Origin: Chiloscyllium plagiosum
Lineage: Eukaryota
Direction of reading: 5' to 3'
NCBI RefSeq assembly: GCF_004010195.1
Contig: NC_057719.1
Coordinates: 9,711,112-9,775,111 of the forward strand
Length of the DNA stretch: 64,000 nt
Notes under the pieces: generated by a model
Seen by the model: only the letters and a program-made list of their open reading frames with translations
What the model was told of the DNA's origin: nothing
Databases searched by the model: none
Program-made: the position numbers and the translations under genes
In this document: in pieces, positions 1 through 64,000 of the stretch
Position numbering within the stretch: position 1 is the stretch's first letter
Layout: every line of letters starts with the position of its first letter

Positions 1-1356
1 TATCTCCTTATGTTCTACGGAGGTCCCTTCGCCAGAAAAGTAGGCAATAAGGAAATGTTGAAATCTGCGCAAAGACTTCACTGTAACTGAAATCTGGACT
101 TTGTGTGTCCACATATCTTCCATTGATTTGGTTTTTGTATCTGATTGAGAACAGAATACTCTTAGGTTTCAGAGTCAACTTGGCTTTATTCGCAAGGCAA
201 CTACCAATGACCAATCTTGTCTTACCTTTAGCTTAAAAGTAAATGAGAAATGCAAAGTCTAGGTGCCTAAACTGGCAGACTTGAATTGCTACTCCCAATT
301 TACACTTGACATCAACAGGAAGCATTCAGTTTATGTCGCACAGTGATCACTAGATAGCATAACCACTATAATGGATACAATGATGAAGGAAAGCTTTGAT
401 AGGATTAAACATTGACTGACGGTACTGGGACTCATTGAAAATTAGTAGGTTCAGTAAGACTCCTCTTCTGGGGTGGGCCAGAGGAGCAACAACATCTGCA
501 TCATAAAACAATGTTAATTTCTTTTCTACTTTCTTCCCCCATTAGAAAATCAGTACAGACCTTGATTTTGTTTCGTCTTTCAAAAGTGCATCCTTTTTTT
601 TTGTGAAATGTCCAAAATAATCCAATATGTTTTTCACAATATCAACACTTATTTGCAGCGTTGAAAAGGGTGAGGTTGAACCGTGAATTTGTATTTTAAA
701 GAATGATGGGTCCATCTATTTGCCTAAACACATCAACACTGACCTTTCCAGCCTGATCAAATAATTAATTAACATTCTCAAAGGGGAGAGTCACTTTGTC
801 CCCAAAGCTCTCACGAGCACATTTTTAAATTTGAAACTTTAATTTTTCCTTTATCATATGAAGCAAATGGAAATCATAAGAATTATGCAAATATATCTCT
901 AATTACCAGCTTCCTTGCACTGGAATTTAGAATTCAGAATTAGGTTTATTAGAATTAGATTTACTGTCACATGTACTCAAGTACAGAGTACAGTGAAAAG
1001 TTTACAAAAGCCAAATTTCAGAACAAATGGTGTTAGTGAACATGCGAACTATGTTTTACCTCTCATCAACATGTTCAAGGAAGTCATTGCACACCTCTGG
1101 AGCTGAGGAGGGATGGGAAATTGAACACTGGGACTTACGGTCCAGAGGTAGGGACATTACTGCTGCACCTCAAGAGGACCGTCTCAGTGGAGATTTGAAG
1201 CAGCTGTTACAACAACAACAAAAAAAAAGCTGATGCACAATTGAACTCTCCTTCGATGTCCACTCTGGTTGAATTGTTTTGATGTGGAGAGCAGATATTG
1301 AGGTTCCAAATTTTGTTGGGGGAGGGGTGGTCGGATTTTGTGTGAGGAAGTGACAC

Positions 1357-1497
1357 GAGGGAAGGCGCTCAAGGTGAGGTAATGCGAGCCAGCTGCAGGT
1401 TAGGTTAGTGCACTCTGTTCTCAGGGCTGTTTGCCAAGCGGGCCGCAGGCTTCAGGCCTTTGAAGGGTTGATAGCCATCTTTTGACTGATGACTCAT
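1357..1497. repeat. Copy A of a ~140-bp direct repeat
   Basis: gagggaagg...ggttaggttagtgcactctgttctcagggctgtttgccaagcggg...gatagccatcttttgact recurs at 4418-4562. Confidence 0.9.
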
Positions 1498-2087
1498 GAA
1501 GCAATTTGGAAAACAAAAATTCAAGCGACAACTTAAAAGAAGCAATTACGTTTTATAAAACTACAAAATTTTACTCAAATGAAGAACGAACACCACTATC
1601 AAAAAACACGCACATTTACAAAATATTCCTTAAAACAGTTTCATATACGTATGAAACCCACCTGAGTAGGTCACAGCTCTTTCTTTTAAAAGAAGGAATT
1701 GTTATGGGAGCCCCATTACATTTGAGTGATTTCACCACGTCTCTGTAAGTATTTTACTAAAGAGTAGCTGTGACCTACTTGGCAGTGCTGACAGATATGG
1801 TTGCAAAAAACATGGTAGTTGCTCAAAAGATGGTCCATTTAAACATGGATTTCAAATCCAACATTTCATAGTCATCTCATATTGGAGAATAATTCCATGC
1901 ACGCTTTGCACAATACTCAAACGACTGACTAATTAACTTTTACTGTTGTCGCGAAGTAGGTGCAGGATAAATTAAGATCAAGTATTTACTGCACCGAAAT
2001 AATTGTGGGTAGTTTCACAACCGCGAGGAAAACAAGGACACAAGAGACGAGCTGGGTTCAGCCACACGGCGTGACGTCATACAATAC

Positions 2088-2291
2088 CTAAGTTGACTGT
2101 CAGCTTTACACGGCCTCCGTCCAGTTCCAAGCGCAGTGTATCTGCTGAGTCCCTCGAGGTCGTAGCCACGAGCAAGCCGTAAGCTCGCTGGGACATGAAT
2201 CGGAGAGAGACATCTTCAGCTTCCGTGTGCATTACCCAGGGCATGACTATCTTCAGGTACATGCTGCCATCGTAGCTCAGGATGGATGCCT
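2088..2291 (-). CDS. nrxn3: Alpha-neurexin coding exon (start of LNS4, immediately 5' of splice site 3), most likely neurexin-3
   Basis: Translates (E)[67 protein letters not shown]. Acceptor tctctgcAG (2293-2292) and donor GTattg (2087-2086); 204 bp, phase 1-1. [19 protein letters not shown] and LDGGRV fit NRXN3 better than NRXN1/2 as I recall those sequences. Confidence 0.9.
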
Positions 2292-2430
2292 CTGCAGAGA
2301 CAGAAATGAAAATGGCTTTCAGTTAACGTAATTGGGCTTCCCCCCATCTGAGGGGATGTCAATTTCTTGTCTTTCAAGCTAAAAGAATTTACAATTTTTT
2401 AAACAAAAAGGTACTCCCCACTGTAGTGAT

Positions 2431-3248
2431 TGTAACAAGGTCAGCAGGGAAGACCTTATAGAATATGAGTTCCCTGAAGAGAGTTTATAGTCTTAGGGTA
2501 AGGAGCAGCAAATTTAAAACAGAGTTGAGGAGAAACTGCTTCTCCCACAGGGTTTTAAATCTGTGGAATTCACTACCCCAAATTGTGACGGATGCTGGGA
2601 CAGTGAGTAAATTTAAGGAGGAGTTAGACAGATTTTTAGTTGGGAATGGGTTGAAGGGTTATGGAGAGAAGACAGGAAAATGAAGGTGAGGAGCATATCA
2701 ATGATCGAATGGAGGAGCAGATGTGATGGGCTGAATAGCCTAATTCTGCTCCTATATCTTATAAACTTATGATTGGGGCTGTTAATCTGGTCCAATCAGC
2801 GAGCCCTATCTGACAGATATAAACAGGAATGTAGGTGGGTAGGGGCGGGCTGCCTTAGAATGATCAGAAGGTGGGAGGGGTGTGGGCTTGCTGGGTCTGT
2901 ATTGTCTGCACTTTTGTGTGTAACAGTATTGTCTAATGTACAAATGTCATTGTCACTGTCTTGTCATATGTGGAACTGGGATTTGAGGTTTGTCCTCATC
3001 TCCCTGTAAAGTGGTTGAATGGTAGGGTTTGGGGCCTAGCTTTGCTGCTCCTCTCCCTTGTAAAATTGCTGTCTCTTGTGTACAGCTGTAAATGTTTTTT
3101 GTAAACTGTTTTGTAATTTGTTTAATAAAATAAAATAAACAGGAATGTCAGAGCTTCTGTTCACTGAAGAAGGTGAGTCAGTATCATGTATTATGTCTGT
3201 CTAAATAAATGGTGATTTGGTGATGAAATATTTTATGGAGTTATGTCA
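2431..3248 (+). mobile_element. Short solo-LTR-like element, interrupted by a CR1 3' fragment (~2478-2770) and a poly(A)-tailed insert (2833-3134)
   Basis: TGTAA...TCA termini; CCAAT, TATAAA and AATAAA motifs in order; homologous to 21432-22190. Confidence 0.6.
2833..3134 (+). mobile_element. 5'-truncated L1/Tx1-like 3' end
   Basis: GT-rich tail ending aataaaataaa; exact 14-bp TSD ataaacaggaatgt (2819-2832 / 3135-3148). Confidence 0.6.
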
Positions 3249-3659
3249 CCCATGAATGATGTTTCATAGCAGGATGAGATTGCAACACCCAAGAAAAGCT
3301 TATGACCCATGCATGTTTATTCTCCTTTTCACATTCAACGTAACAAGGGAGCATTGTGCGTCTATGGGTTTTTGTTCTGAAAGACTAGACTGCCAGGTGG
3401 CTCATGTCCAAATTCTGCACAACAATCAATGAGGAAGAGGACCAATTTCACAGAGTCCTCTTCCTCACTGATTGTGGTACAGTGGTCTGGGTTGGACCAG
3501 CACGCTGAAGAGGTCAATTACTGTTTATTTTATATTTCAGGTCTATGCAGAGATGATACAAGTTTTAGTGTGTATAAATTATTTGATTCACAGAGCTTTA
3601 AAATATCTGCTCCATGCTGCTACTCTGGCTTCCAATTTTTAAGAAGACAAATGTTACAT

Positions 3660-4235
3660 TAGCCTTCATTGCAAGAAGGCTTGAGTACAGAAGCAAGGAT
3701 CTCTTGCTGCGATTCTACAGGGCTTTGCTGAAATTATATCTGGAGTAGCATGTGCAGTTTTAATCTCCTTATCTAAGAGAAGATGTACTTTCCTTACAGG
3801 GAGTGCAGTGAAAGTTCACTGGACTAATTCCAGTGATGGTAGGTTTGTCGTATGAAGAGAGATTGGGTTGATTGGGCCTGGATTCACTTGAGTTCAGAAG
3901 ACTGAGAGGGCATCTCATTGCAACATATATAATTCTGACATGGCTGCCCAGATTGGACTCAAAGATGATGTGACTACTGGCCCGGAGAGTCCAAGATAAG
4001 GAATCACACTCTCAGGACACAGGATAGAAATGAACAGAATGAAAAGATGAGAAATTTCTTCAGCCTCTGACATTGTCTTTGTGAAGGCAAAATCATTGAA
4101 TATGTTTAAGAAAGAAATAGGTTTCTCGACACTGAAGCTGTTAAGGGATTTGGAAAGAGACCAGGAGTATGGTATTGATACAGAACATCAGCCATGTTGA
4201 AAGGTGGTACAGCCACAATGGGCTGAATGGTCTAT
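3660..4235 (+). mobile_element. Decayed CR1 LINE 3' fragment
   Basis: Similar to the other CR1 3' ends in the window (gagtacagaagcaaggat...tggagtagcatgtgcagttt). Confidence 0.7.
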
Positions 4236-4417
4236 TTCAAAATGAGTCAGTCCGCTCTGACTTTATATGTATCTACAGATGTCTTTACCTTACTCCAAGT
4301 CCACACCCAGACTTAATCAATCAAGCACAGTGGGCATCAATACTGGACAGGTACAAATAAACAAATACAGCATTGTGGTTCTGGTTAGTGTGGTGGTGGG
4401 AGGATTTGAAGCAGTGA

Positions 4418-4562
4418 GAGGGAAGGTGTTCAAGGTGAGGTAATGCGTGCTAGCATCAGGTTAGGTTAGTGCACTCTGTTCTCAGGGCTGTTTGCCAAGC
4501 GGGCTGCAGGCTTCAGGCCTTTGAAGGGTTGATAGCCATCTTTTGACTCAAGAGTGACTCAT
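4418..4562. repeat. Copy B of the ~140-bp direct repeat
   Basis: Near-identical core to 1357-1497, same orientation. Confidence 0.9.
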
Positions 4563-4685
4563 TTTTCAAAAACAATGATGTTGCAAGTTATTTTTCAAAC
4601 GCTTCATGAGTTGAGTGTGATAGAACCACAAACTTTGCTCAAATGAAGGACAATCACAACGGCAAAAATTGCACACAGAAATAAT

Positions 4686-4807
4686 ACACACACACACACG
4701 CTCACACACGCACGCACACACACACGCGCGCGCACACGCACGCGCACGCACGCACACGCACACGCGCACACGCACGCACACGCGCACACACACACACGCA
4801 CACACAC
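4686..4807. repeat. Compound (CA)n/(CG)n microsatellite
   Basis: ~120 bp of alternating purine-pyrimidine sequence. Confidence 0.97.
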
Positions 4808-5829
4808 TTCTGGGTTGAAAATGGAGTCCATTCTTGAACTTGTTCACGAATTGACTTGTTGGAGCATAATGCAAGACAATATAAAATAGCCATAGAATCA
4901 AGAACAAAGAACAAAACAGCACAGAAACAGGCCCTTCAGTCCTCCAAGCCTACACTGTCACATTTCTCCCTTTCATACTAAAATTGCCTAATGCAATTCT
5001 TAATTCTTAAGCACTTAATTAATTATTTAATTAATGCTTCACAGTCAGGGAATGAGAGCTTTTACTGAGTCAGCATGCATAGGTTGGACCAAAGGGCTTG
5101 TTTCCGTGCTGTATAACTCTATTGCTCTAAAGGAAATGTTTGTATGTCAGATCTTTAAAATTACACGCCTTACGTCAGACGTTCGTAAAGAGCAATTTTC
5201 TATATGTGCAATAAAACCCATTGAAGAAGCCACAACAATTACAGTTAGAGGAAAGGGTTATGATAGGAACATAACCACTTCTGAATGATTTCAGCACGTT
5301 TCTAAGCATACATGACAATGATTACATTGCCATTCTGAGGATGATAGAAGTTAGCTGACAATTGAGCCTTGTGGTGGGTGGTGGAGACAGGTTGGGGCCA
5401 GAGGAGGGAATATTGTTGGAAATTTAGTAGACATCAGGGAACACCAAATGGATAAGGTCAGAAGAAGATGAGTGGCCTGCAGCTTCATTATGGAGGTCCC
5501 CTGCTCCTCCAAACTGTGCACAATCAAGAATGTTAATTTTTAATGTTATCTACCAGCAGTACCCTCACGGCCAACACTTTAGCTACCAGATGTGATTTCA
5601 TATTATAGGCTGCAGTTAGTCGTAACCAAATATTCCTCTGAATCTCTTCGAAAATGATAACATGTTGGCTTTAGCCTGGGCATCTCCTGTGTAACTGTTG
5701 TAAAAGACAGCTGGACCAAAAGGATTCACTTAAAAACTACGGAAATGTTCCAACCACAGATATATAAAAGACTGTCTCTGGGAGACGTTAGTCAGTTATT
5801 GTTCACCATGAGCTCTTAAGTTTTGTATC

Positions 5830-6562
5830 GTAATGTGGTCTAGGCCTTGCCACAGGTGGTGCAAGACTGATGGTTGATTTGAGCCTCTAGCTTAGTCTGG
5901 GCACTGCCTCTTGGCATCCCTGATGGCTTTGCGGAGACCTTCTCTGAATTTCCTGTGTTGGTCTGGGCCACCTGACTTGAATGCTGCCTGCCCGGTCTTC
6001 AGTAGGGAGTGGATTTCCAGGTTCATCCAAGGTTTATGGTGGAGGAACACTCGGATTGACTTCTTTGGTGACGGTGTGGTGTACTCATCTGCTGAGTACT
6101 TGGACACGGTCCAGGCCACTGATTCCATGCAGTCCCAGAGATGGTCTTCCACAGCCTCAGACCAGTATTGTACTTCCTTTTATGAAGGCTCCTCCCATTT
6201 CAGCTTCTGCTTGTAAGCTGGGAGGAGGACCACCATGCCGTGATGTGAATTTCCGAAATGTGTGCGGGGGATGGAGAGGGACACCTTCATGAAAGACCAG
6301 GTTGAGATTAAATTCTGATGATGGATGGGGATGACGGTTGTGAATGTTCAGTGGTTCAGAATGTTCGATTCTCTGGTGGGGCAGAGGATGTTTTGGTGCT
6401 AGTTTGGCAGCACCCTCTTCAAGTTGGCCCAGTTGAAGTCACTGTCCACAATGAATATGTCTCCAGAGTGTTTGTACATTTTGTCAGGGCATTCTTCACA
6501 TCTGCATGGGGTGGTATGTAAACTGCTGTCAGGATGGCGGAGGTGAACTCTAGAGGTAGGTC
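5830..6562 (-). mobile_element. Rex1/Babar-like LINE fragment (endonuclease and tether region)
   Basis: ORF 5892-6152 contains KPWMNLEIHSLLK...LRKAIRDAKRQ, homologous to the start of ORF 7934-8755. Confidence 0.7.
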
Positions 6563-6570
6563 ATATTTTT

Positions 6571-6901
6571 TAGATTAGATTAGATTCCCTACAGTGTGGA
6601 AACAGGCCCTTTGGCCCAACATGTCCACACCGACCCTCCAAAGAGCAATCCACCCAGACCCATTTCCCTATATTTACCCCTGACTAATGCACCTAACACT
6701 ACGGACAACTTAGCATGGCCAATTCATCTGACCTGCACATCTTTCGACTGCGGGAGGAAACCGGAGCACCCAGAGGAAACCCACACAGACACGGGGAGAA
6801 TGTGCAAACTCCACACAGACAGTTGCCCAAGGCGGGAATTGAACCTAGGGTCCCTGGCGCTGTGAGGAAGCAGTGCTAACCACTGAGCCACCGTGCCGCC
6901 C
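6571..6901 (-). mobile_element. HE1-type tRNA-derived SINE, full length
   Basis: Minus strand has gggcggcacggtggctcagtggttagc (A box), ggttcaattcc (B box), V-SINE-like core and (aatct)n tail. Confidence 0.9.
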
Positions 6902-7933
6902 AATGAGTGAGTATACTTTGAATATATCTGACTCAGGCATTTTAGAACTGTACATTAGTACACCTTCATGAAAGACCAGGTTGAGATTAAATTTTAAAAA
7001 TTTTAGTGAGGTTTTTTGGTCTGAGAGGAAAAAAAACTAAGAAATCACTACTGTGGAGAAAATTTGATATCTGCATGTAATATTAGCAAAGAGAGACAGG
7101 TGCCAATATAATTTGAGTATTACTAAAATGTTTAATTTTAATTAAGCATTTGCATCAATATTTGAGTAAGTTTTCTAAGTGAAAATGCGCATGAATATCC
7201 AAATCAAGTGATTATAATTTCTAAAATTATGCGTGCCTCAATTTGACTATATTGAATGTTAATGGGTGAATTAAGAGATTCATGAGAGGTGTAGATAGAG
7301 TTAATGGTCGGTGTCTTTTCCCAAGGATGGGGGATTTCAAGACTAGGAGGCACAGCTTTAAGGCGAGAGGAGAAAGATTTTAAAAAAAGACATGAGTGAC
7401 AACTATTTTACACAGAGGGTGGTTTGTGTGTTGATTGAACTTCCTGAGGAAATGACGGATGTGGGTATAATTACAATGTTTAAAAGACATTTGGATAGGT
7501 ACATGAATAGGAAAGGTTTGGAGGGATCTGGGCCAGGAGCATGCAGGTGGGTCTAGTTTAGTTTGGGATTATGTTCGGTATGGGTTGGTTGTATTGAAGG
7601 TTCTGTTTCTGTGCTGTATGACTGTCTTCTAAATTCAAGCAAGTGAAAAGCCTGCTGAGAGTTCCTTTTAAAGATGGAAACTTCTAAGACATTGGGAAGA
7701 GAGATAATTAAAGTAAGACTGCTTATTCTTCAATGCAGCAGCTGGTGAAGGCAGTGAATAGCTGAGCCATAAGTATCAGAAAACTCCCAAGTTGAAGTCA
7801 TGGTCATAGGGATGGCATATCACTGTAAGGCATTCTAGGTGAGGGGAGCAAGGGCTTGTAAAGGTCACAATGCCTGAATACCAGGAGGTATTGATCAGAA
7901 AGCATACCCCATTGCCTTTCACCTTACCCAAGA

Positions 7934-8751
7934 ATGCTGAGGACATTTAAGTTGGATGACCCAGACTTATACAGGAGATCCACATATGACCTCCACAAAG
8001 ATTTCAGGGATGCTAAGAGACAGGACCCAACCAAGTCAGAGGCCCAAACCTACCAACCAGACTCCCACCACTTTTGGCAAGGCCGAAACAACATTACGGG
8101 ATACAAAATGAAGAACAAGATAGTGGACAAACACACATCCCTCCCTGATGCACTCGATGCTTTCTATGCTCCGGATACAGCTGTGCCCACTGACACCACT
8201 GCAAATGTCAGATCAGTCTTCCAGGGAGTCAACCCAAGGAAAGTGATGAGCCCGGTTGGAGTCCCCAGCCAAGCACTTAGATCCTGTGTGGACCAACTGA
8301 CAGAGGCAGTCACCAACATCTTCAACTTCTTCCTTCGACAAGTTGAAGTCTCCAATTGCTTCAAGAAGACCACCATCATCCCAGTACCAAAGAAAGCACA
8401 TGCAACGTGCTTTAATGGCTACCGCCCAGTGGCTCTGACATCTATAATCATGAAGTGCTTTGAGAGGCTGATCACGGCCCAGATCAACTCCAATCTCCCA
8501 GCCTGCCTCAGTCCTCTACAATTAGAGTGCCGATGTAACTGGTCCACAGCAGACACCATAACCATAGCCCTGCACTCATCCCTGAAACATCTGGACAACC
8601 AAGACACCTACCTCAGACTCCTGCTCATTGACTATAGCTCAGCCTTTAACACCATTACTCCCTCCAGATTGATCTCACAACTCGGTCACCTTGGTCTCAG
8701 CGCCACCCTCTGCAACTGGATCCTCAGCTTCATGACCCACAGACCACAATC
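7934..8751 (+). mobile_element. Rex1/Babar-like LINE, 5' part of reverse transcriptase (RT)
   Basis: [30 protein letters not shown] and LLLIDYSSAFNTI motifs; continues at ~12037 after a CR1 insertion. Confidence 0.88.
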
Positions 8752-11700
8752 ATAGAACATAGAGCATAGAACATTACAGTGCAGTACAGGCCCTTCGTCT
8801 CTCGATGTTGCACCGACCTGTCATACCAATCTAAAGCCCATCTAACCTACACTATTCCATGTACGTCCATATGCTTGTCCAATGACGACTTAAATGCACT
8901 TTAAGTTGGCGAATCTACTACTGTTGCAGGCAAAGCATTCCATACCCTTACTACTCAAGTGCGGCCGCACTAGAGTTTTGTACAGCTGTAGCATAACCTC
9001 ATGGTTCCGGAACTCGATTCCTCAATTAATAAAAGCTAAAACACTGTATGCCTTCTTAACAATCCTGTCAACCTGGGTGGCAACTTTCAAGGATCTGTGT
9101 ACCTGGACACCGAGATCTCTCTGCTCATCGACACTACCATTAGCCCAATACTTTGCATTCCGGTTACTCCGATTAAAGTGAATCACCTCACACTTGTCCG
9201 CATTAAACTCCATTTGCCACCTCTCAGCCCAGCTCTGCAGCTTATCTATGTCTCTCTGTAACCTCCAACATCCTTCGTCGCTATCCACAACTCCACTGAC
9301 CTTAGTGTCATCTGTAAATTTACTAACCCATCCTTCTTCGCCCTCATCCAGGTCGTTTATAAAAATGACGAACAGCAGTGGACCCAACACCGACCCTTGC
9401 GGTACACCACTGGTAACTGGACTCCAGGACAAACATTTCCCATCAATCACCACCCTCTGTCTTCTTTCAGCAAGCCAATTACTGATCCAAACTGCTGTAT
9501 CTCCCACAATCCCGTTCTTCCGCATTTTGTACAATAGCCTACTGTGGGGAGCCTTATCAAACGCCTTGCTGAAATCCATACACACCACATCAACTGGTTT
9601 ACTCTCATCTACCTGTTTGGCCACCTTCTCAAAGAACTTAATAAGGTTTGCGAGACACCACCTACCTTTCACAAAACCGTGTTGACTATCCCTAATCAAA
9701 TTATTCTTTTCTGGATGATTATAAATCCTATCTCTTATAATCTTTTCCAACACTTTACCAACAACTGAAGTAAGGCTCATTGGTCTATAATCACCAGGGT
9801 TGTCTCTACTCCCCTTCTTGAACAGGGGAACCACATTTGCTATCCTCCAGTCTTCTGGCATTATTCCTGTAGATAATGACGATTTAAAGATCAATGCCAA
9901 AGACTCGGCAATCTCCTCCCTGGCTTCCCAGAGGATCCTAGGATAAATCCCATCCGGCCCAGGGGACTTATCTATTTTCACACTCTGCAGGATTTCTAAT
10001 ACCTCTTCCTTGTGAACCTCAATCCCACCCAGTCTAGTAGCCTGTATCTCAGTATTCTCCTCGACAACATTGTCGTTTTCTAGAGTGAATAGTGTCGAAA
10101 AATATTCATTTAGTGCTTCCCCTATCTCCTCTGACTCCACACACAACTTCCCACTACTATCCTTGATTGGCCCTAATCTTACTCTCGTCATTCTTTTATT
10201 CCTTAAATACCGATAGAAAGCTTGAGGGTTTACCCTGATCCTATCCGCCAACAACTTCGCATGTCTCCTCCTGCTCTTCTGAGCGCTCTCTTTAGGTCTT
10301 TCCTGGCCACCTTGTAACCCTCAAGCGCCCTAACTGAGCCTTCACATCTCATCCTAACATAAGCCTTCTTCTTCCTCTTGACCAGAGATTCCACTTCCTT
10401 CGTAAACCACGGCTCCCGCGCTCTACAGCTTCCTTCCTGCCTGACAGGTACATGCTTATCTAGGACACTCAGGAGCTTTTCCTTCAATAAGCTCCACATT
10501 TCTAATGTGCCCATCCCCTGCAGTTTCCTTCCCCATCCTATGCTTCCTAAATCTTGCCTAATCGCATCGTAATTGCCTTTCCCCNNNNNNNNNNNNNNNN
10601 NNNNNNNNNNNNNNNNNNNNNNNNNNNNNNNNNNNNNNNNNNNNNNNNNNNNNNNNNNNNNNNNNNNNNNNNNNNNNNNNNNNNNNNNNNNNNNNNNNNN
10701 NNNNNNNNNNNNNNNNNNNNNNNNNNNNNNNNNNNNNNNNNNNNNNNNNNNNNNNNNNNNNNNNNNNNNNNNNNNNNNNNNNNNNNNNNNNNNNNNNNNN
10801 NNNNNNNNNNNNNNNNNNNNNNNNNNNNNNNNNNNNNNNNNNNNNNNNNNNNNNNNNNNNNNNNNNNNNNNNNNNNNNNNNNNNNNNNNNNNNNNNNNNN
10901 NNNNNNNNNNNNNNNNNNNNNNNNNNNNNNNNNNNNNNNNNNNNNNNNNNNNNNNNNNNNNNNNNNNNNNNNNNNNNNNNNNNNNNNNNNNNNNNNNNNN
11001 NNNNNNNNNNNNNNNNNNNNNNNNNNNNNNNNNNNNNNNNNNNNNNNNNNNNNNNNNNNNNNNNNNNNNNNNNNNNNNNNNNNNNNNNNNNNNNNNNNNN
11101 NNNNNNNNNNNNNNNNNNNNNNNNNNNNNNNNNNNNNNNNNNNNNNNNNNNNNNNNNNNNNNNNNNNNNNNNNNNNNNNNNNNNNNNNNNNNNNNNNNNN
11201 NNNNNNNNNNNNNNNNNNNNNNNNNNNNNNNNNNNNNNNNNNNNNNNNNNNNNNNNNNNNNNNNNNNNNNNNNNNNNNNNNNNNNNNNNNNNNNNNNNNN
11301 NNNNNNNNNNNNNNNNNNNNNNNNNNNNNNNNNNNNNNNNNNNNNNNNNNNNNNNNNNNNNNNNNNNNNNNNNNNNNNNNNNNNNNNNNNNNNNNNNNNN
11401 NNNNNNNNNNNNNNNNNNNNNNNNNNNNNNNNNNNNNNNNNNNNNNNNNNNNNNNNNNNNNNNNNNNNNNNNNNNNNNNNNNNNNNNNNNNNNNNNNNNN
11501 NNNNNNNNNNNNNNNNNNNNNNNNNNNNNNNNNNNNNNNNNNNNNNNNNNNNNNNNNNGCAACACACCAACCATGAGTCTCTCTCGTCCCCACAGAACCT
11601 CCTATCTGTCCCCCTAACTATGGAGTCCCCAATGACTACTGCTCTGCTCCTCTTCCCCCTTCCCTTCTGTGCAGCAGGGACAGACTCTGTGCCAGAGCCC

Positions 11701-12036
11701 TGTGCCCCACTGCTTTCTCCTGGTAAGTTGTCCCCCCCAAAAGTATCCAAAATGGTATACTTATTGTTGAGGAGAATGGCCACAGGGGATCTCTGCACTG
11801 CCTGCCGGTTCCCTTCCCATCTCCTGACTGCAACCCATTTGCCTTTTTCATGTACCTGAGGAGTGACTACCCCCCTGTAACTCCTCTCAATAACCCCCTC
11901 TGCCTCCCGAATGATCCGAAGTTCATCCAGCTCTAACTCCAGTTCCCTAACATGGTTTTCGAGGAGCTGGAGTTGAGTGCACTTCCCGCAGATGTAGTCA
12001 GCAGGGACACTAGTGGTGACCCTTATCTGACACATT
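8752..12036 (-). mobile_element. CR1 LINE with ORF1 (CxxC, coiled coil, SGNH-esterase-like) and ORF2 RT, nested in the Rex1/Babar-like LINE
   Basis: 11559-12035 encodes CGKC...ELELELDELR...VVIGDSIVRG. 9022-10254 encodes [40 protein letters not shown]. (ttctatg)n tail at 8750-8772; frameshift near 10260; internal deletion near 8955. Confidence 0.93.
10585..11558. other. Assembly gap (974 N)
   Basis: Run of N inside the CR1 element. Confidence 1.
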
Positions 12037-13065
12037 CTTCAGTGAAGATAGACAACTGCACTTCCCCCACGATAATACTCAACACTGGAGCTGTCCGAGG
12101 ATGCATCCGAAGCCTCCTACAAAACTCCCTGTTGACCCACAACTATGGTGCCAATTCCAAATGAACGCCATCTACAGGTTCGCCGATGACACCACCATGG
12201 CAGGACGATATCCAACAGTGATGAGTCAGAATACAGGAAGGGGATAGAGGGCTCGGTGACATGGTGCAATGATATCAACCTCTCATTCAACGTCAGCAAA
12301 ACTAAAGAACTGATCATTGCCTTCAGAACGAAAGGAGGAGAACACACCTCCATCTCCATCAATGGAGCTGAAGTTGAGAGGGTGGAGAGCGACAAGTTCC
12401 TAGGAGTGACGATAACCAACAATCTGTCCTGGGCTTCCCATTCGACGGTCAAGAAGTGACAACAAAACCTTTTCCTCATCAGGCGGCGCAGGAAATTTAG
12501 CATGTCCAGAAGGTCCCTCACCAACTTTTGTAGATGCACTATAGAAAGCATACTGTCTGGGAACATAATGGCCTGGTATGGCAACTGCTCTGCCCAGGAC
12601 CATAAGATACTACAGAAGGTAGTGTGCACAGCCCAGACCAACACGGAAGCCAACCTCCCATTCATGGGCTCCATTTAAACTGCCCGTTGCCACGGAAAGC
12701 TGCCAACATCATCAACAACCCCTCCCACCTCACTAATGTGCATCTACAACCTCTTCCATCAGGCAGCATATGCAGAAACTTGAACACAGTCACCAGCAGG
12801 TTTAAGAACAGTTCCTTCCCTACCCTTTATTGGACTGATGAAAGGACCTCTCTAAACTTCAAATAATGGTGATCTTGCTAATGTTGATCTTGTCCAGCAC
12901 ATGTCCTATGTGATGTAACCTGTATGCCCTGCCTAAGCATTTTTTTTGTGCTATGAGCTGTATGTCATTGCTTACCATGATCTGCCTGTGCTGCTCATAA
13001 ACAAAGCTCTTCATTGTGCTTCGGAACATGTGACAATAAATAAATCAATTCAAATCAAATAAATC
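12037..13065 (+). mobile_element. Rex1/Babar-like LINE, 3' part of RT and tail
   Basis: tacaggttcgccgatgacacc (YRFADDT) and LSFNVSKTKELII; tail aataaataaatcaattcaaatc. Confidence 0.85.
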
Positions 13066-14350
13066 AGTTATACTTTCAGGAGTAATGTGGCACAGACTAA
13101 GATACTAACTTTTAGGACATAACAATATCTCCTACAAGGTATGTTGGGCCTTCAAGGCGACAGGATTCGAGTGCAGGAACAGGGATGTCTTGCTGCAATG
13201 GACAGGGACCTTGGTGAGACCACACCTGGAGTAGTGTATAAAGATATGTCTCTTTATCTGAGGAAGGATGTTCCGGCAATGTAAGGAGTGCAGCAAAGCT
13301 TTAACAGACTATATAGAGTCATAGAGATGTACAGCATGGAAACAGACCCTTCGGTCCATGCCGATCAGATATCCCAACCCAATCTAGTCCCACTTGCCAG
13401 CACCTGGCCCATATCCCTCCAAACCCTTCCTATTCATATACCCATCCAAATGCCTCTTAAATGTTGCAATTGTACCAGCCTCCATCATTTCCTCTGGCAG
13501 CTCATTCCATACACGTACCACCCTCTGTGTGAAAAAGTTGCCCCATAGGTCTCTTTTATATCTTTCCCCCCTCACCCTAAACCTATGCCCTCTAGTGGCA
13601 CACTCACTGTTGACTTACTATTCATCGGGTGAGATTCATCGTTAATGAGGCTTTCAACAAGTGATAATCTCCCTCAATAGGCATCTCATCACTCTCAGCA
13701 AAGATCTTGTTGCAACGACTAGAGCTCTGTTAGAAAATGCAATGAGTTGTTTCTGGTGTCAGGGAAGGCCTTGTCTGACTCCCCACAATTCTCCCAGATT
13801 TCTCACCATCGCTCACATCATTCAGAACCGATAAGGTTCCTCCCTCCAGTTTATTCCAGTGTGACACCATCCTTATGCTATTTTCTTCTACTGTACTCCT
13901 TCTAACTACCACTGACCTTGTCTTTCTGGTGTTCATACTCAGTCTATATCCTCGAGTCCTATCTTGGCACATGGTGGAATTTGAATTCAATAAAAATCTG
14001 GAATTAAGGGTCCAATCATGGCCATGAAGTAATTGTCAATTGTTGGGAAAAACCCATCTCGTTCACCAATGTTCTTTAGGGAAGGAAATTGTTGTCCTCA
14101 ACCAATCTGGCCTACATGTGACTCCAGACCCACAGTCATTTGGTTGACTTTTAATTGCCCTCTGGGTAATAAATGCTGGCTCCCATGTGCCACAAGTGAA
14201 TTTTTAAAGAATTAATAAAATTTGGAATATAAACATAATCCAAGAAGATGGGAAAACTGCCATCGATTGTCATTAAAATCTGGATCACTACTGTCTTTAC
14301 CTGGTCTGGCCTACACTGTGACTCCTGATCCACAGCAGTCTGATTGACTC

Positions 14351-14461
14351 TTTTTTTCCAGCTCTCAGAGTGAACAGAACCTCTGACACTCCTGATTTTT
14401 TTTAAACCCCCACACTACCGCCTAACTGCAGTAGTGCTTATTGTTTTCCCCAGCACCCATG
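14351..14461 (-). mobile_element. Tx1-like 3' terminus with transduced LTR-like flank and oligo(A)
   Basis: Reverse complement matches 21958-22024, then caggagtgtcagaggttctgttcactctgagagctgg (cf. 22062-22098), then A7. Confidence 0.8.
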
Positions 14462-16224
14462 CTTGCCTTCATTGGTCAAAGCACTGAGTACAGGAGTTGG
14501 GATGCCATGTTGGTGCATGTATGGAATGAGCTGCCAGAGGAAGTGATGGAGGCTGGTACAATTACAACATTTAAAAGGCATCTGGATGGATATATGAATA
14601 GGAAGGGTTTAGAGGGATCTGGACTGGGTGCTGGTAAATGGGACTAGATCGATTTAGGATATCTGGTCAACATGAATGGGTTGGACTGATGGGTCTGTAC
14701 ATCTCCATGACTCTATGACTCTGCCCTCTCCCCCTCTCCTGCTTTTGTGAAAATTGCCTACGGGTGGAAATGGGAGGCTGGACGTGCAGCTTTGGTAACG
14801 TTTTGGCCATTCCTGACAATCTCCATTCCAGTCCAATCAGGGAGGTGAAAATTCAGTGCAATCCTCTGCGATGACAGAAACACTGAACGCCCTGGCAGAG
14901 TGACAAAGGAAGAATGTGCCGGGTTAGGTAGGAGAACAGTATGGAGTGAGGTGTGCACTTGGAGACAAAATGGGCCGTCCTTCTGTGTTGTAACAATTCC
15001 GTGACACTGAGGATGTTTCCATTTCAACAACAAGCTGTAATTGATACAAATAGAGTAAATTGGCTGATTATGTAGCACGGGTTAAGGCCATGGTGGACAA
15101 TATCTGGCACAAACCTCATAGATTACCATTCTAAGTGTTCTAATTCCTTTGTCAAAGTAACAGATGGCAGACTCTCATGGCTCTGATGTTGTAAGCACTT
15201 GATTGAACGACAAATGACTATCAATTTATTCTCTGTTATATTTATCATTAAAAGAAAATCAGATCAAATTCTCCTTTAAATTTCTTCTGTCAATTTAGCC
15301 ATTGAGAGGATGTGTGATTGCTCTGTTTCCTGCTCTTTGCACTGACAGGAGTTGTTGAGACAATAAATTGGTCTATCAACACAAAATGTACATTGGTGAT
15401 TGATAGATCATAACTGAGGATAGGCTTGCTGCAGCTAAACAAAATCAATGAGACACACTGATGATTTGAATAGATTCTTCATCCTGTTCATTGAGAATGC
15501 ACCTGTTTAACACAACTTACTGGATGCTTATTTTTTAACACAGAGAATATGTTTCTTTTTTTTCTGCTTCTACAACACCAGAGACAACTGCTGGCTAAAT
15601 CAGTGGACCTTTGCAAAAATAATTTGCAGATAATTTGTTCCCATTAGTGCTGCCAAGGAATGAAAACTAAACCAGCCATGACTGCCTGCAATGGAGGAGC
15701 AGGCTTGAGAGGCTGAATAGCATCTTCCTGCTCATGATTCTTGTGTAAACGATATCAATAGAAATTCAACAGACTGCCACAGAGGTGAAAACAAAGTCAA
15801 TAAGCATATCATCTGGCATGACACAATGTTTTCCTGCTGCGCGGCTTGGAATATCATTTAATCTTCAAAAGCTTGGACATTTTCATTGAGGTCCACATAT
15901 GGATAGGTTGGTGTTAAATTACTATGCAGGTACCTTGACTGTTGTTGAGGTGAGTAGCAGCAATGGTTGCCCTGGGCATTGACGTTATATCATTTGATCC
16001 CCTCGACATATCTTCACAGACTGGGATGATTCTATGGATTAAACCCTGTTTTATATCTGTCCTCATGGATTCTGACCACCCTCGGGCCTGGGCACTGGGT
16101 GTTGCCAAACCTCATTGCTAGTGCACTGGAAATCAAGCCCCATTGTTCCTGGATTCATGACCAAATTTAAAATTTTTCAAATAACTACACTAAAATTCCT
16201 CAATTTATGTGATTTTCAGACCCA

Positions 16225-17590
16225 GGATGATAGAAAGATAGGATTTATATGCATTTGGAAAGGCAAAGAATGATTAGGGATAGTCAGCATGGTTTGGAGA
16301 GAGGGAAGTCACATCTTACAAGACTTGATTGAGTACCTTGAAGAAGTAACCAACAGGACTGATGAGGGCTGAGCAGTAGACATTGTTTACTCAGACTTTG
16401 GTAAAGCCTTTGACAATGTTCCACTTGGCAAACTAATTCGTAAAGTTAGAACACATGGGATTCAGGGTCAGCTTGCTAATTAGGTACAAAATTAGCTTGA
16501 TGGTAAGAAAAAGAAGGTGATGGTGAAGAGTTATTTTTCAGACTGGAGGCCTGTGACCAGTGGTGTTCCACAGGGATCGGTGCTGGGTCCATTTTTGCTT
16601 GCCATTTATATAAATGATTGAGATGAGAACATAGAAGACCTGATTAAGTAAGTTTGCAGATGACATCAAGATTGGTGGACAGTGAAGAAGGTTATCTAGG
16701 ATTACAAAGAGATCTTGATCAATTGGGTCAATGGGCCGATGAGCAGCAGATGGAGTTTAATTTGGGTAAATGCGAGGTATTGCATTTTGGTAAAACAAAC
16801 AACAGCAGGACTTCTATAATTAAACGTAGGGCCTGAGATCGTCTTGTAGAACAGCGACCTATGAGGTGAGGTACATCATTCTTTGAAATTTGCATCACGT
16901 ATAGATTGGACGGTTAAGAAGATGATTAACAGATTGCCCTTATTGCTCTGACCTTTGAGTATTGGAGTTAGGATGTTATGTCAAGGTTGTACTGGACATT
17001 GGTGAGGCCTTTTCTGGAGTACTGTGTCCAGATCTGGTCACTCTGTTATAGGAAAGATATTATTAAACTGGAGAGGGTTCAGAAAAAAAATCACCAGCAT
17101 GTTGCCAGGAATAGAGGGATTAAGTTATGGGGAGAGATTGGATAGGCAGGGACATTTTCCACTGGAGTATAGGAGGTTGAGGGGTGACCTGATAGAGGTT
17201 TATAAAATCACGAGGAGTATATATAAGAGGAATGGTAGGTACTTTTTTTCCCCTAGTGTGGGGGGCTTTCAAAACTAGGGGGCATATTTTTAAGGTGAGA
17301 GGAGAAAGATAAAAAAAAACGTGAGGGACAATATTTTACACAGAGAGTGATTGTCTATGGAATGAACTCTCAGTGGAAGTGGTGGATGTTGTCTATGGAA
17401 TGAACTCTCAGTGGAAGTGGTGGATGTGAGAACAGTTACAACATTTAAAAGACATTTCGATAAGTATATTAACAAGAAATGTTTGTAGGGATATGGACCA
17501 TATACAGATAGGTGGAACTAATTTAGTTTTGAATTATGGTTGGCATGGACTGTTGGATTGAAGGGTCTGTTCCATGCTGTATGGCTCTGT
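16225..17590 (+). mobile_element. Decayed CR1 LINE (RT to 3' UTR)
   Basis: ggtgttccacagggatcggtgctgggtcc ([10 protein letters not shown]), QMEFNLGKCEVLHFG, CR1 3' UTR; contains a 38-bp tandem duplication at 17351-17426. Confidence 0.88.
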
Positions 17591-17624
17591 TTCTGTACTA
17601 AACAACAATTACTATTTGTAGAAC

Positions 17625-18285
17625 ATTGAGGGAGGTTGTTGAGCATTGTTGTTTTGACTGAAGGTCTGTGACCATTGGTGTGCCATCAGTCTCGGTGCTG
17701 GCTCCATTGTTTTTTGTCATTTATATAAATGACCTGGATGAGAATATATGAGGCATGGTTAGTAAGTTTGTGGATGACACCAAAATTGATTCTATACTGG
17801 ACAGTGAAATAGATCATTTAAGAGTACAATGAGATCTTGATCAGATGAACCAATGGGCCAAGGAATGGCAGATGAAGTTTAATTTAGATAAAGGCGAGGT
17901 GTTACATTTTGGTAAGAGAAACCATGGCAGGACTTACACAGTTAATGATTCGGCCCTGGGAAGTGTTCTTGAACAGCAGGACCTAGAAGTGCAGGTTCAT
18001 AGTTCCTTGGAAATGGAGTAACAGGTAGACAGGGTGGTGAAGAAGGCATTTGGCATGCTTGCTTTCATTGGTCAAAGCACTGAGTACAGGAGTTGGGATG
18101 CCATGTTGCGGCTGTACAGGACATTGCTAAAGCCACTTTTAGAATACTGTATACAAATCTGGTCACCCTGCTATAGGAAGGATGTTGTTTGAAGTGGAGA
18201 AGGTGCGGAAAAAATTGACAAGGATTTCACTAGGACTGGACAGTTTGAGTTATAAGGAGAAGCTGGATAGGCTGGGACTATTTTA
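17625..18285 (+). mobile_element. Decayed CR1 LINE fragment
   Basis: agtaagtttgtggatgacacc and downstream RT C-terminal sequence. Confidence 0.85.
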
Positions 18286-19349
18286 CAAGTCAACCACATT
18301 GTTGTGTGACTGGAGTCGCATGTAGACCAGACCAGCTAAGAAAGGCAGATTTCCTTCCCTCACAGACATTAGGGAACCAGATGGATTTGTTTCCCAACAA
18401 TTGACAATGGATTCATGCTCATCATTACACTCTAAATTCTACTGTACTTCTTATTGTTCGCTGAATTCAAATTCCACTATCTGCCATTGCAAGTTTCAAA
18501 TCCAGGTCAACAGAGAACTAATCTGCCATTCTGGATTAACTGTGCACTGATAATACAACGGGCCAATGTCTCCCTCGAATGCATGTCTCTTGCCAGCAAC
18601 AGTATAAAAAAGTGTGAAAAGCTCCATTAAGGAAAAGATCATCTCTACTAAAATGTGCTAATAAAACATAGGCTAGCCAGTTATTTGCCTTGGGTGAATG
18701 AATGCCTGAATAGAGTGTTGGAGTGCATGTTGAAGCACCTGCAAACTTTATGCAACATGACATTCTCCCGAACCAGAAAACATTGGCTTTGAAGTCAGAT
18801 CAAATACCACTTTAACATTTACACAGCAGTACAATTCTTTCCAAAACAGATACAAGGTCACCGTTGCAGTTAAGCGGATTAACAATTTGAAATCTCCCCA
18901 GTGTCTTTGGAGATTTGCTACAGAATTGCGAGTCAGCTCCACACTCAGGCTTTGGACTCTTGCCTAATTCAAACCTGGATGGTTTTTCGTCACAGGGTTT
19001 ATTTTAAGTGGTTCAGCCCTAATTATAATAACATATCCTGTGACTTGAGAAATCGAGGACAGCAACGACTGAGAGGAATCTCAGAATGAGTAGCTGGCAA
19101 TTGAAACACAGCATGGTTACAGATTTGAAGAAAGAGACATTTTCTGTACATTGTACACATTGCAAGCAGCAATTTAATTCCATTTTCATTAGCTAAACAA
19201 ACACAATTCCAGCTAACAATGGTGCATGAAATGATAAAGAGAGATCTTTTATTTAACCTCTGAGGTGGGTAATTCTCAGCATTTCTGTAGAAACACAGAT
19301 AAAGGCCTTGATACTCAGATCTGATTACCAGTTTAAGGCTGCCGAACAT

Positions 19350-19775
19350 ATCCACACAGTTGTGAACACAGCCCAGTCCATCGTTCAAGCTGACCTTCCA
19401 TCCACTGACTCCACCTATACTTCCCATGCCCTTGGAAGACAGCCAACATAATCAAAGACCTCTCTCACCACGGTTATAATCTCTTCCAATCTCTTCAATT
19501 GGGCAGAAGATACAGGAGTTTAAATGTACATAACAAAGGGTTCAGGAACAGCTTCTTCCCCGCTGTTATTATTCTGCTGAACGGAACTTTCAAACTTTAA
19601 ATTTAATGTTGATCTCGCTCTTTGTGCACCTTCTCTGCAGCCAGAATATTGTATTCCTCGCTCTGTTCTGTCACCTAATGCACTTTATAATGGTATGATC
19701 TGCCTGTACTGCAGGCAAAACAAAACTTTTCACCGTACTGAGGTACATGTGACATTAATAAATCAAATCAAATAA
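19350..19775 (+). mobile_element. Rex1/Babar-like LINE 3' end
   Basis: Homologous to 12620-13065 and 40310-40735. Confidence 0.8.
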
Positions 19776-21069
19776 CGATGGATCACATCAAAAATTCATG
19801 ATCCATTATTCAATGCAGTTATTAACTTATTTAAGTGTTTCGTTCACTCAGCAGGTAAGCAAACAAATGTGGGCACGTTAACCTGTACCCAGTGTAATTT
19901 CAACATGTATGAAATTTAAAAGACTTACAGCTAGTAGCAGGAGACAAATACTGACCCTCAGAGACTAGAATAGGCTCCAAGGTTCAGTGCACACAATGGT
20001 ACAACTTGACAAACTTAACCAGCAATTGCAGATCATCCACTCCATCTAGCTCCAGGACATCAATAAAGATGTGATGTTCAGATGTCAGCCCTGAAGGAGA
20101 GTCATACCAGACTTGAAACGTTAACTCTGTTTTCTCTCGCAAAGGTGGTGCTGAGTTTCTCCAGCATTTCTGTGTTTGTTTCAGATTTCCAGCATCCAAA
20201 GTCCATAAAGGTGTTAGACCTCAGCTCTTACTGTCATCCATTACACTTAAACCAACAGCAATGAGGCTAGTTTTAAAAGAGAGATCTTTTATTTAACCTC
20301 TGAGCTCAATCAATGGTAGAAAACATCCAGGAGGATAGTGGAAAGTGATAACCTTAGAATCATACAACATGGAAACAGACTCTTCAGCCCACTCATTCAT
20401 GTTGACCCAGTTTCCTAAATTGAACTAGTCCCATTTTTCTGTATTCGATCCATATCCTTCTAAAGCTCTCCTATTTATGTACCCGTCTAAATGTCTTTAA
20501 TTGTTGTGATTGTACCCGCTTCCAACCTCTCTTCTGGCAGCTCGCACATACACACCACCCTCAGTATGAAAATATTGCCCCTCAGGTCCCTTTCAAATCT
20601 TTCCCCTCTCACCTTCAACCTATGCCCTCTAGTTTTGGATTCCCCTACCATGCTTTGCTATTCACCTTACCGATGCCCTTCGTGAATTTATACACAGTGG
20701 AGCCAGTGGATCGATAATTGCAGCACACCAATGGTCACAGGCCTCCAACCTGAACAACAATCCTCTACCAGCACTCTCTCTCTCTCTCCTACCATCAAGC
20801 CAATTCTGTGTCCAGTTGGCTCTCTCTCTGTCCTCAAAGCATCCCTGAAGAGGTCAAACACCTTCACTGCACCAGGGGAGTCACTTCCCTGTGACCGATC
20901 AAACTGGAGGACGTTCATCTGTCAAGGCACCCAACGCATTGGGAAATTTCAGCAGGTAGGTGCAGGAGCAAAGCTGAGATGTGGTAGGGAGAGAGCAAAT
21001 TTTGTGCGAAGATTTGTAGCTCGGGTGCTCGTTGTTGTGGTTCTGTTCGCCGAGCTGGAAATTTTTGTT

Positions 21070-21109
21070 GCAAACGTTTCGTCCCCTGGCTAGGCGACAT
21101 CATCAGTGC
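21070..21109 (-). ncRNA. Minimal type I hammerhead ribozyme motif (mirror copy, sense to the neurexin pre-mRNA)
   Basis: Exact reverse complement of 21267-21306. Confidence 0.75.
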
Positions 21110-21266
21110 TTGGGAGCCTCCTGCGAAGCGCTTCTTTGATGTTTCCTCCGGTGTTTATAGTGGTCTGTCCCTGCCGCTTCCGGTTGTTACAACCGGGAGC
21201 GGCAGGGACAGACTACTATAAATACCGGAGGAAACATCAAAGAAGCGCTTCGCAGGAGGCTCCCAA

Positions 21267-21306
21267 GCACTGATGATGTCGCCTAGCCAGGGGACGAAAC
21301 GTTTGC
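21267..21306 (+). ncRNA. Minimal type I hammerhead ribozyme motif
   Basis: GCA-CUGAUGA-U-GUCGCCU(AGCC)AGGGGAC-GAAA-CGUU-UGC: stem I GCA/UGC, stem II 6 of 7 bp, self-complementary ACGU at stem III. Confidence 0.75.
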
Positions 21307-21431
21307 AACAAAAACTTCCAGCTCGGCGAACAGAACCACAACAGAGAGCAAATCTCCAAATGAGCCAACCCTTCAAGCAACACCTTCCCCACACCTGGCA
21401 GAGACTGCAGGTTGTGCACTGTACATTAAAC

Positions 21432-22190
21432 TGGAATAAATACAGCCAGATGGACATAATAGGAGTTCCCTGACTGGGTTGTTAATCTGGTCCTATCAGG
21501 GAGCCCTGGCTGACAGATATAAACAGGAGTGCTGAAGACTTCCTCGTGGGTCTGCTCCTGGGCCTGGCCAAACTGGCCATAAACAGGTCCAGGCAGCGGG
21601 CCGTGGAGGGAGTCAATAGGGCTGACTGCCTGCCCCTCTTCCTCAGTTACGTTAGAGCCCGGGTATCCTTGGAGAAGGAGCATGCGGTGCCCACCAACAC
21701 CCTGGAGTTGTTCAGGGAGAGGTGGGCACCGCAAGGAGTGGAGTGTATTATTTCCCCCTCCAACTCTATTTTGATTTAATCCCTGCCCTCCCCTTCACTG
21801 TTTGATCACACAGCATTGACCTTTGATGCGAAGGGCACTAACTTGTCACTGGCCACTCGGGTGTTTTCGTATCTTCCTGGTGGTGGAAAATGAATAAAGA
21901 TTCATGCACCTTGTGTCTCTCACTGTGTCTCACACCTACACACACACACACACACAACATGGGTGCTGGGGGAAAAATAAGCACTACCGCAGTTAGGCGG
22001 CAGTGTTGTGGGGGTTAAAAAAAAATAAACAGGAGTGTCTGAAAAAAGAGAGAAAAATAAACAGGAGTGTCAGAGATTCTGTTCACTCAGAGAACTGGCT
22101 CTGAGGGAGCCAAACCAGTGTCAAGTCATATGCACGTGTAAATACAGGGTGACCTGGTGATGGGATACCGGCCTCTGTGGAGTTATTTCA
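21432..22190 (+). mobile_element. Second copy of the short solo-LTR-like element, interrupted at its TATA box
   Basis: gagttccctga...gttaatctggtcc...ctgacagatataaacagg...ttctgttcact...ggagttatttca is shared with 2431-3248. Confidence 0.65.
21532..22056 (+). mobile_element. Tx1-like LINE 3' end (ORF2 C-terminus, 3' UTR, poly(A))
   Basis: LLLGLAKLAINRSR...YVRARVSLE...FRERWAPQG resembles L1/Tx1 ORF2 C-termini; 13-bp TSD ataaacaggagtg (21519-21531 / 22057-22069). Confidence 0.8.
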
Positions 22191-23129
22191 AAAGTCATCA
22201 CTGATCCTGACAAATTTCTCAAAGTGGCGTTCCATTGTTCAAATCAATCTGTCCTGATGACTGGCCTTGGTTAGTGTTGTGATGGGGACAAGGGGGATTG
22301 AGGGTGACAATGAGACCTCAGACTCTGTTGGTTAGGAATCCATTTACATCTACCTTAAAAATACTCAGTGATGCTGTCCCTGTGATACATCCATGCGGAC
22401 CGTCCGGATAGATCCGAGGCTAATTCCTGACCATCGCTGTCCATATCTTTGTCATTCTCATTGCTACACCTCAGATAAAGAGCAAGTGGCTAAATGGGAA
22501 CATCCAACCATTGCATACAAGATAGCAGCTGTGCTCTACTTAGCAGTGGAAAAGAGCATTACTCCAAGGAACAGAAAATAAACCCTAAACTTATGCAACT
22601 TGAATTTCTAATAATGTAGCCTTTGGTTTCAGATTTGAAACATCCATCAATGTGTTAAGAGTTCAGTCAAAATAAATATATTAATTCTGCGTTAATGCTC
22701 GGAACAATGAGGTTCATTAATAACATTGTCAGATGCAGGTTTATACTGATGTGTACTTGCATACGCTTGCTTGCCAACATGACAGCAATTAATTATTTTG
22801 TGTGCATGCATGTTATTACAGTGATATGGGTGCAAAATATCAATGTTAATGATTGGAACACGTTACTCAAGGTGTCAGCATTGCCTTGTGTAGAGTGACG
22901 CTCCTTTTATTCTAATAATAATTTATCATGTTCCCAAGCTTACAAAAGGTGCACTAAACATTCCCATTTAGTCATTGCTCACTTCTCCATCTCCCGTACT
23001 TCGGAGCTCTCTCATGGAGGTCGCCAATTACACTGATGAGAATGTTAAACCTGCGGGCATGGTCAAGGTCAACAGCACTTAAGCAATAGGTGGTAGATGG
23101 ATACTCACATAAAAGTTAAGGGAATGATG

Positions 23130-25288
23130 GAACATATTAGAACATAGAACATTACAGCAAAGCATAGGCCGTTCAGCCCGCAATTTCGCGCCAAACTATG
23201 AAACCAATCTGAAGCCCATCTAACCTACAGTATTCCATTATCATCCATATGTTTATCCAATGACCATTTAAATGCCCTTAAAGTTGGCAAGCCCATGACT
23301 TTTGCAGGCAGTGTGTTCCACACACTTTCTACTGAGTAAAAAAAGGCTCTCCCTGTCCACCCCATCTAACCCTCTGATTATCTTATATGTCTCAAATAAG
23401 TCACCTCTCAACCTTCTTCTCTCTAATGAAAACAGCCTCAAGTCCCTCAGCTTTTCCTCATAAGACTTTCCTCCATATCAGACAATATCCTGGTAAATTT
23501 CCTCTGAGCTCTTTCCAAAGCTTTTACATCCTTCCAAAAATGTGGTGACTAGAATTGTAAGCAATACTCCAAGTATGGCCACACCAGTGTTTTGGACAGC
23601 TGCAGCATGACCTCGTGGCTCCAAAACTCAATCCCTCTGTGAATAAAAGCTAACACACCGAATGCCTTCTTAATAAACCTATCAACCTACGTGACAAATT
23701 TCAGGGATCTATTTACATGACACCGAGATCTCTCTGTTCATCTACACCTGCAACATCCTTCAGCACTGTCCACAACTCCACCGACCTTAGTGTCATCTGC
23801 AAATTTACTAACCCATCCTTCCATGCCCTCATCTAGGTCATTTATAAAAATGACAAACAGCAGTGGCCCCAAAACAGATCCTTGCGGTACACACGAGGAA
23901 CTGAACTCCAGGATGAACATTTCCCATCAACCACTCTACCCTCTGTCTTCTTTCAGTTTGCCAATTTCTGATCTAAAACCACTAAATCACCCTCAACCCC
24001 ATGCTTCCATATTTTGTGCAATAGCCTACCATGGGAAACTTTATCAAATACCATACTGAAATCCACATACACCACATCAACCACTTTACCCTCATCCACC
24101 TGTTTGGTCACCATCTCAATGAACTCAATAAGATTTATGAGGCATGACCTACCCTTCACAAAACCATGTTGACTATCCCTAATCAATTTATTCCTCTCTA
24201 GATGATTATAAATCCTATCTCTTATAACCTTTTCCAACACTTTACTTACAACCAAAGTAAGGCTCACTGGTCTATAGTTACCAGGGTTGTCCCTACACCT
24301 CTCCTTGAACAAGGGGATAGCATTTGTTATCATCCAGTCTTCTGGCAGTATTCCTGTAGATAATGACGACATAAAGATTAAAGCCAAAGGCTCTGCAATC
24401 TCCTCCCTGGCTTCTCAGAGAATCTGAGGATAAATCCCATCCGGCCCAGGGGACTTAGCTATTTTCATGCTTTCCAGAATTGTGAACACCTCCTCCTTGT
24501 GAACCTCAATCTCATCTAGTCTCAGCCTGTATCGCAAAATTCTCCTCCACAACATAGTATTCAGACTGGAAAAAGACAAACAAAAAATATTCATTTAGTG
24601 CTTCCCCTATCTCCTCAGACTCCATGCACAACCTCTCACCACTGTCCTTGATTGGCCCTAATTTTTCCCTAGTCATTCTTTTATTCCTGATATACCTATA
24701 GAAACGTTAGGGTTTTCCTTGATTCTGTCTGCCAATGCCTTCTCGTGTTCCCTCCTGGCTCTTCTTAGCTCTCTCTTTAGGTCCTTCCTGGCTAACTTGT
24801 AACTCTCAAGCACCCTAACTGAGCCTTCACATCTCATCCTAACGCAAGCCTTCTTCTTCCTCTTGATAAGAGATTCAACTTCCTTAGTAAACCACGGCTC
24901 CCTTGCTCGACCATTTCCTCCCTGCCTGACCGGTACATACTTCTCAAGGACACGCAGTAGCTGTACCTTGAATAAGCTCCACATTTCAATTGTGCCCATC
25001 CCCTGCAGTTTCCTTCCCCATTCTCTCCATCCTAAATCTTGCCTGATCACATCATAATTGCCTTTCCCACAGCAATAACTCTTGCCATGCAGTATATACT
25101 TATCCCTTTCCATTGCTAAAGTAAACATAATTGAATTGTGGTCACTATCACCAAAGTGCTCACCTACCCCCAAATCTAACACCTGGCCGGGTTCATTACC
25201 TAGTACCAAATCCAATGTGGTCTCGTCCCTTGTTGGCTTGTCTACATACTGTGTTAGGAAACTGTCCAGCACACACTGGACAAAAACT
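23130..25288 (-). mobile_element. CR1 LINE, 5'-truncated (endonuclease to 3' tail), same family as 8752-12036
   Basis: [35 protein letters not shown] and FADD fragments. Confidence 0.92.
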
Positions 25289-25817
25289 ATATTGATCGGG
25301 TTACAGTTTGTGAGGCATGGAGGAAGCTCATGCCGAGTATAGCTTTTGGGATTAACCAGATGAGCTGAATGGCCTGATTCCAGGTAAAAAAGGAGATTTT
25401 AGATTTAGATTCAGATTTTATTGTCACATGGACTCAGGAGTACAGTGAAAAGTGACTAATGTCGTTCCGCACGGCGCTATCGTAGGTACAAAGGTTACAA
25501 GGTACAAAAAGGTCCCAATGTGGTCTCGCCCCTTGTTGGCTTGTCTACATACTGCGTTAGGAAACCGTCCAGCACACACTGGACAAAAACTTTATTGATC
25601 GGGTTACAGTTTGTGAGGCATGGAGGAAGCTCATGCCGAGTATAGCTTTTGGGATTAACCAGATGAGCTGAATGGCCTGATTCCAGGTAAAAAAGGAGAT
25701 TTTAGATTTAGATTCAGATTTTATTGTCACATGGACTCAGGAGTACAGTGAAAAGTGACTAATGTCGTTCCGCACGGCGCTATCGTAGGTACAAAGGTTA
25801 CAAGGTACAAAAAGGTC
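25212..25817. repeat. Tandem duplication, 2 x 303 bp
   Basis: 25212-25514 and 25515-25817 differ at 4 positions by my count. Confidence 0.95.
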
Positions 25818-26673
25818 ACGTACTACATCGTAAAATAAAAGTTAAGAAGTTAAGCATTACAGGCCTTCATAGAATTAGTAGAAAAACAAAAAATATAAGA
25901 ATTAGGAGCAGGATTATGCTATCGGGCCAATTGAGTCTGCTCCACCATTCCGCTAATCTCTTTGTGGACTCAGCTCCACTTACCTACCCACTCACCACCA
26001 ATTCCTGTACTGTCCAAATATCTATCTATCTTTGCCTTAAAGACATTCAAAGTAGCGTCAACTGCTTCACTGGGCACAGAATTTCACAGATTCACAATCC
26101 TTTGGGCAAAACATTTCCTACTCAACTTAGTCCCTCCTAAATCTGCTCCCCCTTAGGTCTACAAGAAATAAAGTAAGAGTTAACATTAAAGTCCTTCTTA
26201 ATATAAACTAGAAAATAAAGGATTGAAGTTATAAGTTTAACAGTATTTGATGAGTGCTTGTTGGGGTCCCACTTTCCTGTGTTCAGCTCGCTCTCAGATG
26301 TCTCAAAGTGCCTTCTAGCTGATTAATTGCGTTTGGAGTAAAGGTAAAGTCATCATTGTCCTACTTTCTCCTTAGAGAGGGATAACTGGTGGTGAGTTTA
26401 ACCTGTAGGTCACTTCACCTCAGGTAAGGGGGCAATGTTGAGAAGGCAGGACCTTTGTGGTGATCTCAGCCAGATCAGGAATTGAACCTGTGCTGTTGCT
26501 GTTATGCTCCATCACCAATCCAGCCAACTGAGCTAACTAACACCGTCGGCTTTTGAGGTGTAGTCACTGTTACAATGCAGGAAATGTAGAATACAACTTG
26601 TGCACAACAAAATCCCACAAGGAGTGATAATGACCCGTCATGTTATCGTGTTACTGGCATAGGAATAAATAAT

Positions 26674-26799
26674 TCCTATGCCATTCCTTAAGAAGGACTT
26701 ATGCCCAAAACGTCGATTCTCCTGTTCCCTGGATGCTGCCTGACCTGCAACACATTTTCAGCTCTGATCTCCAGCATCTGCAGACCTCAATTTCTCCTC
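26674..26799 (+). mobile_element. Short Penelope-derived repeat with degenerate hammerhead core
   Basis: ccttaagaaggacttatgcccaaaacgtcgatt...gatgctgcctgacctgc; TSD taggaataaataat (26660-26673 / 26800-26813). Confidence 0.65.
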
Positions 26800-27952
26800 T
26801 AGGAATAAATAATGGTCAGGAGACCAGAGGTAGCGCCCTTGCTCTTATTAAAAAAAAACTGTGCCATGGAATCTCTTAGATCATAGAACATAGAACAGTA
26901 CAGCACAGGAACTGGCCCTTCAGCCCACTATGTTTGCGCCAACCATGATACTATTCTAATCCCATCTGCCTGTACATTGTCCACATCCCTCTATTTCTAT
27001 TGCCTGCCTGTTCATGTGTCTCTTAAATTTTGTTATTGTATCTGCTTCTCCCACCTGCCCTGGCAACTTGTTCAATGCATCTACTACCCTCTGGGTCAAA
27101 AAGCCTTCCCCCTCTCACCTTAAACCTATGCCCCTTGGTGTCTGGATAGAGGCTCCGATTATCCACCCTATCCAAGCCTCTTATAAGTGCATATACTTCT
27201 ATCAAGCCGCTCCCGCCCCCACACACCCCACTTAGCCTCCGATTTTGTCCAATATCTCATTGGAAGGATAGCATCACCCATGGTGCAGCATTCCCTCAGT
27301 ACCGTGGGGGAATGCCAGTTTTGGTTTTTGCTAGCAAGCTCTAGAATTAGACTTGAGCCCAGAAACGAGTGACTTGGAGATGGGAGCATTACCCAGTGAT
27401 GCACAGCTAACACCCATTTTATGTAATTTGGACATAATGCACAGTTAATATTTAGAAACAAGAGTTGGGCAAGAGCTTCACTGGGATAAAGACTGAAAGA
27501 TTATTCTTGAACTGTCTGGCAATCATAATAATGCTTCAGAAATGTCAACCTGTCCAGGCATGCTACAATGTACCTCTGGAGAAGGTGGAACTTGAACCTG
27601 TGCCTCCTGATTCAGAGCTAGAGACACCACCATTGTGTGATGAAAGCTCCAAAAGCATATTCTGTGGTTCTCAGCAAGTGTTACACATCTCCTGAAAGCA
27701 CCCAGTTCATTCTGAGTGATGAACCATCCCTGTGACTTAAACATCAATGTTTACATCAAGGGTTTACTTAAAGGAGGCAAAGGGAAATATCTATTATCTA
27801 TTGGCATTAAGATAATCTTCAAAAAGTATTGCACTGACATATTTATTTCAGGCTGAAATCAGCTAAGTTCTCATTAGTTTTCTCCTGGCTAATGTGCTCT
27901 GAATGCAAGAAGGTAAAAAGGAAATCTTGCACTTTGTTGATGTTTAGTACAT

Positions 27953-28400
27953 CATAGAGTCATACAGCAGGAAAACAGACCCTTCAGTCCAACCAGTCCA
28001 TGCTGATCATAATCCCAAATTAAACTAGCCCCACCTGCCTGTTTCTGGCCCACATCCCTCCAAATCTTTCCTATTCATGTAATTATCCAAATGTCTTTTA
28101 AACATTGTAATTGTAGCCATATCTGTCACTTGCTCAGCAAGTTCATTCAACACATGAACCACCCTCTGTGTAAAACCTTTGCCCCTCCTGTCTTTTTTAA
28201 ATCTCTCTCCTCTCACCTTAAAAATGTGCTCCCTGGTCTTGAAAGCCCCCACCCTCAAGAGAAGATAACTACCATTAGCTCCATCTATCCCTTTCATTAT
28301 TTTCTAAATTTCTGTAAGATCGCCTCTCAACCTCCTACGCTCCAGTGAAAAAAGTCCCAGCCTATCCAACCTTTCCTTATAACTCAAACCTTCCATACCA
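27953..28400 (-). mobile_element. CR1 3' end
   Basis: FTQRVVHVLNEL...FKRHLD and CR1 3' UTR. Confidence 0.85.
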
Positions 28401-29749
28401 TGTGTACTGGGCCTTAATGAGGTCATGATTTTTTGGACTTAACTCTAACTGGAGTTTAAAGTAAGCTGTCTTTCATTTCCAGAAGTGTTGCAAAATAGAA
28501 AAAAAAAATCCACAATATCATCATTATTTCCTTTTTGGCATGAATGCCACCTATGCGCACAAGACTACTACTTTTAAATGGTCAACAACAGTTATTATTA
28601 TACAGAAAAAAAAGGAGACTCAAACAACAAATCGAAATAAGCAGGGAAAACCTCTATTCCACAATACAGATTTTTACACTGGCATTATTAGAGAGAGTAG
28701 ATATCCATAAGAAAGATGGATAGTCAAAATTCTAGCTATGGATTTCTAATCCATTGACATTCCAATATAACTTCAGCTGTTTAAATGAAGAATTAATCTT
28801 TACACTATTGAAACACTGGTGAGATTAACCATAAATTTCAAAAATGAAATTTGGAACAAGTCATAATTTCACAAGCTCTAAGTCAAGACATGGCAGCCTC
28901 CATACATGGAGGTCGCATGGGCACAGAACGAAAACAATAGATTGTGCTAGATTAATAAGGAGATTGCTCAACAGTGTGAACAATTCCATCAGCCTCAACA
29001 ATGGAGAGAAACCCTTCTTCTACGTGAGATTCCTTTCGAAGCCAAGCTGCAAGACTGTGGCTGATACATTCCCTATTCAACGGCATATCTTACACTCTAA
29101 TGACTATTTCTTTTGGTCAACAAAACTTAATTCAAGGTAGTTCAAGAGTTACTGGCACATTGACCACTGTATTCAAATGCATTTGGAATTTCTGACAAGG
29201 GTCCACAGTGTATTGGTGCACCCTTCCAAGACAATGCAGGAAATGGGAGTGTTCAGCAAAATACCTCCACTCCACACTTCCCTTGAACAGTGTCAAAGAA
29301 CATACTGTGCTGTACGTTTACTAATCATGGATGTTAAAGTAATTTGCCAAGAGTCTTGGACAGTTATGCTAAATTGGGGTGGTCCTCCTCCAGATGAGTC
29401 ATTTCAGTGCTTGGAATGTCTATCCACAACATTCTCCCATCCCACATGTTCACAATGCAACCACTCATTCCTGATGTGCTGGGGGAAAGACCAATGAGCA
29501 TGCTGACATTTATCCCAATATGAATGAGGACAATGCAAGTTCAAGATTTCTGCCCCAATGGATGGAGTGTATGGAAAGATATTAGAATGTTGCGACCATC
29601 CTGGATCACATCTAACAATGGTCAAGTTCTGTGAAGAAGTAGACAACATGTCTGAAATGCATATCACTGACCACGTCACACATAACAATAAATTCAGTAT
29701 CTGAGTTACCATGTCAGACAACAATCACAAGTGATAGAGATCCACCAGT

Positions 29750-31495
29750 GATTTCATTTGATGCATTATTGTCACTTGTACTGAGATACAGTGAGAAGTA
29801 TTGTTATGCATGTTAACCAGAAAAATCATACCTTACATAAAAACATCATGGTATTGAACAGAATGCAGAATGCCATGTTACAGCTACAGAGAAGTTGCAG
29901 AGAAAGAACAACTCTAATATATGAGAGGTCCATTCATTAATCTGATAAGGAGCTGTTCTTTAAACTGTTGGTACGTGCTTCAACCCTTTGTACCTTCTGT
30001 CCAATGGAAGAGGGTGCGAGAGAGTATAACCAGGGAGGTGCCTTTGATGATGTTGGCTATTTTCCTGAGGCAGCAGAAGAATAGATGGAGTGAAAGAAAG
30101 GAAGGCTGGTTTTCATAATGGACAGAGCTGCATTCACAACTCTGTAATTTCTTGCAGTCTACAGTAAAGCAGTTGCCATACCAAGCTGTGATGTATCTGG
30201 ATAGGATGCTTTCAATGGTGCATCTATAAAAACTGGTACTGAATAAACCGAATTTCCGTAGCCTTCTGAAGACAGTGTCGATGTGGATGGATCAGGACAG
30301 ATTGTTGATTATATTTATTTACTCCGAGCAACTTGAAGCTATTGACCATCCCTACTTCAGCACCATTGTTGCAGACAGGCACCTGTCCTCCACTCTGCTT
30401 CCTGAAGTTGATGATCAGCTCCTTCATTTTGCTGATATTGAGGGAGAGTTTGTTCTCCTTACACTGTGCCACTAAGCTGTCTATCTCTTTCCTGCACTCT
30501 GTCTCATTGTTGTTTGAGATCCGACCCACTACAGTGGTGTCATCAGCAAATTTGTAAATGGAGTTAGAGCTGAATTTAGCCACACAGTTGTGAGTGTATA
30601 AGGAGTAGTGTAAGGGGCGGAGGGCACAGCCTTGTAGGGCACCAATGTTGAGGATTATTGTGATGGAGATGTTGTCACCTATACTTAATGATTGCAGTCT
30701 GTGGGTCAGCAAGTCAAAAATCCAGTTGCAGAGGGGGGAAAACAGAGTCTTGGAGTTTGGAGATGAGTTTTGTTGGAATTATGGAGCGAAGGTGGAGCTA
30801 TAATCAATAAATATGAGCCTGATGTGGATGTCTTTGCTATCTAGATGTTCCAGGGATGGGTGTCGGGCCAGGGAGGTGGCATCTGCCCTGGACATATTGA
30901 TGAAGGACTTTTGCTGAAAACGCAATTCTCCTGCTCCCCGGATGCTGCCTGACCTGCTGTGCTTTTCCAGCACCACATTCTCGACTCTAATCTCCAGCAT
31001 CTGCCATCCTCACTTTCACCTTTTGTGACCGTAGGCGAATTGTGGTGGATCAAGGCAACCTGGGAGAGTGGAGTTGATGTGCGCTGGTACTAACCTCTCG
31101 AAGCACTTCATAATGATGGATGTCAAAGCTACTGGGTGGCTGATTTTTCTTTGGCACCAGGATAGTGGTTTTCTTAAAACAGGTGGGAACCTCAGACTGT
31201 AGTAAGGAGAGGTTAAAGATATCAGCGAGTACTCCCTGCCGCTGGTCTGCACAGGATCTGGGTACATGGCTGGACACTCCATCTGGGCCGGTCGCTTTCT
31301 ATGGGTTCACTCTCAAGAAGGCAGACCTGATCCCTGCAATGGTGACCATGGGTACAGGAGCACATGAGGCTGTCGAGGCAGGTGACATCATTTCACTGCC
31401 CTTCTATTCAAAACGAGCGTAGAATGCATTGAGCTCATTGGGGAGGGATACATTATTGTCAGTAACACTACTTGACTTCACTTTGGAGCCTGTGA
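29750..31495 (-). mobile_element. Rex1/Babar-like LINE, interrupted by a Penelope-derived repeat (~30897-31020)
   Basis: [36 protein letters not shown]. Confidence 0.88.
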
Positions 31496-32007
31496 TGATG
31501 GGCAGCTCAGCAGAATGAGGTAACACAGCCAAGTCACACTAGCTGCACACAGAGTCATACCGCACGGAAAACAGGCCCTTCAGTTAAACTGGTCCATGCT
31601 GAACATAATCCTATACTAAACTAGTCACACCCACCTGCTCCTGACCCACATCTCTCTAAATCATTCCTATTCATGGACTTATCAAAATGTCTTTCACCCT
31701 TGTAATTGAATCCACATCCACCACTTCCTCAGAAAGCTCATTCCACAAGCGAATGGCCCTCTGCGTAAAACAAAATTGTCCTTCATGTATTTTTTAAACC
31801 TCTCTCTACAAACTCAGATGATGCTGAATAAACCACTTCTATTCTCACTTTGGTTCTGAAGAAGAGTCATATCAACCTCAAAACATGAACGTGGTTTCTC
31901 TTTCCTTAGATCCTGTTGAATTTCTCCAGCAGTCTGTTTTTATTTAAGATCTTTTGTATTTCTCTTTACTTTTCTTTCAGAATTTGTATTTATGTGCCCT
32001 GGATTAT

Positions 32008-32290
32008 GGGCGGCACGGTGGCTCAGTGGTTAGCACTGCTGCCTCACAGCGCCAGAGACCCGGGTTCAATTCCTGCCTCAGTCAACTGTCTGTGTGGAGT
32101 TTGCACATTCTCCCTGTGTCCGAGTGGGTTTCCTCCGGGTGCTCCGGTTTCCTCCCACAGTCCAAAGATGTGCAGGGTAGGTGAATTGGCTATGCTAAAT
32201 TGCCTGTAGTGTTAGGTGTAGGTGGCTCTTCAGAGGGTCGGTGTGGACTTTTTGGGCCGAAGGGCCTGTTTCCACACTGTAAGTAATCTA
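32008..32290 (+). mobile_element. HE1-type SINE
   Basis: A and B boxes plus core as in 6571-6901. Confidence 0.9.
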
Positions 32291-33183
32291 ACAATGGTTT
32301 GGGTTTCCCCTTGTCTAGATCACCCTTCCCACAAACTGTGTTGATAATCATAGGAAACTCCATGAGATCTTCCCTCAGACTCCGATTTCCCAGTGGAAGA
32401 TAGTCCAGCTGCTAAACAATGTGCAAAAGTGAATGGAAATGTAGTTGGAAAACATATTCCAAAACTGACCTTTTTCAGGGAAGTTAAAAAAAATTTATTG
32501 GTTTGGGAAATTAAAATTCAAGTATTTTACAAACATCTTCGAATGATATCGGTTATTAATTAGGTATGATACATTAATTGCATTTGTATTCTTAAACCGG
32601 TTCTTGAAAAGCTGTGCAAGTACTCTAGGCTACCATCTTAATAACACACTTCTCTTCCTGTGTAACCTAATCAATGATTATGTAAGCCACTGCTAGATTA
32701 AAATTGGTCTCATTACAGCCACAGATGTCTGCATTAACATTTTTAATGAGTTTGATTCAACCTTTTGGTTCCTCCAACAAAGGTTTATAAAAAATCCTAC
32801 CACCTGTGACTTTTAAGTGTAACACTTAGATTAAATTTTCTCAAGTGACATGGAAATTTGTTGCAGCTGTGATGACATAAGTCAGGAGTAACCCTTTACA
32901 TGCCATAGATTGAATTTAATTCACCTAATCACAATGTTTCCTCTCTATTTTGGAGTGGAAGAGTAATTTGTTTCATTGCATGGTCATTTGAACAGCTTTA
33001 TGACTACTTTATGTCTCCCTTGATGCAATGGTAGCGTCCTTACCTCTGACATGAGGAGGCCTGGATCCAGGTCCCACATGTTCCAAATGTATGACATAAA
33101 ATGTCTATACACCTCTGGGAAGTCAGGCCTGACTAGCAGGGACTGATTTCTGCATGTGCCTTCATGTGAATGGTTTGACCCAA

Positions 33184-33497
33184 GGGGCAGCACGGTGGCT
33201 CAGTGGTTCGCACTGCTACCTCATAGCACCAGGGTTCAAGGTTTGATTCCAGCCTTGGGTGACTGTCTGTGTGGAGCTTGCACATTCTCCCAGTGTCTGT
33301 GTGGGTTTCCTCTGGTGCTCCAGTTTCCTCCCACAGTCCAAAGATGTGCAGGTTAGGTGAATCAGCCATGCTAAATTGCCCATTGCGTTAGGTGCATTAG
33401 TCAGGGGGAGAAGGGGTTTGGGTGGGTTACACTTCGGAGGATCGGTGTGGACTTGTTGGGCTGAAGGGCCTGTTTCCACACTATGGGTAATCTAATC
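33184..33497 (+). mobile_element. HE1-type SINE
   Basis: A and B boxes plus core. Confidence 0.9.
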
Positions 33498-35574
33498 GAA
33501 AGATCATCTTACGACTGGATAAGTCAAATTCCACACTAAAAGCTTGATCTGGTCTTCTTCTGGTTTCAATGAGGTGAACTTTCATTGAAACAATCAGGCA
33601 ATGCTGCAGATTTGGTTTTAACAATAATGTAACCTATTACACAAAATAAATTCATATAAAATAGAATAATCTAAAATTATTTGCATGTAACACAAGATTA
33701 GATTTTCAAATCTGATATGGTAAACTACACTCCAATCAGTTCCGACAACACCCTTTCACAGTACTCAAACACCAGACAAAGGCGTCCCTTCTCCATCATA
33801 CATCAGGTTTGACTTAGATATAATTTAGTCTGATTGCCTCCTCCAGGAGACTTCATACAACCAAGTTTAGACATATGCAGCTTGAAATACCATTTTCAGG
33901 GCTTTAACAGAATATCTCTGCTCCGGAATTTTCAAACTAACATCTTACACTGAAGTAACTTATTTCTTAACTGTTTCTAAACAATCACCTTTCTCAGGAA
34001 CAGCTGTCTTAGACATCCCTCTTCAGACAAGACTTGGCAAACCTGAGAAGAAAAAAGGCTTTCTTCAAGATATTGGGTATTCCCACTGAGCTAAAAGAAA
34101 ATTCCAGAATCTTCTAACTAAATCCTAATACATATCGCTGCTTACACTGCTCATAAAATTCACCTAATGAAAACAAAACCCTTTTAGTCTCCAGAAAGTC
34201 TCTATCTCCTACAGAAATACTTTCAAATTAATCAATAAACCACGTCATTGACATAGACAAGTCCTATATGACACGAGTTCAAATTTAAATTCAAAAATAA
34301 ATATTAAAACACACATCACCTGGAAACAATATTTCCCGGTTGTTAGAATTTGACAAACATTAATACTTCTGCACTTCCTTTGATAGGTAATGACACAAAG
34401 GATTGCTTGCACCACGCATGTATGACTGAAAACGAGGCATGTTACCAAAGCTTCTCATTTGCACTCAGAGGACAAATGCAAGAATGCCAAATTTCAAACT
34501 ATCACAAATAAGTTATACTACAAAAAGAAAGTCAACTCTGGCTGGGTGAGGTGTAGAGGTAGCAACAGGGAACTAAGTGGTCCCCGCTTCCAGATAATTC
34601 AAAGCAAAGCACTAGATGTGAACATATTGCTTTTGATTGTACAGAATTGGTCCCTGTGCATGCCATTCCTAGGAAGCACAAGTGAACCATGATATTAATT
34701 CAACGTCTCAAATAGGTTCTTAGTGTAGTTAGTAGCACACTTAGGATTGTTCAGCAATTGTCCTCTGACTCGGTCTCTGTGAACAAAGAAATATCTTCAA
34801 TTACCCAAGAGTGACATAGGATGGAGAGTGGGCACAACCACACAAGTATGTTCGGGCTGCCTCATACTGGGAAGTCTAACTTTGCAACAAAACACGGAAG
34901 TGAAAGGTTTCCTTCCATTTTGAATCAGGAGTCTTCACAGGGAGTATTTCTGGTTCTTTTTTTTAAATTCAAACCATCTGTCATTTACAGTATCTGAGAA
35001 GTGATTCTACAATAATTCTTGATAATTTAATAGCGTGAGCTCTCACATTTGTCTACCTGTTTAACTCTCGCCCAATTCCTTATCTGTGTCTGTTATATTT
35101 CCTTAGCCCTGTGTTTCACTCTGCCTGGATACCAAATCCCATCCGGCAGAAGCAGAGGACTTCTGGAATTTCCAAGACGAATGACTTGAGACAAAAGATG
35201 ATTAACATTAGAAGTTTGAAACTTGTTATTGCATTTTAGTCACTGTGCCACGCTCTGTTGCAGATAATCATTTCATTTAACAGTGTGTGAACCAAAATTA
35301 CAACTGAAATTAACATTCTTAACGTGCCGTATAAAAAGGAATTCTGACATTTGGCTTTATGAAAAAGTACTTTCATTCCCTTTTCATTCTTTCTCTTCAT
35401 TTCACTGCTTCCACACTGTCAGGATTCTATGATTTGCTTCTCCCTCTCATTGAACTCTATTATTCTTTTATTTCATCCAATTCTTGATCAGTCTTTTGTT
35501 ATTCCCTGGTTTTCACTTGTTTCCAGTTTTAGATCTCTTAATTCCTTTCTTTTCAGTCAAATCAAAACCAACAG

Positions 35575-36145
35575 AAACAGAAGATCAGAGGCCATTCAGC
35601 CCCTCAAGCCTGTTCCACCATGCAATGGTTGATCATTGAACTCAATACCCTAATCCTGCCCTCACCCCATTCCCCTTGATCCCTTTAGTCACCACAGCTG
35701 TATCTACTTCTTTCTTGAAAATCCAATCTTTTAACTTTAACTGCTTTGTGGTCATGAATTGCACAAGTTCATCATTTCACTGGGTGGAGTAATTTCTCCT
35801 CATTTTGGTCCTAAAAGGTTTATGCTTTCTCCTTAAATAATGACACCTGGTTTTGGACTCCCCTACCACTGGGAACATCCGTCCTGCATCTAAGCTGTCT
35901 AGTCTTGATAAAACCTTCAGTTTCTGAGAGATTCCCCCTCATTCATCTAACCGCCAGTGAATACAATCCTAACCGACTCAATGTCTCCTCATATGTCAGT
36001 CCTGCCATCCCAGAAATCAGTTTGGAAGACCTTCGCTGCACTCCCTCCACAGCAAGAACATCCTTTCTTGGATAAGGAGACTGAAAGTACACACAATATT
36101 CCAGCTGCTAGCTCACCCACATCCTGTCTAATTGCAGCAAGACAT
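35575..36145 (-). mobile_element. CR1 3' fragment
   Basis: Homologous to 43713-44530. Confidence 0.75.
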
Positions 36146-36293
36146 CCTTGTCCAGAAGTAGGGTGCTGGATCCAAAATTTTAACACGGCTTCCTTTCCAT
36201 GGATGCTGCCGGACTTGCTGAGTTTTACCAGCAATTTCTGTTTCTATTTACGATCCTTGTTCCTGTACTTACTTGGGATACGGTGCGGGCATG

Positions 36294-36512
36294 CCGGTGT
36301 TGGACTGGGGTGGACAAGGTCAGAGGTCACACAATACCAGGTTCTGGGCCGACAGGTTTATTTGAAATCACAAGCTTTGAGAGCACTGCTCCTTCATCAG
36401 ACAACGTCTTGGTGACTTCACCCTGACGAAGGAGCAGCGCTCTGAAAGCTTGTGATTATAAATAAACCTGCTGGACTATAACCTGGTGTCTGTGACTTCT
36501 GACCTTGTTCAC
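36294..36512. mobile_element. Inverted pair of a second hammerhead-bearing Penelope-derived repeat family
   Basis: 36294-36400 (-) and 36423-36512 (+) are diverged reverse complements. Confidence 0.7.
36418..36455 (+). ncRNA. Minimal hammerhead ribozyme motif
   Basis: UCAC(C)-CUGACGA-A-GGAGC(AGC)GCUCU-GAAA-GCUU-GUGA; self-complementary AGCU at stem III. Confidence 0.6.
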
Positions 36513-37143
36513 TCAGGATAGGCATCAATGCAGGGACCTCAAACTGCTGTTTCTCACTCAGTGCTGTTCTGCGAGCCCAGGAGTATGCAACACTAACCCT
36601 CATAATGGTCTCTCCAACCCTCCTGCTTCAGAACCTGTGACACTTTTATTTTGAGCGAGTCACTTTCCACATTTCTGTTCATAACATGCAATTACTAACA
36701 TCGCACAGATTTCTGACAATGAAGTGACTTTAAGAATAATTAGTCTCTACTTGCATTCACAGGCCCAGCATTGCCTTACTCTCCTCTGCAATCTGCAGGG
36801 GTTATTGAACAGGGGTCAGTAGCTCAGCAGTCTCTGTGGGGAATATGTATGTGTGCTACCATTAACATTACTGGGACAGTAATGAATAGGGAGGCGCCAA
36901 CGAGTGATGAGGGGGGTGGGTCAAAAACTTTCACAAGGTTTGTCTCTAACTTCCTCTAATTCATCCCATCTCAAACTAACCTTTCCTGATATAATGGTAG
37001 AAATTGCAGGAGGTATGGCTGGTATAATGTGAGACTGAGTTATCATCAGAGAATCCCTACAGTGTTGAAGCAGGTATTCGGCCCATCAAATGCACATCAC
37101 CCCTCCAACAAGCATCCCTCCCAAGATCCAACCCTCTACCCGA

Positions 37144-38610
37144 TGTTGCAACATGGTGGTAAACCCTTCTGCTACTTAAACCAAACACGCAGAAAAGCTC
37201 AACACCCAGCCTCCTTTGTCTTAAAGAGTTGTTATCTACCTTCCACTCCGTAACAATATATTGATCCGATAATGCCCCTATTAAATTAGCAGCAAATCAA
37301 TTTTCAAAACCAGACAGTGGTGTCAATCCTCCTCTGTAGATCTCCCTGGGTCATCTTCGGTCTTCTGCTGCACACAGACTTTTCATCTGAAGGAAGGTAC
37401 CTTTGAGAGTTTTCAGGCAGTCTGTCTGACAATGGCAGAAGCTGCTCTTTCTCTGTCTCTTTTTCTCTTCTAACTCCATTTTCTTCAATTGTAATTTAAG
37501 TTTTTCTAACTCTTCTGCACTAATCTGTTTCTCTGACACACCGGCTTGTTGAGTAACTCTCTTACAATTTCAGTTTACTTTTGTCCTTGGTTAAACTGAA
37601 TTCTAACCTCTTTGCTAATTCTAAAAGCAAGATCTTTTTCTTTCCTTCTAAACTTTCTTGGCAAATTTGGGAATCATCTTCAAACCCCAAAACCTCTTTA
37701 GCAATTTTAAGAGGCCATTTCTCTCACTTTTAATTTAACCAACCACAAGTCACCGAAATTAAGCAAATTGCCTCACCTGTTTTATTTAAAGATCTAGGAC
37801 ACAAATCATCAAGTGTTTAAATCTGCTGGGATCTTATCTGTTCAAATCTGTCCAAGTCCCAGACTGGATCAGTCTAAACCTGTCCAAATCCCAGAAAAGC
37901 CCCCAAATTGTTATGACACAATGGTAAACTCTTCTGCTAATTAAACCAAACATACAGAAAAGCTCACCTTGCCTCATAATCTGTTAAAGTCTGAATGACA
38001 AAGAACTACCCAAATTCCACTATTTAAAGAAAAAAAATTCTTTAACTCCACAATTATTTACAACTCTAAGCTTCCTTTCTCAAAGATTTGTTTCCTACCT
38101 CCCACACTATAAAAATATATACTTATCTGATAAGCCCTTATTAAATTTACAGCAATTCAATTTTCAAAACCAGACTGCAGTGCTGATCTTCCTCCGTTTG
38201 TAGATCTCCCTGGGTTATCTTCAGTCTTCTGCTGCAAAAATGTTTTATATGAACAAGGTACCTTTAAGAGAGAGGTAGTCTGTCAATGGCAGAAGGTGCT
38301 CTCTCTCTGGTTAACTGAAAAATGCCTGCTTTTTTATACACCAAACATTAGATCATCTCATTGGTTCAATGTTGCCAAAATAATAAAACTCAAATTTGAT
38401 TGGGTTTTAGTATCTTGGGGCATAACTTAAACTGAATGGTTAAATTTAAACAGTTATGAAAACATGCAACAAGTTCAGAAGTTTGTTTCATAGCCAAATG
38501 TTACAAACTTTCAATTTTCCAGTACATGTTGAGAATGTTGTTAATCACATGACAGGTGACTACAATCACTCCCTCTTAAAGGTACATTACATGCTTTCAA
38601 CTTCATAATA
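37144..38610 (-). mobile_element. Internally deleted LTR retrotransposon (Gypsy-like), nested in an HE1 SINE
   Basis: LTR 37909-38610; partial second LTR 37144-~37452; PBS-like tgggggct (37898-37905, tRNA-Pro type); gag-like remnant ...ELEKLKLQLKKMELEEKKRQR; SINE halves at ~37048-37143 and 38611-38870. Confidence 0.75.
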
Positions 38611-39548
38611 TCTAATCCTGTAACCCCACCTTCCCCATGGCTAATTTACTGGGTCTGCACATCCCTGGACACTAAGGGGAATTTAGCATAGCCAATCCAC
38701 TCTAGCCTACACATCTTTGGACTGTGGGAGGAAACCAGAGCACCCAGAGGAAACCCCCACAAGGGAGAATGTGTGCAAACGGAACATAGTTAGTGACTCA
38801 AGGCTGGACTTGAACCCTGCCCCTTGGCGTTATGAGGCAGCAGTGCTAACCACTGAGCCACCATGCCACCGTCAGTGGTGAGACTTGGACAATAAATGTT
38901 AGACTTGGAAAAACCATTGTCTCAGACACCTCTTGACAAGACAAGGTTATTGTGTGTGGGCCATCATTACCTTCAAAGTGTATGGGTTCTCCAGAGTCCT
39001 AGGTGATCCAGTCTAGGAGGAGAGATTCTGTCTGGTCTAATAACAACATTGTAAGCAGGACATAATTTATTATGTCTCTGCAACTATCTACAGGTTATAA
39101 GGAGAGGCTCAACCTTACTACAAAGATTAATGGGTAGATCCAGCATTCCCCACTGTTGCTCTAGACGTTTCTGCTGCATTTCCTGTAGAGGAAAGCAGTG
39201 GGCTGAGCAGATGCGTGATTAGTTGGCCTCGTTGCCAGGCCATCTGCTCGATTAGCTGTTCTTTCTGTTTTGCCACCTTCTTCCACTGCCCCTCCAAAGT
39301 ATTCATGCTCTGAAGTTCATGGGTATTAGAGACAGTCTCCCAGTTGACATTGCCATGGTCTACCATTCCTTCATCTCACTCACAGGTGTTCTTCGCAGCA
39401 AAGGGAGAATGATGTGACTCAGTGACCAGTTCACCCTCCGGAAAGTCTTTGTGTAAAATTCACCTTTGACGCAACGAGCATGGCTGAACAAATTCAGAAA
39501 TTGTTGGCTTCACAATGTGAATGGAATTAGCACACTTCAAGAGCTGTG

Positions 39549-39737
39549 ATTCCTGATGAAGGGCTTTTGCCCGAAATGTGGATTTTACTGCTCCTCGGAT
39601 GCTGCCTGAACTGCTGTGCTTTTCCAGCACCACTAATCCAGAATCTGGTTTCCAGTATCTGCAGTCATTGTTTTTACCTTTTTCTAGCACCACTCTAACC
39701 TAGACTCTGATTTCCAGCATCTGCAATACTCATTTTT
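39549..39737 (+). mobile_element. Penelope-derived repeat with hammerhead core (cleavage triplet mutated)
   Basis: CTGATGAagggcttttgcccGAAAtgtg; 19-bp TSD gcacaYttcaagagctgtg (39530-39548 / 39738-39756). Confidence 0.75.
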
Positions 39738-40074
39738 GCACATTTCAAGAGCTGTGTTAGTGCCCTTTGTTGTATGTGCGTCTGATAGTTGATTGAGGGC
39801 AATAAGCATCTCTTACTATGACAATGTCATGAAAACTTGGTGAGGGAGTACAATCATTAGGCCTAAAGATGCTGGAGCAGAATTCAGCCCATTCAGTCTG
39901 CTCCATATACCAATTATCGATTATCTAAACAACATGGGCAGGGAAAATGTTCGGATAGTTGAATGCCAGATAACACAGTTTAGCCAAGCATCAGGACCTT
40001 GCGATCTTTTCTGGATAATCCGAAATTTGGAGAATCGATGTTCAGATAGGTTCCTCTGTATGTATATGAGTGCA

Positions 40075-40735
40075 TTAAGTTCCTAGGAGTAACAATCACC
40101 CAACAATCTGTCCTGGTCCATCCATATCGATGCGACGGTCAAGAAAGTACAACAACTTCACTACATCCTCAGGAGACGAAGGAAATTCAGCATGTCCATA
40201 AAGACTCTTACCAATTTTTATAGATGCACCATAGAATGTATCCCATCCAGATGCATCACGGCTTCATATGGCAACTGCTCTGCGCAGATTCACAAGAAAA
40301 CTACAGAGAGTTGTGAACATAGCCCAGTCCATCACGCACACCAGCCTTCCATCCACTGACTCCGTCTATACTTCCCGCTGTCTCGGGAAAGCAGCTAACA
40401 TAAGCAAAAACCCTTCCCACCTCGGTTATAATTTTTTCCAACCTCTTCTTTCAGGCAGAAGATACAAAAGCTTAAACACACGTACCAACAGATTCAAGAA
40501 CAGTTTCTTCCCCGCTTTTATGAGACTCTTGAATGGACCTCTCGAATGTTACATATAATGTTGATCTCGCTCTTTGTGCGCCTTCTCTGCACTATAACCG
40601 TGTACTCCTCACACTGTTCTATTATCCTAATGCACCTTATATGTCATGATCTGCTTGTACTCTATGCAAAACAAAACTTTTCACTGTACCTAGGTACATG
40701 GGACGATAATAAAGAAGACCAAATTGAATCAAATT
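40075..40735 (+). mobile_element. Rex1/Babar-like LINE 3' end
   Basis: KLQRVVNIAQSI...SGRRYKSLNTRTNRFKNSFFP. Confidence 0.85.
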
Positions 40736-40739
40736 ATCC

Positions 40740-42830
40740 CTGACACCAGTGATTCCTTAAAGATCACCACCAACACCTCCACAATCTCCTCACCATCTCC
40801 TTCAGAACCCTAAGGTGTAGTCCATTGATTCTGGGTGATTTATCCACTTGCAGGTTTTTCAGCTTCCCCAACACCTTCTCCTTAGTGATGACCACAACAC
40901 TCACCTCTGCCCCCTAACTCTCTTGAAGTTCTGGTATGCTGCTGGTGTCTTCCACTGTGAAGACTTATGCAAAGTACCTATTCAGTTCCTCTGCCATTTC
41001 TTTGTTCCCAATTACTACTTCTCCAGCCTCATTTTCCAGTAGTCCACTCTTGCCTTTCTCTTGGTCCCTGAAGCACCCTTGGTCCTGGAGGAATACTGTC
41101 TTGTTTATTTTTTCACTGTCTCAGTTGTATATGGTAGAAATGACAAATGAAAGCTACTCTACTCTATCTTTTTGATATCTAAACAAACTCTTGAAATTTT
41201 CTTTTATAATTGCTAGCTAGCTTACCCTCATATTTCATCTTCTCCTCCTTCCTGCTTTTCTAGTTGTTATCTGCTGGTTTTTAAAGGCCTCCCAATCATT
41301 TTAGCTTCCAATTAATTGCATGTTTTTCCATTTGATTAGATTCCCTACAGTGTGGAAGCAGACCCTTCAGCCCAACAAGTCCACACCGACCCTCTGAAGA
41401 GCAACCCACCCAGACCCATTCCCCAACATTTGTCCCTGACTAATCCACCTAATACTACAGGCAATTTAGCATTGCCAATTCACCTAACTGGCACATATTT
41501 GGATTGTGGGAGGAAACCCACACAGACACGGGGAGAATGTGCAAACTCCACATAGACAGTTGTCCGAGGTGGGAATTGAGCCCCAGTCCCTGTGAGGCAG
41601 CAGTGCTGCCACCCTGCTGAACCAGCCTGCTGTCCCTGACTTCCCTGGTCAGCCGTCCATGCCTTGACCTCCTTTAGAATGTTTCTTCTTCCTTGCCATG
41701 AATTGCTGATTGCCTCCTGATTTACCCTCAGACACTCCTGCCATTGCTGCACCATCATCTTCTCTGCTAAGCTCCTCTTCCAATCAACTCTTGCCAGCTC
41801 CTCCCTCATGTCTTTGTAGTCAACTTTACTCAACATTAATACTGTTATATCTAATTCGATCCTCTCCCTCTCAAACTGCAGGATGAATTCTATCATATTA
41901 CAGTCACTGCCCTCCAGCAGTTCCTTCACCTTAAGCTCTCTATTCAAATCTGCCTCATTACACATCACCAAATCCAGAATCACCCATTCTCTAGTGGGCT
42001 CTACCACAAGCTGCTCAAAATTCCATCTCATAGACACTTCACAAATTCCATTCCTTGGGATCTGCTGTCAACCTGATCTTCCCAGACAACCTGCATGTTG
42101 AAGTCACCCATGATTATTGATTTCTTTTCTGCTCCACATCCTGGCTACTGCTCAAAGGCTGTACATCAGGATCTTTTTCCCTTTGTGGTTCCTTGACTCT
42201 ATTCACACAGACTCTCTGCCTTCTGACTCTGTATCACTTCTCGCTATTGATTTAATCTTATTTCTTTACCATTCCCTCTGCCTATCTGCCTATCCTCTCA
42301 ATAGGATGCCTATCGTCGGATATTAGTTTCCATCCTTGATCTCCTTGCAGCCACATCTCTGTGATACCCACGATGGCTGGCAATTTCAACATGTGCTCCA
42401 AGCTCATTTCCTTTGTTTCACATACTTCGTGTATTTAAGCACAACAGCATCAGTCCTTTATCGCACCATTTGACCACCCCCTTTACCATAGTTATCCCCT
42501 TATTTGCTCTGCTGAAGTTAGATTTCTGACCCTTTCGATACTCTTTGTCCTCTTACTTAGTATCCTCTCCTGAGCCCTCCCTCTAACTAGTTTAAAGTCC
42601 TTGTGACCAACTTATTTAATCTTTCTGCTAAGATTGGTTCAGGTGCAGCGTGTCCCAATAACACAATTCCTCCCTGATGCAAGTGCCCCACGAAATATCA
42701 CCCGCCTTTCCCATACAACTCCTTTAGACATGTGGTTGCTTCCCTAATCTTCTTATGTCTTTGTCAATTTGTACGTGGCTCAGGTAATAATCCAGAGATT
42801 ACAATCTTTGAGGTCCTGTTCTTCAATTTA
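40740..42830 (-). mobile_element. Old CR1-type LINE fragments, interrupted by an HE1 SINE (41333-41620)
   Basis: EQLVVEPTREWVILDLVMCNE endonuclease motif; SINE core on the minus strand. Confidence 0.75.
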
Positions 42831-43418
42831 TAGGAATAGGGAGGTCATGCTGCAACTACGCAGGAGATTGTTTCGGCCACTTTTGTAATACTGTGTTCAA
42901 TTCTGGTCTCCCTCCTCTAGGAAAGATGTTGCAAAACTTAAAAGGGCTCGGAAAAGATTTCCCAGGATGTTGCCAGGGTTGGAGAGCTATAGGGAGAGGC
43001 TGAATAGGTTTTTCCTGGAGCATCGGAGGCTGAGGAGTGACCTCATAGAAGTTTATAAAATCATGAGGGGCATGGATGGGATAAATAGCCAAGTCTTTTT
43101 TCCCAGGGTAGGGGAGTCCAAAACTAGAAGGTCCACAGGTTTAACGTGAGAAGGGAAAGATTTAAAAGGGACCTAAGTGGCAACTTTTTCACACAGAGGA
43201 TGGTGCGTGTATGGAAAAGAACTGCCAGAAAAAGTGGTGGAGGCTGGTAAAATTACAACGTTTAAAAGGCAAAAGGATGGCTATACGAATAGGAAGAGTT
43301 TAGAGGGATATGAGTCAAGTGCAGGCAAATGGGACTAGATTAATTTAGGATATCTCGTCGGTATGGGCTAGTTGGACTGAGGGTCTGGTTCCATGCTGTA
43401 CATCTCTATGACTCTATG
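42830..43418 (+). mobile_element. CR1 3' end
   Basis: RRLRSDLIEVYKIMRG and (ctatgact)n tail. Confidence 0.88.
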
Positions 43419-43712
43419 AATATCTGACTTGATAGAACAGACTGGACTTCAGATTGAAATTAGCTCTTAAATTAAAGTATTCCTTAAAATATACTCTTGA
43501 TTCACCCTCTCTCACCAAGTCACACGCTAATGCACCAAAGCAGCAATCCAGTGCAGCTTGTGAACAAAGCCAGGAGTCCTTGTCATCCAAAAGCAATCCC
43601 ATCTTGCTCCTGTGGCAGGGCATGACACACTGCCTGTTGTTGGATCAATACTGGAGCTAGTGGCAAATGGCTCTTTGCCTAAGGATCACCCTCCAGTAGC
43701 AATGGGATTGAA

Positions 43713-44530
43713 ACATAGAAGATAGGATCAGGAGGAGGCCATTCTGCCCTTCCAACCTGCTCTGGCATTTATCACGGTCATGACTGATTGTCCAACTCAA
43801 TAGCCTAATCCTGTTTTCTCCCCATAACCTTTGATCTCATTCGTCCCAAGTGTGATATCTAGCTGCCTCTTGAATGCTTTCAATGTTTTGGCATCAACTA
43901 CTTCCTGTGGTAATGAATTCCACAGGCTCACCATTGTTTGGGTGAGGAAATGTCTCCTCATCTCAGTCCTAAATTGGTCACCCTGAATCCTCAGACTGTG
44001 ACCCCTGGTTTCGAACGCACCCACCACTGGGAACATCCTCCATGCATCTACCGTCTAGTCCTGTTAGAGTTTTATAAGTCTCTATGAGATCAACTCTCAT
44101 TCGTCTGAACTCCAATAAAAACTATTCTAACCTCGTCAATCTCTCCTCGTACGTCAGTCCCACCATCCCTGGAATCAGCCTGGTAGATCTTTGCTACACT
44201 CCCTCGAAGGCTAGAGCATCCTTCCTCAGAAAAGGAGACCAAAACAGCACACAATATTCTCAGTGTGACCTCACCAAGGCCCAGTATAACTGCAACAACA
44301 CATCCCTGCTCCTGTACTCAAAACCTCTCACAATGAAGGCCAACATACCATTTGCCTTCTTTACCACCTGCTGCACCTGCATGCTAACCTTCAGCAACTG
44401 GTGCACAAGGACACCCAAGTCCTACTGCACACTCCCCTCTCCCAATTTACAGCCATTCAGGTAGTCATCTACCTTCTTGTTTTTGTTCCAAACTGAATAA
44501 CCTCACACTTATCCAGATTATGCTGCGGCT
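43713..44530 (-). mobile_element. CR1 3' end (second subfamily)
   Basis: TRGHSLRIQGDQFRTEMRRHFLTQ...WNSLP. Confidence 0.85.
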
Positions 44531-44847
44531 GCCATAGATTTGCCGATCCACCCAGCCTGTACAGATCATGCCAATCTGGGATGGGAAAGCACTCCACAGT
44601 CCTCCACACCATGAACACCATTGGGGTGGAAGTGGAGTAATTGCAGGATCTGCATCCCTCCAGTATTTGGCCTGGCCTCCCCATCTCGAAGTCCACCATG
44701 GCAGGACACCACCTTCTGCCCAAGGTCATTTTCAAGCTGGCATTTTGAATTGAAGCAGACTTCTTATTTTGTCTTAAATGAAGAGGGAAAGACAAGTTGG
44801 TGGAAACACATTTAAATTCAGGTGTTCTTTGAAAGACTCTACAACCA

Positions 44848-46395
44848 TTGAAGGAGGAGGTACTGGATGTCTTGAAATGCACAAAGGTGGATAAATTCCC
44901 AGGACCTAATCAGGTGTACCACAGAACTCTGTGGGAAGGCAGGGAAGTGATTGTTGGGCCTCCTGCTGAGATATTTGGATCATTGATAGTCACAGGTGAG
45001 GTGCCGGAAGACTGGAGGTTGGCTAATATGGTACCATTATTTAAGAAAGGTGGTAAGGACAAGCCAGGGAACTATAGACCAGTGAGCCTGACGTTAGTGG
45101 TGGGCAAGTTGTTGGAGGGAATCCTAATGGACAGGATTTACATATATTTGGAAAGGCAAGGACTGACTAGGAATAGTCAACATGGCTTTGTGCTTGGGAA
45201 ACCATGTCTCACAAACTTGATTGAGTTTTTTGAGGAAATAACAAACAGGATTGATGAGGGTAGAGCGGTAGATGTGATTTATATTAATTCAGTAAGGCAC
45301 TCAACAAGGTTCTCATGGAAGACTGGTTAGCAAGGTAAGACCTCATGGAATACAGGGAGAACTAGCCATTTGGATACAGAACTGACTCAAAGGTAGAAGA
45401 CAGAGTTTCAGACTGGAGGCCTGTGACCAGTGGAGTGCCACAAGGACCGGTGCTGGGTCCACTACGTTTTCATTATTTATATAAATGATTTGGGTGTGAG
45501 CATAAGAGGTATAGCTAGTAAGTTTGCAGATGACATCAAAATTGGAGGTGTAGTGGACAGTGAAGATGGTTACCTCAGATGACAACTGGATCTTGATCAG
45601 ATGGGTCAATGGACTGAGGAGTGGGAGATGGAGTTTAATTTAGATGAATGCGAGGTGTTGCATTTGGGAAAAGCAAATTTAGCAGGACTTATACACTTAA
45701 TGGTAAGGTCCTAGGGAGTGTTGCTGAACAAAGAGACCTTGGAGTGCAGGTTGATACTTCTTTGAAAGTAGAGTCACAAGTAGATAGAATAGTGAAGAAG
45801 GCGTTTGGTATGCTGTCATTTATTGGTCATATTATTGAGTACAGGAGTTGGGAGGTCATGTTGCAGTTGTACAGGACTTTGGTTAAGCCACTTTTGGAAT
45901 ATTGCATGCAATTCTAGTCTCCTTCCTATCTGTTGTGAAACTTGAAAGGGTTCAGAAAATATTTACAAGGATGTTGCCAGGGTTGGAGGATTTGAGCGAT
46001 AGGGAGAGGTTGAATAATTTAGGGCTGTTTGCTCTGGAGCATCAGATGCTGAGGGGTGACCTTATAGAGGTTTATAAAATCATGAGGGGCATGGATTGGA
46101 TAAATAGACAAAGTATTTTCCCTGGGGTCAGGGAGTCCAGAACTAGAGGGGCATAGGTTTAGGCTGAGAGGGGGAAAGATAAAAAAAGGGACCTCAGGGG
46201 CAACTTTTCCACACAGAGGGTGGTGTGTGTGTGGAATGAGCTGCCAGAGGAAGTGGTGGAGGCTGGTACAATTGCAACATTTAAAAGGCATCTGGATGGG
46301 TATATGATAAGAAGGGTTTGGAGGGATATAGGCTGGGTGCTGGCAGGTGGGACTAGACTAGGTTAGGATATCTGGTCGGCATGGACGAGTTGTAA
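44848..46395 (+). mobile_element. CR1 LINE (RT to 3' UTR), frameshifted
   Basis: PEDWRLANMVPLFKKG, NYRPVSLT, QHGF and LIEVYKIMRG. Confidence 0.92.
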
Positions 46396-46659
46396 CTCTA
46401 AGTATCAGTAGCCATTGTTGTGATGCAATTTAAGGCAGCAGCCATTCTTCAGACAACAATTCTCACAAACAGCAATGAAGCAGTGACAATGTCATCCCCT
46501 TTCAGCTGATTTTTGAAGTGTAAATCTTGTCCACAACAATGGGGGGAGAACCCAACAGCACATCTTCCAAACAGTACTGTGTAATTGATGGTGCTCAACT
46601 GAGAGGACCACTTGAACCTTGATTTGACATTTCAACTGCAGGAAGGCTAAAGGCACTGG

Positions 46660-47222
46660 TCAGACTACAGCTGGATAACTGTGAACAACTTTTTCTCCCT
46701 CACCTAAGGAAGGAAAGACAGACTGACATTGGAGGCATTCCAGAGTAGGGTCACACTGCTGGTACCAGTTATAGAGGCAGTGCCTTCTGAGGAGAGGTTA
46801 AGCACAGGTTATGGATCTGTACTCATCGGAGTTTAGAAGAATGAGATGTGACCTTCGTGAAACATACGAGATTCTCAGGAGACTTCACAGACTAGATGTG
46901 GAAAGGTTGTTTCCCCTCTGTGAGACAGTCTGGAACCAAAGGGACATAACCCCAGAGTAAGGGGTCACCCATTTAAGACAGAGATGAGGAGGAATTTCTT
47001 CTTTCAGAGAGTAGAGAATCTGTGGAATTCTTTACCACAGACAGCTTTGAGATTATGTCATTACTATACTCAAGGCTGAGATAGACAGGTTTTTAAGCAG
47101 TAAGGGATTGGAGGATTATGGTGAAAGGGCAGTGGAATTGAGATGGCCATAACCTCATTGAATGGCACAGCAGACTAGATGGGCTGAATAGCCTCCTTCT
47201 GCCTCAATGTCTTCTGGTCTTG
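46660..47222 (+). mobile_element. Decayed CR1 3' fragment
   Basis: tttaagacagagatgaggaggaatttctt...ctgtggaattc. Confidence 0.75.
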
Positions 47223-48277
47223 CAGTCTCCTGGTTTCTATCCTATCTGCTGACTGTTGTTCGCAGAGCATTCTGTTGGAAAAATCTGAAGATCTGATAGG
47301 AGCCATCGCATTCGCCACTTGCAGATTTTAGGCTGTGTCAAATGTGGAAAAACCGCAAGAAACAGATCAAGATTCAGAGAACGCTAGCCATAAAACTGGC
47401 TAACAAAATACCATCTACTTGTTGTAATTGGGTAGAATAACAGCTTTTCCTGTGTCACACACTAGATTTGAGTGCAGTCAGGCAGGGAACCAGAATTATC
47501 GACTTTATGTAAATAGTGTTCAGTGTCTGCTCCTGATCTGCCTGTGAGCAGAGAATACCGAATAACTCCAGCAAGTGTTCAGCACCTTCTCTTTCTTTCC
47601 CTGCAACATTTAGGACCATATGCCTTTCATGTGAATGATTTCAGTTCAATCTTTGATTGGAAATTATGTCTCTTCAAATAACAAAGACATGTTAGCTAGA
47701 CATGTTGATCCCTCGTCAGGAGTACTCAGTACAGAAAAGTCTTTCTTGTCGAGTTATTATGCAGTACCTGTGCTCACATATGCAACTCCCCCATGTCACC
47801 ATCATAGCTTTCTGTTGCTGTACCATGAAAGAAATTCAAAGTGATCAAGGAAGATTAAACACAATGTACTCACAATCTGATCCTTAAATGAATACAACAG
47901 AAAGAAAAGTGCAAAACAAATGCGCAATCTTAATTTTGTTTCTTTCTTTCAAGTGTCACCACGAAAAAAATATCTATTGTGTGTTCCATCCAGTGGTAAA
48001 TGTATCAGGCACAGTAGGTAGTGTTAATAATTTGTACAGAAATGTTCTAAGAGGGCAAAGTCCTTTTGGTGATCTGATGGCTTCTGTTCTGTGTCGCAAG
48101 AAGAGTCCAAACCCACTAGATGGCACCAAAGCTGCATCTATAAATCACACGCTCTGTAGCTGAAACTCAGAAGTCTCATGTTGTCTTGGCTGAATAGACT
48201 GAAGTAAATGGGCAATTTGTTTTCACCAGACTCTTGACACAGCTAGACCAGCTGTGCTTCAGAAAAGTCTTTGTACA

Positions 48278-48919
48278 CTGCGCAAGGAGAACAAAGAAAG
48301 GAAAAGAAAAAGCTCCATTCTGTCTGCTCTGTCTCTCGGAAAGAGCGATCATCAGTCCCACTTCCACTGCATCTTGCACAAGACTATCGCTGGTGGTGTT
48401 GGGACAATTCACTAATTGTGAAACATGTGGGTTGTTTTTGGGTCTTGTCTTGTTCTGAGCTTGCTGATGGTTTGACTCAAAGTGTACAAGTTGTGGTGAT
48501 GTGTTGGTAATGTCACTCAGCTAGTAATCCTGAAACAAACCCAGAAATCACTGGAAAAGCGCAGTTCTGAGGAAGGGTCACTGGACCAGAAACGCTAACT
48601 CTGATTTCTTTCCACAGATGCTGTCAGACCCACTGTGTTTTTCCAGCAATTTCTGTTTTTATTTCAGGGTTATGAGCCCAGCAACACCACCACCACATCA
48701 ACACTTCCTCTATACTTTGAGTGAAACCATCAGCAAGCTCAGAACAAGACAAGACCCAAAAACAACCCACATGTTTCACAATTAGTGAATTGTCCAAACA
48801 CCACCAGCGATAGTCTTGTGCAAGATGCAGTGGAAGTGGGACTGATGATCGCTCTTTCCGAGAGACAGAGCAGACAGAATGGAGCTTTTTCTTTTCCTTT
48901 CCTTGTTCTCCTTGCGCAG
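48278..48919. repeat. Inverted duplication with ~208-bp arms (48278-48486 / 48711-48919)
   Basis: Near-perfect reverse complement; also seen as mirrored ORFs 48176-48412(-) and 48785-49027(+). Confidence 0.95.
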
Positions 48920-49834
48920 AAAAATTCAGTTCTGAGGAAAGGTCACTGGACCAGAGCCGTTAACTCGATTTCTCTCCGCAGATGCTGCCAGACCTGCTAT
49001 GCTTTTCCACGCAATTTCTGTTTTTAGTTCTGATTTCCAGCATTTTCAATTCTTTCAGCTTTTAGTTAGTAATCCAGAACACCAAGTAAATATCCCGGGG
49101 CCATGGGTTCAAACCTCATTGCGATAGAGGGTGAAGTTTGGTTTCAACAAAAAGCTCCCACAAGGTGTTATAGAATGACAATGATGGAAAATAGGAATTG
49201 ACTGGGAATAAAAACGCACAAAGGCTTGGGACAGGCAGTGGTAGACTGCAAAGGTCACTGGACAAGTAATCCGAAAGCCCAAACTAACGACAAGACTTGC
49301 TGCTAAACTAAATGAAGTTAAAGTATGGAATACAAAAATGCTGGTCTCAGTAAGGAAGACCATGCAACCCCCATGGCCAATTGTTGTGAAAAACTATCCT
49401 CTTTTCTGATGCCCTTTAGGGGCCGGGAAATCTGCCCTCTTTACATGGTCTGGCCTACATGTGACTCCAGACCCACAGCAAAGTGGTTGACTGGGCAATT
49501 AGGGATGGCCATTAAATGCTCGATCAGCCAGCATTTAGAAAGTCTTTAAAAAGACTCCAGTACACGATGAGGAATAGGTGGCCAATCTCAGCAGCTGGTA
49601 GAAAGATAGCTGGCCATTCAGCCCGGGATGTGGATACTAATCCAGCCCAAAATGAAGCCATGGAGATCAGAAAAAGGATTCCCACTGCTGTGCACCTGTA
49701 ATATTTCTCCACATCGCACACCACATATTGGAAACTTTACACAAAACCAGGGACCCAAAGACATTTCACAGTCAGGTGAAGGTTGGTGTTGGAATACAAC
49801 AATGGGAATTAAGGCTGGTATCAAACCATGCAAT

Positions 49835-50220
49835 AGATAGAGTCATCATGTTGTACAGCAGGGAAACAGGCCCTTCATTTCAACTCACCCATCGCAACCA
49901 GATATCCTAAAGTTATCTAGTCCCATTTCCTAGCTTTTGGCCCATATTCCTCTAAACCCTGCCTATTCATATACCCATCCAGATGCCTTTTAAATGCTGC
50001 AATTGTACCAGCCTCCATCACTTCCTCTGGCAGCTCATTCCAGACACACACCACCCTCTGCATCAAAACATTTCCCCTTAGGTCCCTTTTAAATCTTTTC
50101 CCTCTCACCTTCAACCTATGCCCTCTTGTCTTGGAGTTACCTACCCTGGGGAAAAGACCTTGGCTATTCATCATATCCATGCCCCTCATGATTTTATAAA
50201 CATCTATAAGGTCCCCTCAG
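49835..50220 (-). mobile_element. CR1 3' end
   Basis: TRGHRLKVRGKRFK...WNELPEEV. Confidence 0.88.
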
Positions 50221-50970
50221 ATTCCAATCCAATGGGGAAAACAGTTCCCTCTTATTACTGGCTCCCAAATTAGAGAGTATTTCATTTTGTAGCATTAATG
50301 CTGCCTCATGTTGGTGGAGACCCAAAATTACAACAAAAAAGCTGTTTTGGTCGTGAATTTCCTATTGAGATGAAGTTCTACTAAGTGCCACTACAGCATA
50401 AACTTACTGATAGATCATTCCAAAACAGCTGGAGAGCGCACATGTTAACTCCCAGCAGATCTGAGTAATTCCATTTTTTAGCTAGCTAATGGGCCTAGCT
50501 GAAGTAATGGGTGCATAATGGCAGGAAACAGTAACACCACACAGACGTCATTATCATCTGACAGTGATCTAATTGGTCTTTGTTAATTAGATTCTAATTG
50601 GTGCATGATTAAGAACTTGGACATTAAAGAACTATGAGCAATATTAGCATTCTTCTTTGTAAAGAGTTTCAACTGACACAACTGCGTAAGCTAATAAATT
50701 GCAGGCTGGCTGGAATTTTCAAGAAGACTCCTAGAAAACTTTATTTTCTGGTAATAAAATGTTCAGCTCAAACTGCGCACTGCAGCAAACAGTCCACAGA
50801 ATCTATTTTAAATAAAGAGCTTCTGCAAGCTACAGCAAACAAAACTCATGGCAAAATCTCAAACAACATCTCCAACAAAATACAGGAGTACAAGAATACT
50901 AGCGTAGTACAGCACACTTTGTTTTAATGGGCATCTTATGAACCGGCACTCTGGATAAAGCAGCAAACAG

Positions 50971-51134
50971 GAGAAAGTGAGGGCTGCAGATGCTGGAGAT
51001 CAGAGCTAAAAATGTGTTGCTGGAAAAGCGCAGCAGGTCAGGCAGCATCCAGGGAGCAGGAGAATTGATGTTTCGGGCCTGAGCCCTTCTTCTGCCTGAC
51101 CTGTTGCGCTTTTCCAGCAACACATTTTCAGCTC
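50971..51134 (-). mobile_element. Penelope-derived repeat with short inverted arm
   Basis: Same family as 39549; TSD taaagcRgYaaacag (50956-50970 / 51135-51149). Confidence 0.7.
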
Positions 51135-53534
51135 TAAAGCGGTAAACAGTACATTTCTCAAATACTGAACTTTAATGCAATTATCGCAAGTAGTCGGCTC
51201 TCGGCAACCTTTTTAAGGGCAAAGTTAAATTATTATTTCAGCGGTTTATGCTGTAAATATAGTGTAACATATATATATATATGCCCCCTGCATTACATTT
51301 CTATGACTTAGTGTGTGTGCTTTACACTGATTCAGTGGACCTCTTGATTATCCGAAACTGGCACACCCCTGGTCCCATAGGTGTCAGTCAATAAAAAGAT
51401 TGCTGTTTATTGAAGCCAATCCTGGTCACCTAGAGCAGTGTCTTCTCCAGGTGTAACTGAGAGAGGAATTATACCATCACCTCTATTCTGGTCAGGAATA
51501 GCGGTGTCACTATTTGCTGCTTTCTTTGAGGAGCAGCCGTGTTCAATCTTAATTTTCTCTCCCTCACCACTTCCTTTCACTGCCTTCAAAATCCATGAGG
51601 TCGGTTTTGAAACAAATTTGAAATACTCTTGCAATTGTTATTGTTGACATCTAAGACCGACTCCAATAAATAGAGATGGAATAATATTCCTGTAGCGTGA
51701 AAGCAGGCCACTGAGCCCCATCGAATCCACACCAACCCTCTGAACAGCATCCCACACAAACACGGGGAGAATGTGCAAACTCCACACAGACAGATAGTCA
51801 CCCGAGGGTGGGACTGAACCCTGGTCCCTGACGCTGTGAGGCAGCAGTGCTAAACAATGCATTGCTGTGTCATCCTCATTCAAATGACATCATTTATCTT
51901 CCAGTACATTGCCCATCTACCCAGTCTTGCTGGTCTGAATTGAGATTGACCAGGTCCAGACTGTTTTGATCTCATATTAATGAACAGAATTCTCCGGTCC
52001 CCTTTGCAGGGGGTGGGGTGAGGGATAATGGTGGCAGGGTTGGGGGGTTTGGAGGCATGGGGTGGAATGTTCACCAGGTGGCCTTCCTGCCAACCACCCT
52101 GTTACACCCAACCTTTCCATAATTTTACATGGGACAGGCCAGCCATCCACTGTCACTTCCACTGTAGCCCTTAATGAAGGGCCACTTCCTGCCCTGTGTG
52201 TAGGATCTGGGATACAGGTCCACAGTTGTCCAGGACTGGTGGTCAACTATTTGCAAGTAACTTCCAGAGAGTTTATTTAAGTTTATTAAGAGGCAACAGT
52301 TTGGATGAAGTGCATTACTTAATTGGATAGAGAGTGTGCTCAACAATGAAGAGTGAGGATGGTTCGCTGATATCAGAATGCAAACAGGTGGCTGGTGCAG
52401 AGTTTGTAGATTCCCCGTAGCTTGTTGGGAACACGTGCTGCTCTCTTGCCAAAGGGGGCTTTGACTCAATGCAGAAATGCTGCAGAGCTCCCACCTGAGC
52501 CTACCCCCTCCTTTTCTGGTCCATCTTCAGCCTGAGGTGGTGGAAGTTGATGAGCACTGCTACCCCCATCTTGAAATATTCATCAAGGTTCTTTATTTCT
52601 AGCAGCTGGTAGTTTCTGTTATGACAACCACACATTTGAATCCTTCCAACCAATGAATACAGGACAGGTGCCCAGATATCACCTGCCCTATTACCCATTT
52701 CCCAGTGTCAGGTCAGTTTACATTACGGTAACAATGACTCCAGATGACTTGATACAGTGTACCAATCAGATGAATGAAAATCGCACTTGCACAGATAGGG
52801 GGGTGGACATGAGGACCACTCCACCACTTTGGGGTGTCAACATGGAAGCCTGACCCAAAATCCAAAACACTTCCGGGTTCTGTCATTGTGCACTTTCAGA
52901 CCGAGAAAGAAAACAACTTCCTTTCTGCCTGGAAATATTGGGGAGGCAGATTCAATTCACAATGAGTATGGGATAATGATTTAGATAGGGATGATGTGTA
53001 GGGAAATGGGGAAAAGGCACAAGATTGGCACAAAGGATTGGAGTCTGTGGATGGGCTGAAAGGTCTTCTGCGGCGCCATAATGATTCGGTGAATCTGAGG
53101 AAATCTTAAACTCTGCCTATTAATTGAGTACTACCTTACTTATAATTTAAAAGTATAATTTATTCAAGGTAAATTTCTTACATCAGCCTCTATTCTGTGG
53201 TATCCCTGACACAGGTGGTCCCACTCTGCCTGGCCTCTTCATTCAAGACCCCCACAGCACAAACCCGCCCACTGGGCCTCACCTCACCTCAGTGCCACAG
53301 GAGTTCTTCATTTACAGAGGTTCACACGAGAAATCAAAGCCCCAGAGTCATCACACAGGTGAAAATTTGTTTAAACTGCCATTCGGCCCCAACTGTCTAA
53401 GTTCCCAATTCGGGTTAAGAGAATAAGCACGCTAGAGATTTCATAAACAATTAAACAACTATTTATTGGAATATTGTAATCAAACTGTTTTGACCAGTGC
53501 CAAGAAAGAAACCTGAGTTGCTCACTTAAGCAAA

Positions 53535-54020
53535 AAGTAAAGTACCGCAGATGCTGGAAATCTGACACAGCCACCGAGAATGCTGGAGAAACTCAGCAGG
53601 TCTGGCGACGTCTGCAGAAAGATAAACAGAGTTAATGCTTGGAATCCAATTCTTTCAGCGCTGAGCTGAAGAGTCAGGCTGGACCCAAAATGTTAACTTG
53701 GCGAAAGTGGGGATTGCAGATGCTGGCGATCAGAGTCAAGATTTAAGTGGGGCTGGAAAAGCACAGCAGGTCAGGCAGCATCCGAGGAGCAGGAAAATCA
53801 ACATTTCAGGCAAAAGCCCTTCCTCAAGATTGAGGGATTTTCCTGATGAAGTGCTTTTGCCTGAAACGTCGATTTTCCTGCTCCTCGGATGCTGCCTGAC
53901 CTGCTGTGCTTTTCCAGCCCCACTTAAATCTTGACTCGAAATGTTAACTGTTTCACTGTCTATAGAGACGAGAAGACCTGCTGAGTACCTCCAGCATTTT
54001 CTGTGCCTATTTGGAATTGC
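53535..54020. mobile_element. Nested Penelope-derived inverted pairs (inner pair 53699-53938)
   Basis: Inner TSD aaatgttaact (53688-53698 / 53939-53949); CTGATGAagtgcttttgcctGAAACGTC at 53843-53870. Confidence 0.75.
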
Positions 54021-54119
54021 TAGCTTATAACTCTCTCCCCCTTTTGTTTAAAATTCCCATACAGCTACAGACACATAAAGAGACAAATCGAGCCTCAGGT
54101 ATTTTGGTTGGGTGAGGAA

Positions 54120-54240
54120 GAAGGGCTCATGCCCGAAACTTCGATTCTCCTGTTCCCTGGATGCTGCCTGACCTGCTGTGCTTTTCCAGCAACACATTTT
54201 CAGCTGTGATCTCCAGCATCTGCAGACCTCACTTTCTCCC
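54120..54240 (+). mobile_element. Penelope-derived repeat, 5'-truncated within the hammerhead core
   Basis: gaagggctcatgcccgaaacttcgatt...; TSD tgaggaa (54113-54119 / 54241-54247). Confidence 0.7.
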
Positions 54241-55183
54241 TGAGGAATAGAAATGTTGGAGATACTCAATTCTGGCACTGGTCTGGGTACAGGCAGGAAT
54301 GAATTGCCCTCTTTCGGCTTTGGTAAACTCCTGCTGAATCTTTGCTAATGACGCAACGTTGTGAGTACATCCATTCTCAGTCCATCATTCACAGCCTGAA
54401 GATTCACCCTGAAGGTATTTGTTTTTTCCATTTTTGCTTTCAATACAGGATTTGCAGAAAGAGCAGTTTGCAGGAAAATGGTGAGTGAGAACAACTACTA
54501 GGTGATTTTTTTTGTTACTTCTTCACACAGACTTTGCAGACTAGAGACTGCTCTTCCATTGTCAACAAACCGGCTGGAATCACTTGCCTAGGAGCCAGTC
54601 AAGTGCTTGTTACTATGCTATACTGAACCCACAACAACAGGTCAATAGAAAAACAAATCAAAGGGCTGGCTCTGTGCGAAACTGCCTTTGAACACAAATA
54701 AGAGTTGATATTTCTATTATTCTCCCCCGTTCTCTCTCAATATTTGAATAAGGCAACTTTGAAAATCCAATCAATGAGCTCCAGTAGCTTGCTTTTTAAG
54801 ACATAAACATCTGCCTTTACAGTTCCCCCTGGCTTAACCCTGCATTTTCTTCAGAACACAGTCTCGGACTGAGACGAGAAACAACTTGCTCCCCCAGGCC
54901 CCATGTCACGGAAAGTGGTTGAGGCCAAAGCATTGAATGTTTTCAAGGAGGAGTTAGGTGTAACTCTGAGAAGTAAAGGGATCAAAAGGAATGAGGGGAA
55001 GTGGGCACAGGGTACTGAGTTGGATGATCAGCCATGATCCCATTGAAGGCAGGGCAGGCTTGAAGGGCCGAATGGCTGACTCCTGTTACTATGAAAGTAA
55101 CGAGGAGGGACAGAATCAGGGAGGGAGGGAAATCAATAACTTTCAAAAAAAATCAAGATGATGTTAAATATTTATTTCTATAA

Positions 55184-55490
55184 GGGGACCTGGGTTCAAT
55201 TCCAGCCTTTGGGCGACTGTCTGTGTGGAGTTTTCACATTCTCCCCGTGTCTGCGTGAGTTTCCTCTGGGTGCTCTGGTTTCCTCCCACAATCCAAAGAT
55301 GTGCAGGTCAGGTGAATTGGCCACGCTAAATTCCCGGTAGTGTTCAGGGATGTAGGTTAGGTGCATAAGTCAGGAGAAACGTGAAGTAATAGAGTAGGGA
55401 AAATGGGTCTGGGTGGGATACTCTTCGGAGGGTCAGTGTGGACTTGTTGGGTCAAATGCCCTGTTTCCACACCATCGGGATTCTACGTTT
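55184..55490 (+). mobile_element. HE1-type SINE (5'-truncated)
   Basis: B box and core. Confidence 0.85.
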
Positions 55491-56086
55491 CTAAAGCATT
55501 GGGTTTAATCTTCTGCTCCCACTAGAGGCATGGAGGCACGAGAGGCACTTAATACAGTATGTACCTAAATCCAGTCACCTTCTCAGCAACACCAGGATTA
55601 TGTTCTAGCAGCTGAGACCATGTAGCCATTTTGTCATCTCAAGGAAAGGAGGAATGGAAGGTCTTCCTCCACTGGCAGGCAGCACCTGGTTGAAAGGAGT
55701 GAAAGTATTGAGGAGAGATGGAAGCAGGGAGGAAGGGAGATCAATAACTTTCAAGAAAATCAAGATAACAGTCTAGGACTGAGCGAAGGAGCAATTTCTT
55801 CTCCCACGGATTGATGAGCCTGTGGAATTTGCTGCCACAGAAAGCTGTTGAGATCAGCACATTAAATGCTTTCAAGGAGGAGTTAGGTGCAGCTCTTTGG
55901 CATCATACGGATACGGTGAGAAAGTGGGAATATGGCATTGAGTTAGAGGCTCAGCCATGATTACTCCGAACGGTGGAGTAGACTGGAAGAGGCAAATGGC
56001 CTCTCAATAAAGAAATGAAACCAGACAGACCACCTGACAACGATCTCGGCACCGGAAAAGGCAACGTCAGAAACGGCCCTGTCAAC

Positions 56087-56360
56087 CACTGCTGCCTCAC
56101 AGTGCCAGAGACCTGGGTTCAATTCCCGCCTCAGGCGACTGTGTGTGGAGTTTGCACATTCTCCCCGTGCCTGCGTGGGTTTCCTCCGGGTGCTCCAGTT
56201 TCCTTCCACAATCCAAAAATGTGCAGGTTAGGTGAATTGGCCATGCTAAATTGCCTGTAGTGTTAGGTGTAGGTGGGTCTGGGTGGGTTGCTCTTCCGAG
56301 GGTCGGTGTGGACTTGTTGGGCCGAAGGGCCTGTTTCCACACTGTAAGTAATCTAATCTA
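56087..56360 (+). mobile_element. HE1-type SINE (5'-truncated)
   Basis: B box, core and taatctaatcta tail. Confidence 0.88.
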
Positions 56361-56364
56361 AAAC

Positions 56365-58405
56365 CCTGCGACGTCTTCCTCACTAACATCTGGCGGAGAG
56401 TGCCAGAATTGGGAGAGCTGTCTCACCGTCTAGTCAAGCTAACATAGTCATACTCACAGAATTAGATCTTACAGACACCACCATCACCATCCTTGGATAT
56501 GTCCTGTCCCACTTGCAGGGCAGACCCAGCAGAGGTGGCGGCATAGTGGTGTACAGTCAGGAAGGAGTTGCCCTGGGAGCCCTCAACATTCGTTTTGGAC
56601 CCCATGAAGTCTCATAGCTTCAGGCTACACATGAGCAAGGAACCCTCCTGCTGAATACCACGCACCACCCTCCCTCAGCTGATGCATTGGTACTCCTCCT
56701 TGTTAAACATCACTTGGATGAAGTACTGAGGATAACAAGGGCACAAAATTTACTTGGGGTGGGGAATTTCAATGTCCACCACCAAGAATGGCATGGCAGC
56801 AATACTACTGACCCCCACAGCACAAACCCGCACACTGGGCCTCACCTCATCAACGCCACTCAGCTCCTGACCTCATTACAGCCTTGGTTCAAACATGGAC
56901 AAAACAGCTGAATTCTAGAAGTAGGGTGATGTTGACAGCCCTTGACGTCAAGGCCACATTTGACCAAATGTGGCATCAAGGAGCAAAACTGGAATGAATA
57001 GGTATCGGGGGTAAACTTTCGACCAGGCTGGAGTCATACCTGATAGTTGGAACATGATTGTGATTGTTGGAGGTCTGTCATCTCAGTTCCAGGACATCTC
57101 CTCAGGAATTCCTCAGGGTAGAGTTCTGGGCCCACCAACTTCAACTGCTTTGTCAAAGCTTTACCCTCCATCATAATGGACGGCATGGTGGCTCAGTGGT
57201 TAGCACAGCTTCCTGACAGCACCAGGGACCCGGGTTCAAGTCCACCCTCAGACGACTGTGTGAAATATGCACATTCTTGCTCGGTCTATGAGGTTTCCTC
57301 TGGATTCCTCCCAAAGTCCAAAAATGTGCAGGTTAGGTGGATTGGCCGTGCTAATTTACCCCATAGCATCCAGGGATAGGCAGGCTATGTGGGTTAGACA
57401 TGGAAAATGCATGGTTCCAGGGTTAGAGTCAGGAGCTGGGTCTTGGTGAGATGGCCTTCAGGGGTAGGTGTGCATTTGATGAGCCAAATGATCTGCTTCC
57501 ACACTGTACAGATTCTACGTTAAGGTCAGAAGTAAGGAAGTTTGTTGATGATTGCTCAATGTTCAGCACCATTCATGACTCCTCAGATACTGAAGCAGTC
57601 AATGTTGCCAGGGACAAGATCTGGACAATATCCAGGCTTATGCTGACCCGTGGCAAGTAGCATTCACAAATATCAGGCAATAACCATCTCCATAAGAGAC
57701 AATCTAACCACTGCTCCTTGACATTCAACTGTCTTACCATCACTGAATCCCCCATTATCAACATCCTTGGGGGAATCATTGACCAGAAAGTCAACTGGAC
57801 CTGTCACATAAACACAGAGCCATAAGAGCTGGTCAGAGTGTAGGAATACTGCGATGGAAGACTCCCCCAAAGCCTGTCCATCATCTGCAGTGCACAAGTC
57901 AGGAGTGAGATGAAATACTCACCACTTGCCTGGCTGGGTGCTTCTCCAACACTCATGAAGCTTGACACCATCCAGGTCAAAGCAACCCGCTTGACTGGCA
58001 ACACATCCACAAACATCCATTCCCTCCACCACTGACACTCAGTATTAGCAGTGTGTACCACTTACACAATATACTGCAGAAACTCACCAAAGATCCTTAG
58101 ATAGCATCTTGCAATCTCATAAGCACTTCCATAATGCCCACAAGGGCAGCAAATACATAGGAACACCACCACCTGCAAGTTCCCCTCCAAGCCACACACT
58201 ATCCTGACTTAGAAATATATCACTGTTCCTTCAGGGTCACTGGGTCAAAATCCTGGAATTCCCTCATTAGGGGACTACCTACACTGAATGGACTGCAGTG
58301 GTTCAAGAAGGCAGCTCACCACCACCTTCTCAAGGGCAACTATAGACAGACAATGAATGCTGGTCCAACCACCAACACCTACATCCCATGAGTAAATAAT
58401 AAAAA
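56365..58405 (+). mobile_element. CR1/L2-group LINE remnant with internal deletion and nested HE1 SINE (57178-57517)
   Basis: GNFNVHH endonuclease motif; ALDVKATFDQMWHQG-, IPQGRVLGP- and FVDD-like RT motifs; A-rich end. Confidence 0.78.
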
Positions 58406-59504
58406 GCCTTCTCCTTAGTTTCAGTGTTTCTATGGGAGGAGGGAAGGGTAAGGTGTGAAGGCTAAGGGGAGGGGGTGGGGGTGGGGGGTTGGGAACCTGC
58501 TGGAGAATCCTTGTCCTGGCTACTAACCTTCATCCTCCCTTCATTCGTGACCCTAATATCACAAAATCTCACCCATCGGCACAATATCTGCGGCATAGCT
58601 ACAGGACAGGCTACATAATGGAAAGGATTCAAGGCAATCTGGCTTTTGTAAAATGACAATGCTTTGCAGCTACCAATAGCAAACTTAATTGTGTCAGTCG
58701 TACATTGGGGAGTAAAAGTTGTCAGCTAATTCCTAATTTGTATTCACAGTAGAGTTGCTTTCTGAGTGTTGTGTCTGTCTATAACATCCCATTTGCTAAC
58801 ACAAATCCATTAACATCGACGAAAGTAATAATCTGTAGCTGTTAGCGAACCTATATTGAATGAAATATTTTCTCTCCCCTTTTTCATTATCCACAAAAAG
58901 CAAATAATGTCGAGAGAAAAAGCTGCTGTTGTCCAACATGCATTTGCATATCTTTTTCAATCAAATTCAGCATCCAATAAATAAAGTGCCTGGCTAAAAG
59001 CATCTAATTATTCTGCAGCATTAGGAGCAACACTCTAAGAACAAATTATCTGTGCAAACAGCATAACTGGTTCACCTACGTTCTCTCGGCAGCACAGTGA
59101 AATTATCTGGTTTTATCCTGTTTCGGCAGATATCCAGAGTAACAGGGCATTGATTGACAGGAGTTCAAAAGACAAAAATACTGAATTTTCAGACAATACT
59201 CTTCGGGATTTATAGAGTACAGGTCATTTCAGATCAAATGAGCAAGCCACTTATCCCAAATAAAGCTAGACATCATTTCTATTCTGATACTTTATTGAGC
59301 AGTTTGTTAATAGTCTGCATTTACTATAGTTGGAGACATACTAACACTTGTTCTGGTCAGGTATTCCTTTCAGCTACAAAAACTAATTGGAGGCCAGACT
59401 GTGGATAATTGGAATTTCTCTCATGGCTTGCTTGTTGCCAGTGCACATACTAAAGTGTTACTGCTCATTGAAAGCCTTGTTTTTCAATGGTACTTTCATG
59501 ACCG

Positions 59505-60606
59505 GAGGACAAAAGAGCTGAATTCTAGAGGTGAAATGAGAGCAGCTGCCCTTGATCTCAAGGATGCATTTGACCAAGTGTCATGTCAAGGAGCCTGAGC
59601 AAAACTGGGATCAATATGAATCCAGGGTCAAACTCTCCACTGGTTGGAGTCATACCTGGCATATGGAAAGATGGTCATGGTTGTTGGAGGTCAGTTATCT
59701 CACTCCAGGACATCTCTGCAGGAAATACTCAGGGTTGTGTCCGAGGCCTAACTATTTTCAGCTGCTTCATCAATGACCTTCCTTCCATCATTACATCAGA
59801 CATGGCGATTTTCACAAACAATTGTACACTGAACCACAGCATTTGCGACTAAGCATATACTGAAGCAGTCTTTATTTAAGATCGGGACAATATCCAGGTT
59901 TGGGCTGACAAGTGGCAAGTAGCATTTGCACTATGCAAAGGCCAGGTATAGACCATCTTCAATCAGAGATGATCCAACCATCAGCCGTTGACATTCAATG
60001 GTGTAATCATCACTGAATTGCAACAAGTAATTCATCTCCTGAATCAGGATACACCCCACTTGCCTGGTTGGGTGCAGCTCCAACAACACTCAAGGAGCTT
60101 AACGCCATCCAGGACAAAGTAGCCTGCTTGATTGGCACCACATCCACAAGCATCGATTCCCTCCACCACCGGCACTCAGTAACAACAGTGTGTACTATCT
60201 ACAAGATGCACTGCAGAAATTCACCAAAACTCCTGAGACAGTACCTTCCAAACACATGACCTCTTCTATCTAGAAGGACAAGGGCATCAGATACATGGGA
60301 ACATCACTCCCTGCAAGTTCCCCTCTAAGCCACTCACCATCTTGAGTTAGAAATACGTCACCATTCCTTCAGTGTAGCTGGCTCAAAATCACGGAAGTTC
60401 TGCCATATTGTGGTTCTATGTAGACCCAGCATTCCCTCTAATCTACTTCCCAACTATGTGGCCCTCCGACGTCCATGCAAGGCAGCCTAGAGGAAACGTT
60501 GCCTTTCACCATTGGGCTGCAGCAGTTCAAGCAGTCAGCTCACAACAACAACTAAGGACGGGCAATAAACGTTGGCCCAGCCCATGTCCCACGAGTGAAT
60601 AAAAAT
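59505..60606 (+). mobile_element. Second copy of the same LINE family
   Basis: AALDLKDAFDQV and FSCFINDLP; 3' region homologous to 57900-58400. Confidence 0.78.
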
Positions 60607-63600
60607 TGGACACCTCAAAGAACACTATACCCTTCAGAAGTGACATCATTATTGAACTGTACAAAACACAGAGCCAATTTACATACATGAATGTCCCAAA
60701 CTGCAATGTGCTAATGAGCAGATAATCTGTTTTAATGGATGCTGCTTGAGAGAGAAATGTAGGCCAAGACACTGAGCAGAACTCTGTTGCTGTATTTCAA
60801 AATAGGAATACAGGAGCAGGAGATGGTCATTCAGCCTCTCAAGGATGCTTAGAGCATGAACAATCATCTACCTCAATTCTAGTCTTCTGCTCTATCACCC
60901 CATCTCTTGATTCCATTTGTAACGAGAACTCAACCACAGTCTTTTGGGATATAAATTCCAAATATCTTTTCATGAAGAAATTTTTTCACACTTCAGTCCT
61001 ACTTTGCTCACCAGTTCTAGCATCCCAACTGGGAGTGGCCTACACAAGAGATCAGCGCACTGTTTGCTCCTCTGGGCCTCCCTCTTGGACAACTACCAGC
61101 AACATCTCGGGACACACACTTCGTGAGCAGTGACCACCTGTATCCCTCAGCCATAAAGAATGGCATCTGACACACACCAACCTTCCTGGAACATCATTCC
61201 CTACCCACTTACAGTGCTCTGCAATTCAATGTCATAATTCAGAGAACTGGCATCTACCATTGTAATTCTGCTGCTAGGACACTTACCTCAACGAGCTGAG
61301 CAGGATGCAAATCAGGCTATTTCACTTATCCTTTGGTGGTCACTCACTTTGCACATTCTTGGATACTCACTGCATCTCTGCATTATCTTAGAGTCACGGA
61401 GACAGGTTCTTTGGCCCAAACTGGCCCATGCCAACCAAAATGTCCATCCGTGCTAACTCCATTTCCCTGCACTTGGCCCATATCCTTCTAAACATTTCTT
61501 GCTTTGTCTGTTTGCACTTTGCCTCCATAGCCACAGCTTAAAGGATCACTTCCGACTTGCAGGGCCTTTTAGAACTGACAAAGTTGGACAGCTCGTTATT
61601 CCTCTAAACTTCAGAGAATACAGGCTCAGTTGTCTCACACTTTTCTTTTTGGCTACTCCTGCCTTCTCAGGAATGGGAGTGGTGAATCTTTTCTGTGCTC
61701 CTTCCAATGTTAACTCTTCCCTTCCTTAGGTTGTAGTATCAGGAGATCGTTTACACCTGCCTGAGGAGGCAGATGAGGCTTCACTTTAGTGCCTCATGTG
61801 AAAAGCAGTACCTCTGACAGTGCAGCACTCCCTCAGTACTCCACTATAGCTGTCAGCATTGGTACTTCTGCACTCTAACTTGAAACAGCACTTGAACCCA
61901 CAACCTGCTGACTCAAAGGACAGGACATTACTAACTGAGTCACAACTTATACCTTCCAGAAGTGTGGTGGGATCAAGACACATCAGAGTGTCTCCAGTTC
62001 TAAAAGAACTTTAAAGGAGATGGAGATGTTCTGAGTGTGCTGGCCAACACTGGTGTAGAAAACACCATGTCAGTCAGGGATAACTAAACATTTTCCACCA
62101 AACGTGATATCCACTTATTTTGAACTCCAACTCTATTTTAACAGTGCGCAGAGAAGCAAACAGTTTGCTGCCTGTGACAAACAGAACACATGACCAAAAC
62201 TGCAGCAATGGCTCCTGCTGAAAGCAGAATGATTTCTCAAGCATAATGCAGCGTTTGGTGAACAGTTACGTAATGCAAATTATGTGCACAGAATCAATCC
62301 CAGACACAAACTGTAGCACAGTCTCCAGACATGATTGACAGGGAAATTAATCAGTCATCTCGAAACTGGCCTGGAATAATGGTGTCACTATCTGCAGCCT
62401 TGTATAACTGTCAGGTCAGATCCACAATGATAACCTTCAAGACGTGCAGCAAGTTTTTCCTGTTCCACCAGCCTGTCTCTTAGGACAGATGACACCCTGA
62501 AGCTAAATGTAATGTTCACGTGCTTAAACATCAGAGTAATGCTTCTAGTATTTAAATCGCCATTACTCTTACCGAGACCAAGAAATAACAATGGCATATC
62601 AGAACAGGTTGTCTTTTTGAAAATATTTATTAAGGGTTCGATGTTATGCTGTGCAACTGAATAAAACCAATTCCATTTGCTGCAAGTCTTTGAAACTCAA
62701 AGTGTTTCTGAATCTAACCTTACATAGGCCAAGGCTGCAGCATTTTGTGAAGCTCCAAAGGTTTCTAATAGCATCACTGCTCCTGAAAACCCACAGGCTG
62801 CTGCTACCTGGTGTAAGATGGGATGAGATAGACTCTTCATTAGTCGGGGAATCAAGGGAAAGGGCTGGATCGTGGACTTGAGGAGTGTTGGATCAGCTGT
62901 GATCCTATTGAATGGAGGAGCCCCCTCAAACAGCTGAACAGCCTCCTCTTGTTCCTTTTTCTTGTGGTCTGATGGTTATAATGATAACCCTCAAGCCACC
63001 TCTACAATTTCATATTCTCCTGCACTGGGATGCCCTTGCCTATATCCATCGCTGCCAAGCTGTTTTCACTCAATGTCCATGACAAAGTTGTCCTATATAC
63101 CATAAGACCAGAAGATGTAGGAGCAGAACTTGACCATTCACTCCATCAAATCTGCTTGGTCCTTCAATGAGATCATGGCTGTTCTCATAATCCTCAAACT
63201 CCACTTTCCTTGACTCGCTTACTGATTAAAATCTGTCCAATTCAGCCTTGAATATAGTTTATGACTATGCCTCAATAGGCCTCTGTATAAGGAATTCCAT
63301 AGATTCACTAATTTCTGACAGAAGGTCTTCCTTTTCATTTCTATTGTATATGAAGGGTGGCCTCTGAAATCATGCCTCTGGTCCTATACTCTCCTTAGAC
63401 AAGGTGAAACAGCCTTTCCATATCTTTCCGGTCAAGTCTCCTCAGAATCTTTCACGTTTCAAAAAGTTCTCCTCTTCTGCTTTGAATCTCTAATGAGCAC
63501 AGGCCTAAACTACCATTATGAACCAGACCAAACTACCTCTAATACACTAAGAAGATATCCAAGATGCTAACTTTTTTATTTTAAAGGCAAGAGCCAGGAG

Positions 63601-64000
63601 TTGCATTCCAGATGCAAATTTGATTGGTCAACTACCAGGCTTGAAGAAAAACACACTTAATTTCCACACTACAATTAAAATACATCTCAGGAAAAAATTG
63701 GAATAATTGACTCTATTGGAAAACTTAACCGCATAACAGATAATTTAACTACTAAAAAGTTCCAATGTTGTAATATCCCAGAAACACACCCTTGGAAAAG
63801 GCAAATTCAGTAAAATAGGTTTTCTCACAGGCAATTCTCCAGCCCGGGAGGAAAATAAAAGCATCAAAAGAAAACTCAGAGAGAGAATAACAGGGAGAGA
63901 TGTACTACAGCTTCCAAACCGAGCTTCCAGACTCCAGCAACTGCCACTGAAAAGCGAAAACAAAAAAATCCTATTTCCGTGGGAGCTTGATCCCACCCAG

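Follow-up and report, generated by a model that had tools for sequence, protein, structure and literature searches.

EN+ Penelope-like elements (PLEs) are described, in the available parts of PMC8557442 and PMC3846280, as inserting in units composed of an inverted, 5'-truncated copy with a tail on one side, and the former source calls the formation of the inverted ends undefined. The Poseidon enzyme of Anolis carolinensis, PAc, cleaves and extends both strands in vitro, begins copying at two RNA starts that bound the tail, and is a predicted dimer; its start sites were the same for the top strand as for the bottom one, its ribozyme cleaved only in the presence of the protein, and inverted insertions receive no treatment in that paper (PMC11167929). 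Minimal hammerhead ribozymes of PLEs displayed no activity as monomers and low activity as dimers, and opposite-strand pairs of them lie 100–700 bp apart in Schistosoma, according to the available text of PMC4209133. Our literature search found no paper on Penelope ribozymes in cartilaginous fish.

The window analyzed here, a 64,000-nt stretch of Chiloscyllium plagiosum contig NC_057719.1, contains an insert of 342 bp (21001–21342) bounded by the 11-bp direct repeat AGAGAGCAAAT at 20990–21000 and 21343–21353. Its inverted arms (21034–21187 and 21189–21342) are 154 nt each, share 97.4% identity, and are separated by 1 nt; their four mismatches are all transitions. The left arm exceeds the right by 33 nt, and this extra stretch (21001–21033) is Penelope tail. 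A prior sequence-only reading had described a 342-bp palindromic insertion with an 11-bp target-site duplication (TSD), which we confirm, the TSD being genuine by the empty site of a related organism. The inverted arms of that reading also stand, measured at 154 nt with four mismatches instead of its 155 bp, and it had overlooked the additional 33 nt of the left arm. The features are as follows.

20990–21000, plus strand: left copy of the TSD, 11 bp; present as a single copy at the empty site of the related organism.
21001–21033, minus strand: Penelope tail, a 33-nt extension on the left arm only, from sequence comparison with other copies.
21034–21187, minus strand: left arm, a 5'-truncated Penelope 3' end, sense to the neurexin pre-mRNA; 98% to positions 1117–1308 of copy L003.
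21070–21109, minus strand: minimal hammerhead of the left arm, with C3 at 21106 and a predicted cut after 21073; mirror of the right-arm motif.
21183–21193, no strand: head-to-head junction at the element's interrupted palindrome TTG(T/A)CAA, here with two extra letters, from comparison of 16 centers.
21189–21342, plus strand: right arm, a 5'-truncated 3' end terminating at the tail-less short end, from alignment to other family copies.
21191–21286, plus strand: last 31 codons and stop TAG (21284–21286) of the RT plus GIY-YIG ORF; the L003 ORF traverses the arm.
21267–21306, plus strand: minimal hammerhead of the right arm, from a descriptor scan and folding; stem I 21267–69/21304–06, core 21270–76, extra U 21277, stem II 21278–95, GAAA 21296–99, ACGU palindrome 21299–21302, U17 21303.
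21276–21342, plus strand: A9-U-G10.1 of the hammerhead as the likely start codon, with 22 initial codons belonging to the ORF of the tandem unit that follows, as in the Anolis PAc layout; use of this start is inferred.
21343–21353, plus strand: right copy of the TSD, from the empty site in the related organism.
2089–2295, minus strand: neurexin-alpha exon, downstream of the insert along the transcript; match to neurexin-1-alpha, E 3e-35.

This layout resembles the EN+ PLE units in the available parts of PMC8557442 and PMC3846280 in its inverted head-to-head pseudo-LTRs (pLTRs), its one-end tail of the 30–40-nt class, a TSD around the whole insert, and first ORF codons encoded by pLTR plus tail. 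It differs from them in having arms of 154 and 187 nt, no coding body, and a near-perfect palindrome; duplications in this family are 11–14 bp, versus 8–10 bp in the rotifer examples of the same excerpts.

Laminin-G exons, likewise minus-strand, are spread over 10.47 to 8.73 Mb of this contig, flanking the window (9.71–9.78 Mb) on both sides. By these exon matches and the one listed above, the host of the insert is an intron of a minus-strand neurexin-alpha gene, as had been proposed, and the next exon lies about 18.7 kb away. High-copy repeats of other kinds, with very high contig depth, adjoin the insert at 21476–21900 and 20550–20830. An open frame with a terminal stop occupies 21547–21780 and presumably resembles the end of an L1/Tx1 ORF2. 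LINE-like RT fragments lie at 7895–8755, 9022–12038, 23953–25398, 30224–30778, and 44833–45330, and there is an assembly gap around 10.6–11.6 kb of the window.

The empty site was recovered from a related organism in two studies (runs X7 and X11), where a 534-nt contig fuses 20620–20989 to 21343–21509 with a single 11-mer, its flanks differing at 18 of 534 letters. Compared with the family majority, one arm has 3 deviating letters and the other 1, over 145 places. Both observations uphold the view that the insertion is young, and the sequences are in line with an insertion dating to around or after the split from the related organism. In the source species, read contigs from run X1, possibly the assembly's own sample, cover both outer junctions, and those from run X3, another sample, cover the left one. 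None of the contig pieces listed spans the palindrome center, so the exact center rests on the assembly; this and the location in a high-copy repeat are what would speak for an assembly artefact in the interior. We regard such an artefact as most improbable, considering that the outward-facing outer junctions are present in those two runs, that the arms differ from each other at 4 places, and that 15 other places share the same center site.

To place the insert within its family, we used the right arm as a genome query, which returned 954 candidates; the 40 that were scored show 96–99% identity. Exact pattern searches counted 3,215 copies of the 46-nt hammerhead and 1,342 copies of the 49-nt tail end genome-wide, and a pattern covering both subfamilies matched 13,598 times. 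In copy L003, a 381-aa RT plus GIY-YIG frame continues across the arm as far as the TAG within hammerhead stem II, a single ORF with RT followed by a C-terminal GIY-YIG domain, of which the window copy retains the last 31 codons only. Its Pfam matches are both below the curated cut-offs (RVT_1, E 5e-6, score 26.8 versus a cut-off of 29.6; GIY-YIG, weak, E 0.078). Visual inspection showed clade marks that fit the criteria in the available part of PMC8557442: L003 has VVYKIPCKDCTKHYIG and a linker lacking cysteine, and L009 has ADKG. Placed by such sequence features, the parent is an EN+ PLE of the Penelope/Poseidon clade, and the Penelope origin named by the sequence-only reading is borne out. 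That reading had called for a genome search for full-length copies beside an RT plus GIY-YIG ORF; the L003 frame is such an ORF, and no intact full-length ORF of at least 450 aa was present among 45 loci, most of them with assembly gaps.

Other copies display the complete arrangement of pLTRs, tail, and TSD: L097 consists of an inverted pLTR, a direct pLTR, a body, and a tailed pLTR, and L131 is a tandem. In 5 of 25 loci (L073, L079, L090, L092, and L094), the tail runs on into common sequence, and this continuation is in frame with an ORF N-terminus that begins at the ATG which A9, the extra U, and G10.1 make up; these natural copies have stops. Rotifer elements have the same tail-into-ORF layout in the available part of PMC3846280, and the PAc ORF likewise begins where hammerhead stem II does, with the cut site 26 nt past the start codon versus 27 nt here (PMC11167929). 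The ends that bound the tail are at +67 and about +105 in this family, compared with a main start of +111–118 in PAc (PMC11167929). Tail length is about 39 nt in most copies and 33 nt in the window copy. The arms comprise the last 31 codons and the first 23–33 codons of the ORF of an autonomous element. Their 5' breakpoints vary from copy to copy, with 5' ends spread over 600 nt. A 17-nt stretch of L003 (951–967) beside a GAATTC palindrome collects 11 of 76 arm 5' ends; this cluster could mark a site of recurrent truncation or the place where a source transcript begins. Since the parent ORF runs through the arms, the family is large, and inverted pairs are common in it, we interpret the insert as two 5'-truncated 3' ends of the autonomous element and not as a separate unit; that it is a 5'-truncated inverted Penelope insertion is close to certain.

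Each arm carries the motif order GCA, CUGAUGA, extra U, stem II, GAAA, CG, U16.1, U17, and UGC. In stem II (GUC/GAC, G.G, CCU/AGG, loop AGCC), a G.G mismatch separates two halves of 3 bp each; stem I has no more than 3 bp, so both helices are short. A descriptor scan of the window found three places, the two arms and 36423, versus none in 30 block shuffles. Thus, the minimal type I core of the dimer kind on each strand, with its extra base after A9, is present as the sequence-only reading had noted, and the cut that it placed after 21303 agrees with our prediction. Rfam at gathering scores reported no family in the window, minimal hammerheads being too short for those models. The motifs have the marks of metazoan PLE minimal hammerheads in the available text of PMC4209133, namely a CUGANGA/GAAA/UH core, an extra base between 9 and 10.1, G10.1-C11.1, a long stem II, a short stem I, and a palindromic stem III position (15.2–16.2). 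They depart from those published there in their 3-bp stem I and in the U17 of the window copy's subfamily. Position 17 is C in the older subfamily, and U17 makes the cleavage-site triplet GUU. A GUU triplet is weaker than GUC.

Conservation of the core across genomic copies, which had been named as a check, was also observed. The two subfamilies differ by 4 changes in the 40-nt motif, all at N7, the stem II mismatch, loop II, or H17, among 173 matches in which some loci overlap and part were selected with the tolerant positions open; the P of about 0.001 applies to tolerant positions picked afterwards in a motif that also forms part of the coding sequence. In a less common relative, a C-G pair of stem II is replaced by U-A, and another family combines a GGGC/GCCC stem II with an identical core. 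The sequence pattern points to selection on the hammerhead in active parent elements. A distal stem I extension, GGAGG/CUUCC, seen in single-arm folds, was not counted; the older subfamily breaks this pairing without compensation.

A second minimal-hammerhead family, CTGANGAAG-N8-22-CGAAACGT, in which GGGC/GCCC is the usual stem II, was matched exactly 112,774 times genome-wide (control, 19), or about 32 per Mb; decayed copies lie in the window at 39553 and 53843 (plus strand). Hammerhead-like motifs with a different stem II occur at 36423, 48567, and 20091 (plus strand), the first of which passed the descriptor with an AGCU palindrome and a stem I of just 1 bp. Hammerhead counts in this genome, those of the second family included, are far above the 4,000–9,000 given for coelacanth and Xenopus in the available part of PMC4209133.

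Folding of the pre-mRNA strand predicted a hairpin of -353 kcal/mol with a 154-bp duplex containing three A.C mismatches. Forcing the hammerhead fold costs about 79 kcal/mol, and stem II, predicted at 14% in a lone arm, falls to near zero within the hairpin. This penalty agrees with the earlier suggestion that the hairpin would sequester the sense ribozyme, and both motifs are predicted to ride in it as inactive passengers. The antisense arm precedes the ribozyme arm in transcription from either direction. Because of this order and the 79 kcal/mol cost, cleavage of the neurexin pre-mRNA by the insert's ribozyme is unlikely; the duplex could be edited in RNA. The position inside a neurexin-alpha intron, the predicted duplex with its A.C mismatches, and two intact hammerhead cores might suggest that the hairpin or ribozyme was recruited as a regulator of this pre-mRNA through editing, small RNAs, or cleavage. 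We give this very little credence, however: the insert is missing from a relative whose flanks differ so little, the next exon is far off, intact cores are expected anyway at 1–2% decay, and the structure is common, with 15 such inverted pairs among the first 100 family hammerheads listed.

Those 15 pairs, minus-then-plus within about 1.1 kb and picked by eye from the first 100 listed of the 13,598 matches, disclosed a regularity at their outer ends. Exactly one full tail was present in 13 of the 15 (8 with the regular short end and 5 with a shorter end on the partner) and two tails in none, while the remaining two combined a short end with a partial or composite partner; the pattern has P 0.003 against independent ends. 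Pairs chosen by their center (n = 16) gave the same picture, with tail plus short end in 14, tail plus another end in 1, short plus another end in 1, and two tails in 0. Among 30 copies chosen by their tail, 16 lay within 1.5 kb of an inverted arm with a short end, and 13 of these had an adjacent duplication; none had an inverted tailed arm, and 4 had a duplication without an inverted arm. These samples are small and have two loci in common (L117 = L044, L123 = L050). Loci chosen by the short end yielded a short-plus-tail pair with a shared flank of 9–14 nt in 23 of 25; this sample was hand-picked from 35 loci and was left out as a test of the one-tail rule. The PAc assay in vitro leaves the rule unexplained because its start sites did not differ by strand. 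At the insert itself, the target site resembles the template past both ends, sharing TTTG with it at the tail end and agreeing in 6 of 8 letters at the short one (20996–21000, 21343–21350), and the next template base, A, follows 26 of the 30 tail-chosen copies, which could reflect a short primer-template pairing.

Arm lengths bear on how many templating events made such a pair. The 64 loci examined yielded 38 short-plus-tail pairs; the arm extending further 5' is the tail-less one in 21 of these and the tailed one in 11, and the two are equal within 5 nt in 6. The 21 pairs with a longer tail-less arm suggest two templating events, because neither arm contains the other and a single cDNA copying itself cannot yield both. 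The 11 and 6 count against two primings to the extent that fold-back could also yield them. In fold-back or self-priming, proposed for head-to-head Penelope junctions in the available part of PMC3846280, one cDNA or antisense template would snap back and copy itself into the second arm. Equal-length arms are indeed enriched (6 of 38 versus 1.3 in shuffles), and private variants common to both arms number 8 versus 1.3 in shuffles, 5 of them from one locus, in a test of low power in which most variants arose after insertion and 3 of the 38 pairs were dropped for short overlap. The sharing of subfamily variants by both arms and the near-perfect palindrome of the window copy also fit this origin. 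It would require a 1-nt loop here. A fold-back loop of that size is sterically unlikely. Element pieces, short and in either orientation, lie at the arm–arm junctions of L006, L026, L028, L038, L041, and L048, a sign of template jumps during sealing.

The center provides a second line of evidence. In the window copy, it sits on the element's interrupted palindrome with two extra letters, unique among the 16 places genome-wide that have the same center, 14 of them nearly equal in length. The 16 copies belong to three subfamilies (9, 6, and 1), and both arms are of one subfamily in all of them, one arm being too short to be informative in 2; in several, the arms also agree in finer variants. Read with the tailed arm on the left, the 13 orientable copies with a single-base center divide into 7 with T and 6 with A, and the base is mixed in both main subfamilies; one copy without a tail arm, the window copy (TTA), and one with CGG were left out of this count. 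A mixed base is expected if two cDNA ends anneal, because the resulting T.T mismatch gets repaired, whereas fold-back from the tailed strand or whole-unit copying would give one fixed base. This ratio, together with the pairs in which the tail-less arm is longer while its partner holds the tail and the loop requirement, makes fold-back an unlikely origin in our estimate.

Whole-unit copying would correspond to a non-autonomous, retrozyme-like palindrome of about 345 bp, the identity that the sequence-only reading had favored and that we do not retain. A shared center at 16 places with nearly equal lengths in 14 is what such a unit would leave, and the insert resembles the non-LTR retrozymes in the available text of bioRxiv 10.64898/2026.07.22.740005 in its type I hammerhead, its kinship to PLE pLTRs, and its size within the non-coding range. 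Those retrozymes are, however, head-to-tail tandem arrays, while the insert is a single inverted pair with remnants of the autonomous ORF and variable breakpoints (bioRxiv 10.64898/2026.07.22.740005). Head-to-tail repeats with hammerheads are absent, the only two matches in the window being inverted. Instead of fixed inherited boundaries, we observed the spread of 5' ends and a center re-formed independently in three subfamilies, whose variants match the subfamilies of the parent element and within whose main two the center base is mixed. The 16 places stand among thousands of copies with scattered breakpoints, a clade with common private variants and one center base was not seen among them, and an RNA of palindromic form would hide its ribozyme in its own duplex. 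Overall, a palindromic unit of this kind is highly unlikely.

These counts favor two primings and yield a testable one-tail rule. One priming per strand is the best reading because the arms are not nested, the center base is mixed, and the PAc enzyme acts on two strands from two starts as a predicted dimer. We propose that the GIY-YIG domain would nick both target strands 11 nt apart, and that one nick would prime reverse transcription at the tail-end start site of the RNA, while the other would do so 33–39 nt upstream, the source RNA sequence being the same for both. Both cDNAs would terminate early, and their 3' ends would anneal through microhomology, here the interrupted palindrome TGTCA, after which repair would seal the insert. 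L1 twin priming likewise involves primings from two nicked strands and leaves an inverted 5' part, the two parts coming from non-overlapping RNA stretches. In contrast, the two arms here are copies of one and the same 3' stretch, begun at two fixed starts. We consider this mechanism, with one cDNA from each nicked target strand, rather likely. The fuller reading of the insert, in which an autonomous Penelope/Poseidon element left two of its 3' ends joined head-to-head, one cDNA per nicked strand, with hammerheads that are predicted inactive passengers, is in our judgment probably correct. We also lean, with less assurance, towards a general form in which Penelope integration is an obligatory two-site, two-strand priming by a dimeric RT-endonuclease, using tail-end and tail-less starts and joining the 3' ends.

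The architecture of an inverted pair with a one-sided tail and the minimal hammerhead are already published; added here are the near-constant single tail per inverted pair and the recurrent center with a mixed base. No statement of the two-priming reading for Penelope was found in the literature searched, whose scope did not extend to subscription papers (Arkhipova 2006) or the supplements of PMC11167929.

The neurexin locus is one of many such footprints, most likely without function for neurexin. The locus is useful as evidence on how the inverted ends of Penelope elements form, and not for itself. With copies numbering in the thousands, this genome lends itself to testing the origin of PLE inverted repeats directly, against the published self-priming idea. 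If obligatory two-site priming is true, the one-tail rule and the 50:50 center base would be its genomic fingerprints.

Follow-up and report, generated by a model that had tools for sequence, protein, structure and literature searches.

The question raised by a 64,000-nucleotide stretch of the Chiloscyllium plagiosum genome (hereafter the window) is what kind of element left behind its many short repeats headed by a hammerhead ribozyme. Fifteen scorable heads are carried by 14 short insertions, which together amount to about 2.4 kb, or 3.8% of the called bases, at one insertion per 4.5 kb. A preliminary description of this DNA had proposed that the repeats would pass as generic SINEs and are in fact ribozyme-headed, non-autonomous Penelope derivatives, and all of the hammerhead sites that it cited are present. 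The reading that we favour, with a probability of about 0.7, is that autonomous Penelope-like retroelements (PLEs) of the endonuclease-bearing kind left them as 3' ends, each a pseudo-LTR plus tail, that were 5'-truncated and dead on arrival.

The heads show the boxes CUGANGA and GAAA, U16.1 and H17, with a G10.1-C11.1 pair opening helix II and a palindromic 15.1-16.1 segment that lacks a helix III loop. This motif is the min-HHR consensus of metazoan PLEs published in 2014 (Cervera & De la Peña 2014, PMC4209133), which Fig. S3 of that paper gives for PLE pseudo-LTRs as CUGANGAH, a stem II opening with G-C, GAAA, a palindromic NNU, and H; the kind of element has thus already been described. 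As in the window, the min-HHRs of that study form several consensus families per genome, occur mostly as lone motifs interpreted as truncated PLEs, and include pairs on opposite strands, there 100-700 bp apart. Compared by eye with Fig. S3, family D resembles the PLE-linked Clonorchis motif, family A the Acropora (Neptune) motif, and family C the painted-turtle motif, while the 56-motif alignment and Table S1 of the same paper hold no cartilaginous fish. The full-text literature yielded no description of these shark families in a search that did not extend to Repbase, Dfam and most subscription papers, and novelty is thus unproven; some of the families may be listed as ‘monomers’ in the tables of Li et al. 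2026.

Most cores are mutated, as had been noted, with every core letter kept in only four of the 15 heads. The palindrome ACGT/AGCT survives in seven, the other eight departing from it in one or two positions, chiefly the CpG; the 10.1-11.1 pair is G-C in seven, G-U in five and broken in three; and the extra base after A9 is A or U in all 15, in the register used. Helix I has three pairs in family D, three to four in three of the four B heads, and about two in most A heads, and its edge is also the cut-off edge of many copies. Stem II had been seen to differ between families and yet stay paired, and two-sided changes do separate the lineages (10.2 is G-C, A-U or U-A; 10.3 is G-C, A-U or C-G; 10.4 is C-G, U-A or G-C), indicating a shared structure by comparison rather than by a statistical covariation test. 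The architecture itself exceeds chance: allowing at most one core change and demanding a stem II of at least 3 bp and ACGT or AGCT, the window gave seven hits, whereas 12 first-order Markov resamples gave zero or one apiece and two in total. Five of the seven are sites of the preliminary description, and the remaining two (55515- and 63479-) are stray matches in other repeats. With the palindrome filter dropped, the window gave 23 hits versus 7-15 in the resamples. A scan of the window with Rfam returned no hammerhead family at E<=1, its seven hits being six miRNA-hairpin models and one sRNA, and energy folding of monomer and dimer, a method uninformative for this motif, did not return the hammerhead dimer.

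The four families had been called unrelated, a view that has to be revised, since by sequence similarity they form three lineages, with A and B related and C and D apart. The grouping of A with B follows from the homology of their tails: three better-kept B copies align locally to A with z mostly 5-22 (60 shuffles), the decayed B copy at 31856 with z of 0-4, and C and D reach no more than 4 against the other families.

Positions of heads are given below as those of C3. Family A (stem II gggc/gccc) includes plus-strand stumps at 26681..26802 (head 26687+, G5 and G12 changed; 14-bp target-site duplication, TSD), 30895..31030 (30897+, decayed; TSD not found) and 54117..54240 (54115+, truncated inside the core so that C3 and U4 are missing; either edge carries the same 7-bp direct repeat, without mismatch), as well as a plus-strand stump with a second tail in tandem at 39549..39737 (39553+, H17 changed to G; TSD of 19-22 bp). 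The 5' junction of 26681..26802 holds a short inverted copy of the upstream flank. Two further A insertions are fold-backs. That at 50971..51135 has its long arm on the minus strand, with a head that begins at G5 (C3 position 51094-), a headless short arm (51093-51135), a 31-nt tail and a 15-bp TSD with two mismatches. That at 53700..53936 is nested in a B head and carries heads 53827- (missing from the preliminary description) and 53843+ with intact core and weakened stem II, around an 11-nt centre, with a 34-nt tail and a 17-bp TSD with two mismatches. Family B (stem II of gagtc or gggtc type) is represented by plus-strand stumps at 20088..20200 (20091+, A9 changed; TSD borderline), 31852..31958 (31856+, heavily decayed; TSD not found) and 48925..49050 (48932+, A14 and A15.1 changed), by a plus-strand tail without a scorable head at 36178..36250, and by head 48567+ with an inverted partial tail (48520..48667), enclosed in a 288-nt inverted repeat (48278-48565/48632-48919). 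An old B fold-back at 53530..54025, with heads near 53660-/53664+ too decayed for scoring, is split by the A fold-back just mentioned. Family C is a head-to-head fold-back at 36283..36514, with heads 36400- (G12 changed) and 36423+ (intact), a 22-nt centre and a left arm about 25 nt longer. Family D is likewise a head-to-head fold-back, at 21001..21342 with its centre at 21188, intact heads 21106- and 21270+, an 11-bp TSD (20990-21000/21343-21353) and a left arm extended by a 33-nt tail.

Family D supplies the link to a coding element. One of its arms, 21151-20996(-), matches residues 2-53 of P0004, a reverse transcriptase protein of Chiloscyllium punctatum (XP_072406260.1), at 85% over 52 aa. 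A second frame, read from 21188-21096(-), aligns at 74% over 31 aa with residues 432-462 of P0016, a C. punctatum protein of 463 aa; the two proteins stem from distinct gene models, both of them partial. P0016 has a reverse transcriptase domain (Pfam) and, read by eye, a C-terminal motif set of GIY-YIG type, for which Pfam gave nothing in P0016 and E 0.024 in one relative (P0121). The start codons (ATG 21273/21276) and the stop (21284-21286) both lie in stem II, and the N- and C-terminus of the ORF are encoded in two frames. Family D is accordingly read from these alignments as the truncated end of a coding element of Penelope/Poseidon type that retains both ends of the ORF, a name of type and not a tree-based clade placement. 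A start codon in stem II is also known from Poseidon of Anolis carolinensis (Frangieh et al. 2024, PMC11167929); family D may differ in placing the stop codon there as well, in the other frame. Among other searches, phmmer with a 33-residue D peptide against 1.84 billion representatives returned two hits, both long tandem-repeat proteins and hence artefacts, P0016 against metagenome contigs gave 76 pattern matches of which none was confirmed, and a PDB search with a full-length relative gave none. A sequencing-run search for D, not counted as evidence, had no RNA run among the matches listed.

The insertion anatomy is shared more widely. The claim that many copies have TSDs of 7-19 bp held for five of the 14 insertions (one D and four A), in which they are clear and span 11-22 bp, with a score that 0.3% of 600 random placements attain; three more are borderline (score 7, reached by 3.8%), six stand at chance level, and none is clear in families B and C. 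Since the edges were placed by eye, this background is lenient. A one-sided extension occurs in all four fold-backs measured (33 nt in D, 25 in C, 34 and 31 in A). At the other end, all eight A and C heads whose limit is set by a TSD or by the centre of a fold-back start at most 22 nt from C3, mostly at most 13, and in the remaining A and B heads similarity ends within about 7 nt of C3. The 5' start of A-C copies is the ribozyme's 5' edge and not its cut site, and starts so close to C3 are not sufficiently explained by random truncation alone. PLE insertion units are known to include an inverted 5'-truncated copy and a one-sided tail of 30-40 nt (Craig et al. 2021, PMC8557442; Arkhipova et al. 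2013, PMC3846280), along with TSDs of 8-10 bp, captured host DNA and a pseudo-LTR bearing the first codons of the ORF (same sources); unlike those units, the copies here measure 110-340 nt and have TSDs of up to about 20 bp.

Being short, abundant and flanked by TSDs, with some copies palindromic, the insertions might be taken for tRNA-SINEs, LINE tails or fold-back DNA transposons whose likeness to a hammerhead is accidental. For D this is refuted by the match to a reverse transcriptase ORF, and for the insertions at large it is most improbable. ARAGORN found no tRNA genes, and a B-box-like match occurs in one of the 14 insertions versus all five copies of the window's separate SINE-like repeat of about 300 bp (background 0.11 per 100 nt). 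The absence of a tRNA head and B box sets the families apart from tRNA-SINEs, the window's LINE fragments do not match the insertions, and solo copies with unequal arms misfit the terminal inverted repeats of a DNA transposon.

Non-LTR retrozymes, which spread by self-cleaved circular RNA, resemble the insertions in that they too carry type I hammerheads, are non-coding and have a proposed PLE origin (PMC7229834; bioRxiv 10.64898/2026.07.22.740005). The hammerheads here are of type I, retrozymes with a mean consensus of 363 bp have been reported in one chondrichthyan genome (bioRxiv 10.64898/2026.07.22.740005), and in the window B head 48567 is followed 365 nt further downstream by a second B head of the same orientation, 48932. 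Against this reading, the spacer 48668-48919 has no other copy than its own inverted one, and the two heads have changed cores. Retrozymes consist of units repeated in tandem, head to tail, whereas these copies are solo or head-to-head stumps, and no tandem hammerhead-unit array appears among 10 TRF rows. Moreover, the copies start at the head rather than at the cut site, and paired heads lie mostly on opposite strands, so that a single transcript cannot carry two. A pile-up of RNA ends was not found in poly(A) single-cell reads, a poor test, and none of the 15 joints listed out of 126 is a circular-RNA junction at the cut site, the poly(A) library having been sampled to about 2%. Within the window the retrozyme explanation is largely refuted, and we consider it highly unlikely.

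Families A, B and C might instead be, as the preliminary description had it, non-autonomous, ribozyme-headed mini-elements of about 110-140 nt, with their own transcription unit and mobilized in trans by a PLE protein. Non-autonomous PLE derivatives are known (MRC1, PMC8557442), the clustering of A-C starts near C3 would suit a unit of fixed length, and no coding remnant was found in A-C. The searches behind this last point include one among proteins with the 42-codon open frame of family A, which gave no candidate, and a comparison of A, B and C with 123 fetched proteins, which gave no match but is a weak test, the proteins being relatives of D's ORF. The A/B tail was found in neither viral nor metagenome contigs. 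In the sequencing runs, one A copy was covered by 62,343 contigs in run X1 and 54,340 in run X5, and summed contig depth was about 3.2-3.7 million over the A head versus 4-5 on the flank, depths that do not convert directly into a copy number. The majority letters of family A restore the invariant core, with the palindrome regained by C at 39577, which makes up 72% of the depth in X1 and 79% of the reads in X21, and H17 by C at 39580 (83%, the rest T at 17%, X1); a changed G12 accounts for 11% of the depth in X1, and the variant rows listed, all but 11 of 51, include none for 39553-39565. In keeping with a discrete unit, one and the same fold-back junction, 39549/39588, is found in 21 X1 contigs, 15 X5 contigs and 10 X21 reads. 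Against such a unit, a minority of A copies appear to share sequence upstream of the head, because the C-rich loose ends before 39549 agree across all four runs, at eight of 30 columns by eye; such agreement, at 0.33-0.42, is low, and a single expressed locus could shape the consensus of the raw RNA run. Loose ends before 39550 are AT-rich, unlike these. A 15-letter piece of the upstream consensus has one match in the window (42208), beside no head, where 2.0 are expected by chance. Fold-back centres and junctions also vary among the window's insertions, a Pol III B box is absent from A, C and D and matched once, at background level, in B, and D, the end of a coding element, has identical anatomy. 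We hold independent mini-elements to be unlikely. For the preliminary description this means that Penelope derivation holds for D by protein match and is suggested for A, B and C by insertion anatomy, whereas ‘non-autonomous’ finds no support in D and is unproven in the other three families.

How truncated PLE ends could arise is suggested by published work on PLEs. The element's RT/GIY-YIG protein would nick the target and prime cDNA within its own RNA, using one or the other of two start positions that lie downstream of the hammerhead, some 30 nt from each other. The reverse transcriptase would then copy across the uncut ribozyme and usually stop a few bases from its 5' edge in A, B and C, and soon after that edge (81 nt) in D. 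Were both target strands primed, a head-to-head fold-back would result, in which the tail makes one arm the longer and a target duplication encloses the entire structure. The stumps, presumably inert, would later decay, often at CpGs within or beside the core. Anolis Poseidon likewise has an AC-rich tail between two reverse transcription start sites and extends both target strands (PMC11167929), and in vitro its insertion needs no ribozyme cleavage, uncut RNA serving as the template (same source). The retention here of heads whose cut site is on their 3' side is consistent with a main template of uncut RNA, and copies with a whole head that end at its 5' edge agree with the in vitro result.

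A different source for the A-C copies, which we think rather doubtful, is a short, discrete template with the edge of the hammerhead itself as its 5' end. It could take two forms, whose combined likelihood is what we have just graded. One would be strong-stop-like copying of the initial ~130 nt of Penelope mRNA, with reverse transcription running from the internal tail site to the RNA 5' end; the other would be a true ribozyme-headed SINE of ~130 nt moved by Penelope proteins. In the fly element the start site lies well upstream of the ribozyme (Schostak 2008, PMC2377424), which gives no support for a start at the head in that species. If a short template were the source, the copies would constitute a very large genomic record of Penelope reverse transcriptase stops and a handle on the ribozyme's purpose.

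Under the favoured reading, that these are truncated PLE ends, the consequence for annotation is that such stumps should be labelled Penelope ends and not SINEs or unknown repeats; in the whale-shark genome, Penelope is present and 10.8% of the sequence consists of unclassified repeats (PMC8455134). The mechanistic interest lies in the retention of the whole head and the stop at its 5' edge, which may make these insertions a map of where PLE reverse transcription ends.

All hammerhead sites cited in the preliminary description were found in the window, and 15 hammerhead motifs (heads) could be scored in one register. These sort by stem II into family A (gggc/gccc, seven scorable heads), family B (gagtc or gggtc, four), family C (ggagc/gctct, two) and family D (gtcgcct/aggggac, two). 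Two further family B heads near 53660-53700 have decayed too far for scoring, and one family B tail lacks a scorable head, giving a total of 14 insertions that occupy about 2.4 kb, or 3.8% of the window's called bases. With 63 kb of the window called, the insertions are confined to 34 kb (20088-54240), where three pairs are nested or adjoining, and no hammerhead-headed insertion was found at 1-20,000 or beyond 54,300. A hammerhead descriptor scan returned seven matches in the window, whereas none of 12 Markov resamples gave more than one (zero or one each). Sites of the preliminary description account for five of the seven, and the other two are stray matches in other repeats. The core is intact in 4 of the 15 heads, and its most frequently altered letter is G12 (4/15 heads), which forms a CpG with C11.1. 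Read by eye, stem II pairing is kept between lineages via differing base pairs. The families had been regarded as four unrelated ones, but the 95-nt tails of A and B align (60 shuffles; most z values are 5-22 where the three better-preserved B copies are concerned) whereas the C and D tails reach z of at most 4 against all others (60 shuffles), so that there are three lineages, with A and B related.

Other repeats share the window. A SINE-like family of about 300 bp with a B-box-like motif (6567-6902, 32003-32291, 33182-33501, 55182-55489 and 56087-56362) presumably resembles the shark HE1 SINE, and there are many LINE reverse-transcriptase (RT) fragments, which we take from their motifs to be CR1/L2-like, at 9025-10320(-), 23956-25398(-), 44833-45327(+), 7895-8752(+) and 30227-30778(-); their longest open stretch, 432 codons, adjoins an N gap at 10585-11558. 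A near-perfect (98% match) tandem duplication of 303 nt at 25212-25817 may have arisen recently or in the assembly, as an artefact. The hammerhead-headed elements themselves failed the test for tRNA-SINEs and also that for retrozymes, no tandem units being found.

The pattern first described is identical to the min-HHR consensus in Fig. S3 of Cervera and De la Peña 2014 (PMC4209133), a paper that also reports more than one family in a genome, motifs that are mostly single, pairs on opposite strands, and about 4,000 motifs in coelacanth and about 9,000 in Xenopus. The alignment in that figure is without cartilaginous fish. A 2026 preprint (bioRxiv 10.64898/2026.07.22.740005) proposes that the retrozymes of animals derive from Penelope-like elements (PLEs) and are non-autonomous and places them in one chondrichthyan. 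A search confined to full-text literature found no description of these shark families. The kind is already known, and these are additional members.

The anatomy of the insertions resembles that of PLEs. Head-to-head inverted structures make up 6 of the 14 insertions, and in all four measurable fold-backs the 3' end of one arm is longer, by 33 nt (D), 25 nt (C), and 34 and 31 nt (A). The insertion unit of endonuclease-bearing PLEs likewise comprises an inverted 5'-truncated copy and a one-sided tail, there of 30-40 nt, within a target-site duplication (TSD) (PMC8557442; PMC3846280); the tail has been attributed to two internal RT start sites and extension of both target strands (PMC11167929). 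One family A fold-back is nested in an older family B head, whose own sequence forms the TSD, and a review notes a tendency of PLEs to insert within or beside one another (PMC6765202). The assertion that many copies carry TSDs stands for 5 of the 14 insertions, in which the duplication is clear (11, 14, 15, 17 and 19-22 bp), but it is borderline in three and was not found in six; the chance estimate is lenient because element edges were placed by eye. The observation of hammerhead-headed repeats is upheld, once the kinship of A and B and the smaller number of clear TSDs are allowed for. At the 5' junction of one family A copy (26655-26683), a short stretch of the target flank upstream recurs in inverted orientation and creates a palindrome of 29 nt with the TSD inside it. 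A 288-nt inverted repeat at 48278-48919 surrounds the family B head at 48567 and stops just short of the B head at 48932; its arms are about 99% identical over the outer 200 nt or so and far less alike over the inner 90 nt or so, the duplicated DNA has no further match in the window, and the structure may represent captured flank, a recent fold-back or conversion.

Eight A and C heads have a TSD or a fold-back centre as their limit, and all of these start within 22 nt of core position C3, mostly within 13, and in the remaining A and B heads similarity is lost within about 7 nt of C3; family D arms run 81 nt further. This clustering of A-C starts is not predicted by random truncation, and could reflect a stall of the RT when it meets the ribozyme, an RNA with its 5' end at this position, or the existence of a short family in its own right. 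Alignment of four sequencing runs to the family A copy at 39549 gave 62,343 contigs in X1, 54,340 in X5 and 5,784 in X15, and 2,330 raw RNA reads in X21. The loose ends that precede 39549 (866 X1 contigs) show an agreement of 0.33-0.42 over the four runs, and most of them are flanks with no relation to each other. Even so, the plurality letters of these ends are rich in C, and all four runs concur in 8 of 30 columns, unlike the AT-rich loose ends before 39550; a minority of family A copies thus extend upstream into common sequence, which is what one would expect if a longer element had been truncated. In contigs clipped at 39588 (868 of them in X1) the loose part contains the head, which means that copies without a head are not dominant. 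One fold-back junction is repeated in 21 X1 contigs, perhaps because the site is a hot spot or because a composite was propagated. The majority letters also restore the losses of the window copy (C in 72% of X1 depth at 39577; C in 83% and T in 17% at 39580), and hence, over the 40 of 51 difference rows covered, the core of the family A consensus is whole, with G12 altered in 11% of X1 depth.

The interpretation first put forward is supported in part: Penelope ancestry holds for family D by its match to RT and GIY-YIG-type proteins, while no protein match supports it for A, B and C. A 40-residue translation from the D stem II had a sole match among proteins of 71-2000 residues, the Chiloscyllium punctatum RT protein XP_072406260.1 (E 1.3e-9), which tblastn widened to residues 2-53 at 85%. 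In a second frame, this arm also matches the C-terminal end of a 463-aa C. punctatum protein (74% over 31 aa). That protein contains an RT domain and, after it, a set of GIY-YIG-type motifs recognised by eye; Pfam GIY-YIG is weak in one relative and has no match in this protein. From these N- and C-terminal matches, the D ORF both ends and begins in stem II, where its stop (TAG, 21284-21286) and start (ATG, 21273/21276) lie. The D hammerhead at 21270-21300 is read in two frames, as the ORF's final codons and stop and as its first codons. The two closest full-length relatives, P0005 (fluke) and P0006, start M...KRL, the KR being read in family D from GAAA-CGU. Family D is accordingly the end of a coding element, of which no complete copy was seen, the two C. 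punctatum proteins being separate partial models. The host seems to be a shark near the source of these proteins. Since protein searches gave no link for families A, B and C, their PLE parent is one that we infer.

A likely mechanism, derived from published in vitro work and in agreement with the window anatomy, is that the element's protein would nick the target, cDNA would start some 60-100 nt downstream of the ribozyme, within the tail, the RT would pass through the uncut head and then halt, and priming of both target strands would give rise to fold-backs. Self-cleavage falls 3' of the core, so that a template cut in this way would yield headless copies; a single insertion of the 14 entirely lacks a scorable head. 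Minimal hammerheads cleave weakly, as dimers or with protein help (PMC4209133; PMC11167929). Given this weak cutting, the alteration of 11 of the 15 cores and the placement of paired heads mostly on opposite strands, the stumps left in the shark genome are probably inert.

Follow-up and report, generated by a model that had tools for sequence, protein, structure and literature searches.

A truncated Tx1-clade LINE in the TATA region of an old Gypsy-type LTR of Chiloscyllium plagiosum, from a family probably aimed by an upstream CCAAT box and probably transcribed from the LTR promoter

How a LINE with an APE-type endonuclease finds its insertion site, and how it is transcribed there, can be addressed at the base level by a family of which one truncated copy lies in the window, the 64,000-nucleotide stretch of the Chiloscyllium plagiosum genome analysed here (NC_057719.1, positions 9,711,112 to 9,775,111). 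The reading considered probable is that the TATA box of an old Gypsy-type LTR serves this Tx1-clade LINE as an insertion site, always entered in sense orientation. The LINE is likely guided to its A-rich nick site by a CCAAT box lying 27-29 bases further upstream, and it likely uses the LTR promoter. The distance between CCAAT and nick is constant in this family, the head derives from target sequence, and the stacks preserve the sequence of insertion events and point to 5' joining by homology.

The insert in the window (21532-22056, 525 nt) corresponds to the 3' portion of a 5'-truncated Tx1-clade LINE and is flanked by a 13-nt target-site duplication, ATAAACAGGAGTG, at 21519-21531 and 22057-22069, overlapping TATAAA at 21518-21523. 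Its host is a Gypsy-type solo LTR of ~230 bp, which spans 21420-22190 together with the insert. The limits of the insert, the duplication over the TATA box, the extra target copy and the second A-rich tract, all described in an earlier note on this DNA, were verified in position. The same note had started the element at 21432; the host LTR was confirmed, but it begins nearer 21420. The features are as follows.

21420..21531, + strand: LTR 5' half (start approximate), with a mutated CCAAT box at 21492-21496, reading CCTAT, and TATAAA at 21518-21523
21519..21531, + strand: target-site duplication, 5' copy (13 nt)
21532..21779, + strand: end of a Tx1-like ORF2 (81 C-terminal codons at 21534-21776, stop codon at 21777-21779)
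21780..22018, + strand: LINE 3' UTR, ~90% identity to the nearest other copies
22019..22025, + strand: first A tail, which with the next TAAA gives AATAAA at 22024-22029
22026..22041 (22026-22039 in the first reading), + strand: extra target copy, likely a 3'-transduced remnant from the target site of a donor
22042..22056, + strand: second A-rich tract, read from the window sequence
22057..22069, + strand: target-site duplication, 3' copy (13 nt)
22070..22190, + strand: LTR 3' half, with an initiator-like motif near 22084-22090 and a terminal CA

The ORF2 fragment in the window is 41% identical to the Xenopus Tx1 ORF2 over 64 aa (E 3e-10). Walking upstream in the same genome yielded an element of ~7 kb, which comprises a long 5' UTR with GC-rich repeats, ORF1, ORF2 and a 240-nt 3' UTR. 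ORF2 was matched to the Xenopus Tx1 ORF2 (UniRef YTX2, P0028) with 53% identity over 830 aa and 68% in the RT part, and the match to human L1 was far weaker. An N-terminal APE-type endonuclease (PF03372, E 4e-6, over cut-off, in copy L178) and an RT domain (PF00078, E 5e-35) were detected. The C-terminal zinc finger (PF13966, E 2e-5) scored 25.3 bits against a cut-off of 27.5, with Tx1 itself at 21.9. A separate ORF1 lies upstream of ORF2 (frames in L184 and L178); it gave no match in a Pfam search, and a Cys/His knuckle was recognised by eye. With its endonuclease and RT domains and its RT identity, the LINE is assigned by protein similarity to the Tx1 clade (L1 group), in agreement with the earlier note. 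Copies end in a poly(A) tail, and duplications of 10-20 nt, mostly 13-17 nt, were found at 53 sites, typically starting within TAAA. The mechanism proposed here starts from this ~7-kb element, which has ORF1, endonuclease and RT and makes 13-17-nt duplications starting in TAAA. The nearest copies, among the best-scoring matches, are 97-99% alike, which indicates recent activity of the family.

The host LTR is a ~230-bp repeat with TG...CA ends that contains CCAAT, TATA, an initiator-like motif and AATAAA. An initiator-like A is located at +30 in 21 of 37 empty LTRs. Because the repeat sits downstream of integrase-like remnants in 17 of 19 loci and is preceded by a purine tract in L094-L096, it was classed as a Gypsy-type LTR; the TG...CA ends and the integrase-like sequence bear out the LTR-like host of the earlier note. 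The match to the integrase domain (rve) was weak (E 0.009, under cut-off). Internal copies of the host retrotransposon are only 69-74% alike over the full query, so it is regarded as old and decayed. No clear 4-5-nt host duplication flanking the LTR was seen in the five copies inspected. The LTR is very abundant (4774 first-look candidates in the genome search). Another copy lies in the window at 2423-3250 (+), with its 5' part split by an unrelated insert; its TATA site holds a non-coding poly(A) element, at 2833-3135, which is flanked by a separate duplication.

The target core followed 85 of 148 LINE tails in the family, and 44 of these 85 had a further A tract behind it. Some remnants differ from the local target (L003, L021), others stand at off-LTR sites (L010, L020, L028, L029, L030, L111), and the same remnant recurs in two loci (L008, L029). 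In the window, a short off-LTR LINE tail (14358-14460, - strand) carries ~38 nt of target and downstream LTR sequence with a second A tract. Remnants that are unlike the local target, off-LTR or recurrent show that 3' transduction from donors residing in the target takes place in the family. Its transcripts extend beyond the A tail into target sequence and receive a new tail, which leaves an extra target copy; the window insert presumably arose likewise. The suggestion in the earlier note that the donor already sat in the same target holds for the family, in which remnants are passed on, and is likely only for the window locus, where the extra target copy quite probably represents 3' transduction from a donor. 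The extra copy could instead be the trace of an earlier bare A-tail insertion at the site, not a donor flank, a possibility to which we give a clearly smaller chance. Repeated insertion at one site is usual in the family, and because the local target is the common variant, the two origins look alike; against a bare A tail, a mismatch separates the extra copy from the adjoining flank at the 15th base (TG versus AG), and transduced remnants of 6-30 nt are frequent. AATAAA, formed by tail and target, was considered as a signal setting remnant length and was unsupported, lengths being alike with and without it (18 versus 26 cases).

A second young family (L250-L274; 95-98% identity) has internal ~100-nt repeats and no Tx1 protein match within its loci; 8 of 24 loci are immediately preceded by an LTR 5' half, and others carry target remnants. 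It is likely a non-autonomous passenger.

At least two units were present in 35 of 94 groups. Neighbouring units diverge by 6.6%, and in all but one of 35 pairs a copy at another place is at least as close as the neighbour; on that count, DNA duplication and re-insertion of local RNA were ruled out as the source of the stacks. A common 5' truncation point was found in 42 of 71 neighbouring pairs, compared to 5.5% between loci. Judged by nearest relatives, 19 of 24 arrays have the younger unit first; markers give this order in 20 of 28, the opposite order in 4 and a tie in 4. Within loci the first 30 nt differ by ~4%, versus ~10% between loci, and the gap narrows further in. By these comparisons stack neighbours are classed as independent insertions and stacks as growing at their 5' end. 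Each insertion preserves the 5'-most target beside the CCAAT box, so that newer copies land ahead of older ones. The new cDNA may then be completed by annealing to homologous sequence immediately 3' of the nick; such pairing would account both for the same truncation point in neighbours and for the seamless joining of an LTR-like head to an empty LTR; in a stack, the new copy would pair with the resident copy, at a target still preceded by CCAAT. Among the stacks, a complete tRNA-Met(CAT) is inserted at the target in L011 (1379-1450, - strand), and L025 contains a decayed tRNA-like piece. An identical short unit and junction follows different LINE copies in L108, L120, L183, L186 and L289, which suggests that the downstream neighbour of a single donor has been transduced repeatedly.

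Heads of full-length copies were classed by their opening sequence. Thirteen of 51 distinct heads open with LTR sequence from downstream of the target, followed by a TG-expanded, element-specific continuation (class 1); in 32 the LTR-derived core is preceded by a stretch of 3' sequence from the LINE itself, 30 to >900 nt long, and 6 were unclassed. In 11 of the 13 class-1 heads the LTR sequence runs on unbroken from the target, and the other two begin at +23 and +30. Insertion takes place between TATA and initiator, so a class-1 head re-creates the order CCAAT-TATA-initiator before the LINE. Because full-length copies begin with the LTR's downstream sequence and rebuild the TATA-initiator order, the LINE likely uses the LTR promoter; for the promoter borrowing suggested in the earlier note, the LTR-derived head provides good structural support. 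Many full-length copies are located behind younger tailed units. In the one informative RNA run (X19), which was poly(A)-primed, depth over the 3' UTR was sense-biased (648 versus 21), a bias that oligo-dT priming on genomic tails could explain, and no start pile-up was listed.

It is rather unlikely that the LINE has a promoter of its own, either in the GC-rich 5' UTR repeats or in the 3' UTR, driving the next copy as in HeT-A/TART, and that the LTR-like head is a captured fossil aiding only 5' joining. Such a promoter would suit the long, repeat-rich 5' UTR, the 32 heads placed behind the LINE's own 3' sequence and the LTR 5' halves, found within 1.5 kb upstream in only 12 of 30 head loci and missing there in the remaining 18; HeT-A provides a precedent (text compared of PMC5537684). 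The upstream 3'-sequence piece, however, is 87-96% identical to the copy's own 3' UTR and no nearer to it than to other copies, which is not what a perfect non-terminal repeat would give; 5 of 18 such pieces begin exactly where an older downstream unit begins; and the two class-1 heads that are not joined to a local LTR start at +23 and +30, near the predicted start. A TART-like perfect non-terminal repeat was ruled out by the same identities.

Site preference was scored from both the LINE side and the LTR side. In each search the best 40 candidates were scored and 29-30 loci taken, so that samples consist of close copies (top BLAST hits) and are not random. For 18 of 29 sampled LINE copies, an LTR half in the same orientation was found no more than 1.5 kb away, and wider fetches raised this to 20 of 29; an LTR 3' half alone beside a LINE copy can be a transduced piece and not the host LTR. 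In a fresh set (n = 29), 16 copies were in the LTR site (15 by script and one degenerate LTR by eye), 6 were off-LTR, 2 were antisense near the LTR 5' end and 5 were unplaced. Both shares (20/29, 16/29) exceed the >20% of copies flanked by one repeat type used as a criterion by Kojima (text compared of PMC4494074). When LTRs were instead selected by their 5' half, 12 of 29 proved to be occupied at the TATA spot, 9 by this LINE, 2 by a second, non-coding family and one by a CR1-like 5' end (four of the 12 classed by eye). This last is in L066, where from about 1590 (+) the 5' end begins exactly at the LTR target site; its motifs suggest a CR1-like element. Antisense insertions near the LTR 5' end (L327, L337) mark a possible second, minor site.

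Tabulation of 3' flanks, a check suggested in the earlier note, showed that 13 of 29 other copies have the target core behind their tail, versus 4.3% of shuffled flanks and 2 of 54 window A-tracts. That the motif belongs to the LINE's own 3' UTR was ruled out, since it is present in empty LTRs but missing from the off-LTR copies L002, L026, L027, L112 and L132. In a pooled, LINE-biased set of 94 LTR halves, 40 were followed by LINE sequence, and all 40 junctions were in sense orientation, as the earlier note had proposed for the family. Counted from the first T of TATA, the LINE begins between +10 and +19 in 33 of these junctions. About 30% of placed copies are off-LTR. The sequence-specific family of the earlier note is therefore upheld as a strong preference for the LTR site and not as a strict one.

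What aims the insertion was examined at off-LTR sites with a CCAAT window set by the LTR's own CCAAT-to-nick spacing of 29. From 33 candidates in a first set, 6 were dropped by eye (doubtful duplication or degenerate LTR) and 27 kept (13 of the LINE, 14 of the second family). A CCAAT start 27-29 nt before the nick with at most one mismatch was present at 11 of the 27 (mean of distant windows 1.77, maximum 5), and an exact CCAAT at 4 (mean of distant windows 0.18); the peak was confined to the forward strand. Six fresh off-LTR sites, three of them read by eye, gave 2 exact CCAAT boxes and 4 misses, and all 3 sites resolved by script were without CCAAT at this spacing. Pooled, 13 of 33 sites had CCAAT with at most one mismatch and 6 an exact one (p ~1e-7), and in 20 of 33 it was absent at the spacing. 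The preference seems to depend on an upstream CCAAT box and an A-rich nick site, not on TATA or CAGGAG as such. In the proposed mechanism, site choice follows CCAAT at a fixed distance, a statistical pattern whose presumed cause is recognition of the box; its reader may be the host CCAAT factor NF-Y or a protein of the element itself.

An endonuclease that reads the local TAAACAGGAG, as in Xenopus Tx1L, with no role for CCAAT, would also produce real targeting. The Tx1L endonuclease is sequence-specific in vitro (text compared of PMC1950540), the target core stands behind 85 of 148 tails, and most off-LTR duplications begin with TAA or AAA. We nevertheless consider this improbable: off-LTR duplications have little in common beyond the A-rich start, LTR loci without CAGGAG are still repeatedly targeted (L003, L016, L021, L022), internal target copies within stacks are bypassed for the 5'-most one, and the CCAAT peak appears at off-LTR sites. 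Mere accumulation, with generic A-rich insertion and better survival or duplication within LTRs, would fit the off-LTR copies and the abundance of the LTR but is largely refuted and very improbable, as junctions are confined to a 10-nt window in 33 of 40 cases and are all in sense, stacked units are not each other's nearest relatives, and young copies (97-98% alike) show the same LTR bias.

With CCAAT as the probable guide, a wider and tentative picture may be drawn by analogy. A vertebrate LINE would be steered by host NF-Y to a fixed spot between CCAAT/TATA and the initiator. Its own promoter would have been given up, and the LTR initiator region would be carried as a plug-in head, which would both finish integration through homology and restore the promoter, the family living off thousands of dead-LTR promoters. 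Ty3 and TRE5 provide the analogy for transcription-factor-guided, promoter-renewing retrotransposition, which here would take place at RNA polymerase II promoters.

Tx1 families preferring LTR retrotransposons are already known, namely Tx1-8_Crp and Tx1-4_AMi of the crocodilian Tx1-Mar group (Kojima 2015, PMC4494074), and tandem sequential insertions and possible flank-driven transcription are reported in the same paper. In its text as compared, Tx1-8_Crp and Tx1-4_AMi are given no LTR position, TATA/CCAAT link or target-derived head, and figures S3-S6 may hold such detail. Heads of crocodilian Tx1-Mar are U1/U2 snRNA (PMC4494074); those of the shark LINE are LTR-derived. Tx1L of Xenopus laevis resembles the shark LINE in its layout of endonuclease, RT and putative zinc finger (under the Pfam cut-off in both) and in targeting another transposon (PMC4494074, PMC1950540). 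In the portions compared, its target is the DNA transposon Tx1D, cut by a strictly specific endonuclease; that of the shark LINE is an LTR core promoter with partial specificity, and off-site copies track CCAAT. R2 in 28S rDNA has its promoter outside the element (PMC2881922, text compared), as proposed for the shark LINE. In HeT-A/TART the promoter lies in the upstream neighbour of head-to-tail arrays (PMC5537684, text compared), comparable to the shark stacks. Both systems, as far as these texts describe them, belong to other clades and use other targets; the shark LINE differs in the 5' match to sequence downstream of its site and in a promoter that would come from a third-party, decayed element.

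No account of a Tx1 LINE at an LTR TATA box, of CCAAT- or NF-Y-guided LINE insertion or of a target-derived head was found in the literature covered, a coverage to which Repbase Reports and most subscription journals do not belong. Should a host promoter factor guide the LINE, the family would represent a natural design for position-specific insertion; should the LTR preference alone hold, it would be a tidy further example of an already reported habit.

Two further repeats were noted in the window. Upstream of the LTR, a 325-nt palindrome (21026-21350) with 162-nt arms, 96% complementary, belongs to a dispersed repeat, which we assume may represent inverted Penelope-type ends. At 25212-25814, a 300-nt tandem duplication is 99% identical and may be recent or an assembly artefact.
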